Shown here piece after piece: positions 1 through 64,000 of a stretch of DNA of 64,000 nucleotides. Each line of letters opens with the position of its first letter. Positions within the stretch are counted from its first letter, which is position 1. Under the pieces are notes generated by a model. It did no database searches, was not told the origin of the DNA, and saw nothing but the letters and a program-made list of their open reading frames with translations. The position numbers and the translations under genes were made by a program. The DNA comes from Acidimicrobiia bacterium. GTDB lineage: Bacteria > Actinomycetota > Acidimicrobiia > Spongiisociales > ZC4RG35. The stretch covers positions 341,863-405,862 of the forward strand of contig OZ244034.1 of the NCBI GenBank assembly GCA_965215185.1, given 5' to 3'.

Positions 1-272
1 CATTCGACGACTACCTCCTTCCCGAGGCGGTGCTGGGATTCCGGCAGGGCGCCGGTCGACTGATCCGCTCCCCCCGTGATCGAGGGGTATTGGTGGTGAT
101 GGACAAACGCCTGGGCTTTGCCCGCTATGCCTCCGCTTTCCTGGACAGCCTCACCGGCTCCCCTCCGGTGTTGAAAGCCGCCCTGCCCAATCAGTGTTAT
201 CAGGCCATTGCCCGACACTTGGGGGCGGAAACGGGTGCGATCAAATCGGACGGCGACGCCGGGAGGAAATGA
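1..272 (+). CDS. C-terminal end of an ATP-dependent DinG/XPD-like helicase (partial; gene starts upstream of window)
   Basis: The translation '...GFRQGAGRLIRSPRDRGVLVVMDKRLGFARYASAFLDSL' matches the helicase motif VI region 'QGxGRLIRxxxDxGvvvilDxR' of DinG-family proteins. The ORF runs open to the window edge. Confidence 0.4.
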   Translation, partial: FDDYLLPEAVLGFRQGAGRLIRSPRDRGVLVVMDKRLGFARYASAFLDSLTGSPPVLKAALPNQCYQAIARHLGAETGAIKSDGDAGRK

Positions 273-744
273 CGCCGGTATTGAAGCCGGCACAGTGCAG
301 TCCGCCGGCGAACCGGGCGTGCTCTATTTTCAGGCAGCGATCCTGCACAACTTGCATTCCTGCCTCTCGGGCGCGCCGGGCGGCTTCCTCGTGGCGAAGC
401 CCCAACTGGAACCAGACCACCTTGGCGCCGACTTCGATAGCCTCCTCCACCACTGCGGGGAGTTGATCCTGGCGGCGGAACACGTCGACGATGTCGGGAG
501 GCTCGGGAAGGTCGGCCAGGCTCGGGAAGGTGGGGATCCCCAGCACTTCGGAGTAGGCGGGGTTGACCGGGCGAACTATGTAGGGGGTGCGGACCAGGTA
601 GGTGGCCACGAAATTAGAAGAGCGAAGCGGATTGGCGGAGACCCCCACCAACGCCACGCTGCGCGCTCGGCGGAGTATGGCTAACCGCTCGGCGGCGGTG
701 GCGTCGTGAGCAAACTCAGACACGGGCGGCCTCCGACAGCGCAC
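241..744 (-). CDS. CoA-binding domain protein (YccU-like)
   Basis: 167 aa with a Rossmann-like 'SVALVGVSANPLRSSNFVATYL' N-terminus typical of CoA-binding (succinyl-CoA-synthetase-like) small proteins. Its start overlaps the metY stop region. Confidence 0.55.
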   Translation of the reverse strand: MRCRRPPVSEFAHDATAAERLAILRRARSVALVGVSANPLRSSNFVATYLVRTPYIVRPVNPAYSEVLGIPTFPSLADLPEPPDIVDVFRRQDQLPAVVEEAIEVGAKVVWFQLGLRHEEAARRAREAGMQVVQDRCLKIEHARFAGGLHCAGFNTGVISSRRRRPI

Positions 745-2125
745 CGTCCAAGTCGGCCAGAATGTCCTCGATGTCTTCCAATCCCACTGAGATGCGGATG
801 GTATCGTCCCCCACGCCTGCCGCGGCTCGGGCTTCGGGAGAGACCTGTTGGTGGGTGGTGGAGGCGGGATGGATCACCAGCGTCTTGGTATCGCCCACAT
901 TGGCCAGGTGACTGGCAAGGCGTACCGACTCGATGAAGCGCACGCCCGCCGCGTAACCCTTGTTGAGCCCGAAGGTGAACACGGCGCCCGGGCCAGCCGG
1001 GGTGTATTTTTCGACGAGTTCCCTCCCCGGACTGTCGGGAAATATCGGATAGCTCACCCACGACACGGCTGGATGCTCAGCCAAGAAGACCGCAACCTCC
1101 CGGGCGTTTTGGACATGACGTTCCATCCGCAGGGACAGGGTCTCCAGCCCCAATAGCAAGAAGAAAGAGTTGAAAGGGGAGATGGCGGCGCCCACGTCGC
1201 GCAGCAACTCGGCGCGTGCCTTGGTGAGGTAGGCGTATTCGCGGAAATTCTCCCAGAAGCGCAGGCCGTGATAGGCGGGGGAAGGGTCGGTCAACACCCC
1301 GAACCGGCCGTTGTCCCACGGGAAAAGGCCCGACTCCACGATCACTCCCGCGATCACCACCCCATGTCCACCGATGAATTTGGTGGCCGAGTGGACCACT
1401 ACGTCCGCTCCCCACTCGAAGGGCCGGCATAGCCAGGGGGAGGCGAAGGTGTTGTCGATCATCAGGGGGATCCCGTGGTGGTGGGCGAGCTCTGCGATCG
1501 GCTCGATGTCCAAGATATCCCCTCGGGGATTGCCGATCGTTTCTCCGTACACCAGCTTGGTTCGATCGGTTATGGCCTCTTCGATGTTCTCCAACCGGGA
1601 GGCGTCCACGAAGGTGGTGTGGATTCCCATGCGCCGAAGCGTGACGTCGAATTGGGTGATGGTGCCGCCATACAGGTTGCGGGCTGCCACGATCTCATCG
1701 CCTTCTTGACAGAGCGTGAGCACCGCCACCAACTGGGCAGCCTGTCCCGAAGCGGTGGCCAGTCCCCCCAAACCGCCTTCGAGCGAGGCTATCCGCTCCT
1801 CAAAGGCGGCGGTGGTGGGGTTGCTGATCCGTGTGTAGATGTCCCCGTAGTTCTGGAGAGCAAACAGGTCGGCAGCCGACTGAGCGTCCTCGAAGACGAA
1901 GGAACTGGTGGCGTAGATGGGCATGGCTCGGGCCCCGGTCTCGGGGTCGGGTCGTTGTCCGGCGTGTATGGAGCGGGTGGCAAAACCCGCCAAGTATTCA
2001 GAAAAGGCCACGGGCCGGAGTTTAGGGACTTTCGCCCACCCCCGACCCGCGGCTGGGGCGGTTGATTGGCTACTGGTCGTTGTGGCTGGCCACCGGGTTC
2101 TTACGAGGCCGGGACGAGGCCGCAA
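716..2125 (-). CDS. metY: O-acetylhomoserine aminocarboxypropyltransferase / sulfhydrylase (PLP-dependent)
   Basis: The 469-aa ORF has 'SIHAGQ...', 'SATKFIGGHG' (PLP-lysine region) and 'DNTFASP' motifs of the Cys/Met-metabolism PLP family. The first ~30 codons are probably an over-extension; the true start is likely near 'VAFSEYLAGFATRSIHAG'. Confidence 0.85.
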   Translation of the reverse strand: MRPRPGLVRTRWPATTTSSQSTAPAAGRGWAKVPKLRPVAFSEYLAGFATRSIHAGQRPDPETGARAMPIYATSSFVFEDAQSAADLFALQNYGDIYTRISNPTTAAFEERIASLEGGLGGLATASGQAAQLVAVLTLCQEGDEIVAARNLYGGTITQFDVTLRRMGIHTTFVDASRLENIEEAITDRTKLVYGETIGNPRGDILDIEPIAELAHHHGIPLMIDNTFASPWLCRPFEWGADVVVHSATKFIGGHGVVIAGVIVESGLFPWDNGRFGVLTDPSPAYHGLRFWENFREYAYLTKARAELLRDVGAAISPFNSFFLLLGLETLSLRMERHVQNAREVAVFLAEHPAVSWVSYPIFPDSPGRELVEKYTPAGPGAVFTFGLNKGYAAGVRFIESVRLASHLANVGDTKTLVIHPASTTHQQVSPEARAAAGVGDDTIRISVGLEDIEDILADLDGALSEAARV

Positions 2126-2351
2126 CCGGGATGTTGAGAATCAGAACGCCGTTTTCATAGCTGCTGGTCGTCTCTGAAATGTCGAGGTCGTTTCCAATTA
2201 CGAACTTGCGGCGAAAGCTCCCACTGGGGCGTTCCACGAAGAAAACGCGAGCGTTCTCCGGGCGGGCGCTGGCGGTGTCCCTATGGGCGGAGACGGTGAG
2301 GGTGTTCTTGGACACCTCCACATCAATCAACTCGGGGTCCATCCCCGGCAT
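2070..2351 (-). CDS. Hsp20/alpha-crystallin small heat-shock protein, N-terminally truncated or with a non-ATG start
   Basis: Alpha-crystallin-domain motifs are present: 'DVEVSKNTLTVSAHRD', 'ERPSGSFRRKFVIGNDLD', 'ENGVLILNIPV'. An in-frame TGA lies only ~21 codons upstream of the first Met, so the N-terminal arm seems to be missing. Confidence 0.5.
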   Translation of the reverse strand: MPGMDPELIDVEVSKNTLTVSAHRDTASARPENARVFFVERPSGSFRRKFVIGNDLDISETTSSYENGVLILNIPVAASSRPRKNPVASHNDQ

Positions 2352-2442
2352 GAACCAGAGAAGTGAGACTTCTCTCTTCCCTGAAATGGATCGATTGAGG
2401 CAGTCGCTGTTGCCTCAGGAAGAAAACAGAAGCAATGTGGGT

Positions 2443-3018
2443 TCAGCGGGGGATGGTGGTGTGTTTGTATTCGTTAAGCCGGTTCCAGGAGAGGAGATCG
2501 AGAGCCCGATCGAGGTCGTCCAGGCGGCCTTGCTCCATGAAGCGGATGAACACGGCCTGATCTTCGGTTATGAAGGTGGGTACCCCGAAGGCCATCCAAT
2601 CTTCAACACTTTTCATGTGTTCCCCGGCGATCTTGCATAGGGGCTCCCCGGTAGCGACCACCCTCGCCACTGCGTCGGGGTCGCATCCGGCGCTGGCCAC
2701 TGCATCTGCCAGCACCGCGGTGTCCTTGAGATCGAGTCCATGGTCGTGTCGGGCCGCGAACAGGGCAAGGTGGGCTTCTCCGAACTGCTGCGGCCAGTGG
2801 TCGCGGATAGCCACCCCCCATTGCAGGGCTTCGAGGCCCGACTGTCCCGCAGGGTTGTACCAGACTGCTGTGTCTTCCTCGCTGGTGTGGGCCTGGGCGA
2901 GGGAGAAGGCCAGGAAGTCGACTTTCCAGGGTCTGCCCTCCTGCAGACCTCTCACCACCGCTTCATGAGCGTTGCGGGCAAAGGGGCAAAGGTAGTCGAA
3001 GGTGATTCCGAATTTCAT
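2443..3018 (-). CDS. DsbA-like thioredoxin-fold protein
   Basis: The N-terminal 'KFGITFDYLCPFA' resembles the DSBA/2-hydroxychromene-2-carboxylate isomerase family active-site region. 191 aa. Confidence 0.45.
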   Translation of the reverse strand: MKFGITFDYLCPFARNAHEAVVRGLQEGRPWKVDFLAFSLAQAHTSEEDTAVWYNPAGQSGLEALQWGVAIRDHWPQQFGEAHLALFAARHDHGLDLKDTAVLADAVASAGCDPDAVARVVATGEPLCKIAGEHMKSVEDWMAFGVPTFITEDQAVFIRFMEQGRLDDLDRALDLLSWNRLNEYKHTTIPR

Positions 3019-3033
3019 CTCTTTGGTTCTCCT

Positions 3034-4272
3034 TCAATCCCACACGTAGGGTTCGGGTACGAATCCGGGGTTGAAACGTCCTATTTCGGCTCTTGCCACC
3101 GCCCGCTTGTGCACTTCGTCAGGTCCGTCGGCCATCTGTAGCCAGCGGCCCATAGCGTAAAATGAGGCGAGAGGGAAATGGTCGGTGAAGCCTGCCCCTC
3201 CGAACACCTGAATGGCCCGGTCGGCCACATAGCAGAGGGTCTCGGGCACCACCACCTTGATGGCTGAGATCTCCACCCGGGCTGCTTTAACTCCCACCTT
3301 GTCGATCATCCACGCGGTCTTCAATACCAGTAGCCTGGCCTGCTCGATCCTCATGCGCGACTCGGCAATCCATTCCCGGACCACACCCTGTTGGGCGACG
3401 GTCTTCCGGAAGGCGGTCCGTGCCTTGGCGCGGCTTACCATCATGGCAAAGCACCGTTCGGCTGCTCCGATGGCCCGCATGCAATGGTGGATACGCCCCG
3501 GTCCCAGTCGGGCTTGGGCTATGGCAAAACCCGATCCCTCCGATCCCAAGAGGTTCTCGGCCGGCACCCGCACCCGGTTGTAGTGGATGGTGACGTGGCC
3601 CCCTCGGTGCTGATATCCGTACACAGTGGGAGTTTCTTCGATTATCACTCCCGGGCTGTCCAGTGGTACCAGGATCATGCTTTGCCGCCGATAGGGATCG
3701 GCGTCGGGATCGGTGACTCCCATCACAATGGCCACCTTGGCCCGCGGAGAGGCGCCGCCCGAGGAGAACCACTTACGTCCCCTGATCACATAGTGATCCC
3801 CATCTCTTTCAATGCGGGTGCGGATATTGCGGGCGTCGCTGGAGGCGACATCGGGCTCGGTCATCGAAAAGATCGAGCGGATCTTTCCGTCCAGCAATGG
3901 GTGTAGCCAGCGTTCCTGCTGATAAGGGGTTCCGAACATGTGGAGTATCTCCATGTTTCCCGTGTCCGGCGCCGAGCAGTTGATGGCCTCGGGAGCGATT
4001 TCGGGGCTGTGTCCGGTTATCTCGGCCAGGGGAGCGTATTCGGAGACGGTAAGCCCTCCACCCAATTCGGAATCGGGCAGGAACAGGTTCCACAGTCCCT
4101 GGGCGCGGGCTGCTGATTTGAGGTCCTCTATGACCTGGGGATGGTGATGAGGATTGCCGGAGTCCTTGATCTGTTGTTCATACAGAGGTTCTGACGGGAT
4201 CACCCGCTCCTCGACAAATGTCGAGAGTTTTTTTCGGAGGGCCTCAACCTTTGGTGTGTAAGCAAAATCCAT
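3034..4272 (-). CDS. acyl-CoA dehydrogenase
   Basis: 412 aa with ACAD middle-domain 'DGDHYVIRGRKWFSSG' and a C-terminal 'QVFGGAGF' FAD/CoA region. Confidence 0.8.
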   Translation of the reverse strand: MDFAYTPKVEALRKKLSTFVEERVIPSEPLYEQQIKDSGNPHHHPQVIEDLKSAARAQGLWNLFLPDSELGGGLTVSEYAPLAEITGHSPEIAPEAINCSAPDTGNMEILHMFGTPYQQERWLHPLLDGKIRSIFSMTEPDVASSDARNIRTRIERDGDHYVIRGRKWFSSGGASPRAKVAIVMGVTDPDADPYRRQSMILVPLDSPGVIIEETPTVYGYQHRGGHVTIHYNRVRVPAENLLGSEGSGFAIAQARLGPGRIHHCMRAIGAAERCFAMMVSRAKARTAFRKTVAQQGVVREWIAESRMRIEQARLLVLKTAWMIDKVGVKAARVEISAIKVVVPETLCYVADRAIQVFGGAGFTDHFPLASFYAMGRWLQMADGPDEVHKRAVARAEIGRFNPGFVPEPYVWD

Positions 4273-4510
4273 ATCCCTGATACATTATCGGGAATTAGGG
4301 GTGACCCGACCCGTCACGGGCCACTGGAGAATGTCAGGAGGAAGCTCTAAAGGGAGGCTTGGAGTGTGGTGTTACCGGGTTTTGGAGGGGGATGCGTATT
4401 TCTACGCGTAAATTGTTGAGGTTCCACCGGCAAAGCTGCTGACCAGCCTGCCCGTGGAACCTTGATGAATCCGCCGGTACTGTCCTCTCAGGGAGGAGAG
4501 GGCCGCGCAG

Positions 4511-5167
4511 TTAGTCCTGCTTGGGAATGATCTTATCCCACCACCTTCGCGCGGCGGGGATACCGCCCACGCCGAAGGCGATGGCAAGGGATACCCCCAC
4601 TGTGCCGACGATGGCGATGAACAGGGTGTTTACGATCTCCTCGGCGATGTTCAGGGTGTTCAGAGCAGCAAGTGCACCGAAGCCGACCACCATCCAGCGC
4701 GCCACTTCGGGCAGCCAGCGTATGCTGTGATCCTGTGACCAAGGAGTCGAAACCTCGGCGATAAAAGCGCCGATGGCCGCGGCCACGATCACAATGATGA
4801 TCGCCACCACTATCAAAGGCAGATAGGAGATAAGCGCAGTCAGCAGGTCGCTCAGGTTATCCACTTCCAGCGTTTGTGCGGCGAGCAGCAGCACCACCAG
4901 CAAGGTGGCCCAGTAGATAACGCGGGCTACCAGATCCGTGGCGGTGATGCCGGCGGCCTTGATCCGCTCAGCGAGCCCCGCACGTTCCAGTATCCGGTCC
5001 AAGCCGACCCCCTGCAGAAGCCGGGCAGCCCCCCGGTGGATGACCCGGGCGGCTATCCAACCAACAAAGAGAATTAAGAGGGCCCCTAAGAACTTGGGGA
5101 CGAATGTGATGACATCTTGCCATGCCTCTTCAAGGCCGTCTGAGATGCCATCAAGAAAGTCACTCAT
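4511..5167 (-). CDS. membrane protein with conserved TM-helix repeats (mechanosensitive-channel-associated family)
   Basis: 218 aa with several hydrophobic helices and repeated 'LxxLLxAL..YLPL/IVxAI' units typical of the PF05552-like TM_helix repeat. Confidence 0.4.
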   Translation of the reverse strand: MSDFLDGISDGLEEAWQDVITFVPKFLGALLILFVGWIAARVIHRGAARLLQGVGLDRILERAGLAERIKAAGITATDLVARVIYWATLLVVLLLAAQTLEVDNLSDLLTALISYLPLIVVAIIIVIVAAAIGAFIAEVSTPWSQDHSIRWLPEVARWMVVGFGALAALNTLNIAEEIVNTLFIAIVGTVGVSLAIAFGVGGIPAARRWWDKIIPKQD

Positions 5168-5442
5168 CAGAGAGCAATCCTTTCGATAGTGGGGAAACGC
5201 CTTACTGGGTTCCCCTGTAACAGATACCTATTCATTGTAGTTGCCAAGGATCCTGTCAGGCGTCGATGTTGCGTTTCCTTGCTGTGGGCCGACCCGCCTC
5301 CCGGAGTGGATGCGATTAGGAGGACCATGACCAACATTTGGAACAATGTGGTCGTGGCTGAGGGATTCCGAGTCGAAACGTCTTGAACCGAAACCGGAAG
5401 AGTCGCGCTTTTGGAAGTTCAAGGTGATCCGTAAGGAAAGGC

Positions 5443-6276
5443 TTATTGGTTCAAATGGTCTGGACGATGGTCGCGACCTGAGGGAGGAGGATGGAGTAGA
5501 AAGTGCTCGGAGGGGGGTGGAGCCATGGGAGGACGGGGCTTCGGCGTGACCGCCAGGAGACGTCGCACTTCCATGATGAGCATGTAGACGGCAAACAAAC
5601 CGGCTATCGGGAAGTCCAGGCGAAAAGCCAGCAGTGCGGCGGCCGTCGACGAACATAGGAAAAACACGTTGGTGATTCTGTCGGAGCGTCTCGGCCACAC
5701 CACATCAATGACTGCTTGAAAGATGTGGCCTCCGTCCAGGAGACGTACGGGTAGCCAATTGATCAGGCCCCAGCCCAGATTCACCCACACTATCCAGCCC
5801 AGGGTGAGAGAGAGCAGGTCTGTGCCGGGTCCTACCAGCTTCCACAGCGGGTAGGCGGCTGCGCCCACCACCAGCCCCAGTGCCGACCCGGCCGCGGCAA
5901 TAGCGGCTCGCCGAATGGGGGTGATCTGCCGGGCGCCGGGCTTCCAGGAGGTGAGACCCCCCAGGGCCCACAACTCCATGGACACCGTCGCTCCGAAACG
6001 CCGGGCCAACAGGGCGTGTCCCAGTTCATGGATGATCACCGACACCACCACCACCGCCACCCAGATTCCCAGCCTTCCGAGCAGCATTAGCGGGTCGACG
6101 GTGACGTTGCGGACCAGCGGCATCCCCAACAGACATATCACTATCACGAAGGAGAGCTTGACCCGAAGCGGGATGCCGAGCAGTCTCACGGTCACTGTGA
6201 TCCCCAATGATGGCTGGACGCTGAGGCTATACCAACCGGTTTGGTATGAGTAATCTTGCCGGTTGTGAGAAGCCAA
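5443..6276 (-). CDS. site-2 protease family (peptidase M50) membrane metalloprotease
   Basis: 'HELGHALLARRFG' HExxH zinc motif embedded in a TM helix, plus multiple other TM segments. The start codon is uncertain and may be downstream of the first Met. Confidence 0.65.
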   Translation of the reverse strand: MASHNRQDYSYQTGWYSLSVQPSLGITVTVRLLGIPLRVKLSFVIVICLLGMPLVRNVTVDPLMLLGRLGIWVAVVVVSVIIHELGHALLARRFGATVSMELWALGGLTSWKPGARQITPIRRAAIAAAGSALGLVVGAAAYPLWKLVGPGTDLLSLTLGWIVWVNLGWGLINWLPVRLLDGGHIFQAVIDVVWPRRSDRITNVFFLCSSTAAALLAFRLDFPIAGLFAVYMLIMEVRRLLAVTPKPRPPMAPPPSEHFLLHPPPSGRDHRPDHLNQ

Positions 6277-6407
6277 GCAATGGGAGGGCGTGGTCCCGGC
6301 CGGCCTGCAGGTGGCTGTCCGACCCGGTCACTCCCCAGCGTCATGAGCTACCGGTGGGTGAGGGAGGAATACTCATTACCGATAGAGATTTCAGGAGTAT
6401 TCCATTA

Positions 6408-7769
6408 ATGAGCCAGGATTTGACGTCACACCAGGATTTGCGGGATGCCGTAGCATCCTTTTTTCCTGATCTGGTTCAGGATCTAGCGGGATTGGTCGCC
6501 ATTCCTTCGATCAGCGCGTCCGGGTTCGACCCCGGTGAGGTGAGACGATCAGCGCAGGAATGTGCCCGTCTTTTGACCGAATCCGGGTACCAGGACGTCC
6601 GGTTGTTGGAGATAGAAGACGCCCATCCCGCCGTTTACGGTCATATTCCCGGCCCCGAAGGCGCCCCTGCCGTTCTCCTCTACGCCCATTATGATGTCCA
6701 GCCGGTCGGCGATCTCCAGGTGTGGGAGACCGATCCGTTCGATCCGGTGGTGAAGGGAGGCCGGATGTACGGTCGAGGGACATCCGACGACAAATGCGGA
6801 GTGATCGTTCATTCGGGTGCCGCCCGGGCCTTCGGCGGATCGCCGCCGGTGGGGATGAAAGTGTTTCTGGAGGGCGAGGAGGAGATCGGCTCGCCCAATC
6901 TGGCTGCCTTTTTGGATCGGTATGGGGATGAGTTGGCGGCCGATGTGGTGGTGATAGCTGACTCCAGCAATTGGGGAGTGGGGATTCCCGCCATCACCAC
7001 CTCGCTTCGGGGATTGGTGGGTTGTGTGGTGGAAGTGCGGACTGCTCGGGTGGGAGGACATTCAGGATCCTTCGGGGGCTTGTTTCCAGACGCATTGATC
7101 ACGCTGGCGCGCCTTCTGTCCACCCTTCACGACGATGAGGGAGCGGTGGCGGTGAAGGGACTGGTCCGAAACGAGGCTCCGGATCTGGAGGTACCGGTGG
7201 AGAAGCTGGCGCAGGAGTTGGGGGCCGTCGACGGTCTTCACACCATAGGAAGCGGTTCGGCCGCCTCTCGGCTGTGGACCAAGCCGGCCATCTCGGTGCT
7301 GGCGGTGGATGCCCCCCGGATGTCGGAGGCTATAAACCTGTTGGTCCCCGTGGCCCGGGCCAAGGTGAGCATGCGCATCGCCCCGGGTCAGGATCCCGCT
7401 TTGGCCAGCCAGGCCCTGCAGCGACATCTGATGCAATACTTGCCGTGGGGTGCGCAGTTGACGGTGAGTTTCGGGGAGGAGGCCGAGGGTTTCCTTCAGG
7501 TCTCCCAGCATGCGGCCATCGATGCCTGGCGTCAGGGTCTGGAGGTCGCCTGGGGTGTTTCTCCTGTTGAAATGGGGCAGGGTGGAACCATCCCTTTCCT
7601 GGCGTTCTTTGCCAAGAAGTTTCCCCAAGCTCCGCTGTTGCTGGCCGGCATCGGGGATCCCACCTCGGCGCATCATGCTCCCAACGAGAGCCAGGATCTG
7701 GGGGAACTGGAGAAAGTGATAGTGGCCGAGGCGGTGGCGCTGAGGATCCTGGGGACGGGTTCCCTCTAA
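6408..7769 (+). CDS. M20/M25/M40 family metallopeptidase (dipeptidase-like)
   Basis: 'YAHYDVQPV', '[10 protein letters not shown]' and 'EGEEEIGS' are M20 metal-binding signature regions. The ORF track starts at 6246, but that part overlaps the M50 gene, so the ATG at 6408 (MSQDLTSH...) is the more plausible start. Confidence 0.75.
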
Positions 7770-7771
7770 CC

Positions 7772-8431
7772 ATGCGGCTGGTGATCGCCGACTGCACGGT
7801 GGACTACCATGGGCGGCTCGACGCTCATCTTCCCCGCTCCCGGCGGCTGATCATGATCAAAGCGGATGGGTGCGTGGCGGTGCATGCCGACGGGGGCGCC
7901 TACAAACCCCTCAATTGGATGGCAGCCCCCAATAACTTGGAGGAAGGGGAAGGTCTTTGGCTGGTAACCAATCCCAAGGGGGAGAGATTGGAGATCACAA
8001 TCCATGAGGTGTGGTCAGATGACACCCATGACCTGGGGATCGACCCCGGCTTGGAGAAGGACGGGGTGGAAATGCATCTACAAGAGCTACTGGCGGAGAA
8101 TCCTGAAGTGATCGAGCAAGGCCTGAAGCTGATCCGCCGGGAATATCCCACCGCTATCGGACCCATCGATCTGCTGTGCGCCGATCCCGAAGGAGGCACG
8201 GTGGCGGTGGAGGTAAAGCGCCGGGGGGAGATATCGGGAGTGGAGCAGTTGACCAGGTACATAACCCAGCTGAGGCTGGATCCGAGGCTGACGCCGGTGC
8301 GTGGAGTGCTGGTGGCCACCTCTGTGACTCCCCAGGCGCGGGTGCTGGCCGAATCCCGTTTGCTGGGGGTGCGGGAAGTGGACTACCAGTTACTTCGCGA
8401 TCCGGATTCGGGAACGCCCCGGCTTTTTTGA
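7772..8431 (+). CDS. nucS: endonuclease NucS (EndoMS, mismatch-specific)
   Basis: 219 aa. '[21 protein letters not shown]...' plus the C-terminal RecB-like nuclease region '[20 protein letters not shown]' match actinobacterial NucS. Confidence 0.85.
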
Positions 8432-8444
8432 CCATTACCATGGA

Positions 8445-8560
8445 GGGAGCAGACACGGGAGCTCGGTGAAATCGGGCTGAGAGGGAGGATTTGATCCTCC
8501 GACCGTTAGCACCTGATCCGGGTAATGCCGGCGAAGGAAGCTTTCGTTGGTCACAAACTT
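8445..8560 (+). ncRNA. TPP (THI-box) riboswitch upstream of the thiamine-type ABC substrate-binding protein
   Basis: Conserved THI-element cores are present: 'gggctgagag' (8474-8483) and 'acctgatccgggtaatgccggcgaaggaag' (8511-8540). The element sits in the leader of the 8606 gene, with an SD 'aaggag' ~15 nt before the ATG. Confidence 0.8.
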
Positions 8561-8605
8561 CGGGTTTCTCGGGGCTCCCCATCAAAGAAGTAAGGAGCGC
8601 CGTTC

Positions 8606-9637
8606 ATGTGCAGAAAACTGACGATTGGGATAATCATGCTCTCGCTGGCCCTGGCGGCCTGTGGCGGAGAGTCAGGTCCGCAGACTTTGACCATCATCAG
8701 TCACGACTCCTTTGCCGGAGGGGTGACCGAGGAGACATTTGCCGCATTCACCGCCGAAACCGGCATTGCGGTGAAGATGGTTCCGGCGGGAGACGCCGGT
8801 TCGCTGGTCAACCAGGCGATCCTGACCAAGGACAATCCCTTGGCGGATGTTCTCGTCGGCGTGGACGACACCTTCCTGTCCAGGGCCCTGGATGCCGACA
8901 TCTTCCGTCCTCACCGTTCCTCCTTGCTGGACAAGACGCCTGAGAACATCCGGCTTGACTCCGAATACCGAGTGACGCCCGTCGATTTCGGGGATGTATG
9001 CCTGAACTACGACCGGGATGTAATCGGGGATGCCGAGGCGCCCCGCAGCTTGGATGATTTGACCACCGCTGCGTTTCGCGGGCAGTTGGTGGTGGAGAGT
9101 CCGGCCACCTCGTCTCCGGGGTTGGCCTTTCTTCTGACCACCATCGCCGTCTACGGGGAAGAGGGCTGGAAGGATTACTGGCAAGCCTTGGTCGACAACG
9201 AAGTGGAAGTGGTGTCTGATTGGGACACGGCCTATTACGCTTCCTTTACCCGATACGGCGGTGACCGGCCCCTGGTGGTCTCCTATGCGTCGTCACCTCC
9301 GGCCGAGGTCATTTACGCCGATCCTCCCACCGATGTGGCGCCCACCGGTGTGGTGGTGGAGGGCTGCTATCGACAGATCGAGTTCGCTGGGATCCTGGAG
9401 GGGACCGATTATCCTACCGCCGCCGGGGAATTGATCGACTTTCTGCTGTCGGTGGAGTTTCAGGAGCAGATCCCTCTTACCTGGTTTGTCTTCCCAGCTA
9501 ACACCGAGGCTTCCCTGCCGCCCGAGTTTGTGGAGCACACCGCCCTGCCTGATCAGCCCTCTTCGCTGGATCCGGCGCTCATCGACGCCAATCGGGAGCG
9601 GTGGATACAGGAATGGACCCAACTGGTGCTGGGATGA
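8606..9637 (+). CDS. ABC transporter substrate-binding protein (thiamine/TbpA- or Fe3+-type family), lipoprotein
   Basis: 343 aa with a signal peptide and lipobox 'LALAAC'. The fold-family call rests on the TPP riboswitch context and SBP-type sequence. Confidence 0.7.
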   Translation: MCRKLTIGIIMLSLALAACGGESGPQTLTIISHDSFAGGVTEETFAAFTAETGIAVKMVPAGDAGSLVNQAILTKDNPLADVLVGVDDTFLSRALDADIFRPHRSSLLDKTPENIRLDSEYRVTPVDFGDVCLNYDRDVIGDAEAPRSLDDLTTAAFRGQLVVESPATSSPGLAFLLTTIAVYGEEGWKDYWQALVDNEVEVVSDWDTAYYASFTRYGGDRPLVVSYASSPPAEVIYADPPTDVAPTGVVVEGCYRQIEFAGILEGTDYPTAAGELIDFLLSVEFQEQIPLTWFVFPANTEASLPPEFVEHTALPDQPSSLDPALIDANRERWIQEWTQLVLG

Positions 9638-9741
9638 GGCGTCGGCGGGTCTTGAGTTTATTGGGTACGGCCAGAGCCGAATAGGACCTAGACGGTGCGA
9701 CGGATGCCGCCCGGTATGGTGACCCTGCGGGTGAGGGACCT

Positions 9742-11304
9742 GTGAGCTATAGGTGGTTAACCGGGGGGGTGGCGGCGGTCTTTTTGGGCTACCTTTTCCT
9801 GTACCCCATGGCCCGAATCTTTGGGTTGTCGCTGGGAGAGGAGGGCGCTTTCGGGGCGTTCGGGCAGGTGCTGGTCAACCCCGGCCTGAGAAGCGCTCTC
9901 TGGTTTTCGATATGGCAGTCGGCCGCTTCGGTGGCCCTCACCCTGGTGATGGCAGCTCCGATCACGTGGGCGATTTCCCGATTCCAGTTCCCGGGTCGCT
10001 CCCTGGCCAGAGCACTGGTAACAGCTCCCTTTGTGCTGCCCACTGTGGTGGTGGGATCGGCCTTCTTGGCGCTGGGTGTCGAGGGGAGCGTCTGGGCGAT
10101 CCTGGCTGCCCATGTCTTCTACAACCTGGCAGTGGTGGTGCGGACCGTGGGAGGGGTGTGGGCTCGGATCGACCGGTCCCTGTTCGAAGCGGCGCGAACG
10201 CTGGGAGCCGGTCCTCGACAGGTCTTCTGGCGACTTACCCTCCCCCTGCTGCGTCCCGCGTTGGCCGCTTCGGCCGCCATCGTCTTTTTGTTCACCTTCA
10301 CCTCTTTTGGGGTGGTGCTGATTCTGGGCGGCCTTCGCTACCGGACGTTGGAGGTGGAGATCTGGCAGCAAACGGTGGTGTTTCTGAATCTTCCCGTCGC
10401 CGCCGCTTTGGCCATTGTCCAACTGGTGGGGGTGACCGCGGTGCTGGCCTGGTATTCCCGATACCAGGAGCGCAAGTCGGTGGGGTTGGAATTGGCCGCA
10501 GAGAGCCGGAACCTTCGCAGGCCCTCCACCTCTGGTGAGAGACTGGGGGTGGCGGCGGCGGTGTTGGGCACGCTGGGGGCCATCTCTATTCCGCTGGTGA
10601 TGCTGGTGGCGCGATCGCTGCGGGGAGGTGGGGCGGGTTGGCGTTTCTTGGCGGATCCGGGTGAGCTGGCAGTCACACCTGGTAGGGCGATGGCCAACTC
10701 GCTGTGGTATGCCCTGGCCACCGGGGTGATTGCGGTGACGGTGGGACTGTGCGCTTCGACGGTAATCGTCTCCGGCAAAGGCCGTCCGGCCCGATGGTTT
10801 GATGTGGTGTTGATGCTGCCGCTGGGCGCCTCGGCCGTGACCGTGGGATTCGGGATGTTGGTGGCCCTGGATTGGCCGGTCGACCTGCGGGCCACGGTAG
10901 TGCTCGTGCCGCTGGCGCACGCTTTGGTGGCCACCCCCTTTGTGGTGCGCACGGTTACCCCGATGCTGCGCTCGGTCGGCGCAGGGCTACGGGAGGCCGC
11001 CTCGGTGTTGGGCGCCTCACCGTGGCGAGTTTTTCGGGAGATTGATCTGCCCATAGCGGCCCGGGCGGCGGCGGTGGGGGCCGGTTTTGCCGCAGCGGTT
11101 TCCCTGGGCGAATTCGGAGCCACCTCCTTTATTGCCCGGCCCGACACGATCACGGTTCCCGCTCTCATCTTCAGGCTGCTGGGACGTCCGGGAGCGGTCA
11201 GCTACACGGGCGCCATGGCCATGGCAGTAGTGCTGGCGGCCATGGTGACGTTTCTGATCATGGCGGTTGATCGGGTCCGGCTGGGAGATCTGGGGAGCTT
11301 TTAA
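9742..11304 (+). CDS. ABC transporter permease with two fused permease domains (ThiP-like)
   Basis: 520 aa with ~12 predicted TM helices and two ABC-permease EAA-like loops ('EAARTLGAGPRQVFWRLTLP', 'EAASVLGASPWRVFREIDLP'). No ATPase gene follows it in the window. Confidence 0.8.
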   Translation: MSYRWLTGGVAAVFLGYLFLYPMARIFGLSLGEEGAFGAFGQVLVNPGLRSALWFSIWQSAASVALTLVMAAPITWAISRFQFPGRSLARALVTAPFVLPTVVVGSAFLALGVEGSVWAILAAHVFYNLAVVVRTVGGVWARIDRSLFEAARTLGAGPRQVFWRLTLPLLRPALAASAAIVFLFTFTSFGVVLILGGLRYRTLEVEIWQQTVVFLNLPVAAALAIVQLVGVTAVLAWYSRYQERKSVGLELAAESRNLRRPSTSGERLGVAAAVLGTLGAISIPLVMLVARSLRGGGAGWRFLADPGELAVTPGRAMANSLWYALATGVIAVTVGLCASTVIVSGKGRPARWFDVVLMLPLGASAVTVGFGMLVALDWPVDLRATVVLVPLAHALVATPFVVRTVTPMLRSVGAGLREAASVLGASPWRVFREIDLPIAARAAAVGAGFAAAVSLGEFGATSFIARPDTITVPALIFRLLGRPGAVSYTGAMAMAVVLAAMVTFLIMAVDRVRLGDLGSF

Positions 11305-11443
11305 ACAGCAGGCCCAGGCCTGCAAGGCCTATTAGGACGCCTTCTTCGGTTTCTCATCCAATCTTCAGGCCTGTTTCAGGAAAGGTTCAGGTTTGATGAA
11401 ACAGATTGTTAGTGCATAGCCCACTGCAGAAAGGAGAAGGTGC

Positions 11444-11899
11444 ATGCGTAAAGCAATCTTTGCGGGGGCGGTGGTTCTGCTGCTCGGCATTGGATCTGTG
11501 GCGTTGGCGCATCCTGGAAATGGTCTGTCCGAAGATGGAGACGCCGCCCATCGAGGCAGCTTCCTGGAAGAGGTCCTGACCGATCTGGTGTCCGACGGCA
11601 CTATCACCCTAGACCAGCTTGACGCCATCACCGCCGCCCTGCAAGAAAAGAGGGAGGTGATAGCGGCGACGAGGCAAGAGGCAAAAGAGCAACTCGAGTC
11701 CTTCTGGGAGGACGACGTGCTGACCGAAGATGAAATCAACCAGCTTGCCTTTGCGGATCGCATTCTCGAAATGGATGGCGTTTCCGACGCTCTTGCGGAT
11801 GGACAGATCACCCGCCAGGAAATGGAGGACCTCCGCCCTGAGGTAAGAAGCGGTCACGGGCGAAGGGGGTTACGAGGTCACGGGGGTGGACGCCGCTAA
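11444..11899 (+). CDS. secreted hypothetical protein, possible LTXXQ-motif (CpxP/Spy-like) periplasmic helical protein
   Basis: Has a signal peptide 'MRKAIFAGAVVLLLGIGSVALA', followed by an acidic helical region with three (I/L)Txx(Q/E)-like units ('ITLDQL', 'LTEDEI', 'ITRQEM'). Weak family call. Confidence 0.3.
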   Translation: MRKAIFAGAVVLLLGIGSVALAHPGNGLSEDGDAAHRGSFLEEVLTDLVSDGTITLDQLDAITAALQEKREVIAATRQEAKEQLESFWEDDVLTEDEINQLAFADRILEMDGVSDALADGQITRQEMEDLRPEVRSGHGRRGLRGHGGGRR

Positions 11900-11932
11900 G
11901 CAATTCAATCCCCTTCCCGCCGCTTGATCGGT

Positions 11933-11975
11933 GAACGGGCCCTGGGACTATCCCCGGGGCCCGTTTCCGCTTTAA
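11933..11975. terminator. GC-rich hairpin with a T-tract between convergent genes (putative bidirectional terminator)
   Basis: The inverted repeat 'gaacgggccctggg...ccccggggcccgttt' is followed by 'ccgcttt'. It lies between the 11444(+) and 12020(-) genes. Confidence 0.4.
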
Positions 11976-12019
11976 GGTCGCAGGAGCGGGAGCAAAAGTC
12001 CGGCTGATCTGGCCGTCCC

Positions 12020-12858
12020 TTATGCTCGCTCGACCGGAAGGCTGAAACCCACTTCGGCGCCAACGCCGGCGCGATTGCGGGCGAAAACCGTTCCCCCGTG
12101 GGCAGTTATCAGATGTTCCACGATCGCCAGTCCCAGACCGGAGCCGGGGGTGGAGTGGGCTTGGCGGGACCGGTAAAAGCGCAGGAAGATGTGGGGAAGG
12201 TCATCCTCGGGAATGCCGGCGCCGTCATCTGAGACCGTCACCCTCCCACCCTCCAGGTTGATCTCCACTGTCGGAGCGGCCCACTTGACGGCGTTCTCGA
12301 CCAGGTTGCCCAAGGCCCTTTCCAGCTGGGACCGCCGTCCCCTCACTGACGAACCCTCTCCGGAAACCTCCACTTCCTTGGCGCCCATCCGGCGGAACCG
12401 GAGGGCCACATCGGAGGCCAGTTCATTGAGATATATGTTGGTGAGATCCTCGTCGTGGTGTTGTACGTCGGTGGCCAGATCTACCAGTTCGGTCGTCAAC
12501 CCCGCCAACTGGTTCGATTGGGTCAGGGCAGCCTCCAGCAATTCGCGGCGTTGAGCGTCGGCGAGCCCCCGGTCTTGGCGGAGCAGAGTCTCCAGGTTGG
12601 TCTTGACAGCGGTGATCGGGGTACGGAATTCATGACCTGCGTCGGCGACAAGTCGCTGCTGTTCCCGTCTTGAGGCCGCCAGTGAGGCGACCATCGAAGA
12701 GAAGGCGCCGGCCAGCCGTCTCCGATTTCCGCAGGCGCCTCCAAGTCGAGATGCTCTCCCGCGTCCAGCCTCTCCGTGGTGGCAATCTGTTCCGCAGCTT
12801 CCGTAAGGTCACTGACCGGTCGGACCGCCCTCGAGGCTAGTACCCAGCCTGTACCCAA
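12020..12858 (-). pseudogene. sensor histidine kinase remnant (HAMP fragment and HisKA+HATPase in different frames; no sensor/TM region, no partner response regulator)
   Basis: ORF 12020-12694 has the H-box 'AGHEFRTPITAV' and the HATPase 'GSGLGLAIVEHLITAHGG' region. ORF 12523-12858, in another frame, carries a HAMP-like 'LASRAVRPVSDLTEAAEQIA'. Upstream of 12858 the sequence becomes repeats and island DNA. Confidence 0.6.
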
Positions 12859-12870
12859 CTGAGACCTACA

Positions 12871-12963
12871 CCCATCGGTTTCCCGTCGTGCCTCCTGAAC
12901 GAGATTGTTTCGATCAAAATGTGACCGGGCCGTCGCCTATCGGTTTCCCGTCGTGCCTCCTGG
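12871..12963. repeat. direct repeat pair (~25 bp, 'c(c/t)atcggtttcccgtcgtgcctcctg') separated by ~40 bp at the left edge of the accessory island
   Basis: Copies read directly at 12871-12897 and 12936-12963. Confidence 0.5.
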
Positions 12964-13144
12964 ATCTCACGCGCCGACGAAGGCAGCAGTGGAGTCCATT
13001 CTTGTGGTGTACGGGGGCCTGGTGGGGTTCAATGGGTTCGATCCTCAACGAAATCCCCTGTGACATGGTGCGGTAGCCAATCTAACTCCTCCCCAGACAA
13101 GATTTACCTTGGCCAGCCTCGACAACGTGAAGCTTCTCCTCCAA

Positions 13145-14128
13145 TCACTGGATATCGCCGGTGAGAGCCTGCCTGGGATTCGTTATAAGAATCGTAGAGA
13201 CAGTTTCATCAGAGACGCCTTGCTTACGCAACTGAGGAACGATTCTGGTCAGAAGATAATCATAACCATTACCGCCTCTAGCCCGCAGAGAGCTCCGAAA
13301 ACAGACATCTTGTGATAGCAGAATATGCCTAGTAAAACCTTTGTCGATCAAGGACACTACATACTCAAGAGCCCTGATATCATCAAACGAAGAAGCCGCG
13401 GTTCCAAAGTGATCAAAGGAGACGAAGGCACCTCGGCGTACCAACGATTCGTGATAGTCAATCACATCATTTGACGACATCCAACCGGCATCTGACACCG
13501 AATCGCAGTGACCGATGATGACGCGACACGGACTCACTCCTTCCTCTTCAAGGAGATCAAGTTGCACATGGCCCACCGGCCAGCGGGCGGCGTGCGTGCT
13601 TATGGTTACCCCGGTTCGACGGTGAGCGCGGGCAGCTGCCCTGAACACGCGTTCTTCATGAGCTGTCAGGAATGCGTCACAACCTATCTCACCAATGATT
13701 CCCGCACGTATTCCTGTACCGTCAATGCCGACCTCTATTTCGTCCACCATCCAGCGAGCGAGCTGATCTACGCTGTTCTGGTCAACCCATTCACTGTCCA
13801 GGTAGGGGTGCCTATAAAGCCCGGTTCCCACAACGATGTTCAAGCCCGTCGCTTCACTGACCTGCTGGACCTGCTGTGGTTGACGGCCCATCCCTCGGAG
13901 AGTGAGATCCACAAGGCTTTGACCCCCGGCACTCTTGAAGCGGCTTAACTCCTCCACAGCTAGAGCACCGTCATTCAGCCAACCATCACCACGATACTCA
14001 GAAATCAAAGTGCAGAACACGTGCTCATGCATCAATGTCACTCCAAGATCGTCTGGTGATATCTCACCGAGCACCGTCGTAATATGCTGCCTGCTATTCA
14101 TGGGTCTGGGGTTACAGCATGAAACCAC
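13145..14128 (-). CDS. phosphotriesterase-family (PTE/PHP, amidohydrolase) protein
   Basis: 327 aa. 'VTLMHEHVF' is the N-terminal metal-binding His pair of the PTE family, and 'IIGHCD' is the later His/Asp ligand region. Confidence 0.7.
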   Translation of the reverse strand: MVSCCNPRPMNSRQHITTVLGEISPDDLGVTLMHEHVFCTLISEYRGDGWLNDGALAVEELSRFKSAGGQSLVDLTLRGMGRQPQQVQQVSEATGLNIVVGTGLYRHPYLDSEWVDQNSVDQLARWMVDEIEVGIDGTGIRAGIIGEIGCDAFLTAHEERVFRAAARAHRRTGVTISTHAARWPVGHVQLDLLEEEGVSPCRVIIGHCDSVSDAGWMSSNDVIDYHESLVRRGAFVSFDHFGTAASSFDDIRALEYVVSLIDKGFTRHILLSQDVCFRSSLRARGGNGYDYLLTRIVPQLRKQGVSDETVSTILITNPRQALTGDIQ

Positions 14129-14233
14129 GGGGTTGAATCACCAGGCACGTGCTTCTCGCTGGATCCAATTTCATTAGGCCAGTCCAAGCTCATTTGCCAT
14201 TGTTGTATACCAAGCACCCAGAATGGTGTATTC

Positions 14234-14274
14234 GTGCTCCAAGGTGAACGCCCTGCGGGTTCACCTTGGAGCAC
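14234..14274. promoter_or_regulatory. perfect 16-bp inverted repeat with a 9-nt spacer, between the amidase 3' end and the PTE gene 5' end
   Basis: 'gtgctccaaggtgaac gccctgcgg gttcaccttggagcac'. It could be the amidase terminator hairpin and/or an operator for the PTE gene. Confidence 0.4.
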
Positions 14275-14342
14275 TGTATCGAGCAGCCTGTTTCTGTGAA
14301 TGGACCTGTCGCTCTGTTGAGATATCATGCCATCGACTTCGT

Positions 14343-15923
14343 TCATACGTCGGCACCAGAAGATCTATCATTAGCAGCCTTTTCTACCTCAAACGCAGCG
14401 TTAAACAACAGATCTTCATCGAAACGCCTACCGATGATTTGTAACCCGATAGGTAAGCCATTGTCACCCGTACCACACGGTACCGTTATTGCAGGATGTC
14501 CCGTCAAGTTCGCAGGACATGTATTGAGATTATTGCGGAACAGGCCACGTTGCTTCGCCTGTCCGACTTCCGACTCCTCCAGGGTAGGAAGCCGAACAGC
14601 CTTCATCGGTGTCGTAGGAGTAACAAGCACATCGTATTCCTTGAACGTATCGTCCAGTTGCTGTGACCAAAAGTGCCGAAGATTCTGGGCCTTCGAAAAG
14701 TAGGTACTGCAATACTCTTGCTGCAGATATTTAGCAAGAATTAGATGTACGATCAGGAGGGGCGATAGAAGACGGCCTGAAGCGCGTCGTGCCTTTCCAA
14801 ACAAGTTCTGCCAACCAGGATCACACATACCAGGCCGGGAATATCCTTCGAGGTCAGAATCGACCATCGCAGCAAGCGAATGAGTCATTATGGTCAGTAT
14901 CACCGATTCGCATTGCTTCCACCACGGAAGGGAGATCTCTTGCACCTCCGCACCTTGATCCCTCAGTCCCTCCACAGCATCTCGGACGCTCGAGTTGACG
15001 TCCGATTCCCCGTCTAGCCAATCCATCGATTCCTTTAGAACGCCAATCCGAAGATTTCCGACGCCCTTCTCCCCAAGGCCCTGACTGTATGCCTGAGATT
15101 GGTATGGAACCCGAACAGACACTGGGCTTCGGGGATCTTCACCAGCCAACACCTCAAGTGCTAAAGCAGCATCCTTCACAGTTGACGCTATGGGACAAAC
15201 ATGGTCAAGCGTGTGGTCCACATAAGCGATGCCGAAGCTTGGCACCAAGCCATGTGTCGCCTTGATCGACACGACACCGCACCAAGCGGCCGGAATACGG
15301 GCGCTACCCCCCTGGTCTACTCCAAGCGCGATGTCAACTTCCCCGGCCGCAACCGCTGCCGCGCTCCCGGACGAAGATCCTCCCGCGGAATACGCTGGAT
15401 CATGAGGATTCCTCGCTGGACCAAATTCGCTGGACTCTCCTCCCGCGCCGAAGCTGAAACTATCCATGTTCAGTTTGCCCACGATTGTCCCGCCCGCATC
15501 AAGAATCCTCTCAACGACAGTCGCGTCCATGGATGGCACATACCCGTCCATCAGCCGTGAACCGTTGGTCATCGGGACACCAGCGAGCTTAATGTTGTCT
15601 TTTAAACCAACTCGTTTCCCTAACAGCTTGCCCGATTCTGAGCCTCTCACTAAACAGCGCCGAATGTATACGTTGAACGGATCGCTCTCGTTATCGGACG
15701 GCTCGCCTATCTCACGTTCAGGATATCTGACTGGAACTGAAGGAATGTCTAGGTCATTAATTTGGTCGATTTGCGACAGTATGTTCCAGATCTGATCCAT
15801 ATAGGACTCGGCCTCGTTAGCGGACAAGCGAATATACTGAGAGGCCGCAAGTTCCTGTACCTCGGACAGCTCTGGACACCGCAGCCGCCCATGCAATCTA
15901 TCACGATGCTCCATCTGTGTCAT
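14343..15923 (-). CDS. amidase (amidase-signature family)
   Basis: 526 aa with the AS-family signature 'GGSSSGSAAAVAAGEVDIALGVDQGGSARIPAAWCGVVSIKATHGLV' (Ser-cisSer-Lys triad region). Confidence 0.8.
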   Translation of the reverse strand: MTQMEHRDRLHGRLRCPELSEVQELAASQYIRLSANEAESYMDQIWNILSQIDQINDLDIPSVPVRYPEREIGEPSDNESDPFNVYIRRCLVRGSESGKLLGKRVGLKDNIKLAGVPMTNGSRLMDGYVPSMDATVVERILDAGGTIVGKLNMDSFSFGAGGESSEFGPARNPHDPAYSAGGSSSGSAAAVAAGEVDIALGVDQGGSARIPAAWCGVVSIKATHGLVPSFGIAYVDHTLDHVCPIASTVKDAALALEVLAGEDPRSPVSVRVPYQSQAYSQGLGEKGVGNLRIGVLKESMDWLDGESDVNSSVRDAVEGLRDQGAEVQEISLPWWKQCESVILTIMTHSLAAMVDSDLEGYSRPGMCDPGWQNLFGKARRASGRLLSPLLIVHLILAKYLQQEYCSTYFSKAQNLRHFWSQQLDDTFKEYDVLVTPTTPMKAVRLPTLEESEVGQAKQRGLFRNNLNTCPANLTGHPAITVPCGTGDNGLPIGLQIIGRRFDEDLLFNAAFEVEKAANDRSSGADV

Positions 15924-16025
15924 CCGACTCCTTTACAGGCGAGCTCGATAGCTAGCCGTCTTTCCGATCTTATGCTATTCACTTGTGCAACGCTGGCATG
16001 CATTTCATTATCCTTACAGCACGAA

Positions 16026-16853
16026 TCATTCGCGGTTGTCTTGCAGAGTCTCTCCAGTCTCTATGAGACCGGTTCTTTTTGGCACGTTGACTACACTAGA
16101 AAGAAGAGCTTTTGTGTAATTGGATTGTGGATTAGATATGACGTCTCTTGTGGCTCCAGTTTCTAATATTGTCCCTCGTTGCATCACCGCTATCCGATCA
16201 CTTATGAAACTGACAACGCCTATGTCATGTGCAACAAACAAATAGGTCAAACCGAGCTCCTCTTGGAGATCCATAAGCAGATTCAAAACCTGTGCTTGGA
16301 TCGAGACATCTAGAGACGAAACGGGCTCATCCAGGAAAACAAACCGCGGCTCGATTACAAGGGCTCTAGCAATGCAGATTCTCTGGGCTTGCCCGCCGCT
16401 GAACTCATGAGGGTATCGGTCTGCGTCTGCGCTTTTGAGGCCAACTAGGTTCAAGACTTCGGCAACACGTTTCCGGCGATGTAGCCGGGAAAAGCCGAAG
16501 TTGATCAGTGGTAACTCGATTGACTGCCCAACGGTCTTGACGGGATTCAACGCCTCCAATGGATTCTGCGAAACCATCTGAATCTCTCTTCGGAGTGGCC
16601 TCAATGCCTTTTCAGAGACTCCCGTGATCGACTGGCCTCTGTATCTGATCTCGCCGGAGGTTGGTCTGACTAGTCCCATGATCATCAGTCCTAAGGTGGT
16701 CTTCCCGCCACCCGACTGCCCGACGAGACCGAACGTTTCGCCTCGCAGTATTTGAAGATTGGCGTTCTCGACTGCGACAAATGTGCGGCCTTTGTACCCT
16801 TGGAACTCCTTCGATACGTCAATTACCTGAAGGAGAAACGAGTGCTCACTCAT
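16026..16853 (-). CDS. peptide/nickel-type ABC transporter ATP-binding protein (DppF/OppF-like)
   Basis: Walker A 'GQSGGGKTT', signature 'FSGGQAQRICIARAL', Walker B 'VFLDEPVSSLD'. Confidence 0.85.
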   Translation of the reverse strand: MSEHSFLLQVIDVSKEFQGYKGRTFVAVENANLQILRGETFGLVGQSGGGKTTLGLMIMGLVRPTSGEIRYRGQSITGVSEKALRPLRREIQMVSQNPLEALNPVKTVGQSIELPLINFGFSRLHRRKRVAEVLNLVGLKSADADRYPHEFSGGQAQRICIARALVIEPRFVFLDEPVSSLDVSIQAQVLNLLMDLQEELGLTYLFVAHDIGVVSFISDRIAVMQRGTILETGATRDVISNPQSNYTKALLSSVVNVPKRTGLIETGETLQDNRE

Positions 16854-17902
16854 GTCGGTGAACCCGTTTCAAAGAGCCAACACTTCACTAGTGTGTCATC
16901 GGCTAGTCTAAATTCTGGAGGCGAGGATTGAAAACATCTCTCCATGGCATGTGGGCATCTCGGAGCGAATCTGCAACCTCGAGGGAGATTCTGAGGATCG
17001 GGTAGGCTTCCCTGAATTTGAGGGAGCCGCTTTCCCTTAGTTTCTAGGTCAGGAACGGAATCTCTAAGTCCGATTGTGTATGGGTGTTTCGGAGAGGTGA
17101 GAATCTCGCCAGTTGATGCCTGTTCCACTCGCTGGCCCATGTACATCACGACCACTCGATCAGATACCTGAGCTACGACACCGAGATCATGGCTTATTAG
17201 AAGAACCGACATTCCCGTTTCACGCTGTACCTGATCAATGAGCTCGAGTATCTCGACTTGAGTGAGAGAATCAAGCATCGTCGTTGGCTCGTCAGCTATC
17301 AATAGTTGCGGCTCACCTATCAATGCAAGCGCGAGCATGATGCGTTGATTGATACCTCCGCTTACCTGAAAAGGGCGCAAACTAACAATCCGCTCCGGGT
17401 CCTCAAGATCAAGGTACGATAGTAGTTCAAGGCTCAACTCCCGACCCTCGTCTTTAGTCACTGCTCGGTGCTTCCTAGCTGTCTCGATGAGCTGATCTCC
17501 AAGGCGAATTACCGGATTTAATGCGGCGTAAGGATTTTGAAAGATCATCGCGATCTGTTTGCCTCGAATCTCTTGCATCTCTTTATTGCTCTTTTTCATC
17601 AGGTCATGTCCTTTGAACATCAGCCGACCGTCGACTATTCGACCCTGATGCTGCGGAAGGAGCCTAAGAATGGACAATGCGGTTACGCTCTTGCCTGATC
17701 CTGACTCCCCGACAACAGCAACCACTTCGCCGCGCTCAACCTCCAAACTCATCCCGTCAACCGCCTTCAAGACACCATTTGGTAAGAAGAAGTGCGTGTG
17801 AAGATCGTCGACCTTGAGAAGGGCCCCGCCCCCATTGTCTTCGAGCATTGATGACCTGCTCAATACGACAGAGTCCGTTGTTTCGCTTATCCGGTTGTCC
17901 AC
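16850..17902 (-). CDS. peptide/nickel-type ABC transporter ATP-binding protein (DppD/OppD-like)
   Basis: Walker A 'GESGSGKSV', signature 'VSGGINQRIMLALAL', Walker B 'LIADEPTTMLD', and a C-terminal oligopeptide-ABC extension with 'CRFAPRCP' cysteines. There is a 4-bp overlap with the downstream ATPase gene. Confidence 0.85.
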   Translation of the reverse strand: MDNRISETTDSVVLSRSSMLEDNGGGALLKVDDLHTHFFLPNGVLKAVDGMSLEVERGEVVAVVGESGSGKSVTALSILRLLPQHQGRIVDGRLMFKGHDLMKKSNKEMQEIRGKQIAMIFQNPYAALNPVIRLGDQLIETARKHRAVTKDEGRELSLELLSYLDLEDPERIVSLRPFQVSGGINQRIMLALALIGEPQLLIADEPTTMLDSLTQVEILELIDQVQRETGMSVLLISHDLGVVAQVSDRVVVMYMGQRVEQASTGEILTSPKHPYTIGLRDSVPDLETKGKRLPQIQGSLPDPQNLPRGCRFAPRCPHAMERCFQSSPPEFRLADDTLVKCWLFETGSPT

Positions 17903-18834
17903 GTCCTCGTCCTATGTCTCGGATCGAGAGCGTCCCTGAGGCCGTCTCCTACAACGTTGAAAGCGAGTGCTACGACAATGATCAAGAATCCTGGAACGGT
18001 TGCGATATGGGGCAGTTCCTGCAGAACCACTCGTCCGCCAGCGGTCATGATTCCCCAGTCGGGAGTCGGAGGTTGAACACCAACCCCAAGAAAGCTGAGT
18101 CCAGCCGCCATGACGATCATCCCTCCCACTCCCGTCGATGCGTAAATGATGACAGGAGGAATCACATTGGGAAGCACCTCCCGCAGTAGCTTCCTCCTTT
18201 GAGGGGTGCCAGCTACCTGCGCTGCTCTCAAGTAGTCACTCCCGCGAACTGAAACCGCCTCGACAAACACCACGCGGGTCAAATATGGGATGGATACCAC
18301 GCCGATTGCAAGCATCAGGTTCATCATGCCTGGTCTCAAGATTGTCGCTACTGCTATGGCCAGTAGCACAGGAGGGAACGCGAACATCACGTCCAGGATC
18401 CTCATCGCCAGACCACCAATCCAGCCTGCCGAAAAAGCTGCCATCAGCCCTATCGCGAGCGAGGCTGCTAACGCGCCGAGAACAGGTAGGACTGCTACTG
18501 GAATTGAAACCCGTCCCCCCCAGAGAAGCCTTGTGAACACATCCCGTGCCTGTCCGTCGGTTCCTAAGAAATGGCCCGGGGTTCCCAAAGGGGCATAACG
18601 CCCGACTTCTCTATGAGCTTCATTTGGGCCGTAGGGGGTTAGGAGATCGGCCCCGAACGAAGCAGCCACAACAACAACAATGAGGATTAGGCCGGTAAGT
18701 GCAAGCCGGTCACGAGCGAACGTCCGGATAATGAGTCTGAACTGTCCGGTTTGCGTTGTCGTGAGCGGATCAGTCTGCCGGGTCCCTTTGTCTCGAGCTA
18801 CCGCTCCTTCCAGCACATCTCCCTCTTTTCTCAT
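17887..18834 (-). CDS. ABC transporter permease (DppC/OppC-like)
   Basis: 315 aa, about 6 TM helices, with a BPD_transp_1 region 'YLRAAQVAGTPQRRKLLREVLPNV'. Confidence 0.8.
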   Translation of the reverse strand: MRKEGDVLEGAVARDKGTRQTDPLTTTQTGQFRLIIRTFARDRLALTGLILIVVVVAASFGADLLTPYGPNEAHREVGRYAPLGTPGHFLGTDGQARDVFTRLLWGGRVSIPVAVLPVLGALAASLAIGLMAAFSAGWIGGLAMRILDVMFAFPPVLLAIAVATILRPGMMNLMLAIGVVSIPYLTRVVFVEAVSVRGSDYLRAAQVAGTPQRRKLLREVLPNVIPPVIIYASTGVGGMIVMAAGLSFLGVGVQPPTPDWGIMTAGGRVVLQELPHIATVPGFLIIVVALAFNVVGDGLRDALDPRHRTRTWTTG

Positions 18835-18880
18835 TGCTCTTGGCCGAATTCAGGCTCAACGGGTTCTGAAACTGATAGCT

Positions 18881-19849
18881 TCACGTTCCAGCACCGACCG
18901 AAGCCATCGTTCGCGGGTCGACTAGTCCTTGAATAACGTCGCTGACGAGACTGATCGCGACGAACAAGAGACCGGTGAACAATACGACAGTCTGGATGAC
19001 GGGTATGTCTCGCGCCGCAATCGCCTGAAAGACGAGAAAGCCCACACCCGGCCATGCAAAGACGACCTCAACAAACAAAGTGGCCGTGAATATAAACCCA
19101 AGCTGTAAACCGCTCACGTTTGCGATGGGGGCCACGATGTTTCTAACACCGTGACGAAACACGATAGAGGCTTCGGTTATACCTCTTGCTCTCGCTGCCT
19201 GAATGTACGGTTGATCCAATGCATGAGCTAGCTCGGACCTCGTCAAACGGAAGATCACTGCCATCGGAATTAGGGCAGCCGTCACTGATGGAAGAGCGGC
19301 GTGATGGAGCAAGTCCACTACGTCTGACTCGGCTCCCACCGTGCCAATCCCTGACACAGGGAAGATTCCCAGCCTTACACTGAAGATCCACACAAGAACC
19401 AAGCCGAGCCAGTACACCGGGGCACTCGCCAGTACGACAGCGAATGTAGTCATGATTCTGTCAACCGGAGAAAAGCGCTTCACTGCTGCCAGGATCCCAC
19501 CAAAGAAGCCGAGAACGAACGCTATGGCAAAACTCAAGGCAACCAAGATCGCGCTGTTTACAACTGCTTGTCCGAAGATCTCTGAGACGGGTGTCTGGTA
19601 TCTAACGGACGTACCAAAATCACCTTGAACGAAGAGACCGAGCCATTTCACATACTGTACCGGCCAAGGCTGGTCCCATCCCAGACTCCTTAGCAGCGCT
19701 TCACGAGCCTCTGGTCCAGCGAAGGGACCAAGAAGGAAGGAACTTGGATCCCCTGGCACAAGCTTCATAAGAAGGAACCCAACAACCGAGATACCGACCA
19801 GCATCGGCAAGATAGCAAGCGCCCGCCTGCCTATCATTGGTACTATCAC
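18881..19849 (-). CDS. ABC transporter permease (DppB/OppB-like)
   Basis: 322 aa with 'YIQAARARGITEASIVFRHGVRN' and a typical OppB TM layout. Confidence 0.8.
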   Translation of the reverse strand: MIVPMIGRRALAILPMLVGISVVGFLLMKLVPGDPSSFLLGPFAGPEAREALLRSLGWDQPWPVQYVKWLGLFVQGDFGTSVRYQTPVSEIFGQAVVNSAILVALSFAIAFVLGFFGGILAAVKRFSPVDRIMTTFAVVLASAPVYWLGLVLVWIFSVRLGIFPVSGIGTVGAESDVVDLLHHAALPSVTAALIPMAVIFRLTRSELAHALDQPYIQAARARGITEASIVFRHGVRNIVAPIANVSGLQLGFIFTATLFVEVVFAWPGVGFLVFQAIAARDIPVIQTVVLFTGLLFVAISLVSDVIQGLVDPRTMASVGAGT

Positions 19850-20034
19850 GCTGATAACTTAATCGTTTCCTCAAGACTGCCACAGAACGTGGAGATCTGG
19901 TTTAGCTGAGAGGACCCCGGTTCATCAAGTGCCCGCTGGGGCTGAACTGGAACCACCTGCACCCTCTTTCATCGGACGATTGCCACCATGCTCCGGTCTC
20001 CTGAGCAACTGTGGATGACCGCTCTCGCATGGGA

Positions 20035-20066
20035 TGGGGCCGAGACCCCATCCCATGCGATTACGA
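20035..20066. other. 13-bp-arm GC-rich stem-loop in the SBP-permease intergenic region of the peptide ABC operon
   Basis: 'gcatgggatgggg ccgaga ccccatcccatgc'. The position fits an intra-operon mRNA-stabilising or attenuating hairpin downstream of the SBP gene. Confidence 0.35.
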
Positions 20067-20085
20067 GACAGACTTGAGTCAACTA

Positions 20086-21813
20086 TCAACGGTCAAGCCA
20101 CACAATGGAGTAGTCCACAACCCAGTCCCCGGTTCGAATGAAGCCATTGACATCCGCCGCCATCGCGAGAGGGAAAGTATCTGACACGATGGGGGCATGG
20201 AAGGCCAGTTCGTGACCTCTACGAGCGGCTGCTTCGATGAACTCACTGGCTTCTTCTTGACTTGCAGCTTCATTGGCAGCTATCAAGAGCGAGTCATATT
20301 CTCCATCAATCAGCCCTCCCGAGTTGATACCTGCAGACGGTGACGTGGACTCATACAGCCAGTAGTCGGAGTTGTCCCCCCACGATATCTGGTTCATATC
20401 GACGTCATCCGGCATACCTGTGTACCACCGGCCAACGTACGTATTCCATTCGTAAGTACGAAGCTCCAGATCTATTCCGATTTCGGCCAGGTCTCGCTGA
20501 ATCCATTCAGCCATCTGTACAGGCAAGATCTGCCCGGATCCCGATGTCGACGTCTCAAACACCGCGTCAAACCCACCCTCATAGCCTGCTTCGGCAAGGA
20601 GCTCGCGCGCTCGCTCTGGGTCGTACTCATACCCCGCCCAATCTGGTACAGGGTTGAATGTCGCCGACGTAGACGAGCAGAAGCAGATAGCCGCCTCAAC
20701 TGTACCGACAAGCAGTTCCGCCGCCATGCCATCTCTGTCGATCGCCAGATTGACGGCTTGTCGAACTCTCGGATCGTCAAAGGGTGGCCGCCTGTGCTGG
20801 AATTCTATATACCAAAGATGCGGAGTCGGGCCCGATGCAATCTTGAAACCGTCGTCTTCAAGCTCAAGTATCTGATCCGGAGGCACGACACGGATCATGT
20901 CGACTTCGCCGGCCCTCAGGGCGTTGACGCGACCAGACTCATCTTCAATCGGTCGGAATATCAGTTCATCCACGTAGGGATGGGGAGTCCTCCAATAGTC
21001 CCGGTTTGCCTCCAGAGTCAAATGCTGTCCTCTTACCCACTCGACGAACTTGAAGGGACCGGTGCCAATGGGATGATCCGCGACCTCTTCGCCATACTCA
21101 ATAACAGCTGCGGGGCTAATCATCCATGGATGACCCAGACCTGTTGTGGTGGCGAGCTTCTCAATGAAGAACCCAAAGGGTGCTGACAGGACGAACTGAA
21201 CCGTGAATTCATCAACGACTTCAACAGCCTCGAGATTCTGGAATACTGTCGCGGCAAGCCCTGACAGTCCTTCTCCGATGTAATGATCGAAGCTTGGATC
21301 CCACACCCTGCGCACATTGAACTCGACAGCTCCCGCATCAAAGGGCGTCCCATCATGGAAGGTCACACCCTCGCGCAGTGAGAATGTGTGGATCAAGCCA
21401 TCCGGACTCGATTCCCACTCGGTGGCTAGCCGTGGCACGATCTCGGGCGGGCTGCCATCGTTTGGAACGGTGTAATCGGCAGTAATGAGCTTCTCAAAGA
21501 TCTGCTCGTTGACTTCATGCGTCTGTCCTCCCGAACTCCGATGTGGATCGAGAGTGCTGATCGTTGCTTCCAGCGCTACTATGAGAGTCCCTCCCTGCTG
21601 AGCCTCTGAATCGGCGCTTGTCTCAGCGGGCGCCGTCGTCTCAGGGGGCGCCGTCGTCTCAGGGGGCGCCGTCGTCTCAGGGGGTGCCGTCGTCTCAGCG
21701 GGCGCCGTCGTCTCAGCAGCAGCATCTGCCGCTTCGTCCCCGTCGTCGCCGCAGGCCGCAGCCAGCAACGCCAAGACAGCCATAAGGGCAATGGCTACTT
21801 TGAATTTCTTCAT
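20086..21813 (-). CDS. ABC transporter substrate-binding lipoprotein, family 5 (DppA/OppA-like), with a low-complexity ETTAPP linker
   Basis: 575 aa with a signal peptide and lipobox 'LLAAC', then '(A/P)ETTAP' x5, then an SBP_bac_5-type body. Confidence 0.85.
   Translation of the reverse strand: MKKFKVAIALMAVLALLAAACGDDGDEAADAAAETTAPAETTAPPETTAPPETTAPPETTAPAETSADSEAQQGGTLIVALEATISTLDPHRSSGGQTHEVNEQIFEKLITADYTVPNDGSPPEIVPRLATEWESSPDGLIHTFSLREGVTFHDGTPFDAGAVEFNVRRVWDPSFDHYIGEGLSGLAATVFQNLEAVEVVDEFTVQFVLSAPFGFFIEKLATTTGLGHPWMISPAAVIEYGEEVADHPIGTGPFKFVEWVRGQHLTLEANRDYWRTPHPYVDELIFRPIEDESGRVNALRAGEVDMIRVVPPDQILELEDDGFKIASGPTPHLWYIEFQHRRPPFDDPRVRQAVNLAIDRDGMAAELLVGTVEAAICFCSSTSATFNPVPDWAGYEYDPERARELLAEAGYEGGFDAVFETSTSGSGQILPVQMAEWIQRDLAEIGIDLELRTYEWNTYVGRWYTGMPDDVDMNQISWGDNSDYWLYESTSPSAGINSGGLIDGEYDSLLIAANEAASQEEASEFIEAAARRGHELAFHAPIVSDTFPLAMAADVNGFIRTGDWVVDYSIVWLDR
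21613..21716. repeat. tandem 18-bp repeat (about 5 units of 'gcgccgtcgtctcagggg') encoding the ETTAPP linker
   Basis: Read directly in the sequence. Confidence 0.6.
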
Positions 21814-21924
21814 TGCTTATTCCTTCCTGCCGGGTGCTCGTCGGGCCAACGGCACTCGACTAAAAAAAGTGACCTGGGTCGGCAGATCAGCCGACCTCCA
21901 GTTCTAAATATATAGCTGGGTCTA

Positions 21925-22330
21925 TCAATTCTTCCCTCGCAGGGGCATTATTTCTTGGGCACATCTCAAAAATTGAGTGTTGTTGGGGTTGGTGAATCCG
22001 TGAGCGACGCGTCGTGGGACCTGGAGGAGGTTGTTGATCCCTTCGATGGGTCCGTTCGATGCTCGTCTGCTGGTGTGGTAGGCCAAGATCTCTTCTCCCC
22101 ACGCGATGATCGTGTCCACGATGTCGCGGTATTCGCGGATCTGGCCTGTGGCGTAGAGATCAGCGAACCGTCCCAGAGCCTCGTTGGCCTGATCGAGGTC
22201 GCCGGCTTCGTAGAGTTGGTAGAGTTCCTGGAGCGCGTCCCACGCGGTACGGAGACGTGGATGAGCGTCGACCAGCCGGTCGAGGTGCGCCTGGTGGGCG
22301 TCGCTGAGATGATCCAGTACACTACATCAG
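21925..22330 (-). mobile_element. ISL3-family transposase 3'-end fragment (C-terminal ~130 codons only), left copy
   Basis: Encodes '...DTIIAWGEEILAYHTSRRASNGPIEGINNLLQV..RRVAHGFTNPNN', the conserved ISL3 C-terminal motif. About 355 bp are near-identical in inverse orientation to 26657-26992. Confidence 0.6.
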
Positions 22331-22368
22331 TTACAATCGTCTGGAGAGTCAAAGTGATTGATCTTGAT

Positions 22369-24099
22369 ATGAGGCTAGACCCGATTCAGTTTGAGGTGAT
22401 TCGAAATGCTCTGCTTGAGATCACCGAAGAAATGAGCGCCACCGTTAGGCGTAGCGCGTATTCCACGAACATCAAGACGAGAGCCGATTTCTCATGTGCC
22501 CTGTATGACGAGCACCTTCGCGTCGTCGCTCAGTCGTTCGCCCAGCCGACCCACCTTGGATCGGCCGTCGAAGTGGTGCCCAACGCCATCCGCGAATACG
22601 GTGCTGACAACATTGGACCTGGCGATAGCATCGTCCTGAATCACCCTTACATCGGTGGAGGACACCTAAACGATGTGACCCTCATCTCTCCGGTGTGGTA
22701 CAAGAATCGTCGACTCGGATATGTAGCCAACATCGCCCATCACGTTGACGTCGGCGGGGGAGCTCCATCCAGTATCGGAGCATTTACGGAGGTATTCCAG
22801 GAGGGGGTGATCATCCCGCCTCTGAAATTGGTGCGTAGCGGAGAGGTCGTTGACGAGATCTTCCAACTCATTCTGTCTCAGATACGCTCGAAGCGGGAGT
22901 TCGCGGGCGACTTTCGTGCCCAGATCGCCTCAAATCAAGCTGGAATCCATAGGCTAACGGCATTACTAGACCGTTTCGGCCCTGAAGTAGTCGAGACTGG
23001 GATCGAACAGATTCTGTCCTACACGGAACAGCGTATTCGAGTCGAGGTGGGAGCTCTTCCGCGTGGCGTTTTCACGGCAGAGGGCTACGTGGATACTGAC
23101 GGGTACACGGCTGATCCTGTTCGACTTGCTGTCAAGGTTGTCGTCGATGACGACGGTGTGCTATTTGATTTCGATGGCTCGGATCGTCAGCGGAAAGCGC
23201 CAGTGAACGCTACGTTCGCGATGACGTTCGCGACGTGTGCGTACGTCCTCAAGGCATTGACCGATCCCGATGTGCCAGTGAATGCGGGATTCTACGGCGC
23301 AGTACGCATAAACGCACCCGCAGGGTCCGTCGTGAATTGCGTGTATCCTGCTCCCGTAGTGGGGGGATGGGAAACTCAGATGAGACTCACAGACATCATT
23401 TTCAAGGCGTTGTCCCCCGCACTGCCTGAGATGATTCCCGCAGGTACAGAGGGGATGATCTGCCACGCTGGTTTTGGCGGAGAGGACCCTCGTACTGGCG
23501 AGTATTACTGCTTCCTTGAGACGCTCGCTGGCGGTTATGGGGGTAGGGCTAAGAGTGACGGTCCCGACGCAGTCCAATGCCATGGGAAGAACACTGAGAA
23601 CGCTCCAATCGAGGAGACCGAATCGAGTTACCCCGTCAGGATCGTTCGTTATGAGTTGGTAGAGAACTCAGAAGGTGCGGGAAGACACAGGGGGGGACTT
23701 GGGCTACGACGTGACTATCTTTTTCCCGATCATGAAGTGTCCTTCACAGTCCTCGCTGACCGGGATCGCTGGGGCCCACACGGGCTGTTCGGAGGACTTC
23801 CGGGAACTAAGGCTGAGTACGTACTCGTCTCGAAAGGCGAGACCAGCAAGGTCGGCGCTAAGTCAACCTTGCAGTTGAAGCCAGGGGACCTCGTCAGTTA
23901 CCGAACCTGTGGCGGTGGGGGCTTTGGCCCGCCAAGTGAGAGGGATCCGGTCAGTGTTCTTGCCGACGTAAGAGATGGAAAAGTCAGTGCCGAGAGAGCA
24001 CGAGAGGTCTACCGCGTGATGATTGATCCCAAGGATCTGGTCATAGACGAAGAGCAAACCAGTGTTCTTAGGGGTTCCAATAGCGTGGATAAGCAGTGA
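22369..24099 (+). CDS. hyuB: hydantoinase B / oxoprolinase / caprolactamase beta-type subunit (HyuB family)
   Basis: 'MRLDPIQFEVIRNALLEITEEMSATVRRSAYSTNIKTRADFSCALYD' is the canonical HyuB N-terminus. The ORF track extends to 21955 only because the antisense of the IS fragment is open. Confidence 0.85.
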   Translation: MRLDPIQFEVIRNALLEITEEMSATVRRSAYSTNIKTRADFSCALYDEHLRVVAQSFAQPTHLGSAVEVVPNAIREYGADNIGPGDSIVLNHPYIGGGHLNDVTLISPVWYKNRRLGYVANIAHHVDVGGGAPSSIGAFTEVFQEGVIIPPLKLVRSGEVVDEIFQLILSQIRSKREFAGDFRAQIASNQAGIHRLTALLDRFGPEVVETGIEQILSYTEQRIRVEVGALPRGVFTAEGYVDTDGYTADPVRLAVKVVVDDDGVLFDFDGSDRQRKAPVNATFAMTFATCAYVLKALTDPDVPVNAGFYGAVRINAPAGSVVNCVYPAPVVGGWETQMRLTDIIFKALSPALPEMIPAGTEGMICHAGFGGEDPRTGEYYCFLETLAGGYGGRAKSDGPDAVQCHGKNTENAPIEETESSYPVRIVRYELVENSEGAGRHRGGLGLRRDYLFPDHEVSFTVLADRDRWGPHGLFGGLPGTKAEYVLVSKGETSKVGAKSTLQLKPGDLVSYRTCGGGGFGPPSERDPVSVLADVRDGKVSAERAREVYRVMIDPKDLVIDEEQTSVLRGSNSVDKQ

Positions 24100-24121
24100 A
24101 GACGCGCCCTTCACGACCTGA

Positions 24122-26239
24122 TTGAATGGGAGCAAGGCGAGCATGACAAGCCGGATTGGAATTGACATTGGTGGCACGTTCACAGATGCAATTGTGATTA
24201 ACGAAGCAACTGGCGAGATTTTCATCGACAAGGTCACTTCCACTCCTCGTGATCCATCGATTGGTTTTCTACAGGCGACCAATCGGATATTGGAACGCAA
24301 TGAGCTGGACCCAAGCTCTATAGCATATCTAGTTCATGGTACGACTGTTGCTACCAATGCAATTATTGAGAATAGTCTGGCGAAATCTGCGTTTATCACG
24401 ACGGATGGATTCAGGGATATGCTTGAGATTGGACGGCAGAATCGCCCCGTACTGTATGACCTTGGGTTTGAGAAACTTCGACCGCTGGTACCGCGCTATT
24501 TGTGTTTTGAGATACGAGAGCGGCTCGATGCCTCGGGCAATGTTGTCGTTCCAATTCATGTGGAAGATGTCAAATCAGTGGCCCGAAAGATAAAGGAGGA
24601 GGAAGTTGAGTCAATCGCTGTGTGTCTTCTGCATGCACATATCAATCCAGTTCATGAGGTAACCGTTGGCGAAATACTACGGTCCATGCTTCCAGAGACG
24701 GCCGTTTCGCTTTCGAGCGAGGTGGCACCAGAATTTCGGGAGTATTTCCGCGCCAGCACCACAACGATCAATGCTGGAATTCGCCCAATCGTTTCGCGAT
24801 ATCTTGAGAGTATCGAGAGTCGCCTTCGAGCTGAAAGCATGACAGGTGAGCTTCTTGTGATGCAAAGCAATGGGGGACTGCAGACGTTCGAGGTAGCGGC
24901 CGAGAAGCCAGTATTCATGGTGGAGTCGGGGCCGGCCGCCGGAGTCATGGCGGCGACCTACCTCGGAGAATCGCTCGGGTTCAGCAACATGATCTCGCTG
25001 GATATGGGCGGGACCACGGCAAAAGTCGGCCTGATTCTGGATGGCGTACCGAACGTGACAAAGGATTACGAGGTGGGCGCAACCGCCCGACCAGGAATGG
25101 GGAGTGGTCGCGGTTCGGGCTATCCGATTCGTACTCCTGTCATTGACCTGGTTGAGATCGGAGCCGGAGGTGGATCAATCGCTTGGGTGGATTCAGGCGG
25201 TGCACTAAGGGTGGGGCCAAGAAGTGCTGGCGCTGATCCGGGCCCAGCGTGCTACGGCTGGGGCGGCCTGGAGCCGACGGTGACTGATGCCAACCTCGTC
25301 CTCGGACGGCTGAACCCCGAGTACTTCCTCGGCGGCGAGATAAAGCTCGACGTCGAGAGGGCTTCGGAGGCGATCGAAGGATTGGCATCCCAGTTAGGCA
25401 TGGATCTAATCGATGCAGCTTACGGAATCTTGGAGATTGCCAATGCCGCAATGGTGAATGCCCTGAGGTTGATCTCCATACAACGTGGATATGACCCGCG
25501 CGAATTCGCTCTTGTCGCCTTCGGTGGAGCCGGTCCTTTGCACAGTGGAAGAATCGCCATCGAACTCGGATTCTCTCACACCATCGTGCCGCTTAGCCCT
25601 GGCATCTTCTCGGCATTGGGACTTCTCGTGACTGATCTGAAGCACGACTTCTCGAGAACGGTTCTGCAGAACGTCGAAAGACTTGATCTGACGATCATCG
25701 AAGGGCTTTTTCAAGAGCTGGAAAAAGAGGGCCGTGACCTACTTGGGCGTGAAGGCGTCAAGGAGGAGGATGTTCAAGTTCGACGTTACGCTGAAATGCG
25801 CTACGTCGGTCAGAGCTATGAGCTCTCCCTCGACCTTCCAGATGGCGTTCTCACTCATAGCGACTTGGATCAGATCCTCGACCAGTTCGCCAAAGAGCAT
25901 GATCGGGTCTACGGGTTCAGCGTCCCAGGTGAACCCGTAGAGATCGTCAACATACGTTTGAGTACCCTCGGCGACATTCGCAAGCCTAGACTGAGAGAAA
26001 TCGGGAACAGTGGAACTGGGTTGGAATCTGCACACAAGGGAGCCCGATCTGTCTATTTCGACGAGAGCGGCGGATACATTGAGTGCCCCATATTCGACCG
26101 TTACAAGCTTGCTCAGGGCATTTCACTGATCGGTCCAGCCATAATCGAAGAACCGGATTCTACGACGGTTGTGCATCCCGGCTACAGCGTGAACATCGAT
26201 CAATATGGAAACCTGTTGTTGACCTCGGATGACGGATAG
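24122..26239 (+). CDS. hyuA: hydantoinase A / N-methylhydantoinase A-type ATP-dependent subunit (HyuA family)
   Basis: The N-terminal 'IGIDIGGTFTDAIV' (ASKHA fold) and the internal 'ISLDMGGTTAKVGLI' second sugar-kinase-like motif are both present. 705 aa. Confidence 0.85.
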   Translation: MNGSKASMTSRIGIDIGGTFTDAIVINEATGEIFIDKVTSTPRDPSIGFLQATNRILERNELDPSSIAYLVHGTTVATNAIIENSLAKSAFITTDGFRDMLEIGRQNRPVLYDLGFEKLRPLVPRYLCFEIRERLDASGNVVVPIHVEDVKSVARKIKEEEVESIAVCLLHAHINPVHEVTVGEILRSMLPETAVSLSSEVAPEFREYFRASTTTINAGIRPIVSRYLESIESRLRAESMTGELLVMQSNGGLQTFEVAAEKPVFMVESGPAAGVMAATYLGESLGFSNMISLDMGGTTAKVGLILDGVPNVTKDYEVGATARPGMGSGRGSGYPIRTPVIDLVEIGAGGGSIAWVDSGGALRVGPRSAGADPGPACYGWGGLEPTVTDANLVLGRLNPEYFLGGEIKLDVERASEAIEGLASQLGMDLIDAAYGILEIANAAMVNALRLISIQRGYDPREFALVAFGGAGPLHSGRIAIELGFSHTIVPLSPGIFSALGLLVTDLKHDFSRTVLQNVERLDLTIIEGLFQELEKEGRDLLGREGVKEEDVQVRRYAEMRYVGQSYELSLDLPDGVLTHSDLDQILDQFAKEHDRVYGFSVPGEPVEIVNIRLSTLGDIRKPRLREIGNSGTGLESAHKGARSVYFDESGGYIECPIFDRYKLAQGISLIGPAIIEEPDSTTVVHPGYSVNIDQYGNLLLTSDDG

Positions 26240-26439
26240 CCGGAGAGGCTCGTCACGCCGAACAGAGAGCTGACTGCTTCGCCAAGGTTGCTCTAACGCA
26301 AATCACGCGCACGCCGGAAACCAGTTGGCCCTGCGCGGAAATGTGGGGTTGGGTGGGTTGAAATCCTTGGATTGGGGGTGAGGCCTCGCTGGAATCGGTA
26401 AAGTACCAACTCGCCGATTCGAGGAGGCCTCGATGTCTG

Positions 26440-27050
26440 ATGTTATGTCTGTTCGTCTGCACTTGTCGGGTTCGCGTTAGGAGCGATCGCGCAGTATCTA
26501 CCGGACGGTCTTCACGTACTCGATCGTTTTCACGTGGCGCGCTGGTTCACCGAAGGCCTCACCCTGGTACGACGCGAGATACAACGCCGCCCCCTGATCA
26601 GCGTCCGCCGACCTACGAACCGGATCTGTTCCGGGCCCGCTTCACGCTCCTGCGGCGCGCGGATCATCTCAGCGACGCCCACCAGGCGCACCTCGACCGG
26701 CTGGTCGACGCTCATCCACGTCTCCGTACCGCGTGGGACGCGCTCCAGGAACTCTACCAACTCTACGAAGCCGGCGACCTCGATCAGGCCAACGAGGCTC
26801 TGGGACGGTTCGCTGATCTCTACGCCACAGGCCAGATCCGCGAATACCGCGACATCGTGGACACGATCATCGCGTGGGGAGAAGAGATCTTGGCCTACCA
26901 CACCAGCAGACGAGCATCGAACGGACCCATCGAAGGGATCAACAACCTCCTCCAAGTCCTATGACGCGTCGCTCACGGGTTCACCAACCCCAACAACTAC
27001 GCAGCCCGAGCGATCCTCGTAACATGACCTCAACACCGAGCACAGCATGC
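26440..27050 (+). mobile_element. ISL3-family transposase 3' fragment (longer remnant), right copy, inverted relative to 21925-22330
   Basis: Encodes '...LYATGQIREYRDIVDTIIAWGEEILAYHTSRRASNGPIEGINNLLQVL' and then continues in another frame. The N-terminal two-thirds of the transposase are absent. Confidence 0.6.
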
Positions 27051-27351
27051 CAAAACCCACGATTTCGCGCAGCCTCATCCGTTCCACTACTGGCTAGAGA
27101 CCCTCTGAGTCATGATGGCTGGCAGGACTGAGTGGTATCACGACACTCACATAGAATGTAGCTCAGACCGGCTACGCACACCCGCATCCCAAGCAGAGGA
27201 GAAACAGCAACACCGTGTCGACGAATCAGACCGGGCGAGCCTACGAGGAAGTGAAGGATCCGTTGCGGCTGGCAGGCGGAATATCGATCAGCATTCCAAG
27301 GCTGAGAACGTGGATTCGGGATCGGAGTAGAAACCTGTTGCTGTCCGGTGC

Positions 27352-27690
27352 CTAATCAGTAGTTATCTTAACTCCGAGGAGTGGAGCGTGCTGCTGACAA
27401 CCGTACACGTCCCGATCCCTGGGGCTACCAGAAACCGCTGGTCGTACGATTGTGATCTTGAGGCCTCGAGCTGAATCGTGCCATGCAAGGTTGATTACAT
27501 CGCTCTTGTCGATTCCGTAGCACCGCGAAACCAAAGAATCGGTAATGATGCCCGACATCTTCACTTGACTAAACGCCTCGGCGCTATCAAAAAATACATC
27601 AAAAGTCAGCAAATACGGCCCAGCATTCTTGCTTCTGAGGATGCTTGCGACCTCGCCCAGGGTCGTGTTCATATCAGCTATAGCTCCCAA
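27352..27690 (-). CDS. DUF4387-domain protein (partner of AtuA-like DUF1446 proteins)
   Basis: 112 aa, translationally overlapping the upstream DUF1446 gene. This pairing is a known conserved two-gene module. Confidence 0.55.
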   Translation of the reverse strand: MGAIADMNTTLGEVASILRSKNAGPYLLTFDVFFDSAEAFSQVKMSGIITDSLVSRCYGIDKSDVINLAWHDSARGLKITIVRPAVSGSPRDRDVYGCQQHAPLLGVKITTD

Positions 27691-29038
27691 CAGCTACTTC
27701 AAAACATTCATCTGGCGAGTCGAGAGTCATCAAGTGATGCACGCTGAACTCATAGACCGGCCCGCACGATAGGGTTCCCGGCGCAAGAGGGTATGCCAAG
27801 TTAGCCGCAGTTGCCTTGATACCAGGATACTTGAAGTGATCGATCGATGACCGGACGAAGGCAACGATGGTATCTGCCAGCGTTTGCGACTCAGCGACAA
27901 CCCTGATTAGGAGGCCTACTTCGTGAGCGGGGATTGGGGTGGGTTCTAGATGTCCCATCACTCCATCTCGTCCATACACTACAAAATCGAGATCAAAGTC
28001 GTCACTAAACCGCTGGGCGGTAGCCTCGTGGACGGCGTCGACGATCAAATCAATATTGGATATGAAATACGGATCTCGTGCGCCAGCAATAGTGATCGAA
28101 CGATATCCACGCTGGGTGGCACCCTCGATGAGCACTTCATACCGATCACTCTCGCACCATTCACTCCCGGAGATGTTGACCCACCCATCCTGGGCTTGCT
28201 CGAATTCACTGTTTCCCATCCAGACGTGCCCACCGGGCAAGTACAATCTGGCTGGGTCTGATTCCTCATAAAAGCTTTGGGCGGCGACAGAACGGGGTGA
28301 GCAGACGATGGAGTGTTTGGGCGAGCCGACCGTGAAATGGTCTTCCCTGATTATTCCCGTCATGGACTCGGCGGCACCATGGTCTGCCTCAGAACACATG
28401 GCACCACATTCGAGAATCTGACCCATGTGCCAAGCTAGGCCCTTGGGATAGCCTTCCCTAATCGCCAAAGCAGCAAAAATTGCGGCATCGCAGCTTCGGC
28501 CAGCGATCACGAGATCTGGTTCGAGATCGAGTGCCTCCACTATTTGTTCGACACCCATTAGGCCGACTATGTGAGTCGTTTCTTCGATCGTTTGGACGGA
28601 AAGTTGCTCCTCTGGCCCCAGACTTCTTATCTTGCCGGCACGGAGTTTTCGCTTGATGTAATCCTTGTGCAGCTCTGAACGAACGGTTGCGATGCGGAGG
28701 CTCCATCCACACTCACGAGCAATTTCGTGGGCGATGTCAAGCATCCATTCGATCCCAAAGTCAGACCCGGACGTTCCAGCGGAGCCGATAACCACGGGAA
28801 TGCGCCGTGAGCGGCTGGCAGTCAGAATCCTGCCTAGGTCGTCGGCCGTTGTGGATCGTGCTGCCTCCACAATGCCCCCACCCAGATTGTGTGGACCAGA
28901 GTCTGTTGAGCCTGCATCAATTCCTATGACGTGCGGGTTCAGAGCTAAGTTCATTTCGAAGCTGTCATCAGGGAATCCGAAACCCAGCATGCCCGTAGGG
29001 ACTAGAGTCCGTAGCTCTCGACTTGCCCTGTGGACCAT
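27674..29038 (-). CDS. acyclic-terpene-utilisation AtuA-like protein (DUF1446)
   Basis: 454 aa, about the right length. It has an N-terminal 'LGFGFP' region and is partnered with DUF4387 immediately downstream. Confidence 0.6.
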   Translation of the reverse strand: MVHRASRELRTLVPTGMLGFGFPDDSFEMNLALNPHVIGIDAGSTDSGPHNLGGGIVEAARSTTADDLGRILTASRSRRIPVVIGSAGTSGSDFGIEWMLDIAHEIARECGWSLRIATVRSELHKDYIKRKLRAGKIRSLGPEEQLSVQTIEETTHIVGLMGVEQIVEALDLEPDLVIAGRSCDAAIFAALAIREGYPKGLAWHMGQILECGAMCSEADHGAAESMTGIIREDHFTVGSPKHSIVCSPRSVAAQSFYEESDPARLYLPGGHVWMGNSEFEQAQDGWVNISGSEWCESDRYEVLIEGATQRGYRSITIAGARDPYFISNIDLIVDAVHEATAQRFSDDFDLDFVVYGRDGVMGHLEPTPIPAHEVGLLIRVVAESQTLADTIVAFVRSSIDHFKYPGIKATAANLAYPLAPGTLSCGPVYEFSVHHLMTLDSPDECFEVAVGSYS

Positions 29039-29096
29039 TTCTCTCCTCTGCCGATCCGCACTCCGTCTTTGGTGTGCCAGTTACTATAGCGGCTCT

Positions 29097-29853
29097 TCGA
29101 TGCTCCTATGGTTGTCAAATCGATGCTTCTATGTTTGCCAAATCGAGTTTTTGGGGTCGGGGTTTAGTTTGGCCGGTTTAGGGGGTTTGGGGTGTTGGTG
29201 GTGGGTTTTGGAGGAGTCGATGCTCCTATGTTTTGCAAATCGGGTTCTGGTGGGTGAGCCAGTGGTGGTATCGGGTGGCGAGTTGATGGTTGTGGTATAG
29301 GCCTCGTTCGAGTTGTGAGAGGCGTGTTGGCTGGGTGTGGAGGGCTGTGGCGGCGTGAGTGAGCGATGTTTGGGTGTTTTGGCGTAGGCAGCGGAGATGG
29401 GCGCCGTTGGGTGTTTGGGGCGGGTTGGTCAACAGTTGGTAGACCTGGCGGGCAATGTAGATGCTCCTATGGTTGTCAAATCGAGTTTTGGTGGGGTGTG
29501 AGGGCGGTGAGCCATTGGTGGTATTGGGTGGCGAGTTGGTGGTTGTGGTATAGGCCTCGTTCGAGTTGTGAGATGCGGTTGGGGTGGGTTTGTAGGGCGG
29601 TGGCGGCGTGGGTGAGGGTTGTTAGCGCGTTTTTGCGTAGACAGCGAAGATGGGCGCCGTTGGGGGTTTCGGGTGGGTTGGTGAGCAGGTGGTAGATCTC
29701 CCGGGCGATGTGGCGTTTTAGGCAGCGGATGATCTCCCGGCGGTTTTTGCCTTCTGTTTGTCTTTTTTGGGCGTAGGCGATGGTGGTCTGGTCGTAGCGC
29801 ATGCGGGTGATGGCGATCCGCCACAGGGATGCTTCTATGATTTCCAAATCGAG
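29097..29853. repeat. five dispersed copies of a ~26-nt motif GATGCT(C/T)CTATG(G/T/A)TT(G/T)(T/C)CAAATCG(A/G)G that mark the junctions of truncated IS110 3'-end copies
   Basis: Copies at 29099-29123, 29124-29150, 29219-29246, 29460-29486 and 29828-29853, each followed by G/T-rich sequence. Confidence 0.6.
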
Positions 29854-29900
29854 TTTTTGGGGTCGGGGTGACCAACAGGGCAGCGGCTTGTTTGGCGGGT

Positions 29901-31021
29901 TTAGGGGGTTCGGGGTGTTGGTGGTGGGTTTTCGAGTAGTCGGTAGAGGTGGCGGGCGATGTACCGTTTGAGGCAGCGGCGGGTTTCGCGGGTGGTTTTT
30001 CCTTGGGCGGTGCGTTTGGCGATGTAGGCCCGGGTTTTGGGACAGTGTCGGGTGCGGGTGATGGCGATGGTGTGGAGGGCTCGGTTTAGTTGGCGGTCAC
30101 CGCGTCGGTTTAGTCGGTGGCGGGTTTGTTGTCCTGAGGAGGCTTGGAGGGGGGCTACGCCGGCCAGGCGAGCGAAGGCGGCTTCGTTGCGGTATCGGCC
30201 TGGGTGGGACCAGGCGATGTAGATTTGTGCGGCGGTGATGGGGCCTATCCCGGGTTGGTCGAGCAGCTGGGGAGCGACGGTTTCGACCAGTTTGGCGATG
30301 GGTGTTTGCAGTTCTGCTATTTCGGTGGTGAGCGTGCGGATACGCCGGGCTACAGATCGCATGGCCATTTTGGTGGCGGTGTGTTCGTTTCGGGAACCAG
30401 GGGTTGGTTGACTCGGTCGGAACTTGTGGCACTTGGTGATCAAAGCGGTGGTGGTGAGACTTCGGAGTTGGTCTCTGAGATCGACCGGCGCGGTTACTAC
30501 CAGGGCTTTGAGCGCGTTATGGCTGCTATCCGGGCGGTTTGGGCGCCTTGGCGGGTGGTTTCCAGTACTCGGAGGGCTTCTCGGTCTCCCCGAGCGCGGG
30601 GTACCGAAGGCCGGCGTCCCAGCGCCTGGCGGGCGGCTCGTCGAGCGTCCAGCGCGTCGGTTTTGGCGCCGTCGCGGGTCGGGTAGGGATGGTTGAACTC
30701 TATTACCCACTCGCCAGCAGCGCCAAGATAGGTGGCGGCCCCTGTTCCGTAGCTGTCGGCGCCTTCCACCGCCCACGCCCGTTCTGCGGATGTGTGCTGG
30801 TTTGCCCACTCCAACATCTGGGCATATCCGCCGCTGGTTGTCCCAAACCGTGCGGACGCCAACTCTGCGGTGGTGGAAGCGTCCACCACCGACGCGGTTA
30901 CCCAATCACGATCAGGATCGATCCCGATCACATGGTCTACCATTGTGGCCAACATAAGAAAACCTTCTCTTTCTTGTGAAACTGGGCTGTTCGCCTCACG
31001 AGGCGCAAACCGTGACGGCAA
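29901..31021 (-). CDS. IS110-family transposase, copy c (complete C-terminus; DEDD N-domain and C-domain in different frames, so frameshifted or pseudogene)
   Basis: ORF 30497-31021 = 'MLATMVDHVIGIDPDRDWVTASVVD...' (N-domain). ORF 29901-30905 carries '...LKALVVTAPVDLRDQLR...AARLAGVAPLQASSGQQTRHRLNRRGDRQLNRALHTIAITR...' in another frame. Confidence 0.75.
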
Positions 31022-31136
31022 GACTGTGATGGGTCACACCAATTTTGGTGGACAAGCTTCTGATCAGGCCAGCAACGCAAACGCCCAGAAGGCGCAGTGG
31101 GCGGTATCGGACATATCCCTATAAAAGACACAACGG

Positions 31137-32171
31137 TCATGGTTGTTGTGGGTCACGACACCGCCTACTGACGCCTATCCTGGCAACCTCTAAGGAGGCT
31201 CCCCTAATACTCACAGCGTTGTTGGCTTGGCGGTCGCCGCCCCGGTTGAGCCGGTGGCGTATGGTCCGTCCCGACGACGCCTGGACGGGACTGGCGCCGC
31301 ACAATGCTGCGAAGGACGCTTCCGATTGCATGCGTTCGGGGTTGTCACCAGCGGTGACCAACAGGGCAGCGGCGGTGTCGGCGCCGACTCTGGAGGCGGC
31401 TAACAGCGCCGGGTTGACCTGGGCGCAGAGATGGTTGATCTGGGTGGTGAGTTCTTCGATCTCGGCGGTGAGCGCCTGATATCGGCGGGCCAGGGAACGC
31501 AGCGCCTTTTTGGCGTAGGTGACGGTGATGGTGGCTGTTCGGGGACGGAAACCGGCGCAGGCCTTGACGCGGGCTTTGGCCGGCAGTCTCTCTAGCTGGT
31601 GTTTGACCTGGTCGGGGGCGGTTACCACCAAAGCGTGCAGCTGGTTTATGGCCTGGGTGCGGGCTTTGGTCGCCGAACGGCGGGCCACCGAAAGCATCCG
31701 TATTGCTTCCACCCGACCGTTGCCGCTTTTGGGCACTGCGGTGGCCTGTCCGTTGAGAACCGCCCGTGCCGCTCCTTGGGCGTCGGTGGCGTCGGTCTTG
31801 CCCAACCGGCGGCGCAGCTGCCGGTTGGGACGGTTCACCTCTGTCACCTCGACACCGGCCTCGGTTAGATAACGGGCCAGGCCGGCGCCGTAACTGCCGG
31901 TGCCCTCTATACCGACCCGGACCACTCGACCGTGTGACCCCAACCAGTCGCCCAGTTGCTGATAACCGGCCGTGTCGGCCACGAAGGAGGCTGTTCCCAG
32001 GACCCGACCGGTGCTGTCCACCACCGCCGCCATGTGAACATCCCGGTGGGTGTCCACCCCACCGCACACATCTACCTGCTGACCTACTGACATGAACAAT
32101 CCTCCTTGGATAGAATTCTGGCTAATCACCCAGACCCGGTGGCGGGTGGACAGATCAAGCCAAAGGCACAA
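31137..32171 (-). CDS. IS110-family transposase, copy b (divergent paralogue; C-terminus cut after 'RLNRGGDRQAN' by copy c)
   Basis: 'MSVGQQVDVCGGVDTHRDVHMAAVVD...SFAALCGASPVQASSGRTIRHRLNRGGDRQAN'. The final ~60 residues of a normal IS110 transposase are missing, and the next copy's left end starts there. Confidence 0.8.
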   Translation of the reverse strand: MCLWLDLSTRHRVWVISQNSIQGGLFMSVGQQVDVCGGVDTHRDVHMAAVVDSTGRVLGTASFVADTAGYQQLGDWLGSHGRVVRVGIEGTGSYGAGLARYLTEAGVEVTEVNRPNRQLRRRLGKTDATDAQGAARAVLNGQATAVPKSGNGRVEAIRMLSVARRSATKARTQAINQLHALVVTAPDQVKHQLERLPAKARVKACAGFRPRTATITVTYAKKALRSLARRYQALTAEIEELTTQINHLCAQVNPALLAASRVGADTAAALLVTAGDNPERMQSEASFAALCGASPVQASSGRTIRHRLNRGGDRQANNAVSIRGASLEVARIGVSRRCRDPQQP

Positions 32172-32216
32172 CGGCCAGGTTGAGTTTGGGTCAGACCTGC
32201 CCCGGCCTAGGGGCCC

Positions 32217-33101
32217 TTACAAGTATGAGTGGTTGAGTTGGCGGTCGCCTCGTCGGTTGAGTCGGTGGCGGGTGTGTTGCCCCGAAGACGCTTGGAGAGG
32301 GGCTACGCCGGCCAGGCGAGCGAAGGCGGCTTCGTTGCGGCAGCGGCCTGGGTGGGACCAGGCGATGAGCACTTGGGCGGCGGTGATGGGACCTACCCCG
32401 CGCTGGTTCAGCAGTTGCGGAGCTGCGGCTGTGATCATTTCGGCGATGGGCGTTTTCAGCTCTGCTATTTCATTGTTGAGGTTGCGGATGCGTCTGGCTG
32501 TAGAACGTAGGGCTTGTTTGGTGGCGGTGAGTTCGTTGACGGGTGCGGGTGGGATTCGAAACACCGAGCATTTGGCCACCAGAGCAGTTGTGCTCAGACC
32601 TCGGAGTTGGTCCCGAAGATCGACCGGAGCGGTTACTACCAGGGCTTTTAGCTGGTTGATCGCCGATACTCTGGCCCCTTGGGCGCCCTGGCGGGTGGTT
32701 TCCAACACTCGCAAGGCTTCGCGGTCTCCCCTGGCCCGCGGTACGGATGGCCACGGGCGGCCCAGCACTTGGCGGGCGGCCCGGCGGGCGTCCAGTGCGT
32801 CGGGTTTGGCGCCGTCGCGGGTCGGGGCGGGATCGTTGAACTCTTTCACCAGTTCCCCTCGGGCGATAAGGTAACCGGTCACGCCGGCTCCGTAACTGCC
32901 CGAGCCTTCCACCGACCACACTCGACCGGCGGCCTGGGTGTGCTGGTCGGCCCATTTCAACAACCGGTCATACCCTGACCGGGTGGTTCCGAACACTCCG
33001 GATGCTTGTTCTCCGGTAGTGGCGGTGTCAACTACTGAGGCGGTGACTCGGTCCCGATCAGGATCGATCCCGATCACATGCTTTACCATTGTGGCCAACA
33101 T
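32217..33101 (-). CDS. IS110-family transposase, copy a (C-terminus cut after 'RLNRRGDRQLN' by copy b)
   Basis: 294 aa from 'MLATMVKHVIGIDPDRDRVTASVVD' to '...HRLNRRGDRQLNHSYL*'. In the ORF track it is read through from the upstream host gene as one 685-aa ORF. Confidence 0.8.
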   Translation of the reverse strand: MLATMVKHVIGIDPDRDRVTASVVDTATTGEQASGVFGTTRSGYDRLLKWADQHTQAAGRVWSVEGSGSYGAGVTGYLIARGELVKEFNDPAPTRDGAKPDALDARRAARQVLGRPWPSVPRARGDREALRVLETTRQGAQGARVSAINQLKALVVTAPVDLRDQLRGLSTTALVAKCSVFRIPPAPVNELTATKQALRSTARRIRNLNNEIAELKTPIAEMITAAAPQLLNQRGVGPITAAQVLIAWSHPGRCRNEAAFARLAGVAPLQASSGQHTRHRLNRRGDRQLNHSYL

Positions 33102-33365
33102 AAGAAACCTTCTCTTTCTTGTGCGAACTGGGCTGGTGCCTCGCAAGGCGCAAACCGTGACGGCAGGACTGTGACGGGTCACACCCTGTGGGTGGACAGG
33201 CTTCTGATCAGGCCAGCAACGGAACGCCCAGGGGCGTCGCGGCGGTGTCGGACATATCAAGTCAAAGAAACAAAGGTCAGAGTGGCCTCGGGTCACGACA
33301 CCACCGCTGACGCCAATCCTGGCAGCCTCTACAAGGCCCCCCAATACCCACAGAGCGGCCTGTGA

Positions 33366-34274
33366 CTCCAGCTCCAGCAGGGTTTTTTGGTGTGGTGTGG
33401 CGGCAATCTCCCTTGCCGAGCGATTGGCCAGGGCTTGTGGAAGATCAGCCAGAAGATCCGGCTGCTGGCCGGCTGCCGGTGGGGAATAGCCACCCAACAG
33501 CCTTAACACGGTTCCAAGTTCCATGTACTCCCCATCGCCCAAAGCGATGTTTCTTTCCCCACACAGAGCTACCCCTCCTGCTCCTATGACGCTTAGTTCT
33601 CCTTTTCCGAAGTCGATCACCGCCACGGTGTGTTCATCCACTCCGATTATGCCCAAACCGGCGGGAAGCATGGCTTTCAGCAGTTCAAATCGCCGGCGCC
33701 CCATGTAGCACCGGCTCGTGTCGAAGCCCTGGCCCTCGGTGTTGTTCCAGTGTGGAATGAACACCGCCTCCAGGCCCAGATGGGAGGTGAGGTCCAATCC
33801 TTCCAGCCACCCCAGCCCGGAGCCCACTTTGTAGATCTCGTAGACGGGAAGAGTCTTCACTCCGGCCGTGAGGGCGGCGGCCGACGCCACTGTCACGGTG
33901 GCGCCAGTCGAGAGAAGATCTCGCAGCGCCGAGGCCAGCGGCGTCTCTTTCCACACTCCCAAGGCATAGGTAGGCGATCCCGGTCCGGCGAAGACGTAAC
34001 GGGCGCGGCGGACGGCGGCCAGCATCTCTTCGCAGGCGAGGGCGCCCGCTTCGGCAGAGCGGTAGGAGACCACCCCCGCCTCTATGGACAGGCTGGTGGT
34101 GAAAAAGGTAGCCAGCTTTTCGGAATTGAGGGTGGCGTTCTCCTGGAATCCGTAGGGGGTGTCGAGCACCAGCACTTGATGGGCCTTGGCCGCTTCGATC
34201 CCCAGCCGATGGGCAGCTAGCAGCCGATTGGAGGTCTCTCCAGATCCCATGAGAATCAGGCGTCCCGCTCTCAA
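33366..34274 (-). CDS. GATase1-like/peptidase S51 (cyanophycinase-like) family protein, 3' end disrupted by IS110 copy a
   Basis: N-terminal ~300 aa 'MRAGRLILMGSGETSNRLL...VLVLDTPYGFQ...' reads with no stop into the IS110 left end. The family call is weak. Confidence 0.3.
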
Positions 34275-35129
34275 AAGGACGACTCCTCGGCCAGTCCCTC
34301 AAGCCAACCGGCGGTCAGCCGTGGATATTGGGCATGCAGGTCATGATGGGCGTCCAGCCAGATAACCCGGCCTCTGGGAAGGAGGTCTACAAAGCGGGAG
34401 ACGCTTTCTCGCTTGGCGGCTCTCCTGGCAACGGTCTGGGCAGTAGCCACTACCAAGACCGGGCATCGGAGGTGAGGTGCGATCATGCAGGGCTGGTGCT
34501 TCCACATCTCATGTAGCAGTCGAAAATGGTTTTCTCTCTTCAGGTGTGGACCAGCCGTTCCGTCTGGCGCCACTACGAAGTTGGCTAGTTGTCCCCGTAC
34601 ACCGCTTTCAGGCCAACCCGAGAAGTGTTTCCGAAGTTTTCGCTCCAGATCGGAGTGGAGGACTCCGTCAAAGGAAGGGGGGGCAAGTTCCCGGGCGGTG
34701 GTCTCCCAGTCGGGAAGGGATCTGCTCAAAGTAATGAACCCCCCGTCTATGCAGGCAAAGGGCGGCAATGCGACGCCGGTAGCGGTGGGCAAGCTCCAGC
34801 ACCACGTTCCCTCCCAAGGACTGCCCTGCCGCGATAACCGGCAACTCGGGTTGAAATGTTTTCTCGATCACCTCAACCAGATCTTCGGCCAAAGTGGCGA
34901 AGTCGAAGGGTCCGTCCACCTTGTCTGACCGTCCGTGGGAGCGCTGATCCACAGCCACCGAGAAGTAGCCTCTCGCCGCCAGGTACTCGGCGACCCCATC
35001 CCATAGGCGTGCGTTGGAGGCCAGTCCATGCACCAGCAAGAAGGCCATCGGTCGAGAACCCGAGCGGACCACTGTGCTGAGACCAACCCCCTTTTTGGTA
35101 ATGATGCGCCTCCGCAGGGGCTCTTTCAT
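34271..35129 (-). pseudogene. alpha/beta-hydrolase split by a frameshift
   Basis: ORF 34668-35129 = 'FLLVHGLASNARLWDGVAEYLAARGYFSVAVDQRSHGRSD...AAGQSLGGNVV' (nucleophile elbow GxSxG). ORF 34271-34792, in another frame, carries the C-terminal 'VIWLDAHHDLHAQYP' (catalytic His region). Confidence 0.55.
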
Positions 35130-35214
35130 AGGTTGGTTCCGCCTTTTGTCCCTTCATTCACCCCGGCAACTATGAGTACCAAACATGAGAGAACCATGAG
35201 ATTTACCCTACCCG

Positions 35215-36510
35215 GTGGGTGGGGTAAGATATGTGCCTGTGACAGCCACCATCGTGTTAGGCGCACAGTGGGGCGACGAGGGGAAGGGCCGGGTAACCGA
35301 TTTTTTCGCGAAGTCCGCTGATTTTGTCGTCCGCTATCAGGGAGGGAACAATGCCGGCCATACCATCACCATTGGCGACCGCGTCTATGCACTCTCGGTG
35401 GTCCCTTCCGGGGTGATGTACCCAGGGTGCGTGCCGGTGATTGCCTCGGGCTGTGTGCTGGACCCGGTGGTCCTACTGGAAGAATTGGACATGCTTACCC
35501 ATGAAGGGATCAGCCCCGAGCGCCTCCGCATCTCTTCCAATGCTCATCTGATCATGCCCTATCACCGGGTGCTGGATGGGATAATGGAGCGTTACCTGGG
35601 ACGCAACCGAATCGGCACCACCAAACGGGGAATAGGTCCCGCTTACACCGACAAGTACTCCCGAGTGGGAATCCGCGTTCAGGACCTTTTTGATCCCCGG
35701 ATCTTCCGGGAGAAAGTGGAAGCGGCCCTGGTAGACAAGAACAAGATACTCACCCGGGTTTACAACCGTCTTCCCATGGGCCCCGAGGAAATAGCCACCC
35801 AGTATCTGGAGATGGCCGAGCGCCTCCTACCCTATGTCACCGACACTTCGCTTCTCCTGTGGAATGCGATTGCCGAGGGGCGACAGGTGCTATTCGAAGG
35901 CGCCCAGGGGACGCTATTGGATATCGATCACGGCACCTATCCCTTTGTCACTTCGTCCAATCCCACGGCTGGGGGAGCGTTGATCGGCGCTGGACTAGGT
36001 CCCACAGCGATAGACGCGGTAGTCGGGGTGGCCAAGGCCTATATCTCCCGGGTGGGCAGCGGGCCGTTTCCTACCGAGTTGTCTGACGGGGTGGGGGATT
36101 GGCTGGTGGACCAAGGTCGGGAGTACGGCACGGTAACCGGCCGCCGGAGACGCTGTGGGTGGCTCGACCTGGTGGCCCTCCGCTACGCGGCCAGGATCAA
36201 TGGGTTGACTCAGCTGTTCATCACCAAGCTGGATATTCTCTCCGGTCTGGATACTTTGCGGGTGGCAGTGGGCTATGAGGGTGAGGGACAAAGCTATTCG
36301 GAGTTTCCCCGCCAGCAGCGGGTCCTGTACAAGTGCACCCCGGTGTATGAAGAGCTTGAAGGGTGGTCGCAAGACATAACCGGGGCAAGACGTTTCGAAG
36401 ACTTCCCTGCGGCCGCTCGTCGCTATATAAGGTTCATCGAGGAGGCAGTGGGAGTCCCGGTGGCATGGGTCTCGGTCGGTCCCGAGCGCAGCCAACTGGT
36501 CATTCGATAG
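35215..36510 (+). CDS. purA: adenylosuccinate synthetase
   Basis: 'GAQWGDEGKGR' P-loop, 'GNNAGHT', and C-terminal 'GWLDLVALRYAARINGLTQLFITKLDIL'. The true start may be the GTG near 35233. Confidence 0.9.
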   Translation: MGGVRYVPVTATIVLGAQWGDEGKGRVTDFFAKSADFVVRYQGGNNAGHTITIGDRVYALSVVPSGVMYPGCVPVIASGCVLDPVVLLEELDMLTHEGISPERLRISSNAHLIMPYHRVLDGIMERYLGRNRIGTTKRGIGPAYTDKYSRVGIRVQDLFDPRIFREKVEAALVDKNKILTRVYNRLPMGPEEIATQYLEMAERLLPYVTDTSLLLWNAIAEGRQVLFEGAQGTLLDIDHGTYPFVTSSNPTAGGALIGAGLGPTAIDAVVGVAKAYISRVGSGPFPTELSDGVGDWLVDQGREYGTVTGRRRRCGWLDLVALRYAARINGLTQLFITKLDILSGLDTLRVAVGYEGEGQSYSEFPRQQRVLYKCTPVYEELEGWSQDITGARRFEDFPAAARRYIRFIEEAVGVPVAWVSVGPERSQLVIR

Positions 36511-36530
36511 TTCTGATCGAAAGAGCCTTT

Positions 36531-37769
36531 TTAGAGGTGACGGGAGAGGGGTGAAGCAAGGTCGCCATTGGGAGACACAGTTACTTTCTTCGCACCAAGC
36601 CATTGCGCCATCTCAGAGAGTTCTTCGGCCAGATTCCGGCCCACCCTGTCCACGTCAATGTCGACCTCGCCAAAACTGCCCAACACCCGCAGGCACCTGG
36701 CCTTCCGATCCAGCTTGAGGTCCACGCGGGCGACCATTCTGTCTTCGAGCAGGAAGGGCAGCACGTAGTAGCCGTGAATCCGCTTAGGGCGAGGAACGTA
36801 GATCTCAATCCGGTACCGGAAGTCGAACAGCCTTTCCAGCCTCGGTCGGAACCAGACCAGGGGATCGAAGGGGGAAAGAAGCGCCCGTCCCTCCACCCGG
36901 CGGGGACAAACGGCATCCGGATCCAGATAGGCCGGCTCCGACCAGCCCTCCACCTCCATCTCCCGGATCTCACCGGAGGCGACCAGGTCAGCGAGGGCGG
37001 CGCGGGCTGGCGAAATTCCTATGCGGTAGTAGTCGGCGAGATCGGCGGCGGTTCCCACGCCGCATTGCGCAATCGCCAGCCGCAGTAGCCGACGGTGGGC
37101 CTCCGGCGCCTCGGTCGGCGGCTGGGCCATCGCCCCCGGGGAATGGACCCGCTCGGGAAGGTCATACCATCGGATGAAACGTTGCCGGTCAGCGACGGTG
37201 ACCGCGCCTCTCCAGAACAGCCACTCCAAAGCGCGCTTTCCCACCGAATGTCCCCACCACGATCCGCCGGATTCCCCCGGTTCGCTCAGGTCGGCAGAGC
37301 GCAGTGGCCCCTTTGCCATCACCTCCCGGTACACCTGCTGCACATACTCTGGGTTGTCGTAGTTGACAGACTCGATCCATCCCCGCAGCGGTTGGCGCAT
37401 GCGGTGGACGAAGAGGGGACGATGGGCGATCGGGATCAGGGATCGTTCGTGCCCCCAGTACTCGAACAGTTCCCGCGATGTCCACAGCCATTGATCGAGA
37501 CGATGGCGGGGATAGGAGCCCAGCCTCGAAAAGAACGGGAGGTAGTGGGCTCTGGCCAGCACATTCACTGAATCCAGTTGGATGAGGCCGGTGCTTCGGA
37601 CGACCTTACGATAGTGGCGCACATCCAACTTTCCGGACGGTCGCATGGCCCCCAGTCCGGCTGCGGATATGGCTAACCGGCGGGCCTGGGGGGTGGTGAG
37701 TCGAGTCATGGTTCCAATAGGAGGAGGCCATTTGCGCCGCCGGTGGAAAGAGTCGACGAATCCATTCAA
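36531..37769 (-). CDS. winged-helix DNA-binding protein of the YcaQ/AlkZ (HTH_42) DNA-glycosylase-like family
   Basis: 412 aa. The N-terminal 'TPQARRLAISAAGL' and the overall length are consistent with crosslink-repair glycosylase homologues. Call made from memory of family features. Confidence 0.5.
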   Translation of the reverse strand: MNGFVDSFHRRRKWPPPIGTMTRLTTPQARRLAISAAGLGAMRPSGKLDVRHYRKVVRSTGLIQLDSVNVLARAHYLPFFSRLGSYPRHRLDQWLWTSRELFEYWGHERSLIPIAHRPLFVHRMRQPLRGWIESVNYDNPEYVQQVYREVMAKGPLRSADLSEPGESGGSWWGHSVGKRALEWLFWRGAVTVADRQRFIRWYDLPERVHSPGAMAQPPTEAPEAHRRLLRLAIAQCGVGTAADLADYYRIGISPARAALADLVASGEIREMEVEGWSEPAYLDPDAVCPRRVEGRALLSPFDPLVWFRPRLERLFDFRYRIEIYVPRPKRIHGYYVLPFLLEDRMVARVDLKLDRKARCLRVLGSFGEVDIDVDRVGRNLAEELSEMAQWLGAKKVTVSPNGDLASPLSRHL

Positions 37770-37954
37770 AGGGAGCCTATATGGGCCGACATTCGAGCAA
37801 GGACAGCCCGATCCCCGCAGTGGCTCTTAGGCCAATAGCTATCTGCGGTGTGGAGTGCCCGGGTTCGGGCGCTACCAGGGTTCCGGACAGCGGAACATGG
37901 GGACGATCGTTTACCCATGCAAGCACTTCTGGCAGTGGTGTTTCCATAGACTGA

Positions 37955-38987
37955 GTGTTGAAGTCTTGTTTTTCCCGTGCATCTGGAGGTGCAACGATGA
38001 CTGGTCTTAACGCCGAACAACTGGCCAGTTTTGAAAAGGACGGCTATCTCATTGTTGAGAATGTGCTTTCTGAGGAAGACCTTGCGGGATTGGAGTCCGA
38101 GTATCGGGAGATTGTGGACCGCGTAGCCAAGGATCCTGTGAAAACAAGGGAAGATGGAGGCTTTGACGGGTGACAACTTCTCGGAGCGCTACATCCAGGC
38201 ATTGCAGCAGGTCGATGACATGTGCACCCTTTACCTGCATCTCGATATCTCACTGCGGCTGCTCAACCAACTCGACTTTTCTCACACTATGAACGCCGGG
38301 CCGCAGGTATTTCGTCTGCTGACCAACCCTCGACTGCTCGACATCGTGGAGTCGGTGATAGGGACCGAGATCTATTCCAACCCGGTGCAGCACACCCGCA
38401 TCAAGCCTCCGGCCAACCGTCTGCCCAAATCCATAGTGGACTCCAATGTGGCTGCGACGATGTGGCATCAGGACTCGGCGGTAATTACCTCCGACGCCGA
38501 CGAAACCGACATGCTGACCGTATGGCTGGCGGTAACGGACGCCACGGTCGAGAACGGGTGCCTGATCGCCGAACGGGGAAGCCATCGTGAGGACCTGACT
38601 CTTCATTGCCCGGGTCGGGGCTTCGCCGCAGATATATATCCCGGAGTCGATCATTGAATGGTGAGCAGGTTGTGCCCCCTTGAAGTCGGGGCAGGTGGCG
38701 CCGTCTTGCTTCACCGACTGACCGAGCACGGTTCGTTCGACAATCTCAGTGATGATATCCGGTGGAGCTTTGACTTTCGCTACCAACCGATCGGTCAGCC
38801 CACCGGCCGCTCGGTCTTCCCCGGTTTCGTGGCCCGAAGCACTGCTAATCGCGAGCAGGTGCTCACTGACCACGCCCAGTGGGCTCACTTCTGGTGGGAA
38901 GCTCGGGATGGGATCGCCAACCGCGAAGTGGCGATGAACCTCAACTCCAGGTGGGAGGCAAACGCCCTTCAACCCATTTGTGCCTGA
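37955..38987 (+). pseudogene. phytanoyl-CoA dioxygenase (PhyH)-family Fe(II)/2OG oxygenase broken into three ORFs (one frameshift near 38160 and one in-frame TGA at 38655-38657)
   Basis: ORF1 'LNAEQLASFEKDGYLIVENVL' (PhyH N-terminus); ORF2 '...HQDSAV...' (HxD); ORF3 continues in the same frame directly after TGA: '...GVDH*MVSRL...'. Confidence 0.6.
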
Positions 38988-39051
38988 CGCACCTGTTGCT
39001 GGCAGGTAGTCTCAGGTGGGCAGTGGGAGTAGTTGAGCCCAGCCAAAAGAG

Positions 39052-40362
39052 ATGATTGATCGCTACACGCTTCCGGAGATGAACAGGCTCTGGTCGCCGG
39101 AACGGCGCCTAGCAGCCTGGAAACAGGTGGAAGAATTGGCCTTGGAGGCTTGGTCTAAATTGGGAGTCGTTCCTGCTGAGGCGGCGGAAGAGATTCGGAG
39201 AACTCCGGTTCCCACCCCCGCCCAAGTGGCGGAGAGGGAGGCGGTAACAGACCATGATCTTGCCGCTTTCGTCGATGTGCTTGCTGCTTCTATGGGGCAG
39301 GGAGGGGAGTGGGTTCACTACGGGTTGACTTCTTCCGATGTGATAGACACCGCCTCCGGGGTGGTTATGGGCGAGGCGGCTCGACTTCTCACCGGTGAGG
39401 TGGAGAAGCTATTCGCGGTGGTTAAGGAGGCGGGCCTGGAGCACCAGGAGACCCTGATTCTGGGTCGAACCCACGGGATGTGGGCTGAACCAACCTCATG
39501 GGGTCTCAAGCTGGCCAGCTGGACGTTCCAACTGGCAAGAGATTATGAACGGCTGCAGGCGGCGGGCGAAGCGGTGGCGGTGGGGAAGGTGAGCGGAGCG
39601 GTGGGAACCTATGCGCAGTGCCCTCCCGCCATCGAGGAGATAGTGTGCCGACGGTTGGGAATCGGCTCCGAGCCGGCTTCCACCCAGGTCACCGCCCGAG
39701 ATCGCCACGCCCAGTTGCTGGGAGCGATCGCCCTGGCCGGAGCTTCCCTGGAACGGTTCGCCACCGAGATACGGCTGCTCCAGCGAAGCGAAGTGCGGGA
39801 AGTGTCGGAAGGTTTTCGCCCGGGCCAGAAGGGTTCATCAGCCATGCCTCACAAACGAAATCCCATCGTCTCTGAGAGAATGGCCGGCATGGCCCGGCTG
39901 CTTAGGGGTTACTCGATGACCGCCTTGGAGAACGTGGCGTTGTGGCATGAGAGGGACATCAGTCATTCATCGGTGGAGAGGATCATCATTCCCGATGCCT
40001 GCACGATCCTCCATTACATGTTGGTGACCTTCACCGGGGTGATGCAACGGTTGGAAGTGGACGCCGTGCGGATGCGGGCCAACCTGGATGCGACCGGCGG
40101 GCTGGTGGTGAGTGGCGCATTGTTGTCCGAACTGATCAGCCAGCAGAGATTGAGCCGCAACGGGGCATACCGGATTGTGCAGCGCCACGCCGCGGCGGTG
40201 CTGGAAAGTGGGGGCAATCTCTGGGAGAAGCTGGCCTCCGACCCCGAGGTGACCATCACGGCCGCTCGGTTGGAAGAGCTTTCCGACCCCAAACGTTTCC
40301 TGATGGAGACACGGGTGGTTTTCGACCGACTACGTAATCTGAACCTCCCGTCTGAGAGCTAG
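39052..40362 (+). CDS. purB: adenylosuccinate lyase
   Basis: 436 aa. 'MIDRYTLPEMNRLWSPE' N-terminus and the fumarate-lyase signature 'GSSAMPHKRNP'. Confidence 0.9.
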   Translation: MIDRYTLPEMNRLWSPERRLAAWKQVEELALEAWSKLGVVPAEAAEEIRRTPVPTPAQVAEREAVTDHDLAAFVDVLAASMGQGGEWVHYGLTSSDVIDTASGVVMGEAARLLTGEVEKLFAVVKEAGLEHQETLILGRTHGMWAEPTSWGLKLASWTFQLARDYERLQAAGEAVAVGKVSGAVGTYAQCPPAIEEIVCRRLGIGSEPASTQVTARDRHAQLLGAIALAGASLERFATEIRLLQRSEVREVSEGFRPGQKGSSAMPHKRNPIVSERMAGMARLLRGYSMTALENVALWHERDISHSSVERIIIPDACTILHYMLVTFTGVMQRLEVDAVRMRANLDATGGLVVSGALLSELISQQRLSRNGAYRIVQRHAAAVLESGGNLWEKLASDPEVTITAARLEELSDPKRFLMETRVVFDRLRNLNLPSES

Positions 40363-40730
40363 CCGGCAAGGGGTCAACGTTGACAGCAGACCCGAGGTTG
40401 GTCGGCAAAGTGGGAAAAGACGGCCCGGTCTGAGTTTGACTCGGCCGCATCTTTGGTCACATGATGTGGGTAGCTGCAAAACCCCTTCGGTGCGGGCATC
40501 GGGCTCACCCGGACCGAAAAGCCCGAAGGCACGCATGCGAGAATATCCACAAGCAGGCGCGGCCCTTCTCGCATCCAATCGGTGGTGGCGGCGGGTCACT
40601 GCCAAGGGCAGTGGGCTTGCCTTATGGCCTGCTAGGGGACTGGCGAGTGTTCAATGCGGGTTCTGCGAAGGCTTCGCGACATTACCGGGTGACTTAGCCC
40701 ATATCCCTGCCAAACCTACCAAGAAGCAGT

Positions 40731-40770
40731 GGTTGGGTTTGGTCGGCGGGAGCGCCGACCAAACCCAACC
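40731..40770 (-). terminator. intrinsic terminator hairpin (18-bp perfect stem, GGAG loop) immediately downstream of the minus-strand OpuAC gene
   Basis: 'ggttgggtttggtcggcg ggag cgccgaccaaacccaacc', 13 nt after the stop of the 40783-41712 gene. The minus-strand tail 'actgcttcttgg' is only moderately U-rich. Confidence 0.55.
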
Positions 40771-40782
40771 TGATAGTGAAAG

Positions 40783-41712
40783 TTATCCTCGTGCTGTTGC
40801 CAGCCAGCTGTCGACTTTGTCGCGGTTGGCGGCGATCCAGGCTTGGGCGTCAGCTTCGATGTCAGCCTCGGTGTAAGCTCCGGCGGCCATTTTGGTGTTT
40901 TGAGCTGCGATGTCACTCAACGGAATTGCCATCACCTCGAGGAGACGGCGGATATCCGGGTTGTCATCCAGGAAGTCGGTGTTGGCCACCGCCCGGATGT
41001 CATTCACGGAGGACTGCAGCCATACCGCATTCTCGCCTGCCACCAAAACGGTGTTTGTCCAGTTGGGCGTCCAAGCGTAGAACAGCGCCGGTTCACCAGC
41101 GGCTACCGTCGCCACAACGCCTCGGGCCAAGTCGTCGTAATCACCAGAGACCTGCTCGACGTTGGCGCCCCAACTGAGATCGGCGATCTGTTGGTTGATG
41201 GAGGTTTCGCATCCCCATCCGACGTTGCATCCGAACAGGTCGGCCTTGCCGTCACCGTCGGTGTCGAAGAGGCCGGCGTTGGCGGCCACGCCATCCATCG
41301 AGGTGATTCCCATTCTGTCAGCCGTGGCCTTGTCGACCATCAAGCCGTCGGTAGCCCCATCATCCACCTGCCAGCCGACAGGTTCGATGGGCAACTCGAC
41401 CGCCTGGCCGGTTACATTTTCTCCTTCCAAGTATATGTCGTGGATGGGGAACCAGCCATTGGCCCACAGGTCGTACTGGCCGGTGGCCAGGGCGGGATAG
41501 AACGAGTAGGGGCTCAGTTCGGCGGCGGCCGGATCGGTCACCTCGTGTCCAAGCTCCTCGATTAGCGCGGCGTAGATGGCGGCCTGCATGTAGCCCGAAC
41601 TCCAGTTGGCCCGAGCGATCTTCACCGGCCCGGCAACTTCGTCGGTGGCGCAAGCCGAAAGCATCAGCACGAAAGCCGCAAGAGCGGCCGTCAATACGTT
41701 CGTTTTCTTCAT
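40783..41712 (-). CDS. glycine betaine/choline-type substrate-binding lipoprotein (OpuAC/ProX family)
   Basis: Signal peptide and lipobox 'LMLSAC'; 'VKIARANWSSGYMQAAIYAALIEELGHEV' and 'DLWANGWFP' are typical OpuAC motifs. Its start overlaps the stop of the BCCT gene by 4 bp. Confidence 0.8.
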   Translation of the reverse strand: MKKTNVLTAALAAFVLMLSACATDEVAGPVKIARANWSSGYMQAAIYAALIEELGHEVTDPAAAELSPYSFYPALATGQYDLWANGWFPIHDIYLEGENVTGQAVELPIEPVGWQVDDGATDGLMVDKATADRMGITSMDGVAANAGLFDTDGDGKADLFGCNVGWGCETSINQQIADLSWGANVEQVSGDYDDLARGVVATVAAGEPALFYAWTPNWTNTVLVAGENAVWLQSSVNDIRAVANTDFLDDNPDIRRLLEVMAIPLSDIAAQNTKMAAGAYTEADIEADAQAWIAANRDKVDSWLATARG

Positions 41713-43481
41713 GACTCTTCACCTCCTACTCCCAGTCTCTCGATCAAGCCGCTGTGCTGGGATTGGAAGATGGCTGCGTCGTAGTGACTCTCTAGGAGGT
41801 CGAGCTCTTCATCGAAGGCCTTCTTGAGGCTATACAACATGATCAAAAGCACGAACAGGAATGGCAGTCCGGTAGCCACAGCCGCCGTTTGGAGCGCCGA
41901 CAGGCCACCTCCTATCAGCAACACGACCGCTACCAGGCCTTCCATCAACGCCCAGGCCACTCTCTGGGGCTTGGGCGAGTCGAGTTTTCCTCCTGAGGTG
42001 AGGTGGTCCACCACCAGAGATCCCGAGTCCGAAGAGGTAACGAAGAACGAAACCAACAGTAAAACGCCGACTATCGAGATGAAGTTGGTCCATGGGAAGG
42101 CCTCCAACATCACGAACAGGGCGGTAGCAACGTTTTCGTTGACCGCAGTAGCAACGTCCAGTTCGCCACGCATTTGCAGATCCATGGCCGCTCCGCCGAA
42201 GACCGCAAACCACAAGAAGCACAGTAGGCAGGGAAGGACCATCACACCGAGGATCATTTCCCGCACCGAGCGCCCCTTAGAGATTCGAGCGATAAACATA
42301 CCGACGAAGGGAGACCAAGAGATCCACCATCCCCAGTAGAAGATGGTCCACCACTGTTGCCATTGGGTATCGACCAAGGCGGCGTTCCAGAACGAAAACT
42401 CCGGGAGCACCTGGATGTAGACACCGATGCTTTCAACATACAGCGAGAGAATCAACAAAGTGGGACCCACCGCGAGCACAAAGACCAAGAACGCCCCGGC
42501 CAGCCACACGTTGATCTGGCTCAGCCTCTTGACCCCGGCGTCCAGGCCCGCCACAACCGAGATGGTTGCCAACCCGGTGATAACGGCGATAAGAACGATC
42601 TGAAAACCGGTGCCCGAAGGGAGACCGAAGAGCTTGTTCAACCCCGCGGCCGCCTGTCCGGCGCCGAACCCCAGTGAGGTGGCAAGACCGAAAAGGGTGG
42701 CCACCACGGTGAGGACGTCGATCGCGTTGCCCCATCCACCGTAGATCCTCTTACCGAGAATCGGATAGAAGACCGAACGGAAAGTCAGTGGCAAGCCTCG
42801 GTTGTAGGCAAAGAACCCCAAAGCCAGTGCTACCAGTCCATACAGCGCCCATCCATGGACCCCCCAATGGAGGTAGGAGGTCGCCAGTGCGGCTCTGGCC
42901 GCGCCAGATGACAAGGGTTCCACGTCGAACAAGGGAGGCGGCGCTGTGAGGTGGAAGATTGGCTCTGCCACACCCCAGAACATCAACCCGATGCCAATAC
43001 CGGCGGAGATCAACATTGCGTACCAAGCGCCCGAGGAAAACTCCGGAAGAGCTCTTGGCCCACCTAATCGAATCTTGCCGTACCTGCCAAACGCAAAGTA
43101 GAGCGCGGCACCGATGAAGATGTTGAATGAGATGATGTACAGCCAACCCACCTTCTCGTTGATGAAGTTGAGAATGGTGCCGAAGACACCACTGGCCTGA
43201 TCTGGGTAGAACAAAGTGGCCAGGATGAAGACCAACATGAATCCGGCAGCGGAGAACGTCACCTGCGGATGAATGTCGAATCCATACTTGACGATGTTCC
43301 TGTCACCGGGCTCGCGATCCGCAACATCTGGATAGAAATCGATGTCGGGGTCGATTTGGAGGCCTTCGAACTGGGCTCGATTACGGATCGCCGCCTCGCG
43401 ACGGCTTTCCTCTTTTTCCTCCCAGTCTTCGTAGGCTTCCGCAACCGTGGTGAGATCAAGATCTTGGTCTTTGTCAGCCAT
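41709..43481 (-). CDS. BCCT-family betaine/carnitine/choline transporter
   Basis: 590 aa with ~12 TM helices. The BCCT signature region 'WTIFYWGWWISWSPFVGMFIARIS' is diagnostic. Confidence 0.85.
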   Translation of the reverse strand: MADKDQDLDLTTVAEAYEDWEEKEESRREAAIRNRAQFEGLQIDPDIDFYPDVADREPGDRNIVKYGFDIHPQVTFSAAGFMLVFILATLFYPDQASGVFGTILNFINEKVGWLYIISFNIFIGAALYFAFGRYGKIRLGGPRALPEFSSGAWYAMLISAGIGIGLMFWGVAEPIFHLTAPPPLFDVEPLSSGAARAALATSYLHWGVHGWALYGLVALALGFFAYNRGLPLTFRSVFYPILGKRIYGGWGNAIDVLTVVATLFGLATSLGFGAGQAAAGLNKLFGLPSGTGFQIVLIAVITGLATISVVAGLDAGVKRLSQINVWLAGAFLVFVLAVGPTLLILSLYVESIGVYIQVLPEFSFWNAALVDTQWQQWWTIFYWGWWISWSPFVGMFIARISKGRSVREMILGVMVLPCLLCFLWFAVFGGAAMDLQMRGELDVATAVNENVATALFVMLEAFPWTNFISIVGVLLLVSFFVTSSDSGSLVVDHLTSGGKLDSPKPQRVAWALMEGLVAVVLLIGGGLSALQTAAVATGLPFLFVLLIMLYSLKKAFDEELDLLESHYDAAIFQSQHSGLIERLGVGGEES

Positions 43482-43663
43482 CGCGGCTCCCTTCTAATCG
43501 CAAATCCATCATCGGCGTCTCCTTTCAGTAGCCCAACAACGGCTGACCGCACTGTTCAGGGGCGGCTTGAGAAAGACCATAGCCAATGACGGCCCGCCGA
43601 ATTGCAAAAACCGCACAAAGTTTCTAACCTTCTCCGGTTTTCTTTTTCCTCCCCCTTCCCATA

Positions 43664-45793
43664 TTGGTTGCTAATCTTCGGTCTACCCCTTACCTCTGGA
43701 TGCCGTCCATGCGCCGAATCGTCTTCACAGCCTTGGGAACACTGACGGTCTCTTGGGCACTGCTCCTGGGGGCTGGCATGGCGATAGGCCAGCCCGAGGA
43801 GGACTCATCCGCAGAACCCACCGTGCGGATAGCGCGCGCCACATGGGACACCGGTTGGTTTCAAGCCGAGGTTTACCGGCTGCTCATCCAACGGCTTGGC
43901 TATCGGGTGGAGGGCCCGTTCACCATGGACAATGACGAGTTCTATGAGGCTTTGGCAGCCGGCGAGGTGGATCTTTGGGCCAACGGGTGGTTCCCAACCC
44001 ACGACTCTCACATTCGGGTGGGAGTGGTGGAAACGGTGGGTACTCAGGTCGATGACGGCGCGCTGCAGGGATACTTTGTCGATAAGGCCACTGCCGAGAC
44101 TCATGGCATCACCAGCCTGGGTGACCTGGCCGCTCCGGAGATTGCCGCCCTGTTCGATCGGGACGCCGACGGCTTGGCCGATCTGATCGGGTGTGAAGTT
44201 TCCTGGGGATGTGCGGCGATCATCGAGCATCACCTTGAGGCATATGGGTTGAAGGAGACCGTCGAACAGGTGCAAGGCGCCTACTCGCCTCTGATAACCG
44301 AGACCATAGACCGCTACCACGCCGGTCAACCGGTCCTCTTCTATACCTGGACCCCTAACTGGACGGTGGGGGAGTTGGAGCCGGGTCGGGAGGTTATCTG
44401 GTTGGAGACGCCGTTCCCTTCCCTTCCCGCCGACCAGATCGCCTTCTTGGACCGGACGGCCATTGCCGGGATTCCCGGATGCGCCAATGATCCGTGTCAG
44501 GTGGGCTGGCCTCCCAATGACATCCGGGTGGTGGCCAACTCCGGTTTTCTGGAGAACAACCCTTCGATTCGGAGGCTGCTGGAACAAGTGGTCATTTCCC
44601 TCCACGACATCTCCGCCCAGAACGCGCTGATGGTTGCCGATGAGGGCGATCCTGAGGACATTCGCCGCCATGCTGAGGAGTGGGTGGCGGCCAATGAAGT
44701 AGTGGTTACTCGCTGGATCGAGACTGCCGACCCCAACGCGGTCGGTTTGCAAAACCTCCAAGGGGACGAGTCGGCGTCGGGAGGGACGTTGAGAGTGGCG
44801 GCGCGCGCCCTCCCGCCTTTCGTTATTTATGAGAATCGGGCGTACAACGGCTTTGAGGTGGAATTGGTGCGCCTTCTTGCTGCCCGGTTGGGCATGGAAG
44901 CCGAGATATATGCGGTGGACACTGTCGCCAAGCAAATTGACGACGTTAACCGCGGTGTAGCCCGAGTGGCGTTGGGAGGGGTGGCCATCACGGAGTCGCG
45001 CGAGCAGGTGGTGGACTTTTCTATGCCGGTTCTCGATACGGGTCTGACCATCTTGGCCCCCACTCACGCCTCACGCGGTCTCGGAGACCGGATCGGGACA
45101 TTCTTCACGGCCATCGTCTCCTCGGACCTGCCCTGGTTGCTAGTGCTCTTCGGGGTGGCAGTCCTGATCTCCGCCCATGTGATCTGGTGGTTGGAACGTA
45201 ACCACAACACCGATTTCGCCGTGCCCTACCGGCAGGGTATCTGGGACTCGTTCTATTGGTCGGTCGTGACCATGAGCACGGTCGGATATGGTGACAAGGT
45301 GGCTCGGGGAAGCATGGGGAGAGTATTCGCCCTAGTATGGATCGCCCTGGGGACGCTGGTGTTCGCCAGCTTCACCGCCTCGATAGCCTCCTCGCTGGCG
45401 GTCAACGAGTTGCGCAGTGAGATCTCCGGACCCCAGGACCTGCCTGGTCACCGAGTGGCGACGGTGACGCGCTCTGCCGGGGAGACCTATCTGTCCACCA
45501 TAGGGGTGGGTTCGGTTCCGGTGGATGATATTGAGCAAGCCTATGGTCTCTTGGCGGAGGGCGATGTTGATGCCATCGTGTTTGATGCTCCGGTTCTCCG
45601 TTTTCACGCCGCTCGGGAGGGGCAAGGTGAAGTGGCCACATTCGGGCCGGCGTTCGAGAAGGTGCAATACGGGCTGGCGGTCAGTGAGGATGACGCCGAG
45701 TTCCGAGAACGGCTCAATCTTGCTCTGTTGGATCTGATCGAAAGTGGCGTCTACGGACAACTCCATGACCGGTGGTTCGGCGCTTTGGGCTGA
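43664..45793 (+). CDS. GluR0-type ionotropic-glutamate-receptor-like ligand-gated K+ channel with an extra N-terminal OpuAC (betaine-binding-like) domain
   Basis: aa ~50-355 are paralogous to the adjacent OpuAC protein ('VRIARATWDTGWFQAEVYRLLIQRLGYRV', 'DLWANGWFP'). aa ~370-470 form SBP_bac_3 lobe 1. Next come M1 'LPWLLVLFGVAVLISAHVIWWL', pore helix + filter 'FYWSVVTMSTVGYGD' (TVGYGD = nt 45278-45295), and M2 'VFALVWIALGTLVFASFTASIASSLAV'. aa ~575-709 form SBP lobe 2. Confidence 0.75.
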   Translation: MVANLRSTPYLWMPSMRRIVFTALGTLTVSWALLLGAGMAIGQPEEDSSAEPTVRIARATWDTGWFQAEVYRLLIQRLGYRVEGPFTMDNDEFYEALAAGEVDLWANGWFPTHDSHIRVGVVETVGTQVDDGALQGYFVDKATAETHGITSLGDLAAPEIAALFDRDADGLADLIGCEVSWGCAAIIEHHLEAYGLKETVEQVQGAYSPLITETIDRYHAGQPVLFYTWTPNWTVGELEPGREVIWLETPFPSLPADQIAFLDRTAIAGIPGCANDPCQVGWPPNDIRVVANSGFLENNPSIRRLLEQVVISLHDISAQNALMVADEGDPEDIRRHAEEWVAANEVVVTRWIETADPNAVGLQNLQGDESASGGTLRVAARALPPFVIYENRAYNGFEVELVRLLAARLGMEAEIYAVDTVAKQIDDVNRGVARVALGGVAITESREQVVDFSMPVLDTGLTILAPTHASRGLGDRIGTFFTAIVSSDLPWLLVLFGVAVLISAHVIWWLERNHNTDFAVPYRQGIWDSFYWSVVTMSTVGYGDKVARGSMGRVFALVWIALGTLVFASFTASIASSLAVNELRSEISGPQDLPGHRVATVTRSAGETYLSTIGVGSVPVDDIEQAYGLLAEGDVDAIVFDAPVLRFHAAREGQGEVATFGPAFEKVQYGLAVSEDDAEFRERLNLALLDLIESGVYGQLHDRWFGALG

Positions 45794-45817
45794 GCCGGTC
45801 ACCGTGGGTCAACGCGG

Positions 45818-46516
45818 TTGCCCCTGACGCGGGCAACTGGTAGCCTTCCCCCTATGTCATGGCGCAAGAAGCCCAAAACTGTTCCCGATAAGAATCAGGC
45901 TCTCCCCGGCAGGCAGACTCCCCTTGCGGTATCCGAATTGCACCATGTCTCCGGAGCGCGGATCGTCGCTCCCTTCCCCGAGGACACCGAAGTCATCTGG
46001 TTCGGCATGGGTTGCTTTTGGGGGGCGGAGCGGATGTTTTGGCAGACCGAGGGGGTGTATTCGACCGCAGCCGGCTACCAAGGGGGGTTGACGCCCAATC
46101 CCACCTATGAAGAGGTTTGTTCGGGCATGACCGGACACACCGAGGTGGTGCAGGTGGTGTTCAGGCCCCTTGATGTCAGTCTCGATCAACTCATGCGGGT
46201 CTTTTGGGAGGGACATGATCCCACCCAGGGGATGAAGCAGGGCAATGATTACGGAACCCAGTATCGCTCCGCGGTTTATGTCAGTAGGGAAGAGCACCTG
46301 CCGGTGGTCTGGGCAAGCCTGGAGGCCTATCAGGCAGAGCTTTATCGCAGCGGCTATGACCAGATAACCACCGAAATCGGTGTGGACAAGCCCTTTTACT
46401 ACGCCGAGGACTACCACCAGCAGTATCTATCCAAGAACCCGTGGGGATACTGCGGAATTGGTGGGACCGGCGTTTCCTACTGCACTCCGGCTCAGGCCCA
46501 GCAACCTACCGGATAA
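45818..46516 (+). CDS. msrA: peptide methionine-S-sulfoxide reductase
   Basis: Active site 'GMGCFWGAE'; the rest matches the MsrA fold. The start may be an internal Met. Confidence 0.85.
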
Positions 46517-46528
46517 ACCGGGCGAGCG

Positions 46529-47674
46529 GTGAAGGAGTCTCTCCGCTCCCAAGTTCCTCCGTTCTACGTGATGGAGGTGATGAAGGCTGCCGCCCGCCGA
46601 GAAGTTGCGGGCGGCGACGTGCTTCATTTGGAGGTGGGCCAGCCTATGACGCCTGCTCCGGCACGGGTATTGGAGGCGGCCCGGAGAGGTTTGACGCACG
46701 ATCGTCTCGGCTACACGGCGGCTACCGGGCTAGTGGCTCTCCGGGAGAGGATCGGGCGTTTTTATGGGGAGCGTTACGGATTGGATGTGTCACACGAACG
46801 GGTGGTGATGACAATTGGCGCCTCCGCCGGTTTTGTCCTGGCTTGCTTGGCGCTGTTCGATCCCGGTGATCGGGTGGCCATGACCGTCCCCGGCTATTCG
46901 GCCTATCGCAATGTTCTCACCGCGTTGGGCCTGGAATTGGTGGAAGTCAGGGTGGATGCCGAAACCCGTTTCGTTCCATCGGTAGATTGCCTGGAGATGG
47001 CCGGTCCCTTGGACGGGTTGGTGGTGGCTAGTCCCTCGAATCCCACCGGAGTAACCTTGACGGGCGCCGAAATGAGGACGGTTGCCGACTTCTGCTCGAA
47101 AACGGGAACGGCATTGATTTGCGATGAGATATATCACGGGATCGAATACGGGGAGAGAGCTGTCAGCGCCCTCGAGTTCAGCGATTCGGCGGTGGTGGTG
47201 CAGAGCTTTTCCAAGTACTTCTCCATGACCGGTTGGCGGTTGGGATGGTTGGTAGTGCCTCCCGAGATGTTCCGATCCCTGGAGCGCCTGGCTCAGAACC
47301 TGTTCATCGCTCCCCCCACCATCTCTCAGTTGGGAGCTTTGGAGGCGTTCGATTGCTCAGAGGAGTTGGATGCCAATGTCGCCGCCTACGGGGAGAGCCG
47401 GAATGTTCTGGTGAAGGGGCTGGCAGAGGCGGGTATCGACCGGATCGCTCCACCGGATGGAGCTTTCTATGTGTATGCCGACATCTCCCACCTGGGCATG
47501 GACTCTCCCACCCTGTGCGCCCGTTGGCTGGAAGAGTTGGGGGTGGCCGCCACCCCCGGCATCGATTTCGACCCCGAATATGGCGATAGCTGGATACGGT
47601 TCTCCTACTCCGAATCCACCGCCGATATAGCCGAGGCGGTTCGTCGCCTGAAGAACTGGGCGGTCGGGCGATAG
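46529..47674 (+). CDS. PLP-dependent aminotransferase, class I/II (aspartate aminotransferase-like)
   Basis: 381 aa. 'SFSKYFSMTGWRLGW' is the PLP-lysine motif (SxSK..G.R.G). Confidence 0.75.
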   Translation: MKESLRSQVPPFYVMEVMKAAARREVAGGDVLHLEVGQPMTPAPARVLEAARRGLTHDRLGYTAATGLVALRERIGRFYGERYGLDVSHERVVMTIGASAGFVLACLALFDPGDRVAMTVPGYSAYRNVLTALGLELVEVRVDAETRFVPSVDCLEMAGPLDGLVVASPSNPTGVTLTGAEMRTVADFCSKTGTALICDEIYHGIEYGERAVSALEFSDSAVVVQSFSKYFSMTGWRLGWLVVPPEMFRSLERLAQNLFIAPPTISQLGALEAFDCSEELDANVAAYGESRNVLVKGLAEAGIDRIAPPDGAFYVYADISHLGMDSPTLCARWLEELGVAATPGIDFDPEYGDSWIRFSYSESTADIAEAVRRLKNWAVGR

Positions 47675-47690
47675 CCGGACGCCGGTAGAG

Positions 47691-48110
47691 TTGGCGGTCG
47701 TGTTGGACCCTGCTGTGTTAGGTATCGGCGGTGGATTTGCCGAGATGGTGGGCTTGGTGCTCGACGAGTTCTCCTCCTCGAGGGTGAGAGGGCATGTTGA
47801 AGTGGGGAAGGAGCATCATCAACCCTTCGGGATGGTGAATGCCGGACTGCACGCCACCATGGTGGAGACCCTTGCTTCAGTTGGCGCTTTCATATGGGCG
47901 CAGGAGCAGGGGATGGCGGCCGCAGTGGGAGTGAACAACGCCACCGATTTCTTCCGTTCTCATCGTTTCGGTCGTCTGGACGGCGAGGCAATACCTGTCC
48001 ATCAGGGTCGCAGCCAACAGATCTGGCAGGTAACCATCACCCGGGCCTCTGATGGGAAAATGGTGGCCCAAGGTCGGCTTCGCCTTCAGAACCTGGGTCA
48101 GGTCCGCTGA
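47691..48110 (+). CDS. PaaI/YdiI-type hotdog-fold thioesterase
   Basis: 139 aa. 'HQPFGMVNAGLHATMVETLASVGA' matches the PaaI-family core 'GxxHGG...E' region. Confidence 0.6.
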   Translation: MAVVLDPAVLGIGGGFAEMVGLVLDEFSSSRVRGHVEVGKEHHQPFGMVNAGLHATMVETLASVGAFIWAQEQGMAAAVGVNNATDFFRSHRFGRLDGEAIPVHQGRSQQIWQVTITRASDGKMVAQGRLRLQNLGQVR

Positions 48111-48439
48111 GTAACACCGCTTTCGTTCAAACGAAGGCGCAGAGAATTAGTTTTGGTTTTTTCGCTGATATGGTGGTCTGCCTTTCGGGGGGAGTGATTT
48201 GGAGGGTGCGTTCGGGGGAATCGCAAATAATTACTTCCGGTTTTCCCCAATTGGGCGAGTGTTGGCTATTACTGTCCGTATATCGGAATGTAATTCCGCT
48301 AATTGGACATTTCGAGCAGAGTGCCCCGGTTGAGCGATATCAGTTGGAGTGTTCTGTTCAATGTTTACAGGGAACTAGAGAAGGTAGTAGCACCCGAGCG
48401 ACCGGCATGGTCGCATGGGTCTGGAAGGAGAAATAATCG
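48111..48439 (+). promoter_or_regulatory. unusually AT-rich ~330-bp leader/intergenic region upstream of the LivJ-like SBP gene
   Basis: Base composition is clearly lower in G+C than the surroundings (e.g. 'aattagttttggttttttcgctgatatgg', 'gtatatcggaatgtaattccgctaattggacatttcg'). An SD 'ggaggag' precedes the ATG at 48440. Confidence 0.4.
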
Positions 48440-49675
48440 ATGAGTAAACGCAGATCTTGGGTACGTGCCTTTGTGGTGTTGTCCGTTCTGGCCTTGGTCG
48501 CCGCCTCCTGTGGCGACGGATCAGATGAGGTGGCGCCCACCACGGCCGCGCCCACCACAGCGGCGCCCACCACGGCCGCTCCCGAGCCCATCATGTTGGG
48601 AACCATTTGGTTCAACTCAGGTGTGGCTGTTGGGCTGGGCGACATTATGCGCAATGGGTTCGACCTAGCCGTGAAGCAGCAGAATGAGGCCGGTGGTGTC
48701 TTGGGACGTCAAGTCGAGGTGGTCGACTACGACGAGGGCTATTCGGCTGATGAGTCGGTTGCCTCAGCCCGCAAGGCGATCGCCGATGGTGTGGCTGGCA
48801 TTGCCGGGGGCAACGACGCCACCACTTGTGTGGCGATGAAGGATGTCGCGGCCGAGGCGGGGATCCCCTTGGTGGTGACCGCCTGCGGTTCGGAACTGAT
48901 TACGGCCGAGGGCTATGAGGGAGTGGTGCACGTCCGGGCTCCGGTGAAGCAGAGCCAGTCCGACAGCAACGCCCTATCCGTGTTGGCCCGGTGGATGATT
49001 CAGCAGGGCTACAACCGCGTGCAGGGCGTAGGTGTCGACTCTGACTGGGTGCGACTCACCCATGACGAGTTCACCCGCATCTTCGCGGAGGAAGCTCCCT
49101 CCGACTTTGAGTACACCGGTATGGTGTACTTCCCCTATGGAACGGCTGAAGCCCGGATTGAAGTGACCAAGGGCGTCGGCAATGATCCCGATCTTCTGTA
49201 TCTCGGGCTGTGGGGCAAGGACGTGGTAGTCAACGCCGTGCAAGCCGCCCGCGAGATCGGCTATGAGGGTGACATCATGATCAACGAGGTCGTGTTCACT
49301 CCGCCTGAAGTGGAAGCCTTGGGCGATCTTGCCGAGGGTGTTTACAGTTCGACCGGGTGGATTCTGGATGAGTCCATTCCGGAGGCGGCGGCCTTCTCCG
49401 CGGCGTACGAGGCCGAATACGGGTCGGCCCCGGATTGGTGGTCCGAACTGGGGTATACGGCTGCCCAGCAGTTGATGGCGGCTATCGAAGCAGCCGGCAC
49501 CACCGACTACGCGGCGGTCGCTCCGCTGATGAATGATGAGCATGGATTTATCACCCCTCGTGGTAAGCCGTTGCGTTTCAACGACAAGGGCCTGCGACTG
49601 GTCGACGACTGGATCATCATCCAATCCCAGGGCGGCGTCCTGCTGCCGGTGGATGCCGTTCCTCTCGCTGGCTAG
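48440..49675 (+). CDS. branched-chain-amino-acid/amide-type ABC substrate-binding lipoprotein (LivJ/Peripla_BP_6 family)
   Basis: Signal peptide and lipobox 'LVAASC', an 'APTTAAPTTAAPTTAAP' linker, and a type-I periplasmic-binding-fold body. It lies upstream of a LivHMGF set. Confidence 0.8.
   Translation: MSKRRSWVRAFVVLSVLALVAASCGDGSDEVAPTTAAPTTAAPTTAAPEPIMLGTIWFNSGVAVGLGDIMRNGFDLAVKQQNEAGGVLGRQVEVVDYDEGYSADESVASARKAIADGVAGIAGGNDATTCVAMKDVAAEAGIPLVVTACGSELITAEGYEGVVHVRAPVKQSQSDSNALSVLARWMIQQGYNRVQGVGVDSDWVRLTHDEFTRIFAEEAPSDFEYTGMVYFPYGTAEARIEVTKGVGNDPDLLYLGLWGKDVVVNAVQAAREIGYEGDIMINEVVFTPPEVEALGDLAEGVYSSTGWILDESIPEAAAFSAAYEAEYGSAPDWWSELGYTAAQQLMAAIEAAGTTDYAAVAPLMNDEHGFITPRGKPLRFNDKGLRLVDDWIIIQSQGGVLLPVDAVPLAG
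48533..48580. repeat. tandem 15-bp repeat x3 (gcgcccaccacggcc) encoding the APTTA linker
   Basis: Read directly. Confidence 0.5.
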
Positions 49676-49770
49676 TTAGATCCTTCCATAAATAGTGATG
49701 TATCGGTCTGCGCCCATCTATCTGGGCCAGACCGATACACCCTACGGATAACCAAGGAGGCTGGGCCAAA

Positions 49771-50169
49771 GTGAAGAGAGTTTACGTACCAGTCGAAGAG
49801 GCGCTGTTCAAGGCCATCGGGTCAAAGAGCCGTTGGAACGATGTGGTCCGAGTAGGTAATACCATGTGGGTCACCGGGCAACTGGGCTGGGATCGCAGCA
49901 CCGGAGTGCTGGCGGATACCTTGGAGGAGCAGACGGAACTGGCTCTCCAAAACCTCGAGAATGCCTTGAGCCGCGCAGGGGCCGCCTTGAGTGATGTGGT
50001 GCTGACCAGGATCTATCTGACCGATCATGACCACTACCACCGCTACGAGGTCATCTACAACCGCTATTTCCCCAGCCAGCAGCCCGCTCGGGTCTCGGTG
50101 GTGGTGGCGGAGCTGATCCACCACTCACTGATTGACATCGAAGCCGTAGCAGTGGTGGATGAGGAGTGA
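49771..50169 (+). CDS. RidA/YjgF-family reactive-intermediate (enamine/imine) deaminase
   Basis: 132 aa. 'VVRVGNTMWVTGQLGWD' and 'ARVSVVVAELIHHSLIDIEAVAVV' match the chorismate-mutase-like RidA fold. Confidence 0.8.
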   Translation: MKRVYVPVEEALFKAIGSKSRWNDVVRVGNTMWVTGQLGWDRSTGVLADTLEEQTELALQNLENALSRAGAALSDVVLTRIYLTDHDHYHRYEVIYNRYFPSQQPARVSVVVAELIHHSLIDIEAVAVVDEE

Positions 50170-50226
50170 CTGGTTCCCGACGCATTGGACCTTCTTGGTG
50201 TCGCTCTCTAATCCAATGAGAAGAAC

Positions 50227-50556
50227 ATGATCAAGACGGTGACTTTGCTGAACAGGAGGCCCGACCTGACCAGCGAGCAGTTTCATGAGCATTGGAAGAC
50301 TGTCCATGCTGCTCTGGTGCTGGCCATGCCCAGGGTGCGGCGTTATGTTCAATGTCGACCCTTGGAGGTTCCCGGTCGCGAGGCGCCCTGCGACGGTGTT
50401 GCCGAGGTGTGGTACGAAAGCGTCGAGGATTTTCTGGCCACGGCCGCTTCCGAAGAATACGTCCGGCTCTTAGCCGACGAGAAGAACTTCATGGGCGCCA
50501 AAACTCAGGACTCGGTGTTCGTGATAGTGGAAGAGGACGAGTTTCCTGTTGAATAG
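50227..50556 (+). CDS. EthD-domain / Dabb-like small alpha+beta-barrel protein
   Basis: 109 aa. 'FHEHWKTVHAALV' and the length fit the EthD family. Weak. Confidence 0.45.
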   Translation: MIKTVTLLNRRPDLTSEQFHEHWKTVHAALVLAMPRVRRYVQCRPLEVPGREAPCDGVAEVWYESVEDFLATAASEEYVRLLADEKNFMGAKTQDSVFVIVEEDEFPVE

Positions 50557-50571
50557 ACTCACCGGCCACAG

Positions 50572-51381
50572 ATGACTGCTGCTCCTGACAACCAGCGTGG
50601 ATCTCTATCCAAGGGATTGCGCATCCTGGCCTCTTTCGACGAGAAGTCCCCTGCTCTGACCATCGCCGACATCTCGCGGCGCACCGAGATCAGCCGGGCC
50701 AGCGTCTACCGACTCACCGGCGTCCTGGAGGAATTGGGATACATACAGAGGGATGAACGATTCTTCCGTCCCTCCAGTAAGGTGCTGAAACTGGGAGTGG
50801 CGGCCGTCGAATCCCGGGAGTTCGTTGAGCACATTCGACCCTATCTGGATCAGATAAGCGCATTGCTTCCCCAGGCCACCGCCATCAACTATGGGGTGCT
50901 CGAAGGGACCGACATCATTTACCTAGCCCGTCGGCATCAAGACGACATCATCACCATCAACCTACGGGTGGGGAGTCGCCTTCCCGCTTATCTCAGTTCG
51001 CTGGGCAAAGCAATCCTTTCCGCCATGCCCCCCGCAGATGTGGAGGAGGTGGTGGCGCAAATGAGTTTCGAGCGACGGACCTCCACCACCATCACCAGCG
51101 CAGATCGCTATCGGGCGGAGGTGGAGCAGGCTCGCGTGAAAGGGATCGCGGTTAATGACCAGGAACTAACCATGGGGCTGCGCTCGGTTGCCGCTCCGGT
51201 CTTCCATGGATCGGAAGTGATAGGGGCGGTAGGAGTGGCCACGCTGGTCATAAGAGCGGATCTTGAGACTTTGGAGAACGATTACGGCCCGGTTCTGCAG
51301 TCCTTCACGAAAAAGATCAGCGAGGAGATATCCGCCATAAGGCTCGACAACCGGGTCCCAATCTACGCTAGCCATGAGTGA
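50572..51381 (+). CDS. IclR-family transcriptional regulator
   Basis: N-terminal wHTH 'LTIADISRRTEISRASVYRLTGVLEELGY' and a C-terminal IclR effector domain 'GIAVNDQELTMGLRSVAAPV'. Confidence 0.8.
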   Translation: MTAAPDNQRGSLSKGLRILASFDEKSPALTIADISRRTEISRASVYRLTGVLEELGYIQRDERFFRPSSKVLKLGVAAVESREFVEHIRPYLDQISALLPQATAINYGVLEGTDIIYLARRHQDDIITINLRVGSRLPAYLSSLGKAILSAMPPADVEEVVAQMSFERRTSTTITSADRYRAEVEQARVKGIAVNDQELTMGLRSVAAPVFHGSEVIGAVGVATLVIRADLETLENDYGPVLQSFTKKISEEISAIRLDNRVPIYASHE

Positions 51382-51429
51382 GACAGGTCCGTATAGGTCG
51401 GGTGTTTCAGGCAAGGGGAGGTCTGGACG

Positions 51430-52293
51430 ATGAACTGGGACATCATCGGCCAGCAGCTTTGGAACGGCCTTCTCAACGGCTCCATTTACGTGATTTTCGC
51501 GGCCGGATTGAGCTTGGTGTTCGGAGTGATGCGGGTGATCAACATGGCGCACGGGGAACTAACCATGCTCGGCGCCATGATCTTGTACACGGTGACCAAG
51601 CTGGTGGGTTTGGGGTACTTTGTCGGCGCGGGCGTGGTGGTGGTGATAATGGGCCTGGCCGGTTTCCTAGTCAACCGGGTGGCGGTCCGACCTTTCTTGG
51701 GTCAGTCGGAACTGGTGGTGATCCTCTCCACGGTCGCGCTCAGTTTCATGTTGTTGCATGGCAGTTTTGTGGTGTGGGGGTCGGAGCCGAAGGGTGTGGA
51801 CGAGCCGTTCAATGAAATCCTCAAGGTGGGGGGCGTCTACATCACTACCGCCGGTTTGCTTTTGGTGGGCGTGTGTTTCACTGCGGTGCTGGCTTTGTAC
51901 CTGATACTCACCCACACCAAGCTCGGGAAAATGACCCGCGCCACCGGCCAGAACCTGCTTGGGGCTCGCCTGATCGGCATCAATACAACGGCAATCTACG
52001 ATGCGACTTTGATCATTGCCTCCGGTTTGGCGGCGCTGGCCGGAGTGCTAATAGTCCTTGTGTCGACCGCGTCTCCCAACCTGGGCCAGCCCCTTCTTAT
52101 CACCGGTTTCGCGGTTGTAATTGTGGCCGGAATGGGCAATGTTGGGGGTGCGGTGGCGGTGGGACTGTTCCTGGGTGTCACCGAAGCATTATTCGGCCAG
52201 TTCATCTCCACTTACTATCGGCAGGGTTACCTGTACGTGGTGATGATCATTGTCCTGCTGCTGCGGCCGCAGGGTTTGTTCGGGAGAAGGTGA
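51430..52293 (+). CDS. branched-chain amino acid-type ABC permease (LivH-like)
   Basis: 287 aa with 8 TM helices and LivH-type topology. Confidence 0.85.
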   Translation: MNWDIIGQQLWNGLLNGSIYVIFAAGLSLVFGVMRVINMAHGELTMLGAMILYTVTKLVGLGYFVGAGVVVVIMGLAGFLVNRVAVRPFLGQSELVVILSTVALSFMLLHGSFVVWGSEPKGVDEPFNEILKVGGVYITTAGLLLVGVCFTAVLALYLILTHTKLGKMTRATGQNLLGARLIGINTTAIYDATLIIASGLAALAGVLIVLVSTASPNLGQPLLITGFAVVIVAGMGNVGGAVAVGLFLGVTEALFGQFISTYYRQGYLYVVMIIVLLLRPQGLFGRR

Positions 52294-52294
52294 G

Positions 52295-53317
52295 ATGCGT
52301 TTGAGACTGGGTCCGGGGTTCTGGATCGGGATTCCGACGCTGGTGATTGCGCTGTTGGTGCCGCTCACCCTCTTTACGAACCCCTACAACCGCGGGTTGC
52401 TGGTGTTGATTGTGATCTACGCCATAGCCGGTCTGAGCCTCGACTACATCATGGGGGAGATGGGGCAATTCTCGTTCGGACATGCCGCCTTCTGGGGTTT
52501 CGGTGCTTATGTTTCCGCCAAACTCGCCCTCGACCTGGGCATTTCACCATGGCTCGGTTTTGTGGCCGCCCCTTTGGCGGCCGGCTTGGTGGGTCTATTG
52601 ATCGGCTATGTGGCTTTGCGCAGGACCCGCGGGTTGGAGTTGGCGATCGTCACCCTCGGGTTCGGGGTGCTGGCGTGGACGGTGGCTTTGCGGTGGAGGT
52701 CGGTTACCGGCGGCCCGTCAGGACTGCGCCAGATTCCTCCGCCCAGCCTCTTTGGTTGGGAGATACGTTCGGAATTGGCCTACTTCTATTTCGCCCTCTT
52801 GTTGCTTCTGGGGGTGATCTTCATCTTGGGGAGGTTGCGGAAGTCGCGTTTCGGAAGAGGAGTGCGCAGCATTCACGAAAATGAGGATCTTGCCAGATCC
52901 ATCGGTGTTGCGGCCACCAAATACTACGTATTTGCCTTCGCATTTGCATGCGGGTTGGTGGGGTTTTCCGGAGCGTTGTACGCCCACCATTTCAGATTTG
53001 TCAACCCCAACCTTCTCGGTCTGCAGCCCATGTTCATCTTTTTGATAATTGTCTTGGTAGGCGGAACGGGGACCTTGTGGGGCCCGGTGTTCGGTGCGGC
53101 GATCTTTGTACTGGTGAGTGAGTGGTTGCGAGCTCTTCAGGAGTACCGGTTTTTGATTTTCGGGGTGGTCTTGCTGCTGGTGGTGCTATTCATGCCCAGC
53201 GGCGTGTACCCGGCGCTCCGGAACGCCCTGACGCGGCGTGGGGCGCGACACGGCCCTCAAGCTACCTCCGTATCTGCGGTTGAGGCCCCCGGGCCGGATG
53301 AGTCTGAGGTGAGATAG
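52295..53317 (+). CDS. branched-chain amino acid-type ABC permease (LivM-like)
   Basis: The ATG at 52295 lies 1 nt after the LivH stop; the upstream part of the ORF is an over-extension. TM-rich 340 aa. Confidence 0.8.
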   Translation: MRLRLGPGFWIGIPTLVIALLVPLTLFTNPYNRGLLVLIVIYAIAGLSLDYIMGEMGQFSFGHAAFWGFGAYVSAKLALDLGISPWLGFVAAPLAAGLVGLLIGYVALRRTRGLELAIVTLGFGVLAWTVALRWRSVTGGPSGLRQIPPPSLFGWEIRSELAYFYFALLLLLGVIFILGRLRKSRFGRGVRSIHENEDLARSIGVAATKYYVFAFAFACGLVGFSGALYAHHFRFVNPNLLGLQPMFIFLIIVLVGGTGTLWGPVFGAAIFVLVSEWLRALQEYRFLIFGVVLLLVVLFMPSGVYPALRNALTRRGARHGPQATSVSAVEAPGPDESEVR

Positions 53318-54084
53318 TGCCGATACTGCAAACCACGGGGCTCACCAAGCTGTTCGGTGGCCTGTCGGCGGTCGACGATTTGGATCTTCGTGTGGAGGAG
53401 GGCGAGATCATGGGTTTGATCGGTCCCAACGGCTCCGGGAAAACCACCGCTCTGAACCTGATAACCGGTTTCATCAAACCCACCCGCGGCGGGGTGACTT
53501 ATCAGGGAAACGACATAACCGGCGCTCAGCCTCAAGATCTCGCCCGCGTGGGATTGGTTCGTACTTTCCAGATAACCACGCTCTTTGAGAATCTCAGGGT
53601 TCGGGACAACGTGCTCCACGGCAGCCATCTTGCCAACCCGACATCCTTGGTGGGAGCTTTGACCCGTTCCCGCAAGTACCGGGAGCAGCAGGCCACCATG
53701 GAAGAACGAGTATGGGAATTGCTCGAATTCGTGGGTCTTCAGGGCCGCATCGACGCGATGGCCCGTGACCTCTCGGCGGGTGAGCACCGCTACCTGGAGA
53801 TTGCTATCGCCCTGGCGGCCAACCCCAAGATGCTGCTGCTCGACGAACCGGCGACCGGACTGAACCCGGAAGAGGCCGGCTTTTTGATGAGTCTGATCAG
53901 GACGTTGAGAGATCGGGGGGTGACGGTGCTGCTCATCGAGCACAATATGCGACTGATCATCAACATTTGCACCCGGATCACGGTGCTGAATTTCGGCGCC
54001 AAGATCGCCGAAGGCTCGCCTGAGGAGATCGTGGGCGATGAAGCCGTTGTGGCGGCCTATTTGGGGAAGAGGCGCGGTGCTTGA
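53317..54084 (+). CDS. ABC ATP-binding protein (LivG-like)
   Basis: Walker A 'GPNGSGKTT', signature 'LSAGEHRYLEIAIAL', Walker B 'LLLDEPATGL'. Confidence 0.85.
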   Translation: MPILQTTGLTKLFGGLSAVDDLDLRVEEGEIMGLIGPNGSGKTTALNLITGFIKPTRGGVTYQGNDITGAQPQDLARVGLVRTFQITTLFENLRVRDNVLHGSHLANPTSLVGALTRSRKYREQQATMEERVWELLEFVGLQGRIDAMARDLSAGEHRYLEIAIALAANPKMLLLDEPATGLNPEEAGFLMSLIRTLRDRGVTVLLIEHNMRLIINICTRITVLNFGAKIAEGSPEEIVGDEAVVAAYLGKRRGA

Positions 54085-54781
54085 GGTCAATTCCCTCAAT
54101 GTGGCCTACGGGCGGGTACAGGTGCTATTCGATGTCTCGATCAGCGTCGGAGAAGGCGAATTGGTGACCGTGATCGGGGCCAACGGAGCCGGCAAAACCA
54201 CCCTGCTTCTGACCATCTCTGGGGTGCTCAAGCCCATGGACGGAAGTATCTCATTTGCTGGTGAGGGAATCGACGACCGCCAACCGCATGAGATTTTTAG
54301 TATGGGGCTGGGTCATGTCCCACAGGGCAAAGAACTCTTCCCGGCCATGACCGTCCTGGATAACTTAGAGATGGGCGCCCACTTGGTGAAGGATCGGGTC
54401 GAGTACCAGGAGCGACTGGCTCGGGCTTTCGAGTTCTTTCCTCGTCTCTCCGAACGGGCCCGCCAGCGGGCCGGCACCCTGAGCGGTGGGGAGCAGCAGA
54501 TGCTGGCCATCGCCCGGGCGCTGATGGGCAAGCCCGATTTGCTGCTCTTGGACGAGCCTTCGGCGGGACTGGCGCCGATCATCGTTGATCACCTGGCCGA
54601 GATCATCCTTGACTTGAACGAACAAGGCCTGACGGTGCTCCTGGTTGAGCAGAACGCGTACTTGGCGCTGGAGATCGCCAAGAAGGCCTACGTCATGGAG
54701 TCGGGCCTGGTTGTGGAAAGCGGTGACACAGCAGCGGTGCTCGAAAGTGACCTGGTGCGGCGCGCCTACATGGGGATCTGA
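54038..54781 (+). CDS. ABC ATP-binding protein (LivF-like)
   Basis: Walker A 'GANGAGKTT', signature 'LSGGEQQMLAIARAL', Walker B 'LLLDEPSAGL'. The true start is probably ~54080, overlapping the LivG stop. Confidence 0.85.
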   Translation: MKPLWRPIWGRGAVLEVNSLNVAYGRVQVLFDVSISVGEGELVTVIGANGAGKTTLLLTISGVLKPMDGSISFAGEGIDDRQPHEIFSMGLGHVPQGKELFPAMTVLDNLEMGAHLVKDRVEYQERLARAFEFFPRLSERARQRAGTLSGGEQQMLAIARALMGKPDLLLLDEPSAGLAPIIVDHLAEIILDLNEQGLTVLLVEQNAYLALEIAKKAYVMESGLVVESGDTAAVLESDLVRRAYMGI

Positions 54782-54783
54782 CA

Positions 54784-56841
54784 ATGGGTCTGCGAATCGG
54801 GGTTGACATCGGGGGGACCTTTACCGATTGGGTGATGGTCGATCAACAGGGAAGAGTGGAGGTTATCAAAACACCTACCACCCCGGATGGGTTCAGTGGG
54901 GTGTTCAATGCCATGGACGAGGCCGAGGTGAATGGCCAAAAGTTCAATTTCTTTGCTCACGGAACCACGCTGGGTACCAACGCGCTTATCCAAAGGCGAC
55001 TCCCCCGGGTGGCCATGGTCACCACCAGGGGAGTCACCGCCGTGTTGACCCAGGCTGCCCGGGGCTCCAAGGAGGACATTTGGGACATTTATGACGAATC
55101 TCCCCGACCTTCGATCGTTAAGCCCCGCGATCGTCTGGAGGTCACCGAGAGGACGCTTAGTTCCGGGGAGATCCGCATTCTGTTGGACGAGAAAGAAGCA
55201 AGGAAAGTGGCGCGGGTCCTGCGTGGTCGGGGTATCCGGACCATCGCGATCTGCTTTCTCCACTCCTACACCAACGGTCGGAACGAGCAGAGAATGAAAG
55301 AGATCATCCTGGAGGAGTACCCGGAGGCGCTGGTTCGTACCTCCAATGAAACCATTCCCCGGATTCTCGAATACGAGCGTTTCACCACCACCATCCTCAA
55401 TGTGGCGCTCATCCCGGTGATGATCGATTACCTGCAAGCCCTGGAACAGGGCCTTAGAGCCCGGCATTATGAGGGTGATGTGCTGATTGTGCAGTCGGCA
55501 GGTGGGCTGATGGGAGTCGAGGCCACTGCCAACATCCCGGTGAGGACTGCCAACTCCGGCCCCTCGGCGGGGGCGATCGCCGCCCGGGAAATAGGCTCAC
55601 TGGCCGGCTTCGACAATGTCATCGGACTTGATATCGGGGGCACCAGCACTGATGTCTCGGTAACTCTGGACGGCCAGGTTCGGACCACCGGAGCCTGGGA
55701 GGTGGAGTGGGGTCATCCGATCATGTTCCCCGCAGTGGACATAATCACGGTGGGGGCCGGGGGAGGGTCGGTGGCGTGGTTCGATCCGGGCGGCAAGCTT
55801 CGATCCGGACCTCACAGCATGGGAGCGGTTCCCGGTCCTGCATGCTATAGCAAAGGAGGAGATCACCCCACCAACACCGATGCCCATGTGGTGCTGGGAA
55901 ACCTGAGACCGGGCGCCATGTTGGGCGGAGCGATGGAGATCTCAGCCGCCTTGGCGGGGAAGGTAATCAATGACAAGATCGGTCAGAGGCTCGGCGCTGA
56001 CGCAGTATCCGCCGCGGCGGCGGTGATAGCTGTGGCCGAAGCGAACATGGCCAACGCCATCAGGCTGGCGACCATGAGGCGGGGCCTCGACCCTCGTGAC
56101 TTCGCCATGGTGGCATTCGGTGGGGCCGGCCCCTTTCACGGAGCCAGGGTGGCGGCCGAGTTGCGGATTCCGACGGTGGTGGTGCCTCCCAGTCCGGGAC
56201 TCACTTCGGCCCTGGGGTGTCTGATGGCCGACATTCGTCACGACCTGGGGGCCAGCATGTTCTATGGGGATGCGGCTGCGGTCGACCTCGAGGAGATGAA
56301 TGCCCGGTTTGATGAATTCGATGCCTATGTGAGGGCTGCCCTGGACCGCGAGGGCATTCCCCACGATCGCCAGTTCGTGGAGCGGACCATCGACATGTGC
56401 TACGCAGGGCAGTGGAGGGTTTTCGCAATACCGGTCACCGGCATGATGACCACCGAACGCCTTTCTGAGAGCGTGGAACTCTTCAAGAAGCTGTACCTGC
56501 AGAGGTTCTCCTTCGATCTGGGTGCGCGGGAGGTGGAGATCCATGGGATCAATGTGACTGGAACGGGAATCTCCGATAAGTACCGTCCTCGGCGGGGGAG
56601 AGCCATGCCCACTGCCAGTCCTGTCTCCGACTCCCGTCCGGTGTACTGGAGAGAGGCAGGAGGGTGGGTGGATACACCGGTATGGTCTCGATCTTCTCTA
56701 CCGGCGGGTTTCCGGACAGTGGGTCCGGCAGTCGTGGAGCAAATGGATTCCACCACCCTGGCGCCACCCGGTGTGAGTCTCTACGTAGACGAGTATCTCA
56801 ATCTGGTCTTGGACATCACCGGGAGTGGGGGGACCTTGTGA
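54784..56841 (+). CDS. hyuA: hydantoinase A-type ATP-dependent subunit (HyuA family), second copy
   Basis: 'IGVDIGGTFTDWVMV', 'IGLDIGGTSTDVSV'. 685 aa. Its start lies 3 nt after the LivF stop. Confidence 0.85.
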   Translation: MGLRIGVDIGGTFTDWVMVDQQGRVEVIKTPTTPDGFSGVFNAMDEAEVNGQKFNFFAHGTTLGTNALIQRRLPRVAMVTTRGVTAVLTQAARGSKEDIWDIYDESPRPSIVKPRDRLEVTERTLSSGEIRILLDEKEARKVARVLRGRGIRTIAICFLHSYTNGRNEQRMKEIILEEYPEALVRTSNETIPRILEYERFTTTILNVALIPVMIDYLQALEQGLRARHYEGDVLIVQSAGGLMGVEATANIPVRTANSGPSAGAIAAREIGSLAGFDNVIGLDIGGTSTDVSVTLDGQVRTTGAWEVEWGHPIMFPAVDIITVGAGGGSVAWFDPGGKLRSGPHSMGAVPGPACYSKGGDHPTNTDAHVVLGNLRPGAMLGGAMEISAALAGKVINDKIGQRLGADAVSAAAAVIAVAEANMANAIRLATMRRGLDPRDFAMVAFGGAGPFHGARVAAELRIPTVVVPPSPGLTSALGCLMADIRHDLGASMFYGDAAAVDLEEMNARFDEFDAYVRAALDREGIPHDRQFVERTIDMCYAGQWRVFAIPVTGMMTTERLSESVELFKKLYLQRFSFDLGAREVEIHGINVTGTGISDKYRPRRGRAMPTASPVSDSRPVYWREAGGWVDTPVWSRSSLPAGFRTVGPAVVEQMDSTTLAPPGVSLYVDEYLNLVLDITGSGGTL

Positions 56842-58685
56842 ACCCGCAAGCGCCGAATCCGAACATCGTGCCGGGTGTGGACCCGGTGACCTTTTCCATA
56901 CTCTCCAGCGCATTCGTAAGTCTGGTGGACGAGATGGTGGGCGCGTTGCAGGATGCCTGCCTGTCATTCGTGATCTATGTGGGGGATGTCAGCGGGGGAC
57001 TGCTCAATGCCAGGGGCGAGCTGGTCGCCCAAGGGACACGCGATGTGGCGGTTCACGTGGGGGCGCTGCAACCGAGCACCAAGGCGGTGATCGAGGACTT
57101 CATCGAGGTGGAGGGCGGTATCGAAGAGGGTGACGTGTACGCCTTCAACGAGCCTTATCGGGGTGGAACCCATCTTCCGGATATGACCTTTATCAGTCCG
57201 ATCTTCTGGCAGGACGAACTGATCGCGTTCACGGCCACCAAGGGCCACTGGTCGGATGTTGGCGGCGCCACGCCCGGCTCCATGAATGCCCTGGCTGCGG
57301 ATATTTATGCTGAAGGCCTGGTCGTCCCACCACTCAAAGTGGTCTCCCGGGGTGTTATTCGCCACGATGTCCGCAACCTGATAATGGCCAACATCCGCAT
57401 ACCCATCAACGCCACCGGTGACCTCATTGCCCACATAGAAGCCGCCCGGGTGGGGGAGAGGCGCCTGCATGGTCTCGTAGAGAAATACGGGATCGACACC
57501 GTCCTGGCGTCCATGGAAGGAACCCTCGATCATTCCGAGCGGGAACTGGCCGCCGAGATCCTCCAATGCCCGGAAGGGACCTGGGAGACCGAGGACTTCA
57601 TCGACTACGATCCTCAGGCACCCGAGGATGGCCCGGTCCGCGTCTCATTGAAGATGACCATCGAACACGACCCGCCGCGGGTCATCTATGACATGAGAGG
57701 GTCGGGGCCGCCGGTTCAATCCGGTATGAACGGCACGCGCGGTTCCACCTTCGGCGCCTTGGTGGCCGGGACCCACTACATCTTTCCCAAGCCTCTCATG
57801 AATGCCGGATGGCTTCGCATCATCAAAGCGATCTTTCCCGAGACAAGCGTGGTTAACGCGGTCCGGCCCTACGCGGTCTGCGGGGAGGTGTCGGGGGCCT
57901 ACGAGAAGACCACTGCTTGCATCCAACGGGTGTGGGCCGAAGTCTTGCCCCGAAAGTCCTTTGCCGGCAACTTCAACCTCGAGTACGTGGTGGCAGGGGG
58001 CATAGACGATCGGCCCGGTCGAAACAACAACTACTTCGTCTACTACCACTGGCACACCGGTGGCTGGGGAGGAAAGTACGGCGCAGACGGAAGAGACTGC
58101 GGAGCGGCGATCTTCGGGCTGGGCATCCTGAACCAGTCGAGCGAGGTCATTGAGAGGATGTGGCCGGTCACCTTCGAACGCCTGGCGCCGGTCACCGACT
58201 CCATGGGGGCGGGGAAGTGGAGAGGAGGGGCCGGGCTGGAGTCAGTGCTTAGAGTCGAGAACGCCGGTGGAGTCCGCCTTTCGTACATAGCCGACCGGGG
58301 GGAAGATGGGCCCGGCGGTCCCCGGGGCCTCTTCGGAGGCAGAGACGGCATCCCGATCCGGGTGGTAAAGAACATCAACACGGATGAAGAGGAGAACCTC
58401 CCGATCTATTTTGCCGACGAATTCGTCGGGCAGCACGGAAACTTCTATCACGTCTCCTCGGGAGGCGGAGGATACGGTGATCCCCTCCAACGGGATCCGG
58501 AGGCAGTCTTGGAAGACGTAATGGACAGATATGTTTCGCTCGAGTCCGCCCGTGCCGACTATGGGGTGGTTATCGAGGTTCGAGACGCCGACCTTCTCGA
58601 CTACCGAATCGATATCGAAGCCACAAGAACTTTGCGGGCCAAGCGGCGCCGCGCCCGATCAGACACAGGAGAGAAAAAGCCATGA
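56838..58685 (+). CDS. hyuB: hydantoinase B-type subunit (HyuB family), second copy
   Basis: The GTG start overlaps the hyuA stop ('cttGTGAac'). 'VDPVTFSILSSAFVSLVDEMVGAL' is a HyuB N-terminus. ORF-track 56664 is an over-extension. Confidence 0.85.
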   Translation: MNPQAPNPNIVPGVDPVTFSILSSAFVSLVDEMVGALQDACLSFVIYVGDVSGGLLNARGELVAQGTRDVAVHVGALQPSTKAVIEDFIEVEGGIEEGDVYAFNEPYRGGTHLPDMTFISPIFWQDELIAFTATKGHWSDVGGATPGSMNALAADIYAEGLVVPPLKVVSRGVIRHDVRNLIMANIRIPINATGDLIAHIEAARVGERRLHGLVEKYGIDTVLASMEGTLDHSERELAAEILQCPEGTWETEDFIDYDPQAPEDGPVRVSLKMTIEHDPPRVIYDMRGSGPPVQSGMNGTRGSTFGALVAGTHYIFPKPLMNAGWLRIIKAIFPETSVVNAVRPYAVCGEVSGAYEKTTACIQRVWAEVLPRKSFAGNFNLEYVVAGGIDDRPGRNNNYFVYYHWHTGGWGGKYGADGRDCGAAIFGLGILNQSSEVIERMWPVTFERLAPVTDSMGAGKWRGGAGLESVLRVENAGGVRLSYIADRGEDGPGGPRGLFGGRDGIPIRVVKNINTDEEENLPIYFADEFVGQHGNFYHVSSGGGGYGDPLQRDPEAVLEDVMDRYVSLESARADYGVVIEVRDADLLDYRIDIEATRTLRAKRRRARSDTGEKKP

Positions 58686-60037
58686 ACGACATCCGAGCCC
58701 AATTTGTGGAGCGCTACCGGCAGCGCACCCCCCGATCCCGCCGACTATACGAGCAGGCAAAAGAACATCTCCCGGGTGGAGTTCCCGGTAACGCCGGATA
58801 CCGGCCGCCCCACCCGCTGTATGTGGACCGCGCCAGCGGACCCTTTCTCTGGGATATCGACGGTAACCGGTACATCGACTCTCTGATCGGCGGCGGCCCT
58901 CATATCCTGGGCCATTCTCCACCGGCGGTGATGAATGCGGTGGCGGAACAACTCTCGGCGGGTACCAGCACCATCGCCCCCCCGCCCACCGCCGTGGCTT
59001 TGGCCAGGCGGATCAAAAAGCACATGCCACACATGGAGATGGTGCGTTTCGTGCATACCGGCTCGGAGGCGGTCCACATGTCAATGCGGGTGGCCCGCGC
59101 TTTCACCGGGAGACCGAAGATCGGAAAATTCGAGGGCAACTTCCACGGCGGCTACGACAACCTGCTCGTCAGCGGAACGTCGTTCGGTGGACCCGAGGAG
59201 CGGCCGCTGTCTGTCCCGGAGGGGGCAGGAATCCCTCAGAGTGTTCTTGACGATACGGTGGTGTTGCCGTTCAACAACACCGACGCTACGGTGGCTCTCA
59301 TCGAGCGGCACGCCAGTGAACTGGCCGCGGTGATGGTCGAGGCGGTGGGCGGAACCTGGCTGGGAGGTATTGTGGCCGAACAGGGGTTTTTGGAGGCGCT
59401 TCGGGAGGTAACCGCCCGCCACGGGATCCTGCTGATCTTCGATGAGGTGATCACCGGCTTCCGAGTGGCCCTGGGCGGAAGCGCCGCCGTCACCGGAATT
59501 ACTCCCGATCTGACCGCCTTGGCCAAGACAATCGGAGGAGGGTTCCCGATGGGAGCGTTCGGTGGTCGACGCGATGTTATGGACCAGGTGGTCACTCCCA
59601 AACGGGATGCAAGCGATGACCGCGTCACCATTTTCCAGTCGGGGACTTTTCAGAGCAATCTGGTGTCCTTGACGGCAGGGCTGGCAATGCTCTCGGAACT
59701 GGAGAAACCGGGCGTTTATGAAAAGCTGAACGATCATGGTGATCAAGTGCGCCAGGGGATGGAAAAGATCGGCGCCAATTTGGGCCTCCCCATCCAGGCC
59801 ATCGGGCAGGGATCCATCTTTGGGGTTTATTTTGCCGAGGAACCGGTCCGCAATATCCGGGATGTGGTGCGAAGCGACCGAGAACTGGCCGGGATCTTTT
59901 ATCTGGGACTATTGGCCCATGGAGTGTTTATCACCCCCTATCACCTGGGATTCACCAACGCCGCGCAGACTCAGTCGGAGATTGATGGGATACTCGACAT
60001 CTGTCAAGCCGTGCTGGAAACCATCATGGAGGGCTGA
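58682..60037 (+). CDS. class-III (omega) PLP aminotransferase (GSA-aminomutase / omega-transaminase fold)
   Basis: 451 aa. 'GGGPHILGHSPPAV', 'LIFDEVITGFR' and 'LAKTIGGGFPMGAFGG' (PLP-lysine) are class-III motifs. There is a 4-bp overlap with the hyuB stop. Confidence 0.8.
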   Translation: MNDIRAQFVERYRQRTPRSRRLYEQAKEHLPGGVPGNAGYRPPHPLYVDRASGPFLWDIDGNRYIDSLIGGGPHILGHSPPAVMNAVAEQLSAGTSTIAPPPTAVALARRIKKHMPHMEMVRFVHTGSEAVHMSMRVARAFTGRPKIGKFEGNFHGGYDNLLVSGTSFGGPEERPLSVPEGAGIPQSVLDDTVVLPFNNTDATVALIERHASELAAVMVEAVGGTWLGGIVAEQGFLEALREVTARHGILLIFDEVITGFRVALGGSAAVTGITPDLTALAKTIGGGFPMGAFGGRRDVMDQVVTPKRDASDDRVTIFQSGTFQSNLVSLTAGLAMLSELEKPGVYEKLNDHGDQVRQGMEKIGANLGLPIQAIGQGSIFGVYFAEEPVRNIRDVVRSDRELAGIFYLGLLAHGVFITPYHLGFTNAAQTQSEIDGILDICQAVLETIMEG

Positions 60038-60079
60038 TTGTTTGACTGGCGCGCAGTTGGGTAGGAGACCGGAGTCGGT

Positions 60080-61294
60080 ATGACGGGAATGCTCTCGGGA
60101 GTGACGGTCCTGGAACTGGGCCAAGTGATCGCTGGCACCTATGGCGGCATGATCCTGGCCGATCTGGGCGCCGAGGTGATCAAGATCGAACCTCCCTGGG
60201 GCGACGCGGCCCGGAACCCGACGATTACTCCGGTGGGAGGGGAGAGCGCCATTCATTTGCAGATGAATCGAGGGAAAAAGAGCATGGTGCTCGACCTGAA
60301 GAGCGACGCGGGGCGGGAGATCTTCTATGGTCTGGTCGCCAAATCGGATGTGGTGATCGACAACTTCCGTCCCGGGGTTATGGCACGCCTGCGGATTGGC
60401 CACGAAAGTCTTCGTCGACACAACCCGCGGCTCATCACGGTTTCCATCACTGGGTTCGGCGCCACCGGACCTGCCCGAGACCGGCCGGCTTTCGATCTGG
60501 TGGTGCAGGCTTACAGTGGTCTTCTCAGCATGACCGGACCGGCCGACGGACCGCCCGCTCGAGTGGGGATTCCCATCGCTGACATCTCCGGTGGAATTTT
60601 TGCCTGTCTGGCGGTGCTGGGAGCTCTGGTAGGTCTGCAGCTGCATGGAGAGCCCAAACACGTTGATGTCTCGATGCTCGACGCGCTGGTCTCCATGTTG
60701 TCTTATGACGCCTTCGATCATTTGAACACCGGTGCCCGAATCGAGCGGCGGGGAACCGCCCACGCTCACATCGTCCCGTGGCAGGCCTTGGCGGTCAAGG
60801 ATGGCTACGTGGTGGTGGCCGTCCGCGGTGAGAAGTTCTGGGGAAACCTCTGTGACGCGATCGGTCGTCCCGACCTCAAGGAAGACCCGCGCACCAGGGA
60901 CAACGCCGCTCGTTTGGAGAATCGTTCCTACGTGGAGAAGATCCTGTCCGAAGCATTTGCTAAGCGGACCAAGGACGAGTGGACCGCAATGATGGAGGAG
61001 TACGATCTTCCTGTCGCCCCGGTCAACGACATAGCGGAGGTATTCACCGACCCGCAGGTCCGGGCCAGGGGGATGGTGCAGCAGTACGGGCATCCTTTTT
61101 TGGGGGATCTCTCATACCCGCCCAGCCCCATGAAGATAAGTGAGTGGAGCTATCCCAACCAGCCCGCTCCCATCCTGGGTCAGCACACCGCCGAGGTGCT
61201 CCTGGAAAAGTTGGCCTACTCGACCGAGGCAATTGAGGAGTTGGTGGCTCGCCGAATCGTGCAGACCGGACCAAGTCAAGGCGAGGGGTTATAG
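60080..61294 (+). CDS. CoA-transferase family III (CaiB/BaiF/Frc-like)
   Basis: 404 aa. 'VLELGQVIAGTYGGMILADLGAEVIKIE' N-terminus and the 'DNFRPG' motif, typical of family III CoA transferases. Confidence 0.8.
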   Translation: MTGMLSGVTVLELGQVIAGTYGGMILADLGAEVIKIEPPWGDAARNPTITPVGGESAIHLQMNRGKKSMVLDLKSDAGREIFYGLVAKSDVVIDNFRPGVMARLRIGHESLRRHNPRLITVSITGFGATGPARDRPAFDLVVQAYSGLLSMTGPADGPPARVGIPIADISGGIFACLAVLGALVGLQLHGEPKHVDVSMLDALVSMLSYDAFDHLNTGARIERRGTAHAHIVPWQALAVKDGYVVVAVRGEKFWGNLCDAIGRPDLKEDPRTRDNAARLENRSYVEKILSEAFAKRTKDEWTAMMEEYDLPVAPVNDIAEVFTDPQVRARGMVQQYGHPFLGDLSYPPSPMKISEWSYPNQPAPILGQHTAEVLLEKLAYSTEAIEELVARRIVQTGPSQGEGL

Positions 61295-61370
61295 GAGTTA
61301 TGGACACTGTGTCTGATATACGGACACTTCCCGAGGGATTAACGATCGGCTCGGCAAGGCGTAGGGTGGA

Positions 61371-62420
61371 ATGATGAGCAACGGCACAGGAATCATCCCT
61401 TCAGTCGTCTCCCATCCCGCCGATCCGGGTTCCACCGACCGTCCGGAAACAGGGGAGGCAGTGTTGCACGGTTGGAGCGATGCCCAACTTCACGACATCT
61501 TCCGATCCATGTACACGATCCGACGGTTTGAAGTAACCATGGAGCGGGCCCACCTCGCCGGTGAACTGTATGGTCCCTTTCACTCCTCAATGGGGCAGGA
61601 GGCCATTTCGGTGGGAGTTTGCGCGGCTCTCCGTAGTGATGATGTGGTCACTTCGACTCACCGGGGGCATGGACACGCCATCGCCAAGGGCGCGCAACTC
61701 GGCCCGGTCTGTGCGGAGCTGTGGGGGAGGGCCACCGGTTACTGTGGAGGCAAAGGCGGATCGATGCACATCGTGAGCACCGAGCACGGGTTTATCGGCC
61801 AGAGTCCGATCATCGGGGGAAGCAGCCTGCTGGCCACCGGCGCCGCTCTTTCTTTTGATCTGACCGGGGACTCGCGGGTGGCCGTGGCGTTCTTGGGAGA
61901 TGGCGCGGTGGGACAAGGCGTCTTCCATGAGACGCTCAATCTGGCGGCCATTTGGCATCTTCCGGTGGTATTTGTGGTGGAGAACAACGGATACGCCCAT
62001 TCATTCCGGGCGGATCAGATGCAGTTGAACCCCGACGTAGCCTCCCGGGCGGAAGGCTACGGGATAGCGGGGGTGGTCGTCGACGGTATTGATGTTTTTG
62101 CGGTTTACGCGGCTACCAGGAATGCGGTGGCTCGGGCGCGGGCGGGCAATGGTCCCACGCTGATAGAAGCCAAGTGCTACCGGTGGCGGGGACACAACCT
62201 AGGGGACGCCGAGCATCTGTACCGGGAGCGAGGAGAAGTGGAGGAGGCGCGAAGGAACGATCCGCTGGAAAGATTCCGTCGCGCCGCATCCGAGCGGGTG
62301 CCGTCCGCTATCTGGGCCGAAATCGAGGCGGCGGTGGACAAAGAGATAGATGAGGCGGCCAGATTCGCCGCCGAATCCCCTTTTCCCGATCCGCAAACCG
62401 CGTTGGAGGGAAGTCTCTGA
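61371..62420 (+). CDS. TPP-dependent 2-oxoacid/acetoin dehydrogenase E1 alpha subunit
   Basis: TPP-binding 'GDGAVGQGVFHETLNLAAIWHLPVVFVVENNGYA' motif (GDG...NN). Confidence 0.8.
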   Translation: MMSNGTGIIPSVVSHPADPGSTDRPETGEAVLHGWSDAQLHDIFRSMYTIRRFEVTMERAHLAGELYGPFHSSMGQEAISVGVCAALRSDDVVTSTHRGHGHAIAKGAQLGPVCAELWGRATGYCGGKGGSMHIVSTEHGFIGQSPIIGGSSLLATGAALSFDLTGDSRVAVAFLGDGAVGQGVFHETLNLAAIWHLPVVFVVENNGYAHSFRADQMQLNPDVASRAEGYGIAGVVVDGIDVFAVYAATRNAVARARAGNGPTLIEAKCYRWRGHNLGDAEHLYRERGEVEEARRNDPLERFRRAASERVPSAIWAEIEAAVDKEIDEAARFAAESPFPDPQTALEGSL

Positions 62421-63412
62421 TGCGGGAGATCATGTTCATCGAAGCAGTGCGGGAGGCACAGGCCGAAGCCTTGGTGGCTGATGACCGGGTGTTCGTGATG
62501 GGACAGGAGATCGGTTCCTACGGAGGGGTATTTCGGGCTACGCAGGATTTCGTCCGCCGGTTCGGTGATAAGCGGGTGCGGGACATGCCGATCGCCGAGC
62601 AGTCGATGCTGGGCGCGGGGGTGGGAGCGGCGGTGATGGGGATGCGTCCCATCGTTGAGGTCATGTTCATGGACTTTGTCGCCTGCGGGATGGACGCCAT
62701 CGTCAACCACGCCGCCAAGATGCGTTACATGTCCGGTGACCAGTTGCGGGTGCCGATGGTCATCCGCACCCAGGGGGGCTCCGGCACCCATCACGGGTCA
62801 CAACACTCGCAGACTCTGGAGAGTTGGTTCCTGCACGTTCCTGGTTTGGCGGTGGTGGTGCCCTCCACTCCCCAGGATGTGAAGGGCCTTTTCAAGAGCT
62901 CGATAGATCTTGACCATCCGGTACTGTTTGTCGAACACCGAGCTCTGTACCGGACCAAGGGAATGGTCACGGATCCGGTGGCGCCGATCCCGCTGGGAAG
63001 AGGGGTGATCCGACGCAATGGGCAGGACGTCACGGTGGCCACCATCGGAAAGTCTGTCCGGCAGGCGCTGACCGCGGCCCGGCAAATGGAAGAGGAAGGA
63101 ATCTCGGTGGAGGTTATCGACCTTCGGACCCTGGTGCCCATGGATGTCGAGATCGTGTTGGAGTCGTTGTCCCGCACCCATCGGCTGGTAGTAGCCCACG
63201 AGGCTGTGGAGAGGGGAGGATGGGCCGGTGAGTTGGTCAGCCGGGTGGTCGCGGAGGGATTCGACGAACTCGACGCGCCTCCCCTGCGGGCGGGCAGCCG
63301 GGCGACGCCCATCCCGTTCGCCCGGGAGTTGGAGGCAGCCATGATATGCGATGAGAGACTGATCGCAAAGCGCATACGACAAAGCCTGGGAATGATGGAG
63401 TACTCAACATGA
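62420..63412 (+). CDS. 2-oxoacid/acetoin dehydrogenase E1 beta subunit (transketolase-like)
   Basis: 'VFVMGQEIGSYGGVFRAT', 'EQSMLGAGVGAAVMGMRPIVEVMF'. Its start overlaps the E1 alpha stop. Confidence 0.8.
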   Translation: MREIMFIEAVREAQAEALVADDRVFVMGQEIGSYGGVFRATQDFVRRFGDKRVRDMPIAEQSMLGAGVGAAVMGMRPIVEVMFMDFVACGMDAIVNHAAKMRYMSGDQLRVPMVIRTQGGSGTHHGSQHSQTLESWFLHVPGLAVVVPSTPQDVKGLFKSSIDLDHPVLFVEHRALYRTKGMVTDPVAPIPLGRGVIRRNGQDVTVATIGKSVRQALTAARQMEEEGISVEVIDLRTLVPMDVEIVLESLSRTHRLVVAHEAVERGGWAGELVSRVVAEGFDELDAPPLRAGSRATPIPFARELEAAMICDERLIAKRIRQSLGMMEYST

Positions 63413-64000
63413 GCAGGGCGGCGGTCGATATCGGGGGGACCTTCACCGACGTGGTCACGGTGAACGAGTCCACTGGTGAACTGATTCAGGCCAAAGCCCT
63501 GACCACCTACCCCGATCCCACGCCAGGCTTTCTGACTGCGCTTGCCAAAGCCACCGATCGAGCCGACCTCGATACGGTCGGGTACGGGACCACCCTGGCC
63601 ACCAACGCGGTATTGACCAAATCAGGCGCCAAGACGGCGTTGTTGACCACCGAGGGGTTCCGTGACGTCCTGGAGATCCGGCGCACCCACCGGTCCACCC
63701 TATTCGACATCTATGAAAAGATCCCCCCTCCCATCGTCCCTCGACCATTGCGGTTCGAGATCCCCGAAAGAACTGCTGCGGATGGCAGTGAGGTGACAGC
63801 GCTCGACGAGCGGGCGGTGCGGGCTGCGGCGGTGCGTATGCGCCGGGCCGGGGTGGAGTCGATCGCGGTCTCCTACCTCTTTTCCTTCATGAACCCCGAT
63901 CACGAGCTTCGCACCCGGGAGATACTGAGAGAAGAGTTGCCGGATCTGCGCGATGACATAACCATCTCATCGGAGGCGCTTCCCCTCCACCGCGAATACG
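63409..64000 (+). CDS. hyuA: hydantoinase A-type subunit, third copy (5' partial; continues beyond window)
   Basis: 'MSRAAVDIGGTFTDVVTVNESTGELIQAKALTTYPD...GTTLATNAVLTK...TTEGFRDVLEIRR'. It is open to the window edge and overlaps the E1 beta stop by 4 bp. Confidence 0.75.
   Translation, partial: MSRAAVDIGGTFTDVVTVNESTGELIQAKALTTYPDPTPGFLTALAKATDRADLDTVGYGTTLATNAVLTKSGAKTALLTTEGFRDVLEIRRTHRSTLFDIYEKIPPPIVPRPLRFEIPERTAADGSEVTALDERAVRAAAVRMRRAGVESIAVSYLFSFMNPDHELRTREILREELPDLRDDITISSEALPLHREY

Follow-up and report, generated by a model that had tools for sequence, protein, structure and literature searches.

How did about 16 kb of lower-GC DNA come to stand beside a histidine kinase that has lost its sensor part, and what may it do for its carrier? 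The locus lies in a 64-kb window (64,000 nucleotides, the whole stretch of DNA analysed here) of an Acidimicrobiia genome. We consider it very probable that the segment 12860–33349 is a horizontally acquired, ISL3-borne catabolic module replacing a two-component locus; this grade applies to the explanation as a whole, with later IS110 insertions, deletions, an inversion and the proposed function.

The computed G+C content was 54.4% at 13100–29040, 61.3% at 1–13100 and 60.2% at 29040–64000. Per 1-kb window, values ranged from 0.495 to 0.59 inside the island and from 0.56 to 0.66 outside. GC3 values did not overlap (0.51–0.60 in all 11 cargo genes vs. 0.63–0.77 in all 31 flank genes; Mann-Whitney p=6e-7), and tetranucleotide distances of 4-kb tiles were 24–31 inside the island vs. 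at most 15.6 outside, about twice the flank maximum. By all three measures, the deviating composition by which genomic islands are recognised is present at 13100–29040. The original prediction of a lower-GC island, based on eyeball counts of 45–55% vs. 62–66% G+C, was right in direction but overstated the size of the gap, and the uniform GC and codon usage that it named as counter-evidence was not observed. It is hardly credible that the stretch is native DNA whose composition was set by gene function or expression level without transfer: the codon usage of transporter and catabolic genes can deviate and the GC gap is only about 6–7 points, but close relatives lack the stretch, it is 94–99% identical at different loci in other species whose core DNA is at 77–80%, and it is low in GC relative to the flanks of each other host too.

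Comparison with the relatives' loci placed the breakpoints at 12859/12860 and 33349/33350. In two close relatives (L004 and L005, 97.7–98.9% nucleotide identity in the flanks), the island is absent and the gene order is purA, a hydrolase, a gene of unknown function, a response regulator (227 aa), an intact kinase (455 aa), hyp151 and a permease; homology to L004 stops at 12859. Two other species (L006, L007, L073) share this order, and all of these loci thus show what is expected around a genomic island, absence at the same site with contiguous flanks. The replaced segment of the window (20.5 kb) stands where relatives have 1.5 kb; with this, the response regulator went entirely, the kinase lost its first 528 nt and the adjoining conserved gene its last 89 codons. 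The kinase is left as a minus-strand pseudogene (12020–12859; Pfam and three-frame translation), which is 97% identical to the intact 455-aa kinase P0001, retains only the HAMP tail, HisKA and HATPase_c, and carries a frameshift near 12700–12725. No response regulator was found anywhere in the 64-kb window. On the other side, the conserved gene of unknown function (33350–34274, minus strand) is 3'-truncated, with 294 of 383 residues kept (1–294), and runs on into IS110 element C to form a 685-aa chimeric ORF.

The suggested loss of the sensor/transmembrane region and of the response regulator was hence confirmed by Pfam, reading frames and intact relatives. Where the original prediction proposed aligning junctions at 12.9 and 33.4 kb, the flanks of the relatives are contiguous through an intact regulator-kinase pair; these relatives have kinase and regulator but no island, rather than the combination of island and intact kinase named as counter-evidence. 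The coordinates given for the island, 13100–29040, need correction: the cargo core spans 12869–29090 and the replaced segment extends beyond it on both sides, from 12860 to 33349. Likewise, the 5' part of the two-component system was indeed replaced, but the end of the adjoining gene was removed too, and foreign sequence continues to 33349.

Sample ERZ25068853 holds both alleles, island-bearing and empty, and presence/absence polymorphism by itself fits gain or loss. A reading with the island as the original state of the site, from which it was precisely lost to give the empty alleles, is nevertheless extremely improbable and already contradicted by the data. The empty alleles hold the 1.5 kb missing in the window, which a deletion of the island cannot restore; moreover, the intact arrangement likewise occurs in two more distant species, and the kinase remnant is decaying in the window and in L001.

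The junctions could also be chimeras of metagenome assembly made at IS repeats, given the nested, repeated IS110 sequence on the right side, where relatives vary. We regard this as very improbable. The left junction contains no repeat and recurs in an independent assembly from another sample (L001), the right-hand junctions (unknown gene to IS110 C and island to ISL3 end) recur in L002 and L003, likewise independent assemblies, and the same island lies within multi-megabase contigs of five other genomes.

Searches of species-representative genomes (blastn, tblastn) revealed all 11 genes at 94–99% nucleotide identity in five other Acidimicrobiia species, with unrelated flanks and in at least five chromosomal contexts. 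Between the L010/L073 genome and the window, the syntenic core is 77.3% identical (13.9 kb) and the island 94.8% (13.1 kb), i.e., between-species similarity is higher than in the core genome, a further mark of a genomic island. Within the species, L001 diverges from the window by 0.23% in the island and by 1.41% in the flanks. The insertion is recent. Since several related species carry a near-identical block elsewhere in their chromosomes, the island is a clear yet ordinary example of horizontal transfer. The same 11 gene types also stand together on an unrelated contig (L074, 62% GC), at 35–66% amino-acid identity. The search did not reveal the ultimate, lower-GC donor; beyond these Acidimicrobiia, HyuB matched at 70% at best and AtuA at 64%. 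The carriers are probably sponge-associated, as suggested by co-retrieved Poribacteria and Latescibacterota records.

The 25-bp direct repeat that had been reported at the left edge exists as a 27-nt pair (12871–12897 and 12936–12962, plus strand, 26/27 identical) within non-coding sequence at the left end of the island, but it is not a signature of integration. The second copy represents a 24-nt insertion that four other island copies (L001, L008, L009, L067) lack; the repeat is a duplication specific to the window strain. As attachment sites, the repeats were rejected for being one-sided and window-specific. The pair had favoured an integrative (conjugative or mobilisable) or phage-borne element integrated site-specifically at these repeats, a reading that we find very doubtful: both repeat copies lie on one side of the island, 65 nt apart, Pfam detected no integrase, relaxase or phage gene in the segment, no tRNA is present in the window, and the plasmid comparison gave no match. 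Integrase or relaxase domains, a tRNA and flanking direct repeats, the features of integrase-type islands, ICEs and IMEs, are all absent here.

The borders carry a different signature. Positions 29091–29099 (plus strand) are the first 9 nt (GGCTCTTCG) of an ISL3 left terminal inverted repeat, matching the ISL3 that flanks the island in L008. There, two ISL3 copies in direct orientation bracket the cargo, on the right an element at 16555–17990 with 25-nt terminal repeats and on the left a copy at 93.6% identity, represented by its 3' end because its outer end lies outside the retrieved L008 locus, whereas the 9 nt are all that is left of the bracketing ISL3 in the window. The left terminal repeat is kept at the right edge of the island in the window, L002, L008, L009, L010 and L011, and in six of seven contexts it adjoins exactly the same nucleotide of the island. 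Mobility genes at the borders, another property of genomic islands, are thus represented by this remnant and by the adjacent IS110 nest, with ISL3 fragments inside; the IS remnants predicted to bound the right side turned out to be the 9-nt ISL3 end and the nest (29.1–33.35 kb, ~4 kb). The most likely vehicle of the module is an ISL3-bracketed composite transposon.

Alternatively, the module may spread between species chiefly through DNA uptake followed by homologous or illegitimate recombination, with the IS elements as later hitch-hikers. In L067, the ends of the island carry no IS sequence at all, left ends vary among loci, and IS110 and ISL3 content differs among strains that are 99% identical. 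This route is unlikely, however, given the constant position of the ISL3 terminal repeat and the presence of ISL3 on both island sides in L008; furthermore, no homology is on offer for recombination because the flanks are unrelated. With respect to ISL3-borne movement, the window contains no complete composite transposon and no target-site duplication, both ends being deleted there. Its left island end is ~155–210 nt shorter than in L008, L009 and L067, and neither junction resembles a recognisable IS target. For these reasons, we can only infer in which order insertions and deletions took place.

Catabolic composite transposons and IS-bracketed islands are known, for example, from the IS-flanked chlorobenzene, atrazine and haloacid gene blocks of proteobacteria. 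The island shares with them a self-contained block for uptake and degradation, border IS elements (ISL3 on both sides in L008), atypical composition and a patchy spread with near-identical copies in different species and loci. It differs in its hosts, which are uncultured Acidimicrobiia, in the loss of both bracketing IS and the lack of a target duplication in the window copy, and in the coupling of the window insertion with the 1.5-kb two-component deletion; a plasmid carrier of the island was not found.

The IS110 nest lies entirely on the minus strand. Four stacked 3'-end fragments (29099–29828; repeat families and sequence comparison) each start, on the plus strand, with GATGCTYCTATG..CAAATCG, and 29460–29828 is the 3' part of element B. 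Element A (29829–31216; Pfam, tblastn and junction sequences) is full length and inserted within element B at codon 292/293. Its transposase is frameshifted: Pfam finds only Transposase_20, in a 334-aa ORF, and the N-terminal part lies in another frame (tblastn to IS110 transposases). The 5' part of element B follows at 31217–32229 (Pfam; 85.7% identical to residues 1–293 of an intact 405-aa copy in L002), and the 5' part of element C at 32230–33349 (Pfam, tblastn and junctions), its outer end forming the right junction of the replacement. In elements B and C, Pfam places DEDD_Tnp_IS110 and Transposase_20 in one ORF.

Target-specific IS110/IS1111 elements are known that insert into other mobile elements, as IS4321/IS5075 do in the terminal repeats of the Tn21 family. 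The window elements resemble them in their DEDD and Transposase_20 transposases and in a long 5' non-coding region with a predicted fold of two long stem-loop domains; in this fold, the internal loop in which types A and C differ belongs to the first domain. They also hit defined sequences: one is the ISL3 terminal repeat, the other the motif coding for GNRQANNALW in a different IS110. In contrast to the known elements, one target here is the transposase gene of a related IS110, and guide-to-target matches comprise only 7 nt, about chance level (~2 expected by chance). The non-coding end gave no Rfam match. Guidance of IS110-type elements by bridge or seeker RNA is the subject of two reports (PMC11208160, PMC11187229).

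The cargo core (blastn, tblastn; 16.2 kb) is a single 11-gene module. On the minus strand, it starts with a phosphotriesterase-family (PTE) hydrolase of the amidohydrolase fold (13145–14128; PF02126, 1.9e-78), which scored under every NCBIfam equivalog cut-off, and an amidase-signature amidase (14343–15923; PF01425, 3.9e-98) with 502 bits against NCBIfam NF005565 (cut-off 545). A complete Dpp/Opp-type importer set follows on the same strand according to Pfam: two ABC ATPases (16026–17902, as 16026–16853 and 16850–17902; ABC_tran and oligo_HPY), two permeases (17887–19849, as 17887–18834 and 18881–19849; BPD_transp_1, OppC_N and BPD_transp_1_N) and a family-5 solute-binding protein (SBP_bac_5; 20086–21813; PF00496, 2.1e-93). 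The gene for the latter carries an 18-nt tandem repeat at 21602–21734, in the N-terminal linker; all NCBIfam matches of the importer proteins were under the equivalog cut-off. On the plus strand lie hyuB and hyuA, encoding the B subunit (22369–24099; PF02538, 6.2e-172) and the A subunit (24122–26239; Hydant_A_N, Hydantoinase_A at 4.5e-103 and Hydant_A_C) of an ATP-dependent hydantoinase/oxoprolinase-type enzyme. Comparison with L010 set the hyuB ATG at 22369, and the start initially called at 21955 was wrong. A DUF4387 gene (27352–27690; PF14330) and an AtuA/DUF1446 gene (27674–29038; PF07287), overlapping by 17 nt on the minus strand, complete the module. Pfam confirmed every gene call of the original prediction (PTE, amidase, importer, hyuBA, DUF4387, AtuA, an ISL3 fragment and three IS110 transposases). 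No cargo protein reached any NCBIfam equivalog cut-off. The cargo genes showed dN/dS values of 0.10–0.39, with dS of 0.04–0.24.

Coherence of the cargo, as proposed earlier, holds for this module, with the refinement that hyuBA was probably inverted later between ISL3 fragments. Both inversion breakpoints carry 337-nt ISL3 arms, the left one an internal fragment of an ISL3 transposase gene (21979–22315, minus strand) that is 99% complementary to the right one (26661–26997), which is part of a transposase fragment at 26440–27040 (plus strand; PF01610, 2.2e-20). In two species (L010, L011), the 11 genes are colinear, and the DUF4387 stop is followed after 4 nt by the hyuB ATG. Parsimony favours this form as the ancestral one; against it stands the distant L074 cluster, whose genes are not in colinear order.

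The probable role of the cargo is uptake and breakdown of a cyclic amide. In this scheme, a small compound, peptide-like or a cyclic amide, would enter through the ABC system, and a hydantoin or lactam ring would be opened by HyuAB at the expense of ATP. Amide, carbamoyl or ester bonds resulting from this step would be cut by the amidase and the PTE-fold hydrolase, and a hydroxy-dicarboxylate product would yield small acids through a CmlAB-like lyase. The best solved relative of HyuA is an N-methylhydantoinase (PDB 7HK5, 5e-154). With Hydantoinase_A, its N- and C-terminal domains and Hydantoinase_B, all strongly matched, the pair has the full two-subunit domain set of the ATP-dependent hydantoinase/5-oxoprolinase/caprolactamase family (7HK5, 6YRA), but the gene order differs, with B preceding A. 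Scores stayed below the NCBIfam cut-offs for caprolactamase (598 and 271 bits vs. an equivalog cut-off of 1000) and acetophenone carboxylase (319 and 94 bits vs. 1500). The adjacent AtuA-family and DUF4387 genes match both chains of citramalate lyase CmlAB (9ERQ/9EVF), an enzyme that splits citramalate into pyruvate and acetate: AtuA matches 9ERQ_A (CmlA; 1.3e-95, residues 7–438) and DUF4387 matches 9ERQ_B (CmlB; 2.2e-22, residues 9–108). Judged by sequence, the pair belongs to this two-subunit lyase family. Their genomic surroundings, a cluster of hydantoinase, amidase and ABC genes, differ from the methylaspartate pathway of PMC4682846. The earlier reading as amide/peptide scavenging remains a plausible proposal; by homology, the AtuA/DUF4387 pair is related to a two-subunit citramalate lyase, not to a terpene enzyme of known role.

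Our proposed history of the locus is as follows. The 11-gene module circulates among related Acidimicrobiia MAGs, and its acquired copy took the place of 1.5 kb of an OmpR/MprAB-type two-component locus. Both ISL3 copies would have been lost after arrival, except for 9 nt of one end, into which an IS110 would then have inserted, followed by further IS110 elements that nested in each other. The regulator and the start of the kinase gene would have fallen to deletions that spread outward from the insertion. A second ISL3 within the module would have inverted hyuBA, breaking a formerly co-directional operon. If this explanation is true, carriers of the island gain a degradation pathway and lose a signalling system.

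A sliding profile of the window revealed a low G+C plateau from ~12.9 to 29.3 kb, with 54.4% G+C at 13100–29040 compared to 61.3% in the left and 60.2% in the right flank. The original prediction, an eyeball estimate of 45–55% versus 62–66%, was right in direction and position and too strong in magnitude. GC3 ranged from 0.51 to 0.595 in the 11 cargo genes and from 0.63 to 0.77 in 31 flanking genes, with zero overlap (Mann-Whitney p=6e-7), and the tetranucleotide distance to the flank mean, determined in 4-kb tiles, was 24–31 within the island and ≤15.6 elsewhere. A uniform composition of the window is contradicted by all three measures.

Pfam agreed with every gene named from the sequence alone. 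It assigned a PTE-family hydrolase (13145–14128), an amidase (14343–15923), two ABC ATPases (16026–17902), two permeases (17887–19849), SBP_bac_5 (20086–21813), HyuB and HyuA (22369–26239), an ISL3 transposase fragment (26440–26964), DUF4387 (27352–27690), AtuA (27674–29038), and three IS110 transposase genes (29.9–33.1 kb). The SBP_bac_5 protein contains an 18-nt tandem repeat in six copies (21602–21734), encoding a Thr/Pro/Ala-rich linker after the signal peptide; its copy number varies among strains, as the alignments to L001 (another assembly of the same species) and to L009 and L010 (loci in other species) break at this position. Rfam families had zero matches within 11–36 kb, PADLOC found no anti-phage defence match for the unknown protein, AtuA, or the DUF4387 protein, and the PTE and purA products, translated from the start codons chosen here, gave no exact match when looked up by sequence.

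The kinase remnant at 12020–12859 has lost its sensor part, as originally predicted. Pfam and translation show that only the HAMP end, HisKA, and HATPase_c are left, with a frameshift near 12700–12725. The reconstructed remnant served as query to find relatives and identified P0001, an intact 455-aa kinase with 97% identity, on the contigs L004 (975 kb) and L005 of close relatives. The gene order there is BCCT, OpuAC, ADSL, PhyH, AlkZ, purA, hydrolase, and an unknown gene (383–391 aa), followed by the response regulator (227 aa), the kinase (455 aa), hyp151, permease, SBP, and NucS. At the DNA level, L004 1–9012 corresponds to window 42450–33397 (97.7%) and L004 10529–20946 to window 12859–2442 (98.3%), the 1.5 kb between these blocks being swapped for 20.5 kb in the window. 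Fine alignment placed the junctions at 12859/12860 and 33349/33350. The low-GC block is real, and the replaced segment is 12860–33349 rather than 13100–29040. Not a trace of the response regulator is left in the window, and the neighbouring 383-aa gene, conserved and of unknown function, keeps residues 1–294. A 685-aa ORF at 32217–34274 (-) is a read-through chimera of these residues and the IS110 element C, running in frame across the 5' non-coding region of C into its transposase.

The intact regulator-kinase arrangement was also found in two further species (L006/L007, kinase 80% identical; L073, 78%). As in L004/L005, the site is free of the island in all these loci. It follows that the island-bearing state is the derived one; loss by deletion cannot account for the empty sites. 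Three assemblies independent of the window support the junctions: L001 reproduces the left one and is 99.0% identical over 2442–21973, while the right junction and the island end are reproduced in L002 and L003. Since L002 (filled) and L004 (empty) originate from the same sample (ERZ25068853), the site is polymorphic within one population. Altogether, the predicted acquisition at the expense of a two-component system holds; its borders and mechanism had to be corrected.

A scan with HyuB, using one genome per species, revealed 96–99% amino-acid identity in five Acidimicrobiia MAGs (loci L008, L009, L010, L011, and L067), the next best match being 70%. Each of the five loci carries 11/11 genes at 94–99% nucleotide identity. 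Their flanks are unrelated to the window, mostly also to each other, and encode different genes: an ISL3 transposase, a luciferase-like monooxygenase, and a 2-hydroxyacid dehydrogenase in L008, a NIF3 protein in L009, a Band-7 protein and CoxMLS-like genes in L067, and a PNP_UDP_1 protein and an ABC permease in L010 and L011. Including the site in the window, the island thus occupies at least five chromosomal contexts. At the syntenic site (L073), the genome of L010 has both regulator and kinase intact; compared to the window, its core flanks are 77.3% identical over 13.9 kb and its island 94.8% over 13.1 kb. Within the species, L001 diverges from the window by 0.23% in the island versus 1.41% in the flanks. 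The cargo genes show dN/dS of 0.10–0.39 at dS of 0.04–0.24 relative to L010 and L067, which identifies them as recent arrivals under continuing purifying selection. The case is a cleanly documented recent transfer between species in an uncultured actinobacterial clade.

The island G+C is below that of the host flanks in every other carrier too, which places the ultimate donor outside these genomes; it was not found among the genomes scanned via HyuB (one per species). A donor in another phylum was rejected, as Poribacteria, Latescibacterota, Anaerolineales, and others have hyuBA alone (52–70%) and 0/9 of the other genes. For AtuA, one cluster was obtained at ≥90% identity (59 variants, on many contigs of 2.6–3.1 Mb), followed by 64%, 61%, 54%, and ~45%. 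One variant of this cluster, the 398-aa protein P0254, lies on a contig of 2,611,499 bp, which is also the length of the contig of L006; this suggests a second genome with an intact two-component site and the island elsewhere.

The cargo edges point to a probable vehicle. The right edge falls on the identical nucleotide in 6/7 contexts, followed by GGCTCTTCG..., and only L067 stops 18 nt earlier. L008 has an ISL3 element of 1436 bp here (16555–17990), whose left terminal repeat is this sequence; the terminal repeats of the element measure 25 nt and are 84% complementary, and its transposase has 466 aa. On its left, the island in L008 borders on the 3' end of another ISL3 copy (93.6% identical, same orientation), so that L008 represents an ISL3-island-ISL3 composite. 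Of the terminal repeat, GGCTCTTCGGAAATGAGTGGGGAGT, 24–26 nt are retained in L010 and L011, and 9 nt in the window (29091–29099). Together with the IS110 nest, this remnant bears out the claim that IS remnants bound the right side. The left ends of the island vary, with ~155 nt common to L008, L009, and L067 missing from the window. The module would have arrived as an ISL3 composite, or at least beside an ISL3, and subsequent deletions would have taken both ISL3 copies along with the response regulator, the kinase 5' part, and the 3' end of the neighbouring 383-aa gene.

Other candidates for the ends and the vehicle were rejected. The direct repeat pair at the left edge is real (27 nt, 26/27 identical, starting at 12871 and 12936); its proposed role as a mark of integration is not, since the two copies are found on one side of the island and the window alone has the second, as a 24-nt insertion, which excludes an attachment site or a target duplication. 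GATGCTCCTATGGTTGTCAAATCG is the 3' terminus of each IS110 fragment and not the ISL3 terminal repeat. The internal ISL3 fragment (26440–27040) differs from the flanking element of L008, with 42% amino-acid identity over 38 residues only. Pfam detected no integrase in the island segment, the window contains no tRNA, and megablast gave no match for a plasmid origin. The left junction itself differs between strains of 99% identity (L001 11400–11440 versus window 12860–12875): the window reads GAC-CTACACCCATCG-GTTTCCCGTC at a position that forms a perfect hairpin, GACGGGAAAC-N10-GTTTCCCGTC, in L001, and the L001 kinase remnant is broken further into ORFs of 129 aa and 90 aa.

Within the cargo, hyuBA lies between the arms of a 337-nt inverted repeat (21979–22315 and 26661–26997, 99% complementary). 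According to Pfam, the two arms derive from the interior of an ISL3 transposase gene, and this ISL3 is only distantly related to the one flanking the island. In L010 and L011, the 11 genes are co-directional, in the order AtuA, DUF4387, HyuB, HyuA, SBP, two permeases, two ATPases, amidase, and finally the PTE gene, which lies largely past the end of the fetched loci; merely 4 nt separate the DUF4387 stop codon from the hyuB ATG. In the window, L008, L009, and L067, hyuBA is inverted in place, and L067 has 70 nt of one arm left. A functional composite transposon formed by hyuBA and its arms was rejected, as the arms stem from within a gene and lack IS ends, and the segment was inverted in place, as L010, L011, and L067 show. 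The simplest reading of these sequences would be an ISL3-mediated inversion, by intramolecular transposition or by recombination between two inverted ISL3 copies, and a subsequent decay of both copies. Under this inversion reading, hyuB starts at 22369, and the 138 codons ahead of it in the 714-aa hyuB ORF are ISL3 debris and filler sequence. The operon form preceding the inversion survives in sister species.

Regarding the function of the cargo, the transporter is a complete Dpp/Opp-type importer (Pfam) that stays below every NCBIfam equivalog cut-off. The nearest solved relative of HyuA is the N-methylhydantoinase 7HK5 (5e-154), followed by 6YRA, and its nearest NCBIfam model is caprolactamase, far below the cut-off. 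AtuA matches chain A of PDB 9ERQ and DUF4387 chain B; the depositors named these chains citramalate lyase subunits A and B. A two-subunit Cml of Raoultella planticola converts citramalate directly to pyruvate and acetate (bioRxiv 10.64898/2026.01.16.699985), and an earlier paper described DUF1446 genes adjoining genes of the methylaspartate pathway (PMC4682846). Literature searches on DUF4387 and on hydantoinase of sponge Acidimicrobiia yielded nothing useful. L074, an unrelated locus with 62% G+C, contains 11/11 gene types at 35–66% amino-acid identity, plus a GntR regulator, which supports treating the 11 genes as one functional unit. This cluster (ERZ25039495 contig_100254, 1700–18800) is partly decayed, with an inserted DDE_Tnp_1 transposase and fragmented permeases and PTE gene.

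Judged from the gene content, the most likely outline, put forward tentatively, would comprise four steps: uptake of a small cyclic amide or peptide-like compound, opening of the ring by HyuAB at the expense of ATP, hydrolytic cleavage of amide, carbamoyl, or ester bonds through the amidase and the PTE-fold enzyme, and cleavage of a C-C bond of a hydroxy-dicarboxylate by the CmlAB-like lyase. It is rather doubtful that the module encodes an undescribed route for a host-derived cyclic amide, in which an ATP-dependent hydantoinase/lactamase, the amidase, and the PTE-fold hydrolase would feed a CmlAB-type lyase, and that it is passing in a gene-specific sweep through co-resident Acidimicrobiia symbiont species, with loss of the two-component system here.

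The IS110 nest spans 29099–33349 (counterpart L002 4191–9902), and its arrangement varies between strains of 99% identity. Element A (29829–31216) is of full length with a frameshifted transposase and interrupts element B between codons 292 and 293 of the transposase. Residues 1–293 of the intact 405-aa L002 transposase match 32093–31212 and residues 292–405 match 29829–29479; uninterrupted B-like copies in L002 represent the empty target. The insertion target of A, ...GCCAACAACGC|CCTGTGGCGG, codes for the conserved GNRQANNALW motif. Element C is represented by its 5' part (32230–33349), which is cut ≤3 nt from the homologous position and adjoined by the 5' end of B. At 29099–29828 lies a stack of four 3'-end fragments, each starting on the + strand with GATGCTYCTATG..CAAATCG; the oldest in the stack, of 23 nt, abuts the 9 nt left of the ISL3 terminal repeat. 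At its outer end, C meets the shortened neighbouring gene; the sequence of this junction does not resemble the IS110 target, and the junction probably marks the end of a deletion.

The 5' non-coding regions of A, C, and one L002 copy are predicted to fold into two long stem-loop domains, and types A and C differ in one block only, the internal loop of the first domain. Two domains and one variable loop resemble a bridge RNA. Guide-to-target matching for A gave 7-nt matches only, at about chance level, and Rfam was negative. An RNA may guide insertion of the IS110 elements next to the island into the conserved motif of rival IS110 transposase genes.

Elsewhere in the window, PhyH (phytanoyl-CoA dioxygenase family, 37997–38984 (+)) is split into two reading frames at ~38143, being intact (329 aa) in L004 and L005; the split gene is either a pseudogene or a sequencing error. 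Synteny with L001, L004, and L005, the loci reaching this far, ends at 2442. The window encodes a Cys/Met-metabolism PLP enzyme at 716–2125 where these loci, and by gene order L073 likewise, have a branched-chain-type ABC transporter ATPase; 2442 is a second variable junction. A 709-aa fusion at 43664–45793 (+) combines an OpuAC glycine-betaine-binding domain, SBP_bac_3, and a Lig_chan/Ion_trans_2 ligand-gated channel, making it a GluR0-like channel; it adjoins the BCCT and OpuAC genes and is conserved in L006.

The island is an IS-associated catabolic island of a familiar kind, and the clade carrying it is probably host-associated. Its documentation is unusually complete, with filled and empty alleles in one sample, cross-species spread, and junctions at the nucleotide level. 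The parts most deserving attention are the cargo biochemistry and the IS110 self-targeting, the nest providing natural target-site data for bridge-RNA recombinases. A conserved gene set of an Opp-type importer, HyuAB, an amidase, a PTE-fold hydrolase, and a CmlAB-like lyase is singled out as one functional unit that merits biochemical work. For the newly solved AtuA/DUF4387 lyase family, the island provides a context besides glutamate fermentation. In this strain, the price of the pathway gain was one two-component system.

Follow-up and report, generated by a model that had tools for sequence, protein, structure and literature searches.

Homologous recombination between oppositely oriented copies of an insertion sequence (IS) is an established way of inverting the DNA that lies between them. 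Related IS-driven inversions are described in PMC5495485 and in PMC10501869. The locus that we consider here, a hyuB-hyuA pair, is part of the window, that is, of the whole 64,000-nt stretch of DNA under study, whose host belongs to uncultured, probably sponge-associated Acidimicrobiia. It resembles inversions made by pairs of ISs in its repeats at both junctions, in an apparently hybrid element without a clearly matching target duplication and in continuing exchange between its arms. It differs from them in that its block is very small (4 kb) and sits inside one operon, in that both IS copies are dead fragments, and in its extra orphan junction DNA, which is not what a clean crossover between two ISs would leave.

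Several other systems must be compared with this locus. Intact ISL3-family relatives, found in metagenome-assembled genomes of Spongiisociaceae and Acidimicrobiia, are about 1.35 kb long and encode one transposase of ~400 residues between imperfect terminal repeats, whereas the window has only a 750-bp shell and a 337-bp internal fragment, neither of which encodes a transposase. The shell is reminiscent of MITE-like elements, with both terminal repeats around an internal deletion and no transposase, but among the loci compared it is confined to a single site, where its deletion junction never varies, and it gives no sign of having moved after the deletion. Tn5 and Tn10 composite transposons share with the locus the inverted IS arms around cargo-like metabolic genes; here, by contrast, one arm has no usable outer end, target duplication is absent, and the cargo is resident and vertically inherited. 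Invertase-type switches use short sites of 10-30 bp and their own recombinase, while the arms in the window extend over 337 nt and no recombinase domain occurs in 20-29 kb (IS110-family transposase genes start only at 29.9 kb). As for the genes themselves, Hydantoinase_B and Hydantoinase_A lie side by side, as they do in ATP-dependent amidohydrolase pairs of the N-methylhydantoinase, oxoprolinase or caprolactamase type. What sets the subfamily of the window apart is its consistent B-then-A order and its linkage to a Dpp-type ABC importer, an amidase, a PTE-family hydrolase and atuA/DUF4387. Literature searches on the family and on the taxon turned up nothing specific.

The reading that we favour, with a probability of about 0.62, is that two dead relics of one ISL3-family IS mark the junctions on either side of a 4-kb hyuB-hyuA segment that was inverted in place (Table 1). 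The rearrangement is a routine event of a known IS-mediated kind, and no gene-capturing transposon. It provides a nucleotide-level case of how a long operon of catabolic genes can be broken up by dead IS fragments, leaving three transcription units with no gene lost.

Table 1. Features of the hyuB-hyuA locus and its surroundings (positions in the window)
Feature	Coordinates	Strand	Remarks
PTE-family hydrolase	13145..14128	-	rest of putative ancestral operon
Amidase	14343..15923	-	rest of putative ancestral operon
Two permeases and two ATPases	within 13145..21813	-	rest of putative ancestral operon
SBP_bac_5	20086..21813	-	rest of putative ancestral operon (13145..21813)
Orphan junction	21718..21978		165 nt from left arm to SBP start (21813), plus first ~32 SBP codons
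Left arm of inverted repeat	21979..22315	-	internal ISL3 fragment, IS positions ~934-1271; partial DDE_Tnp_ISL3 C-terminus
Orphan sequence	22316..22360		45 nt between left arm and conserved hyuB start region
Block inverted relative to sister lineage	22367..26373		hyuB, hyuA, 87-nt hyuA-distal spacer, first ~47 nt of IS left end
hyuB (Hydantoinase_B)	22369..24099	+	likely true start ATG 22369 (MRLDPIQ...), conserved in sister lineage and outgroups
hyuA	24143..26239	+	Hydant_A_N, Hydantoinase_A, Hydant_A_C domains
Non-autonomous ISL3 derivative, 750 bp	26327..27076	+	from alignment to intact copies L009, L015, L019
Right arm of inverted repeat	26661..26997	+	inside the 750-bp ISL3 derivative
Orphan junction	27077..27351		275 nt between IS right end and DUF4387 stop codon; absent from sister lineage
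DUF4387	27352..27672	-	converges on hyuA
atuA-like gene	27674..29038	-	converges on hyuA

The inverted repeat and its apparent origin

Exact alignment confirms that inverted repeats bracket hyuB and hyuA: 21979-22315 is the reverse complement of 26661-26997 over 337 nt with 4 mismatches (99% complementary). The mismatches, at 26955, 26960, 26962 and 26979, all fall within the outer 43 nt, and the arms are identical over the first 294 nt of the right arm. A 337-nt repeat of 99% identity cannot have arisen by chance. The original prediction had located it correctly, with limits off by a few nucleotides (21973-22327 and 26657-26992), and had given it a length of 355 bp that fits neither of those ranges. 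Both arms match Pfam DDE_Tnp_ISL3 (PF01610; E=2e-20 for the right ORF, E=4e-10 for the left) and encode the C-terminal segment ...IIAWGEEILAYHTSRRASNGPIEGINNLLQV, and their alignments mark both as ISL3-derived. In both, the 3' end of the transposase faces outward, as had been proposed. Assemblies made independently of one another (L001/L050, L004/L028, L005/L026 and L051) repeat the two-arm layout, and three of them have it on contigs of 0.23-2.6 Mb. Identical junctions are common to at least six related Acidimicrobiia metagenome assemblies, and those of the left arm are the same across all clade genomes compared. The recurrence of the layout in independent assemblies means that the structure is not an assembly collapse, a danger of which the original prediction had warned.

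The right arm is part of a longer element, made of positions 1-156 and 755-1350 of the intact 1350-bp relatives; ~598 bp of internal sequence (positions ~157-754) are lost at a deletion point placed at 26479/26482. Its left end (IRL) begins at 26327 with GGCCCTGCGCGGAAATGTGGG... and its right end (IRR) finishes at 27076 with ...CGATTTCGCGCAGCCTC; both align to the termini of intact ISL3 copies. Compared with each other, 26327 GGCCCTGCGCGGAAATGTGGGGTTGGG and the reverse complement of the 27076 end, GAGGCTGCGCGAAATCGTGGGTTTTGG, match at ~21/27 positions with two 1-nt indels. The transposase start codon (26433) and native stop (27025-27027) are kept, and between them the reading frame is shifted near 26590 and cut short by a nonsense codon, TGA, at 26962-26964. 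The left arm has neither terminal repeat, being deprived of IS positions 1-933 and of the last 79 bp, right terminus included. The idea that both copies had lost the 5' two-thirds of the gene, with the right one retaining ~220 bp more, does not describe these pieces: the right copy is a complete-ended 750-bp element that keeps its start codon, and the left copy lacks the last 79 bp as well as the 5' part. Nothing at the hyuBA locus can transpose, as the transposase gene is wrecked and the left arm lacks both termini.

The intact relatives measure 1345-1353 bp (L009, L015, L019) and share 83-92% nucleotide identity with the pieces in the window. One of them (L009) encodes a 397-aa transposase with Zn_ribbon_ISL3 (PF14690), HTH_Tnp_ISL3 (PF13542) and DDE_Tnp_ISL3 (PF01610) domains, of which the window copies keep only the C-terminal half or third. 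The intact copies are flanked by 8-bp target duplications, such as ACTGAGTT (L015) and GAGAAGCC (L019). The flanks of the right element, AACCAGTT and ATCCGTTC, agree at 5/8 positions (6/8 with one gap; p about 0.03 by binomial). Copies of the same IS that are truncated at the 5' side and bear a right end are common in related genomes (L017, L018, L025, L039, L040, L042-45). The junction that joins positions 156 and 755 is confined, among all loci compared, to the hyuBA site. An independent deletion derivative of the same IS (positions 1-101 and 746-1350) exists in OZ246890.1 (L035); it was ruled out as occupant of the hyuBA site, as it lies at a different one. An intact ISL3 element adjoining atuA in L004 was discarded as the source, being only about 29% identical to the remnants.

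An in-place inversion of resident genes

A sister lineage, defined here as contigs L056-L059 with about 94-96% identity to the window, displays the order atuA-DUF4387-hyuB-hyuA-SBP-permeases-ATPases-amidase-PTE, all in one direction. There, DUF4387 and hyuB are translationally coupled, with a 4-nt overlap (ATGA) between the stop of the former and the start of the latter. In L057, positions 9999-14024 match window 22367-26373 at 95.7% identity on the strand opposite relative to both flanks, while window 27365-29100 and 14368-21717 are collinear with the sister lineage. The arms fall in the two non-collinear junction intervals that remain (21718-22366 and 26374-27364). This opposite orientation, together with IS-derived repeats at both junctions, identifies the block 22367-26373 as a derived in-place inversion. 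The reversed polarity would require a precise excision recreating an overlapping start and stop. In an orthologous outgroup cluster (L046; HyuB 78% identical in amino acids, same SBP with TTAAP repeats) hyuBA is also co-directional with SBP, in the absence of any IS, and hyuA is followed by SBP in L052 and L053. After hyuA, at the same site as in the window, the sister lineage retains ~57 nt from the left end of the IS, with a junction (...CCGGAANNNGTT/GGCC(C)TGCG...) identical in both; the two lineages thus appear to share the same IS insertion.

It was formerly proposed that the pair was either a decayed composite transposon or the product of IS-mediated recombination that had captured or relocated hyuBA. 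In the former case two inverted ISL3 copies would have brought the genes as a passenger from elsewhere, which might be suspected from a two-gene cassette bracketed by inverted arms with transposase 3' ends outward, in a region within a lower-G+C block. We find this scarcely credible. The left arm stops 79 bp short of the right end of the IS, with no terminus, the right element has its inner end towards hyuA, and no target duplication surrounds the unit. In the sister lineage hyuBA occupies the same place, but no IS precedes it and hyuB is translationally coupled to DUF4387, and among about 15 related contigs the unit appears in no other context. Synonymous divergence (pS) from the sister lineage is 0.084-0.102 for hyuBA and 0.096-0.117 for atuA, DUF4387, SBP and the permeases; hyuBA has diverged as much as its neighbours and was therefore inherited vertically. 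G+C is even over all of the 13.1-29.1 kb block, and the DNA between the arms does not differ in it from the DNA beyond them. The hyuBA pair is still intact and under purifying selection. What survives of the second proposal is recombination, in the form of an inversion: the positions of the arms coincide exactly with both junctions of a genuine rearrangement, but with the same neighbourhood in every relative and equal pS there was no capture.

The old operon is now divided into three units: atuA-DUF4387 converges on hyuA, and hyuBA and SBP-to-PTE diverge from a new region of 0.55 kb that contains an IS fragment. A link between a histidine-kinase fragment (12.0-12.7 kb) and a HATPase fragment beside atuA in L005 was also looked for, and none was found.

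How the inversion may have come about

The relatives suggest that in the ancestral state all genes ran in one direction in a single cluster, atuA-DUF4387-hyuB-hyuA-SBP-permease-permease-ATPase-ATPase-amidase-PTE, into which an ISL3 element would have entered between hyuA and SBP, a step common to the sister lineage. A second copy of the same IS, partial and in the opposite orientation, would then have settled between DUF4387 and hyuB on the branch to the clade of the window. Homologous recombination over the shared 337 nt (IS 934-1271) would have flipped the intervening DNA and, from one 3'-truncated and one 5'-truncated copy, would have made a hybrid with both termini and a doubly truncated internal fragment. 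The flanks of the both-ended element, which match at 5/8 positions, form no clear target duplication, in keeping with an origin by recombination between two insertions. This recombination mechanism is inferred, and the postulated intermediate that preceded the inversion was not recovered among the related genomes compared.

The orphan DNA complicates the picture. Sources for 27077-27351, 22316-22360 and 21718-21978 were sought by blastn against 59 loci and the window, and by local alignment against shuffled controls, with one marginal hit: 27254-27328 is weakly similar to the spacer that separates hyuA from SBP in the sister lineage (score z about 3.5, p about 0.006-0.013, with no correction for the roughly 8 comparisons made). 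With three junction sequences lacking a traced source, the event must have been more complex than an insertion plus one crossover. Against the history that we prefer, the 275 nt between the IS right end and DUF4387 would not be expected had an IS simply inserted where DUF4387 meets hyuB. The 27254-27328 similarity and the 5/8 flank match hint that the 750-bp element may still lie beside its original right flank, which fits better a rival account, that of an illegitimate or replication-based inversion. There, hyuB-hyuA-IS-right flank (22367-27351) would have been turned around by non-homologous breakage or template switching, with one breakpoint where DUF4387 and hyuB overlap and another upstream of SBP; the short orphans, like the left arm with its 337 nt, would be templated filler copied in at the new junction, and the repeat a consequence, not the cause, of the inversion. 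Such an origin would explain why the left arm is wholly internal to the IS with orphan DNA on its flanks, and why merely 3 nt (GAT) are shared at the DUF4387/hyuB breakpoint; the match between AACCAGTT and ATCCGTTC could then be what is left of the target duplication of one insertion that never recombined, and 27254-27328 the collinear remnant of the post-IS spacer. We consider it unlikely, though by no means negligible. The spacer similarity is marginal, and the predicted counterpart of the SBP-proximal spacer of the sister lineage is absent beside hyuB or SBP in the window. Furthermore, inverted repeats flanking an inverted block are the classic sign of recombination between repeats, and the arms demonstrably recombine. 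The 45 nt upstream of hyuB were also considered as a duplicated DUF4387 3' end, the signature of a staggered break, and this was not significant.

The junction at 21718..21978 must carry one or more promoters of the now-divergent SBP operon, and probably that of hyuBA too. The first ~32 SBP codons encode a lipoprotein signal peptide unlike that of the sister lineage. A terminator-like hairpin is present at 21889-21870 on the minus strand. A scan for the sigma-70 consensus gave no promoter site upstream of hyuB or SBP, and a TACAAT read by hand at 22332-22337 was abandoned as a candidate, since other strains have CACAAT.

Exchange between the arms and a possible flip-back

In the window, the arms have in common the derived bases 91A and 100A and left-type bases at 44, 114 and 180. 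They differ from each other at 7 sites in L004 and at 13 in L005 (2-4% apart), and L001 and L002 are mosaic. These patterns demonstrate gene conversion between the arms, which remain substrates for RecA-type recombination. IS scars thus go on homogenising each other long after loss of the transposase.

In one contig, L003, the 3' end of hyuA, the inner IS part, the repeat, the outer flank on the left and the 5' end of SBP are joined, precisely as predicted for a recombinant that has flipped back. At 44 and 114 its arm has the right-type bases, and from 180 on the left-type ones. It is a 1.6-kb SPAdes contig of 2.9x coverage whose two sides match L004 unequally (100% and 99.3%), and it may be a chimera assembled through the repeat. 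The hyuBA segment may occasionally flip back. One might go further and see here a functional, reversible switch, the arms flipping hyuBA between a co-transcribed orientation (downstream of atuA-DUF4387 and upstream of SBP) and an isolated one, with heterogeneous expression in the population as a result. The flip-back junction with its mixed-type arm, the mosaic arms of other genomes and the fact that orientation alters the transcriptional context of all three units would speak for it. We are nevertheless quite doubtful: the case rests on one short contig of low coverage, and every long assembly shows one same orientation. Among the ORFs of 20-29 kb there is no invertase or recombinase gene in or beside the segment, and the arms of L004 and L005 decay at a roughly neutral rate. 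Each of the five clade assemblies that are long or independent shows the window arrangement and no other, and copies in the other orientation, sought via the neighbours of DUF4387, led to three places, all in the standard orientation. That RecA-dependent flipping should serve as a recombinase-free, population-level expression switch of a catabolic module is more improbable still; were the switch real, the relics of the IS would be kept by selection, and with them the new promoter region between the divergent units.

Gene order and annotation

The inversion had been put forward as the explanation of the B-A order of the pair. Inverting a whole pair leaves hyuB upstream of hyuA, and B-then-A is the order both in the sister lineage and in the nearest IS-free homologues, at 78%, 76% and 71% amino acid identity (L046-L049). 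Since these IS-free homologues show it too, the order is ancestral; it is a family trait that can be mistaken for a rearrangement. The other pair, which lies at 54.8 kb, is paralogous and distant (30% identical for B, 37% for A). Counting both, the window has two HyuB and two HyuA, not the three HyuA formerly listed; the 685-aa ORF at 32217-34274 is IS110-related. Exact-protein look-ups with HyuA (TTG start) and with the ABC ATPase matched no contigs.

Two further traps await annotators. The right-hand 'transposase remnant' is actually a both-ended shell. The hyuB ORF of 699-714 aa, which extends back to 21955, is probably an artefact that reads antisense through the IS fragment, and public 'HyuB' calls of that length carry about 125-140 antisense codons from it.

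Insertion sequence remnants around hyuBA

A repeat search between 21 and 28 kb yields a single long inverted pair, two 337-nt arms, 99% complementary, with hyuB (Hydantoinase_B) and hyuA (Hydant_A_N, Hydantoinase_A, Hydant_A_C) between them (see the table). Its four mismatches all lie in the outermost 43 nt (right-arm coordinates 26955, 26960, 26962 and 26979), and pairwise alignment shows homology beginning and ending sharply at equal IS positions in both copies. Each arm carries, on the appropriate strand, an ORF matching Pfam DDE_Tnp_ISL3 (...IIAWGEEILAYHTSRRASNGPIEGINNLLQV). The ISL3-derived repeat of the original prediction is thus there, displaced by a few bases.

Scanning the reconstructed transposase C-terminus against species-representative genomes returned 40 loci, mostly in Acidimicrobiia and 'Candidatus Spongiisociaceae' MAGs. 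The intact element, defined by (near-)identical copies inside one genome, measures 1345-1353 bp, makes 8-bp target duplications and encodes a 397-aa transposase (Zn_ribbon_ISL3, HTH_Tnp_ISL3, DDE_Tnp_ISL3). Mapped onto it, the right element still has its two terminal repeats and the start codon of the transposase and is missing about 598 bp internally; its reading frame is shifted near 26590 and interrupted by a nonsense codon at 26962-26964, and its 8-nt flanks (AACCAGTT and ATCCGTTC) are no clean match. The left copy lacks both ends. The loss of the 5′ two-thirds first ascribed to both thus does not hold for the right copy and gives only part of what is missing from the left. Neither piece can transpose.

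Database proteins related to the transposase are mostly short among the matches listed (150-313 aa), and many genomic copies are 5′-truncated with the right end retained (L017, L018, L025, L039, L040, L042-L045), hence many decayed copies in the lineage; genomes with at least 15 intact copies also exist (OZ219922/3). Another Acidimicrobiia MAG has, at two loci of the same layout (L029, L031; OZ219922.1 and OZ219923.1, about 5290-10600), a different hydantoinase pair (A-then-B, 37-39% identical), followed about 250 bp downstream by an intact ISL3 of this family.

Coordinates of features in the window
Feature	Position	Strand	Detail
TPP riboswitch	8445-8556	+	Rfam RF00059, 65 bits
SBP_bac_6/8-type ABC substrate-binding gene	8606-9637		
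Permease gene	9742-11304		
Truncated histidine-kinase ORF	12020-12694		HisKA and HATPase domains only
Direct repeat CCCATCGGTTTCCCGTCGTGCCTCCTG	12860-12970		~27 nt, 2 copies
Low-G+C block	13124-29100		16 kb
PTE-family hydrolase gene	13145-14128	-	
SBP (SBP_bac_5) gene	20086-21813	-	
Tandem repeat in SBP	21602-21734		18 nt, about 6 copies
Left copy (left arm)	21979-22315	-	IS positions ~934-1271 only
hyuB	22369-24099	+	
hyuA	24143-26239	+	
Right element, first part	26327-26479	+	IS positions 1-156
Right element, second part	26482-27076	+	IS positions 755-1350
Right arm	26661-26997		
DUF4387 gene	27352-27672	-	
atuA	27674-29038	-	
Motif GATGCTYCTATGKTTGYCAAATCGA, ~25 nt	29099, 29122, 29219, 29460, 29828		5 copies
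IS110-type transposase ORFs	29901-30905; 31137-32171; 32217-34274		last, 685 aa
709-aa ORF	43664-45793	+	

Conservation and polarity

Exact-protein look-ups and a genome scan retrieved the region from independent assemblies: a 229-kb contig (L001/L050) 99.35% identical across 17661-29146, and L002, L004/L028 (OZ253443.1), L005/L026 (CBDFJY01) and L051. All have both arms, the deletion junction joining IS positions 156 and 755, and identical fragment boundaries, so that assembly collapse of the repeat, a doubt raised at the outset, is excluded. The shared layout also dates the structure to before the radiation of the window's clade (pS about 0.012). L004 and L028 both lack 153 bp (window 27025-27177), including the transposase stop and right terminal repeat, which joins the dead transposase frame to a small ORF (27112-27330, protein P0007).

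The PTE and HyuB clusters led to a more distant lineage, 93.5-95.7% identical in nucleotides. There (L056-L059, e.g. GCA_028819335.1 and a 1.6-Mb contig), a single strand carries atuA, DUF4387, hyuB, hyuA, SBP, two permeases, two ATPases, amidase and PTE; the stop codon of DUF4387 and the start of hyuB overlap (…GATATATGAGG…), and hyuA adjoins SBP likewise in L052 and L053. Window segments 27365-29100 and 14368-21717 are collinear with the sister contigs, while 22367-26373 has the opposite relative orientation. That the window's clade is the derived one is indicated by the sister's stop/start overlap, the junk at the window junctions and an IS-free cluster. That cluster, L046, is orthologous (HyuB 78% identical, SBP with the same TTAAP repeat linker), with hyuBA co-directional with SBP. 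After hyuA the sister lineage holds a diverged relic, ~57 nt, of the same IS left end at an identical junction (…CCGGAANNNGTT followed by GGCC…); the first insertion would therefore predate the lineage split, hyuBA being inverted later in one lineage.

Two gene calls, a hyuB split into 430 and 254 aa in L051 (4141-6166; 6x coverage) and a hyuA cut to 466 aa in L056 (11961-13871), intact in the otherwise identical L057, probably reflect faulty assembly, not pseudogenes.

A resident pair turned around

Between lineages, hyuB (0.084) and hyuA (0.102) have diverged at synonymous sites as much as atuA, DUF4387, SBP and the permeases (0.096-0.117), and G+C is evenly low (50-57%) over the entire 13.1-29.1 kb block, not merely between the arms. 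The pair is therefore a vertically inherited resident that was reversed in place, not transposon cargo, and the capture first proposed falls away. Between-lineage pN/pS of both genes is 0.15-0.20. In the inverted clade both are full length, and their pN/pS of 0.47-0.56, not above that of neighbours (0.31-0.75), suggests that they still function.

Nor does the IS explain the B-A order, since inverting a whole pair leaves its upstream gene unchanged. In the sister lineage, as in the nearest, IS-free homologues (L046-L049; 78%, 76%, 71% identity), hyuB precedes hyuA. Identity to the pair at 54.8 kb reaches only 30% for B and 37% for A. By these comparisons the order is a subfamily trait. What stands of the original prediction is thus the ISL3 repeats and a rearranged hyuBA. 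The extension of the HyuB ORF to 699-714 aa is probably not real, because it runs antisense through the IS fragment and is absent from fragment-free lineages (574-580 aa).

The most economical route to the inversion would start from two IS copies, each truncated at one end: one, [1-1271], after hyuA, and another, [934-1350], in opposite orientation before hyuB. They would share only 934-1271, exactly the observed arm, and a crossover there would leave a both-ended hybrid without target duplication and a doubly truncated fragment, as in the window. The commonest relic in related genomes is indeed the 5′-truncated copy bearing the right end. We put the probability of this route at about 0.5-0.6, because it leaves three junction sequences unaccounted for (27077-27351; 22316-22360; and 21718-21978, in which the SBP signal peptide has also been replaced), the recovered relatives include no pre-inversion intermediate, and 27254-27328 is marginally similar to the sister lineage's spacer. 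This similarity would fit an inversion by non-homologous joining or template switching with the left arm as templated filler, a model that we consider unlikely.

In SBP, the tandem repeat encodes (P/A)ETTAP in a linker, in copy numbers differing among strains (563-580 aa); sister-lineage homology stops there, and the lipoprotein signal peptide upstream differs (MKKFKVAIALMAV... vs MKSLRKWYVVLLAV...).

Present state of the arms and promoters

The arms appear to recombine still. Those of the window are identical over 294 nt, with two derived bases in common (91A, 100A) and left-type bases at 44, 114 and 180; arms differ at 7 sites in L004 and 13 in L005, and are mosaics in L001 and L002. A 1590-nt contig (L003, 2.9x) runs from the hyuA 3′ end through inner IS, arm and left outer flank to the SBP 5′ end, the layout predicted for a flip-back isomer, with an arm that is right-type at positions 44 and 114 and left-type from 180 on. 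De Bruijn assemblers can change path within such a repeat, and the two sides match L004 unequally, so that this contig is only suggestive of such an isomer. All long assemblies have a single orientation.

In the window, atuA-DUF4387 converges on hyuA. A 0.55-kb region (21814-22368), composed of orphan DNA and the IS fragment, separates hyuBA from SBP-to-PTE, and both are read away from it. Their new promoters must lie there; a promoter search upstream of hyuB and SBP in that region found none. Altogether, a cluster of catabolic genes in this uncultured Acidimicrobiia lineage has undergone an IS-associated inversion that is well documented but of an ordinary kind.

Cluster edges and other features

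The low-G+C block (50-57%, against 58-66% outside) holds the entire PTE-amidase-ABC-hyuBA-DUF4387-atuA cluster. Both its edges are synteny breakpoints in all lineages examined, and the neighbours differ among the window, L004, L005, L052/L054 and L057; the whole cluster may therefore be mobile or lie in a rearrangement hot spot. Directly beyond atuA, an IS110-family array (29099-34300) is different in each related strain, with IS3 pieces as well in L001; its first motif copy falls exactly at the breakpoint 29099/29100, and the first ~400 aa of its 685-aa ORF have no Pfam match. Stacked IS110 end fragments coincide with extreme strand composition at 29001-30000 (GC skew +0.43, AT skew -0.43; plus strand G-/T-rich). 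In L052, L053 and L055, IS110 material abuts the opposite (PTE) end of the cluster. At the left edge of the block, the direct repeat lies in the spacer that separates the truncated histidine-kinase ORF from PTE.

The TPP riboswitch lies directly upstream of the substrate-binding and permease genes, probably a thiamine-related importer. Finally, the 709-aa ORF, whose neighbours encode a BCCT transporter and a further OpuAC protein, combines OpuAC glycine-betaine-binding, SBP_bac_3/Lig_chan-Glu_bd and ion-channel pore (Ion_trans_2/Lig_chan) domains, and resembles a glutamate-receptor-like channel of prokaryotes to which a betaine-binding module has been added.

Follow-up and report, generated by a model that had tools for sequence, protein, structure and literature searches.

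Architecture of the locus

The window analysed here is a stretch of 64,000 nucleotides from an Acidimicrobiia bacterium (GCA_965215185.1, OZ244034.1:341863-405862), and all positions are counted from its first letter. Three IS110-family transposase genes (a, b and c), each with the Pfam domains DEDD_Tnp_IS110 and Transposase_20, lie on its minus strand. Along that strand, the order is host gene, left part of a, left part of b, complete c, right part of b, fragment d, right part of a, a 23-nt right-end (RE) remnant and the end of the host gene, as listed below (LE, left end; CDS, coding sequence; a slash marks a junction).

33353..34274, minus: uncharacterised host gene from the ORF list, without a Pfam match; its frame enters the LE of a about 5 codons before the inferred stop
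32231..33352, minus: copy a, left part, a-type IS110; 78% nucleotide identity to c
33102-33352, minus: LE of a, beginning TGTGGGTATT
33101 to 32232, minus: CDS of a, cut after ...GDRQLN+C (last base 32231)
31216..32230, minus: copy b, left part, b-type IS110; CDS 32093 to 31216, cut after ...GDRQANN+GC
32094-32230, minus: LE of b, beginning ACTCATACTTG; about 98 nt lost, including the donor-binding loop
29828..31215, minus: copy c, an a-type element, complete and lying within b; LE 30956-31215, CDS 30955 to 29901
29828-29900, minus: RE of c, terminating in CATAGAAGCATC
29936..30098, minus: empty b-type target sites inside c, at hot spots defined in relatives
30078-30098, minus: empty site GDRQLN/R in c, where CTA replaces CTC
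29958-29976, minus: empty site RCLK/R in c
29936-29954, minus: empty site ARHLY/R in c
29460..29827, minus: b, right part (alternatively that of a sister b-type copy), reading LWRIAITRMRYD...HQNSI and stop in frame with the left part of b
29219..29459, minus: fragment d, from the 3′ end of a further b-type element, starting ...YIARQVY; 81% nucleotide identity to the right part of b
29122..29218, minus: a-type 3′ end, starting (R)LLQNPPP, the ARHLY/R hot spot where d inserted (compare P0132)
29099..29121, minus: 23-nt b-type right-end remnant GATTTGACAACCATAGGAGCATC, 100% identical to the RE of b
29084..29098, minus: putative end of the interrupted host gene (last codons and stop), GAAGAGCCGCTATAG

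The copies belong to two lineages, a-type (a and c) and b-type (b and d), with about 43% amino acid identity between them, so that b is indeed the divergent paralogue that an earlier, sequence-only reading of this DNA had taken it to be. Simple tandem duplication was rejected because the copies are of two lineages and 76-85% identical in pairwise comparison. The earlier view that the repeats are not an assembly duplication was upheld. Every copy within the window is defective; in c, the two domains lie in different frames, as had been reported, through a 1-nt frameshift near position 30515 (AAA to AA).

PF01548 (N-terminal DEDD, RuvC-like) and PF02371 (C-terminal Tnp) score above the gathering threshold in a, b and both halves of c, and both domains of both lineages align to the recombinases IS621 (PDB 8wt6) and ISCro4 (9t56). 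The similarity to the IS621 protein is remote (E 1e-10 to 1e-14), and the alignment spans the ...SG... serine region just upstream of the motif at which the genes are cut; at its C-terminus, the b-type protein carries an additional XRE-type HTH. The element ends, TGTGRG...AGAAGCATC (a-type) and ACTCAT...AGGAGCATC (b-type), are not inverted repeats. With an LE of 251-260 nt and an RE of about 73 nt in the a-type, an LE of about 230 nt and a stop codon within the last ~25 nt in the b-type, and the predicted guides in the LE of both, the elements fall into the IS110 group. A short RE and guides in the LE are not traits of the IS1111 group, and a repeat scan of the region reported no subterminal inverted repeat.

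The sequence of copy a runs to ...HRLNRRGDRQLN and that of copy b to ...HRLNRGGDRQAN(NA), and each stops where copy c reads through ...GDRQLNRALHTIAITR, as first described. The last base of a before its cut (32231), at the end of CAA CTC AAC C, is the first nucleotide of the codon following N; that of b (31216), at the end of AAC AAC GC, is the second nucleotide of the second codon following the first N. Both cuts lie in the conserved motif G-D-R-Q-x-N, yet in the aligned genes they are 4 nt apart in adjacent codons and come from two different guides, rather than falling at the identical codon as claimed; the chance that two random junctions in genes of ~1.2 kb lie ≤4 nt apart is <1%. The LE of the next element begins precisely at each cut, as the earlier reading had it, and at both guided junctions the inserting and the recipient element are of different lineages.

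That reading also listed two further 3′-end copies at 29226-29847. Only one of these, d (29219-29459), is separate; 29476-29847 is the displaced 3′ part of b, and because it continues b in frame (...GDRQANNA/LWRIAITRMRYD...), c is nested inside b. The a-type 3′ fragment (29122-29218) and the 23-nt remnant (29099-29121) were missing from the list. The repeats at this locus are genuine, and their arrangement is a nest, with displaced right halves downstream and one probable later deletion, rather than a head-to-tail stack.

The remaining junctions of the nest can be compared with those of relatives. At the junction of c with the right part of b, one C of a GCCC run is absent; its clean counterpart is found in L056. 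The right part of b terminates in CATAGGAGCATC at 29460, where d begins ≤2 nt from the position that the RCLK(R)/YIAR hot spot has elsewhere, namely in a cognate clean insertion in L025 and in P0249 and P0262. The a-type 3′ fragment is most likely the right part of a; its right flank, CGACTCCTCCAAAACCC, is identical to that in L052, which has a matching right target guide. L001 and L002 show a stack matching the arrangement at the 23-nt remnant, and the host-gene flank is 99% identical in L001. Right-end remnants of 23 nt and 11 nt occur among these elements. The start of the putative host gene end (29084..29098) resembles right-target sequences of other b-type elements; the 3′ end of the host gene was also considered as an old IS remnant, and no significant similarity to any IS locus compared was found.

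Guide segments predicted in the left ends

Guides were extracted through LE alignments. The left target guide (LTG) is the 5′ side of the target loop (10-11 nt) and is identical in sequence to the DNA on the left of the insertion point; the right target guide (RTG) is the 3′ side (5-7 nt) and is complementary to the DNA right of that point. Consensus folds place the guides on both sides of internal loops closed by conserved stems, and the donor-loop segments LDG and RDG match the elements' own right and left termini, respectively. The predicted segments in the window are as follows.

33279..33289, minus: LTG of a, GAGGCCACUCU (LE alignment, consensus fold); 9/11 to the host flank CAGGCCGCTCT (8/10 over the first 10 nt)
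33258-33263, minus: RTG of a, GACUUG
33198-33206, minus: LDG of a, CAGAAGCCU
33169-33177, minus: RDG of a, CCGUCACAG
32178..32187, minus: LTG of b, AAACUCAACC; matches the a gene, CAACTCAACC, at 9/10 as far as the cut
32156-32161, minus: RTG of b, GGCUUG; pairs over 6 nt, including one G-U, with CGAGCC, which follows that site in the uninterrupted copy c
31139..31149, minus: LTG of c, ACAACAACCAU; 7/10 to the b flank CCAACAACGC
31117-31123, minus: RTG of c, UAUAGGG; pairs with CCCTGTG/CCCTATG of an intact b gene at 7/7 with two G-U
31054-31062, minus: LDG of c
31024-31032, minus: RDG of c

The guides of c thus match GCCAACAAC/GC/CCTGTG in b. Against its own gene, the guide of b scores only 7/10 + 3/7, and the right flank of b is non-cognate to it. 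In the donor loops, the a-type segment CAGAAGCNU compares with the RE ATAGAAGCAU and UCACAG is the reverse complement of the LE sequence CTGTGA, while the b-type segment AUAGGAGCCUU compares with the RE ATAGGAGCATC and AUGAGUG is the reverse complement of CACTCAT. This evidence is weaker than that from the target loops because the donor segments are conserved rather than covarying. An Rfam search gave no match with E≤1 in 28500-34000, and the whole window gave only a TPP riboswitch.

In the favoured model, the bridge RNA encoded by each LE would have two loops, one binding the target and one the donor. The loop of b appears programmed for CAACTCAAC-C-GAGCC, codons Q-L-N-R-A of the G-D-R-Q-L-N-R-A-L motif of a-type genes, and that of c for CCAACAAC-GC-CCTGTG, codons A-N-N-A-L-W of the homologous motif of b-type genes; the predicted insertion target of the b-type recombinase with its LE RNA is CAACTCAACCGAGCC. 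Judged from these sequences, the specificity would come from the bridge RNA encoded in each left end, a cause that the earlier reading missed, and the RNA would be made and used as in IS621.

Recurrence in related elements

Covariation between the guides and their own flanks holds across ~25 related elements (permutation p<5e-5). In 15 b-type elements, the mean score of the LTG against its own flank is 8.0/10, compared with 4.6 for non-own pairs (permutation p<5e-5); matching runs between the RTG and its own right flank are 1-7 nt long (5-7 nt in 8/13 elements) and average 1.4 in non-own pairs (p<5e-5). Six a-type guides score 7-10 of 10 against their own flanks, further cognate cases are L052, L053, L054, L056 and L057, and the covariation extends to sites outside IS genes.

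The junction types of the window recur in independent assemblies, including one Illumina MAG and several ENA long-read assemblies. Among the top 120 a-type protein clusters, 14 end in 'HSY(L)', the read-through into a b-type LE; nine end GDRQLN+HSYL and the others are cut at HRLN/, ARHLY/ or RCLK/. P0248 and P0250 have the a-type read-through tail of b, and the junction in L043 is identical to that in the window. Because the inserted elements are 96-99% identical but the recipient genes only 74-78%, the insertion events are independent. The element in L055, 96% identical to b, retains the full 230-nt LE, and c is 97-99% identical to the insertions in L056 and L057. The site-specific insertion proposed at the outset was borne out, as was the preference for targets in the 3′ part of IS110 transposase genes, which gives piles of inactivated copies.

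In the clean insertions in L025, L054 and L056, both halves of the recipient gene are present and its frame is restored, with no target duplication, gain or loss. In clean insertions, the shared core appears to be a single C, with TC on the right end of the donor; one additional C is present in b2 and L035, and the crossover register (1- or 2-nt core) is ambiguous by ±1 nt among b-type copies. A 2-nt core like the CT of IS621 was considered, since a-type left junctions read ...CT/GTG, but L056 and L025 fit the single shared C. Non-cognate insertions also occur (L042, L055), and junctions cognate on one side are seen in L001_a2, L042, L055 and the right side of b.

Proposed formation of the nest

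How might this arrangement have arisen? We consider it very probable that the locus is a nest of IS110-group elements that grew by one insertion after another between two lineages, each of them site-specific and guided by a bridge RNA. Because the guide RNAs match each other's transposase genes, the lineages insert into each other at fixed spots, and what is seen at this locus is cross-targeting rather than self-targeting. The right flank of b is non-cognate, which obliges us to assume one more element and a step of recombination. We infer the following order of events, including the deletion by recombination. A b-type element would have entered the 3′ end of the host gene, leaving only 23 nt of its right end, and the a-type element a would then have inserted at that site. 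Next, the b-type element d may have entered a at ARHLY/R and b may have entered a at GDRQLN/R, after which a further b-type copy would have entered d at RCLK(R)/YIAR and c would have entered b or that sister copy. Homologous recombination between the two directly repeated b-type copies could then have eliminated the middle of a together with the left part of d, followed by decay in which b lost its donor loop and c was frameshifted. The left part of b is 96% and the right part 92-93% identical to P0007/P0008, values compatible with an origin from one copy as well as from two.

Several other explanations were weighed. The earlier reading held that the element prefers a site in its own transposase gene and so stacks head to tail, a model in which identical copies would accumulate. 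At the level of the family this came close: the hot spots all fall in IS110 transposase genes, and elsewhere b-type elements do lie within b-type genes, at HRLN/ and RCLK/. These targeters, however, differ at their own homologous site, synonymously or otherwise (AAT for AAC in L054_b, AGG for CGC in L025b), and in the window both guided insertions are heterotypic, a b-type element into an a-type gene and an a-type element into a b-type gene, joining lineages of ~43% amino acid identity with guides that mismatch their own genes (for b, as given above). The displaced right halves, moreover, indicate nesting rather than tandem stacking, and we regard true self-targeting as improbable.

We give a little less weight still to untargeted recombination between paralogous transposase genes at GDRQxN, through microhomology of the motif and without RNA guidance. 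Recombination between paralogues does happen: L043 holds an a/b chimera at the conserved ACATCGCCC of RYIAR, P0155 looks like a hybrid of site 1 and site 2, and one deletion is already needed in the window. Yet the partner at both cuts is an element terminus (the LE start), not a homologous gene segment; guide and flank covary also at sites outside IS genes; and L025, L054 and L056 are clean insertions with both recipient gene halves. Lastly, separate IS110 loci might have been collapsed or chimerically joined, given that the source is a metagenome assembly and that IS repeats are classic sites of misassembly. We find this very hard to credit: copies of 76-85% identity are too divergent for collapse, the junctions host/a, a/b and b/c each lie precisely at the terminus of an element whose guide is cognate, the junction types recur in the Illumina and long-read assemblies, and L001 and L002, whose flanks are 99% identical, carry a different nest at this locus.

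Relation to known systems and implications

Bridge-RNA recombinases are being engineered as programmable genome editors, and to our knowledge little is known of how guides evolve or of natural targets beyond REP-like repeats. The placement of the guides in the consensus folds is the bridge-RNA layout of IS621 (PMC11208160). The elements of the nest resemble IS621 (Durrant et al. 2024, PMC11208160; Hiraizumi et al. 2024, PMC11208158) in having a DEDD + Tnp recombinase (PF01548 + PF02371), a long LE and a short RE, in a predicted LE RNA with two internal loops whose 5′ sides carry the top-strand sequence of the left target or donor and whose 3′ sides are complementary to the right target or donor, and in lacking terminal inverted repeats and target duplication. 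They differ, apart from the remote similarity and the added HTH of the b-type protein, in that IS621 targets REP sequences with a CT core, whereas here the core is apparently a single C (TC on the donor side) and the targets are codons, the bridge-RNA gene or the right end of another IS110 lineage. Half-match recombination by IS621 in vitro (bioRxiv 10.64898/2026.08.31.748434) is a precedent for the junctions cognate on one side only. As in IS1111-group elements that target another mobile element, an IS110-family element rides on and disables its target element; those elements, however, have a long RE with subterminal inverted repeats and use the non-coding ends of an unrelated transposon family, whereas here insertion is within the IS110 family, in coding sequence and reciprocal between two lineages. 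In the limited collection of papers searched, we found no report of IS110-in-IS110 targeting; the mechanism is already known, and the target choice appears new.

In this locus and its relatives, one conserved RNA scaffold bears many different natural guide pairs, several of which are aimed, reciprocally between lineages, at the coding sequence, bridge-RNA gene or ends of other IS110 elements. Taken together, they offer cognate guide/target pairs from nature, among which mismatches, wobble pairs and half-matched junctions occur, and they account for the IS110 "graveyards" of these host-associated Acidimicrobiia genomes. A hypothesis that can be tested is that RNA-guided transposons are competitors of, or refuges for, one another. 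More tentatively, the two lineages might be engaged in RNA-guided interference competition, a possibility that we think more likely to be wrong than right: loops would be repeatedly reprogrammed onto codons of the rival's transposase gene that are conserved and difficult to alter (GDRQxN, ARHLY, RCLKR) and onto bridge-RNA genes and ends, and own and rival guides would be escaped through synonymous recoding of those codons. If true, this would amount to an arms race in nature between programmable transposons and, at the same time, to a safe-harbour strategy that is neutral for the host.

In annotation, truncated IS110 genes that end in ...GDRQLNHSYL or ...ANNAVSIRG should be read as insertion junctions rather than as sequencing errors. 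By our own reading, the RE-LE junction of a b-type circle would pair a -35 sequence (TTGACA, in the RE) with a -10-like CATACT (in the LE), 17 bp apart.

Nested organisation of the IS110 copies

How are the truncated transposase genes of this locus arranged? The sequence-only reading described a head-to-tail stack of IS110 copies, each cut at the identical codon by the next copy. This observation was largely real, in that the truncated genes and the adjoining left ends (LE) exist as described. The two cuts, however, lie 4 nt apart in adjacent codons, and the two further 3′ copies proved to be the displaced right half of copy b itself and one foreign fragment; two further pieces in the pile had been overlooked. 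Rather than a stack, the architecture is a nest, in which copy a contains b and b contains c, with a pile of right halves downstream (RE, right end).

Segments of the nest in reading order along the minus strand
34274 to 33353, minus: host ORF, whose frame runs into an IS end
33352 to 32231, minus: a-left; LE TGTGGGTATT..., ATG at 33101, gene cut after ...GDRQLN plus C
32230 to 31216, minus: b-left; LE ACTCATACTTG..., ATG at 32093, gene cut after ...GDRQANN plus GC
31215 to 29828, minus: c, complete; LE TGTGAGTATT..., ATG at 30955, stop at 29901, RE ...CATAGAAGCATC
29827 to 29460, minus: b-right; LWRIAITRMRYD... to HQNSI and stop, in the same frame as b-left
29459 to 29219, minus: d, 3′ fragment of another b-like element, ...YIARQVY through RE
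29218 to 29122, minus: a-right, a-type 3′ fragment, (R)LLQNPPP... through RE
29121 to 29099, minus: e, remnant of 23 nt of b-type RE
29098 to 29084, minus: host gene end GAAGAGCCGCTATAG, the predicted completion of the host ORF

Two lineages are involved. Copies a and c share 78% nucleotide identity and form one (a-type), and b and d form a second (b-type), with about 43% amino acid identity to the a-type. All three genes encode PF01548 and PF02371, and the solved IS621 and ISCro4 recombinases align with both types alike; the cut motif G(D/N)RQ(L/A)N(R/N)AL is aligned to GHVSLRRAL of IS621, directly past the catalytic-serine region. By every feature that can be tested in sequence, the elements of the window appear to be IS110-group bridge-RNA elements. 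The b-type transposases also carry a C-terminal XRE-type helix-turn-helix (for example, window 29226-29660, minus strand; residues ~345-405 of protein P0001), matched by PF13560/PF01381 in many homologues, which IS621 and the a-type lack.

Predicted bridge RNAs in the left ends

In IS110 elements the bridge RNA is encoded in the left end, and a second loop of this RNA serves the element's own ends (Durrant et al., PMC11208160). When the left ends from the window and related loci were aligned separately for each type, both alignments contained a hypervariable block of 10-11 nt located 3′ of a conserved stem (GTGACCC in the a-type, GGGTCTGAC(C/T)C in the b-type), followed by a small conserved hairpin, a second hypervariable block of 6-7 nt and the opposite strand of the stem. 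Consensus folding predicts that the two blocks form the two sides of one internal loop. In the second loop, CAGAAGCNU and UCACAG match the a-type termini, and AUAGGAGCCUU and AUGAGUG match the b-type termini.

The LE of copy b (32094-32230, minus strand) is only 137 nt long, as against 230 nt in the 96%-identical element of the related locus L055 (2271-2500); the missing ~98 nt, between two CTGTC repeats, include the whole donor-binding loop. Copy c carries a 1-nt frameshift near 30515. Every copy in the window is thus defective. In a b-type circle junction (29460-29482 joined to 32230-32215), TTGACA of the RE and CATACT of the LE would be 17 bp apart, a predicted sigma-70-like junction promoter resembling that described for IS621.

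Guides match the flanks across lineages

We compared the left and right target guides (LTG and RTG) of each bridge RNA with the flanks of its element.

Guides and targets
b, LTG: AAACUCAACC; left flank in the a gene CAACTCAACC, 9/10
b, RTG: GGCUUG; right target CGAGCC, the bases that follow in the uninterrupted c
c, LTG: ACAACAACCAU; left flank CCAACAACGC, 7/10
c, RTG: UAUAGGG; right target CCCTGTG of an intact b gene, two G-U pairs
a, LTG: GAGGCCACUCU; host left flank CAGGCCGCTCT, 9/11
b lineage (P0007 recombinase, L055 LE): predicted target CAACTCAACCGAGCC; the element's own counterpart CGGCTCAACCGGGGC
c lineage (L056 element): predicted target GCCAACAACGCCCTRTGG

The LTG matched at least 8 of 10 positions in 11 of 15 b-type elements, every sequence being different, and RTG runs of 5-7 nt were found in eight b-type elements. 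On the left and right sides each, the observed match totals were reached in none of 20,000 permutations of guides among elements. Coding sequences are not the only targets: two a-type elements (L001_a2 and L040_a) show 9/10 matches to a single site, present in two versions, within the antisense b-type bridge-RNA gene, and the a′ elements of four loci (L034, L020, L023 and L027) match ACGATTTGACT, the start of the b-type RE, at 11/11. One copy (L042) has the same guides as L005 in the same genome (OZ253443.1) but is non-cognate to its flanks on both sides, which suggests that something other than guided insertion moved it there.

In place of the self-targeting first proposed, these matches argue for reciprocal, RNA-guided cross-targeting between IS110 lineages that builds nests. 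Repeats are known targets of IS110-family elements, and the IS1111 group uses the ends of Tn21-type transposons. A limited literature search turned up no description of IS110 elements with guides aimed at other IS110 lineages, be it at their transposase coding sequence, bridge-RNA gene or ends.

Recurrence and independence of the insertions

In protein searches, a read-through into the b-type LE, "HSY(L)", ended 14 of the 120 top a-type clusters: after GDRQLN in nine, RCLK in two, and HRLN and ARHLY in one each, with one odd hybrid. Two proteins (P0248 and P0250) end ...ANNAVSIRGASLEVARIGVSRRCRDPQQP, as does b in the window. Left ends of the b-type also lie inside b-type genes, after HRLN and RCLK. 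At the DNA level, the guides of the inserted elements are cognate to each site.

Insertions at hot spots in related loci
L054, after HRLN: LTG AGGCUCAACC
L053, after RCLK: LTG AGCCUCAAAC
L025, after RCLK of a b-type gene: LTG AGCCUGAAAC, RTG reverse complement CGCTACC
L052, after ARHLY: RTG reverse complement CGACTCAA; shares its right flank exactly with the d/a-right junction of the window
L056, at ANNA: clean and in frame, AACAACGC to the left and CCTATGG to the right

In another sample, L057 (3265-7951) holds a b-in-a-in-b nest, in which a b-type gene is cut at ANNA by an a-type element and the a-type gene is in turn interrupted by one b-type at HRLN and by another at GDRQLN, whose cognate guides differ; an RCLK junction is present as well. 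Among the recipient b-type genes (window, L056, L057 and L043), identity reaches only 74-78%, and the a-type elements inserted in them are 97-99% identical (89-93% for L043). Likewise, at GDRQLN the target-loop regions of the inserted b elements are 96% identical and the recipient a genes 76%. Since near-identical copies thus occupy diverged recipients, they represent independent insertions of young elements into old copies.

At their own homologous site, the elements directed at HRLN or RCLK depart from their guides, in part synonymously: AAC to AAT in the b-type of L054 (about position 1081 of the element) and CGC to AGG in L025b (about position 1219). Copy c (window 30078-30098) reads CTA where the b guide expects CTC. 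These differences hint at possible escape by recoding or at immunity, in a sample too small for a conclusion.

Junctions that depart from simple insertion

The right flank of b, TACATTGCC... in fragment d, is not cognate to the b RTG and lies at most 2 nt from the hot spot between RCLK(R) and YIAR. The simplest account, we infer, has three steps: d would previously have inserted in a between ARHLY and R, a second b-type copy would have entered d, and the two b-type copies, as direct repeats, would then have recombined homologously, with loss of the middle of a and of the left part of d. The layers of L057 are related to the postulated a::b / d::b′ intermediate. Compared with the clean junction of L056, the c/b-right junction is a single C short in its GCCC run.

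Remnants of right ends, of 23 nt (GATTTG...GCATC) and 11 nt (ATAGRAGCATC), are stacked directly after intact right ends in the window (29099-29145) and at L001 (7872-7940), L029 (~4960-4982), L055 (~3740) and L010 (3088-3157); a 35-nt tandem made up of RE and flank is present in L010. The guides of the a′ elements direct cutting to GATTTGAC, but none of the elements examined had a guide cognate to the −23 and −11 breakpoints. Half-match recombination and re-mobilisation via an outer right end are candidate origins of these stacks. Elsewhere, paralogues have formed hybrids: in L043 (4980-5060) an a-type and a b-type sequence are fused as a chimera at the conserved ACATCGCCC within (R)YIAR, and protein P0155 reads ...GDR/HLY/HSY, as if the GDRQLN and ARHLY sites had recombined.

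The locus in other samples

In two other samples (L001 and L002), flanks 99% identical to those of the window enclose a different nest in the same place (L001 1980-8000), made up of the first 160 nt of the a LE, two b-types in inverted orientation, an IS3-family element and a further a-type, which is inserted within a b-type's antisense bridge-RNA gene. Because the nests differ between such similar flanks, the locus is very probably a polymorphic hot spot rather than an artefact of assembly. Acidimicrobiia and other MAGs are the source of the related elements, and for several of these, such as Candidatus Spongiisociaceae, sponge symbionts are indicated. The sole Rfam match at gathering score in the 64-kb window is a TPP riboswitch (RF00059, 8445-8556, plus strand, 65 bits).
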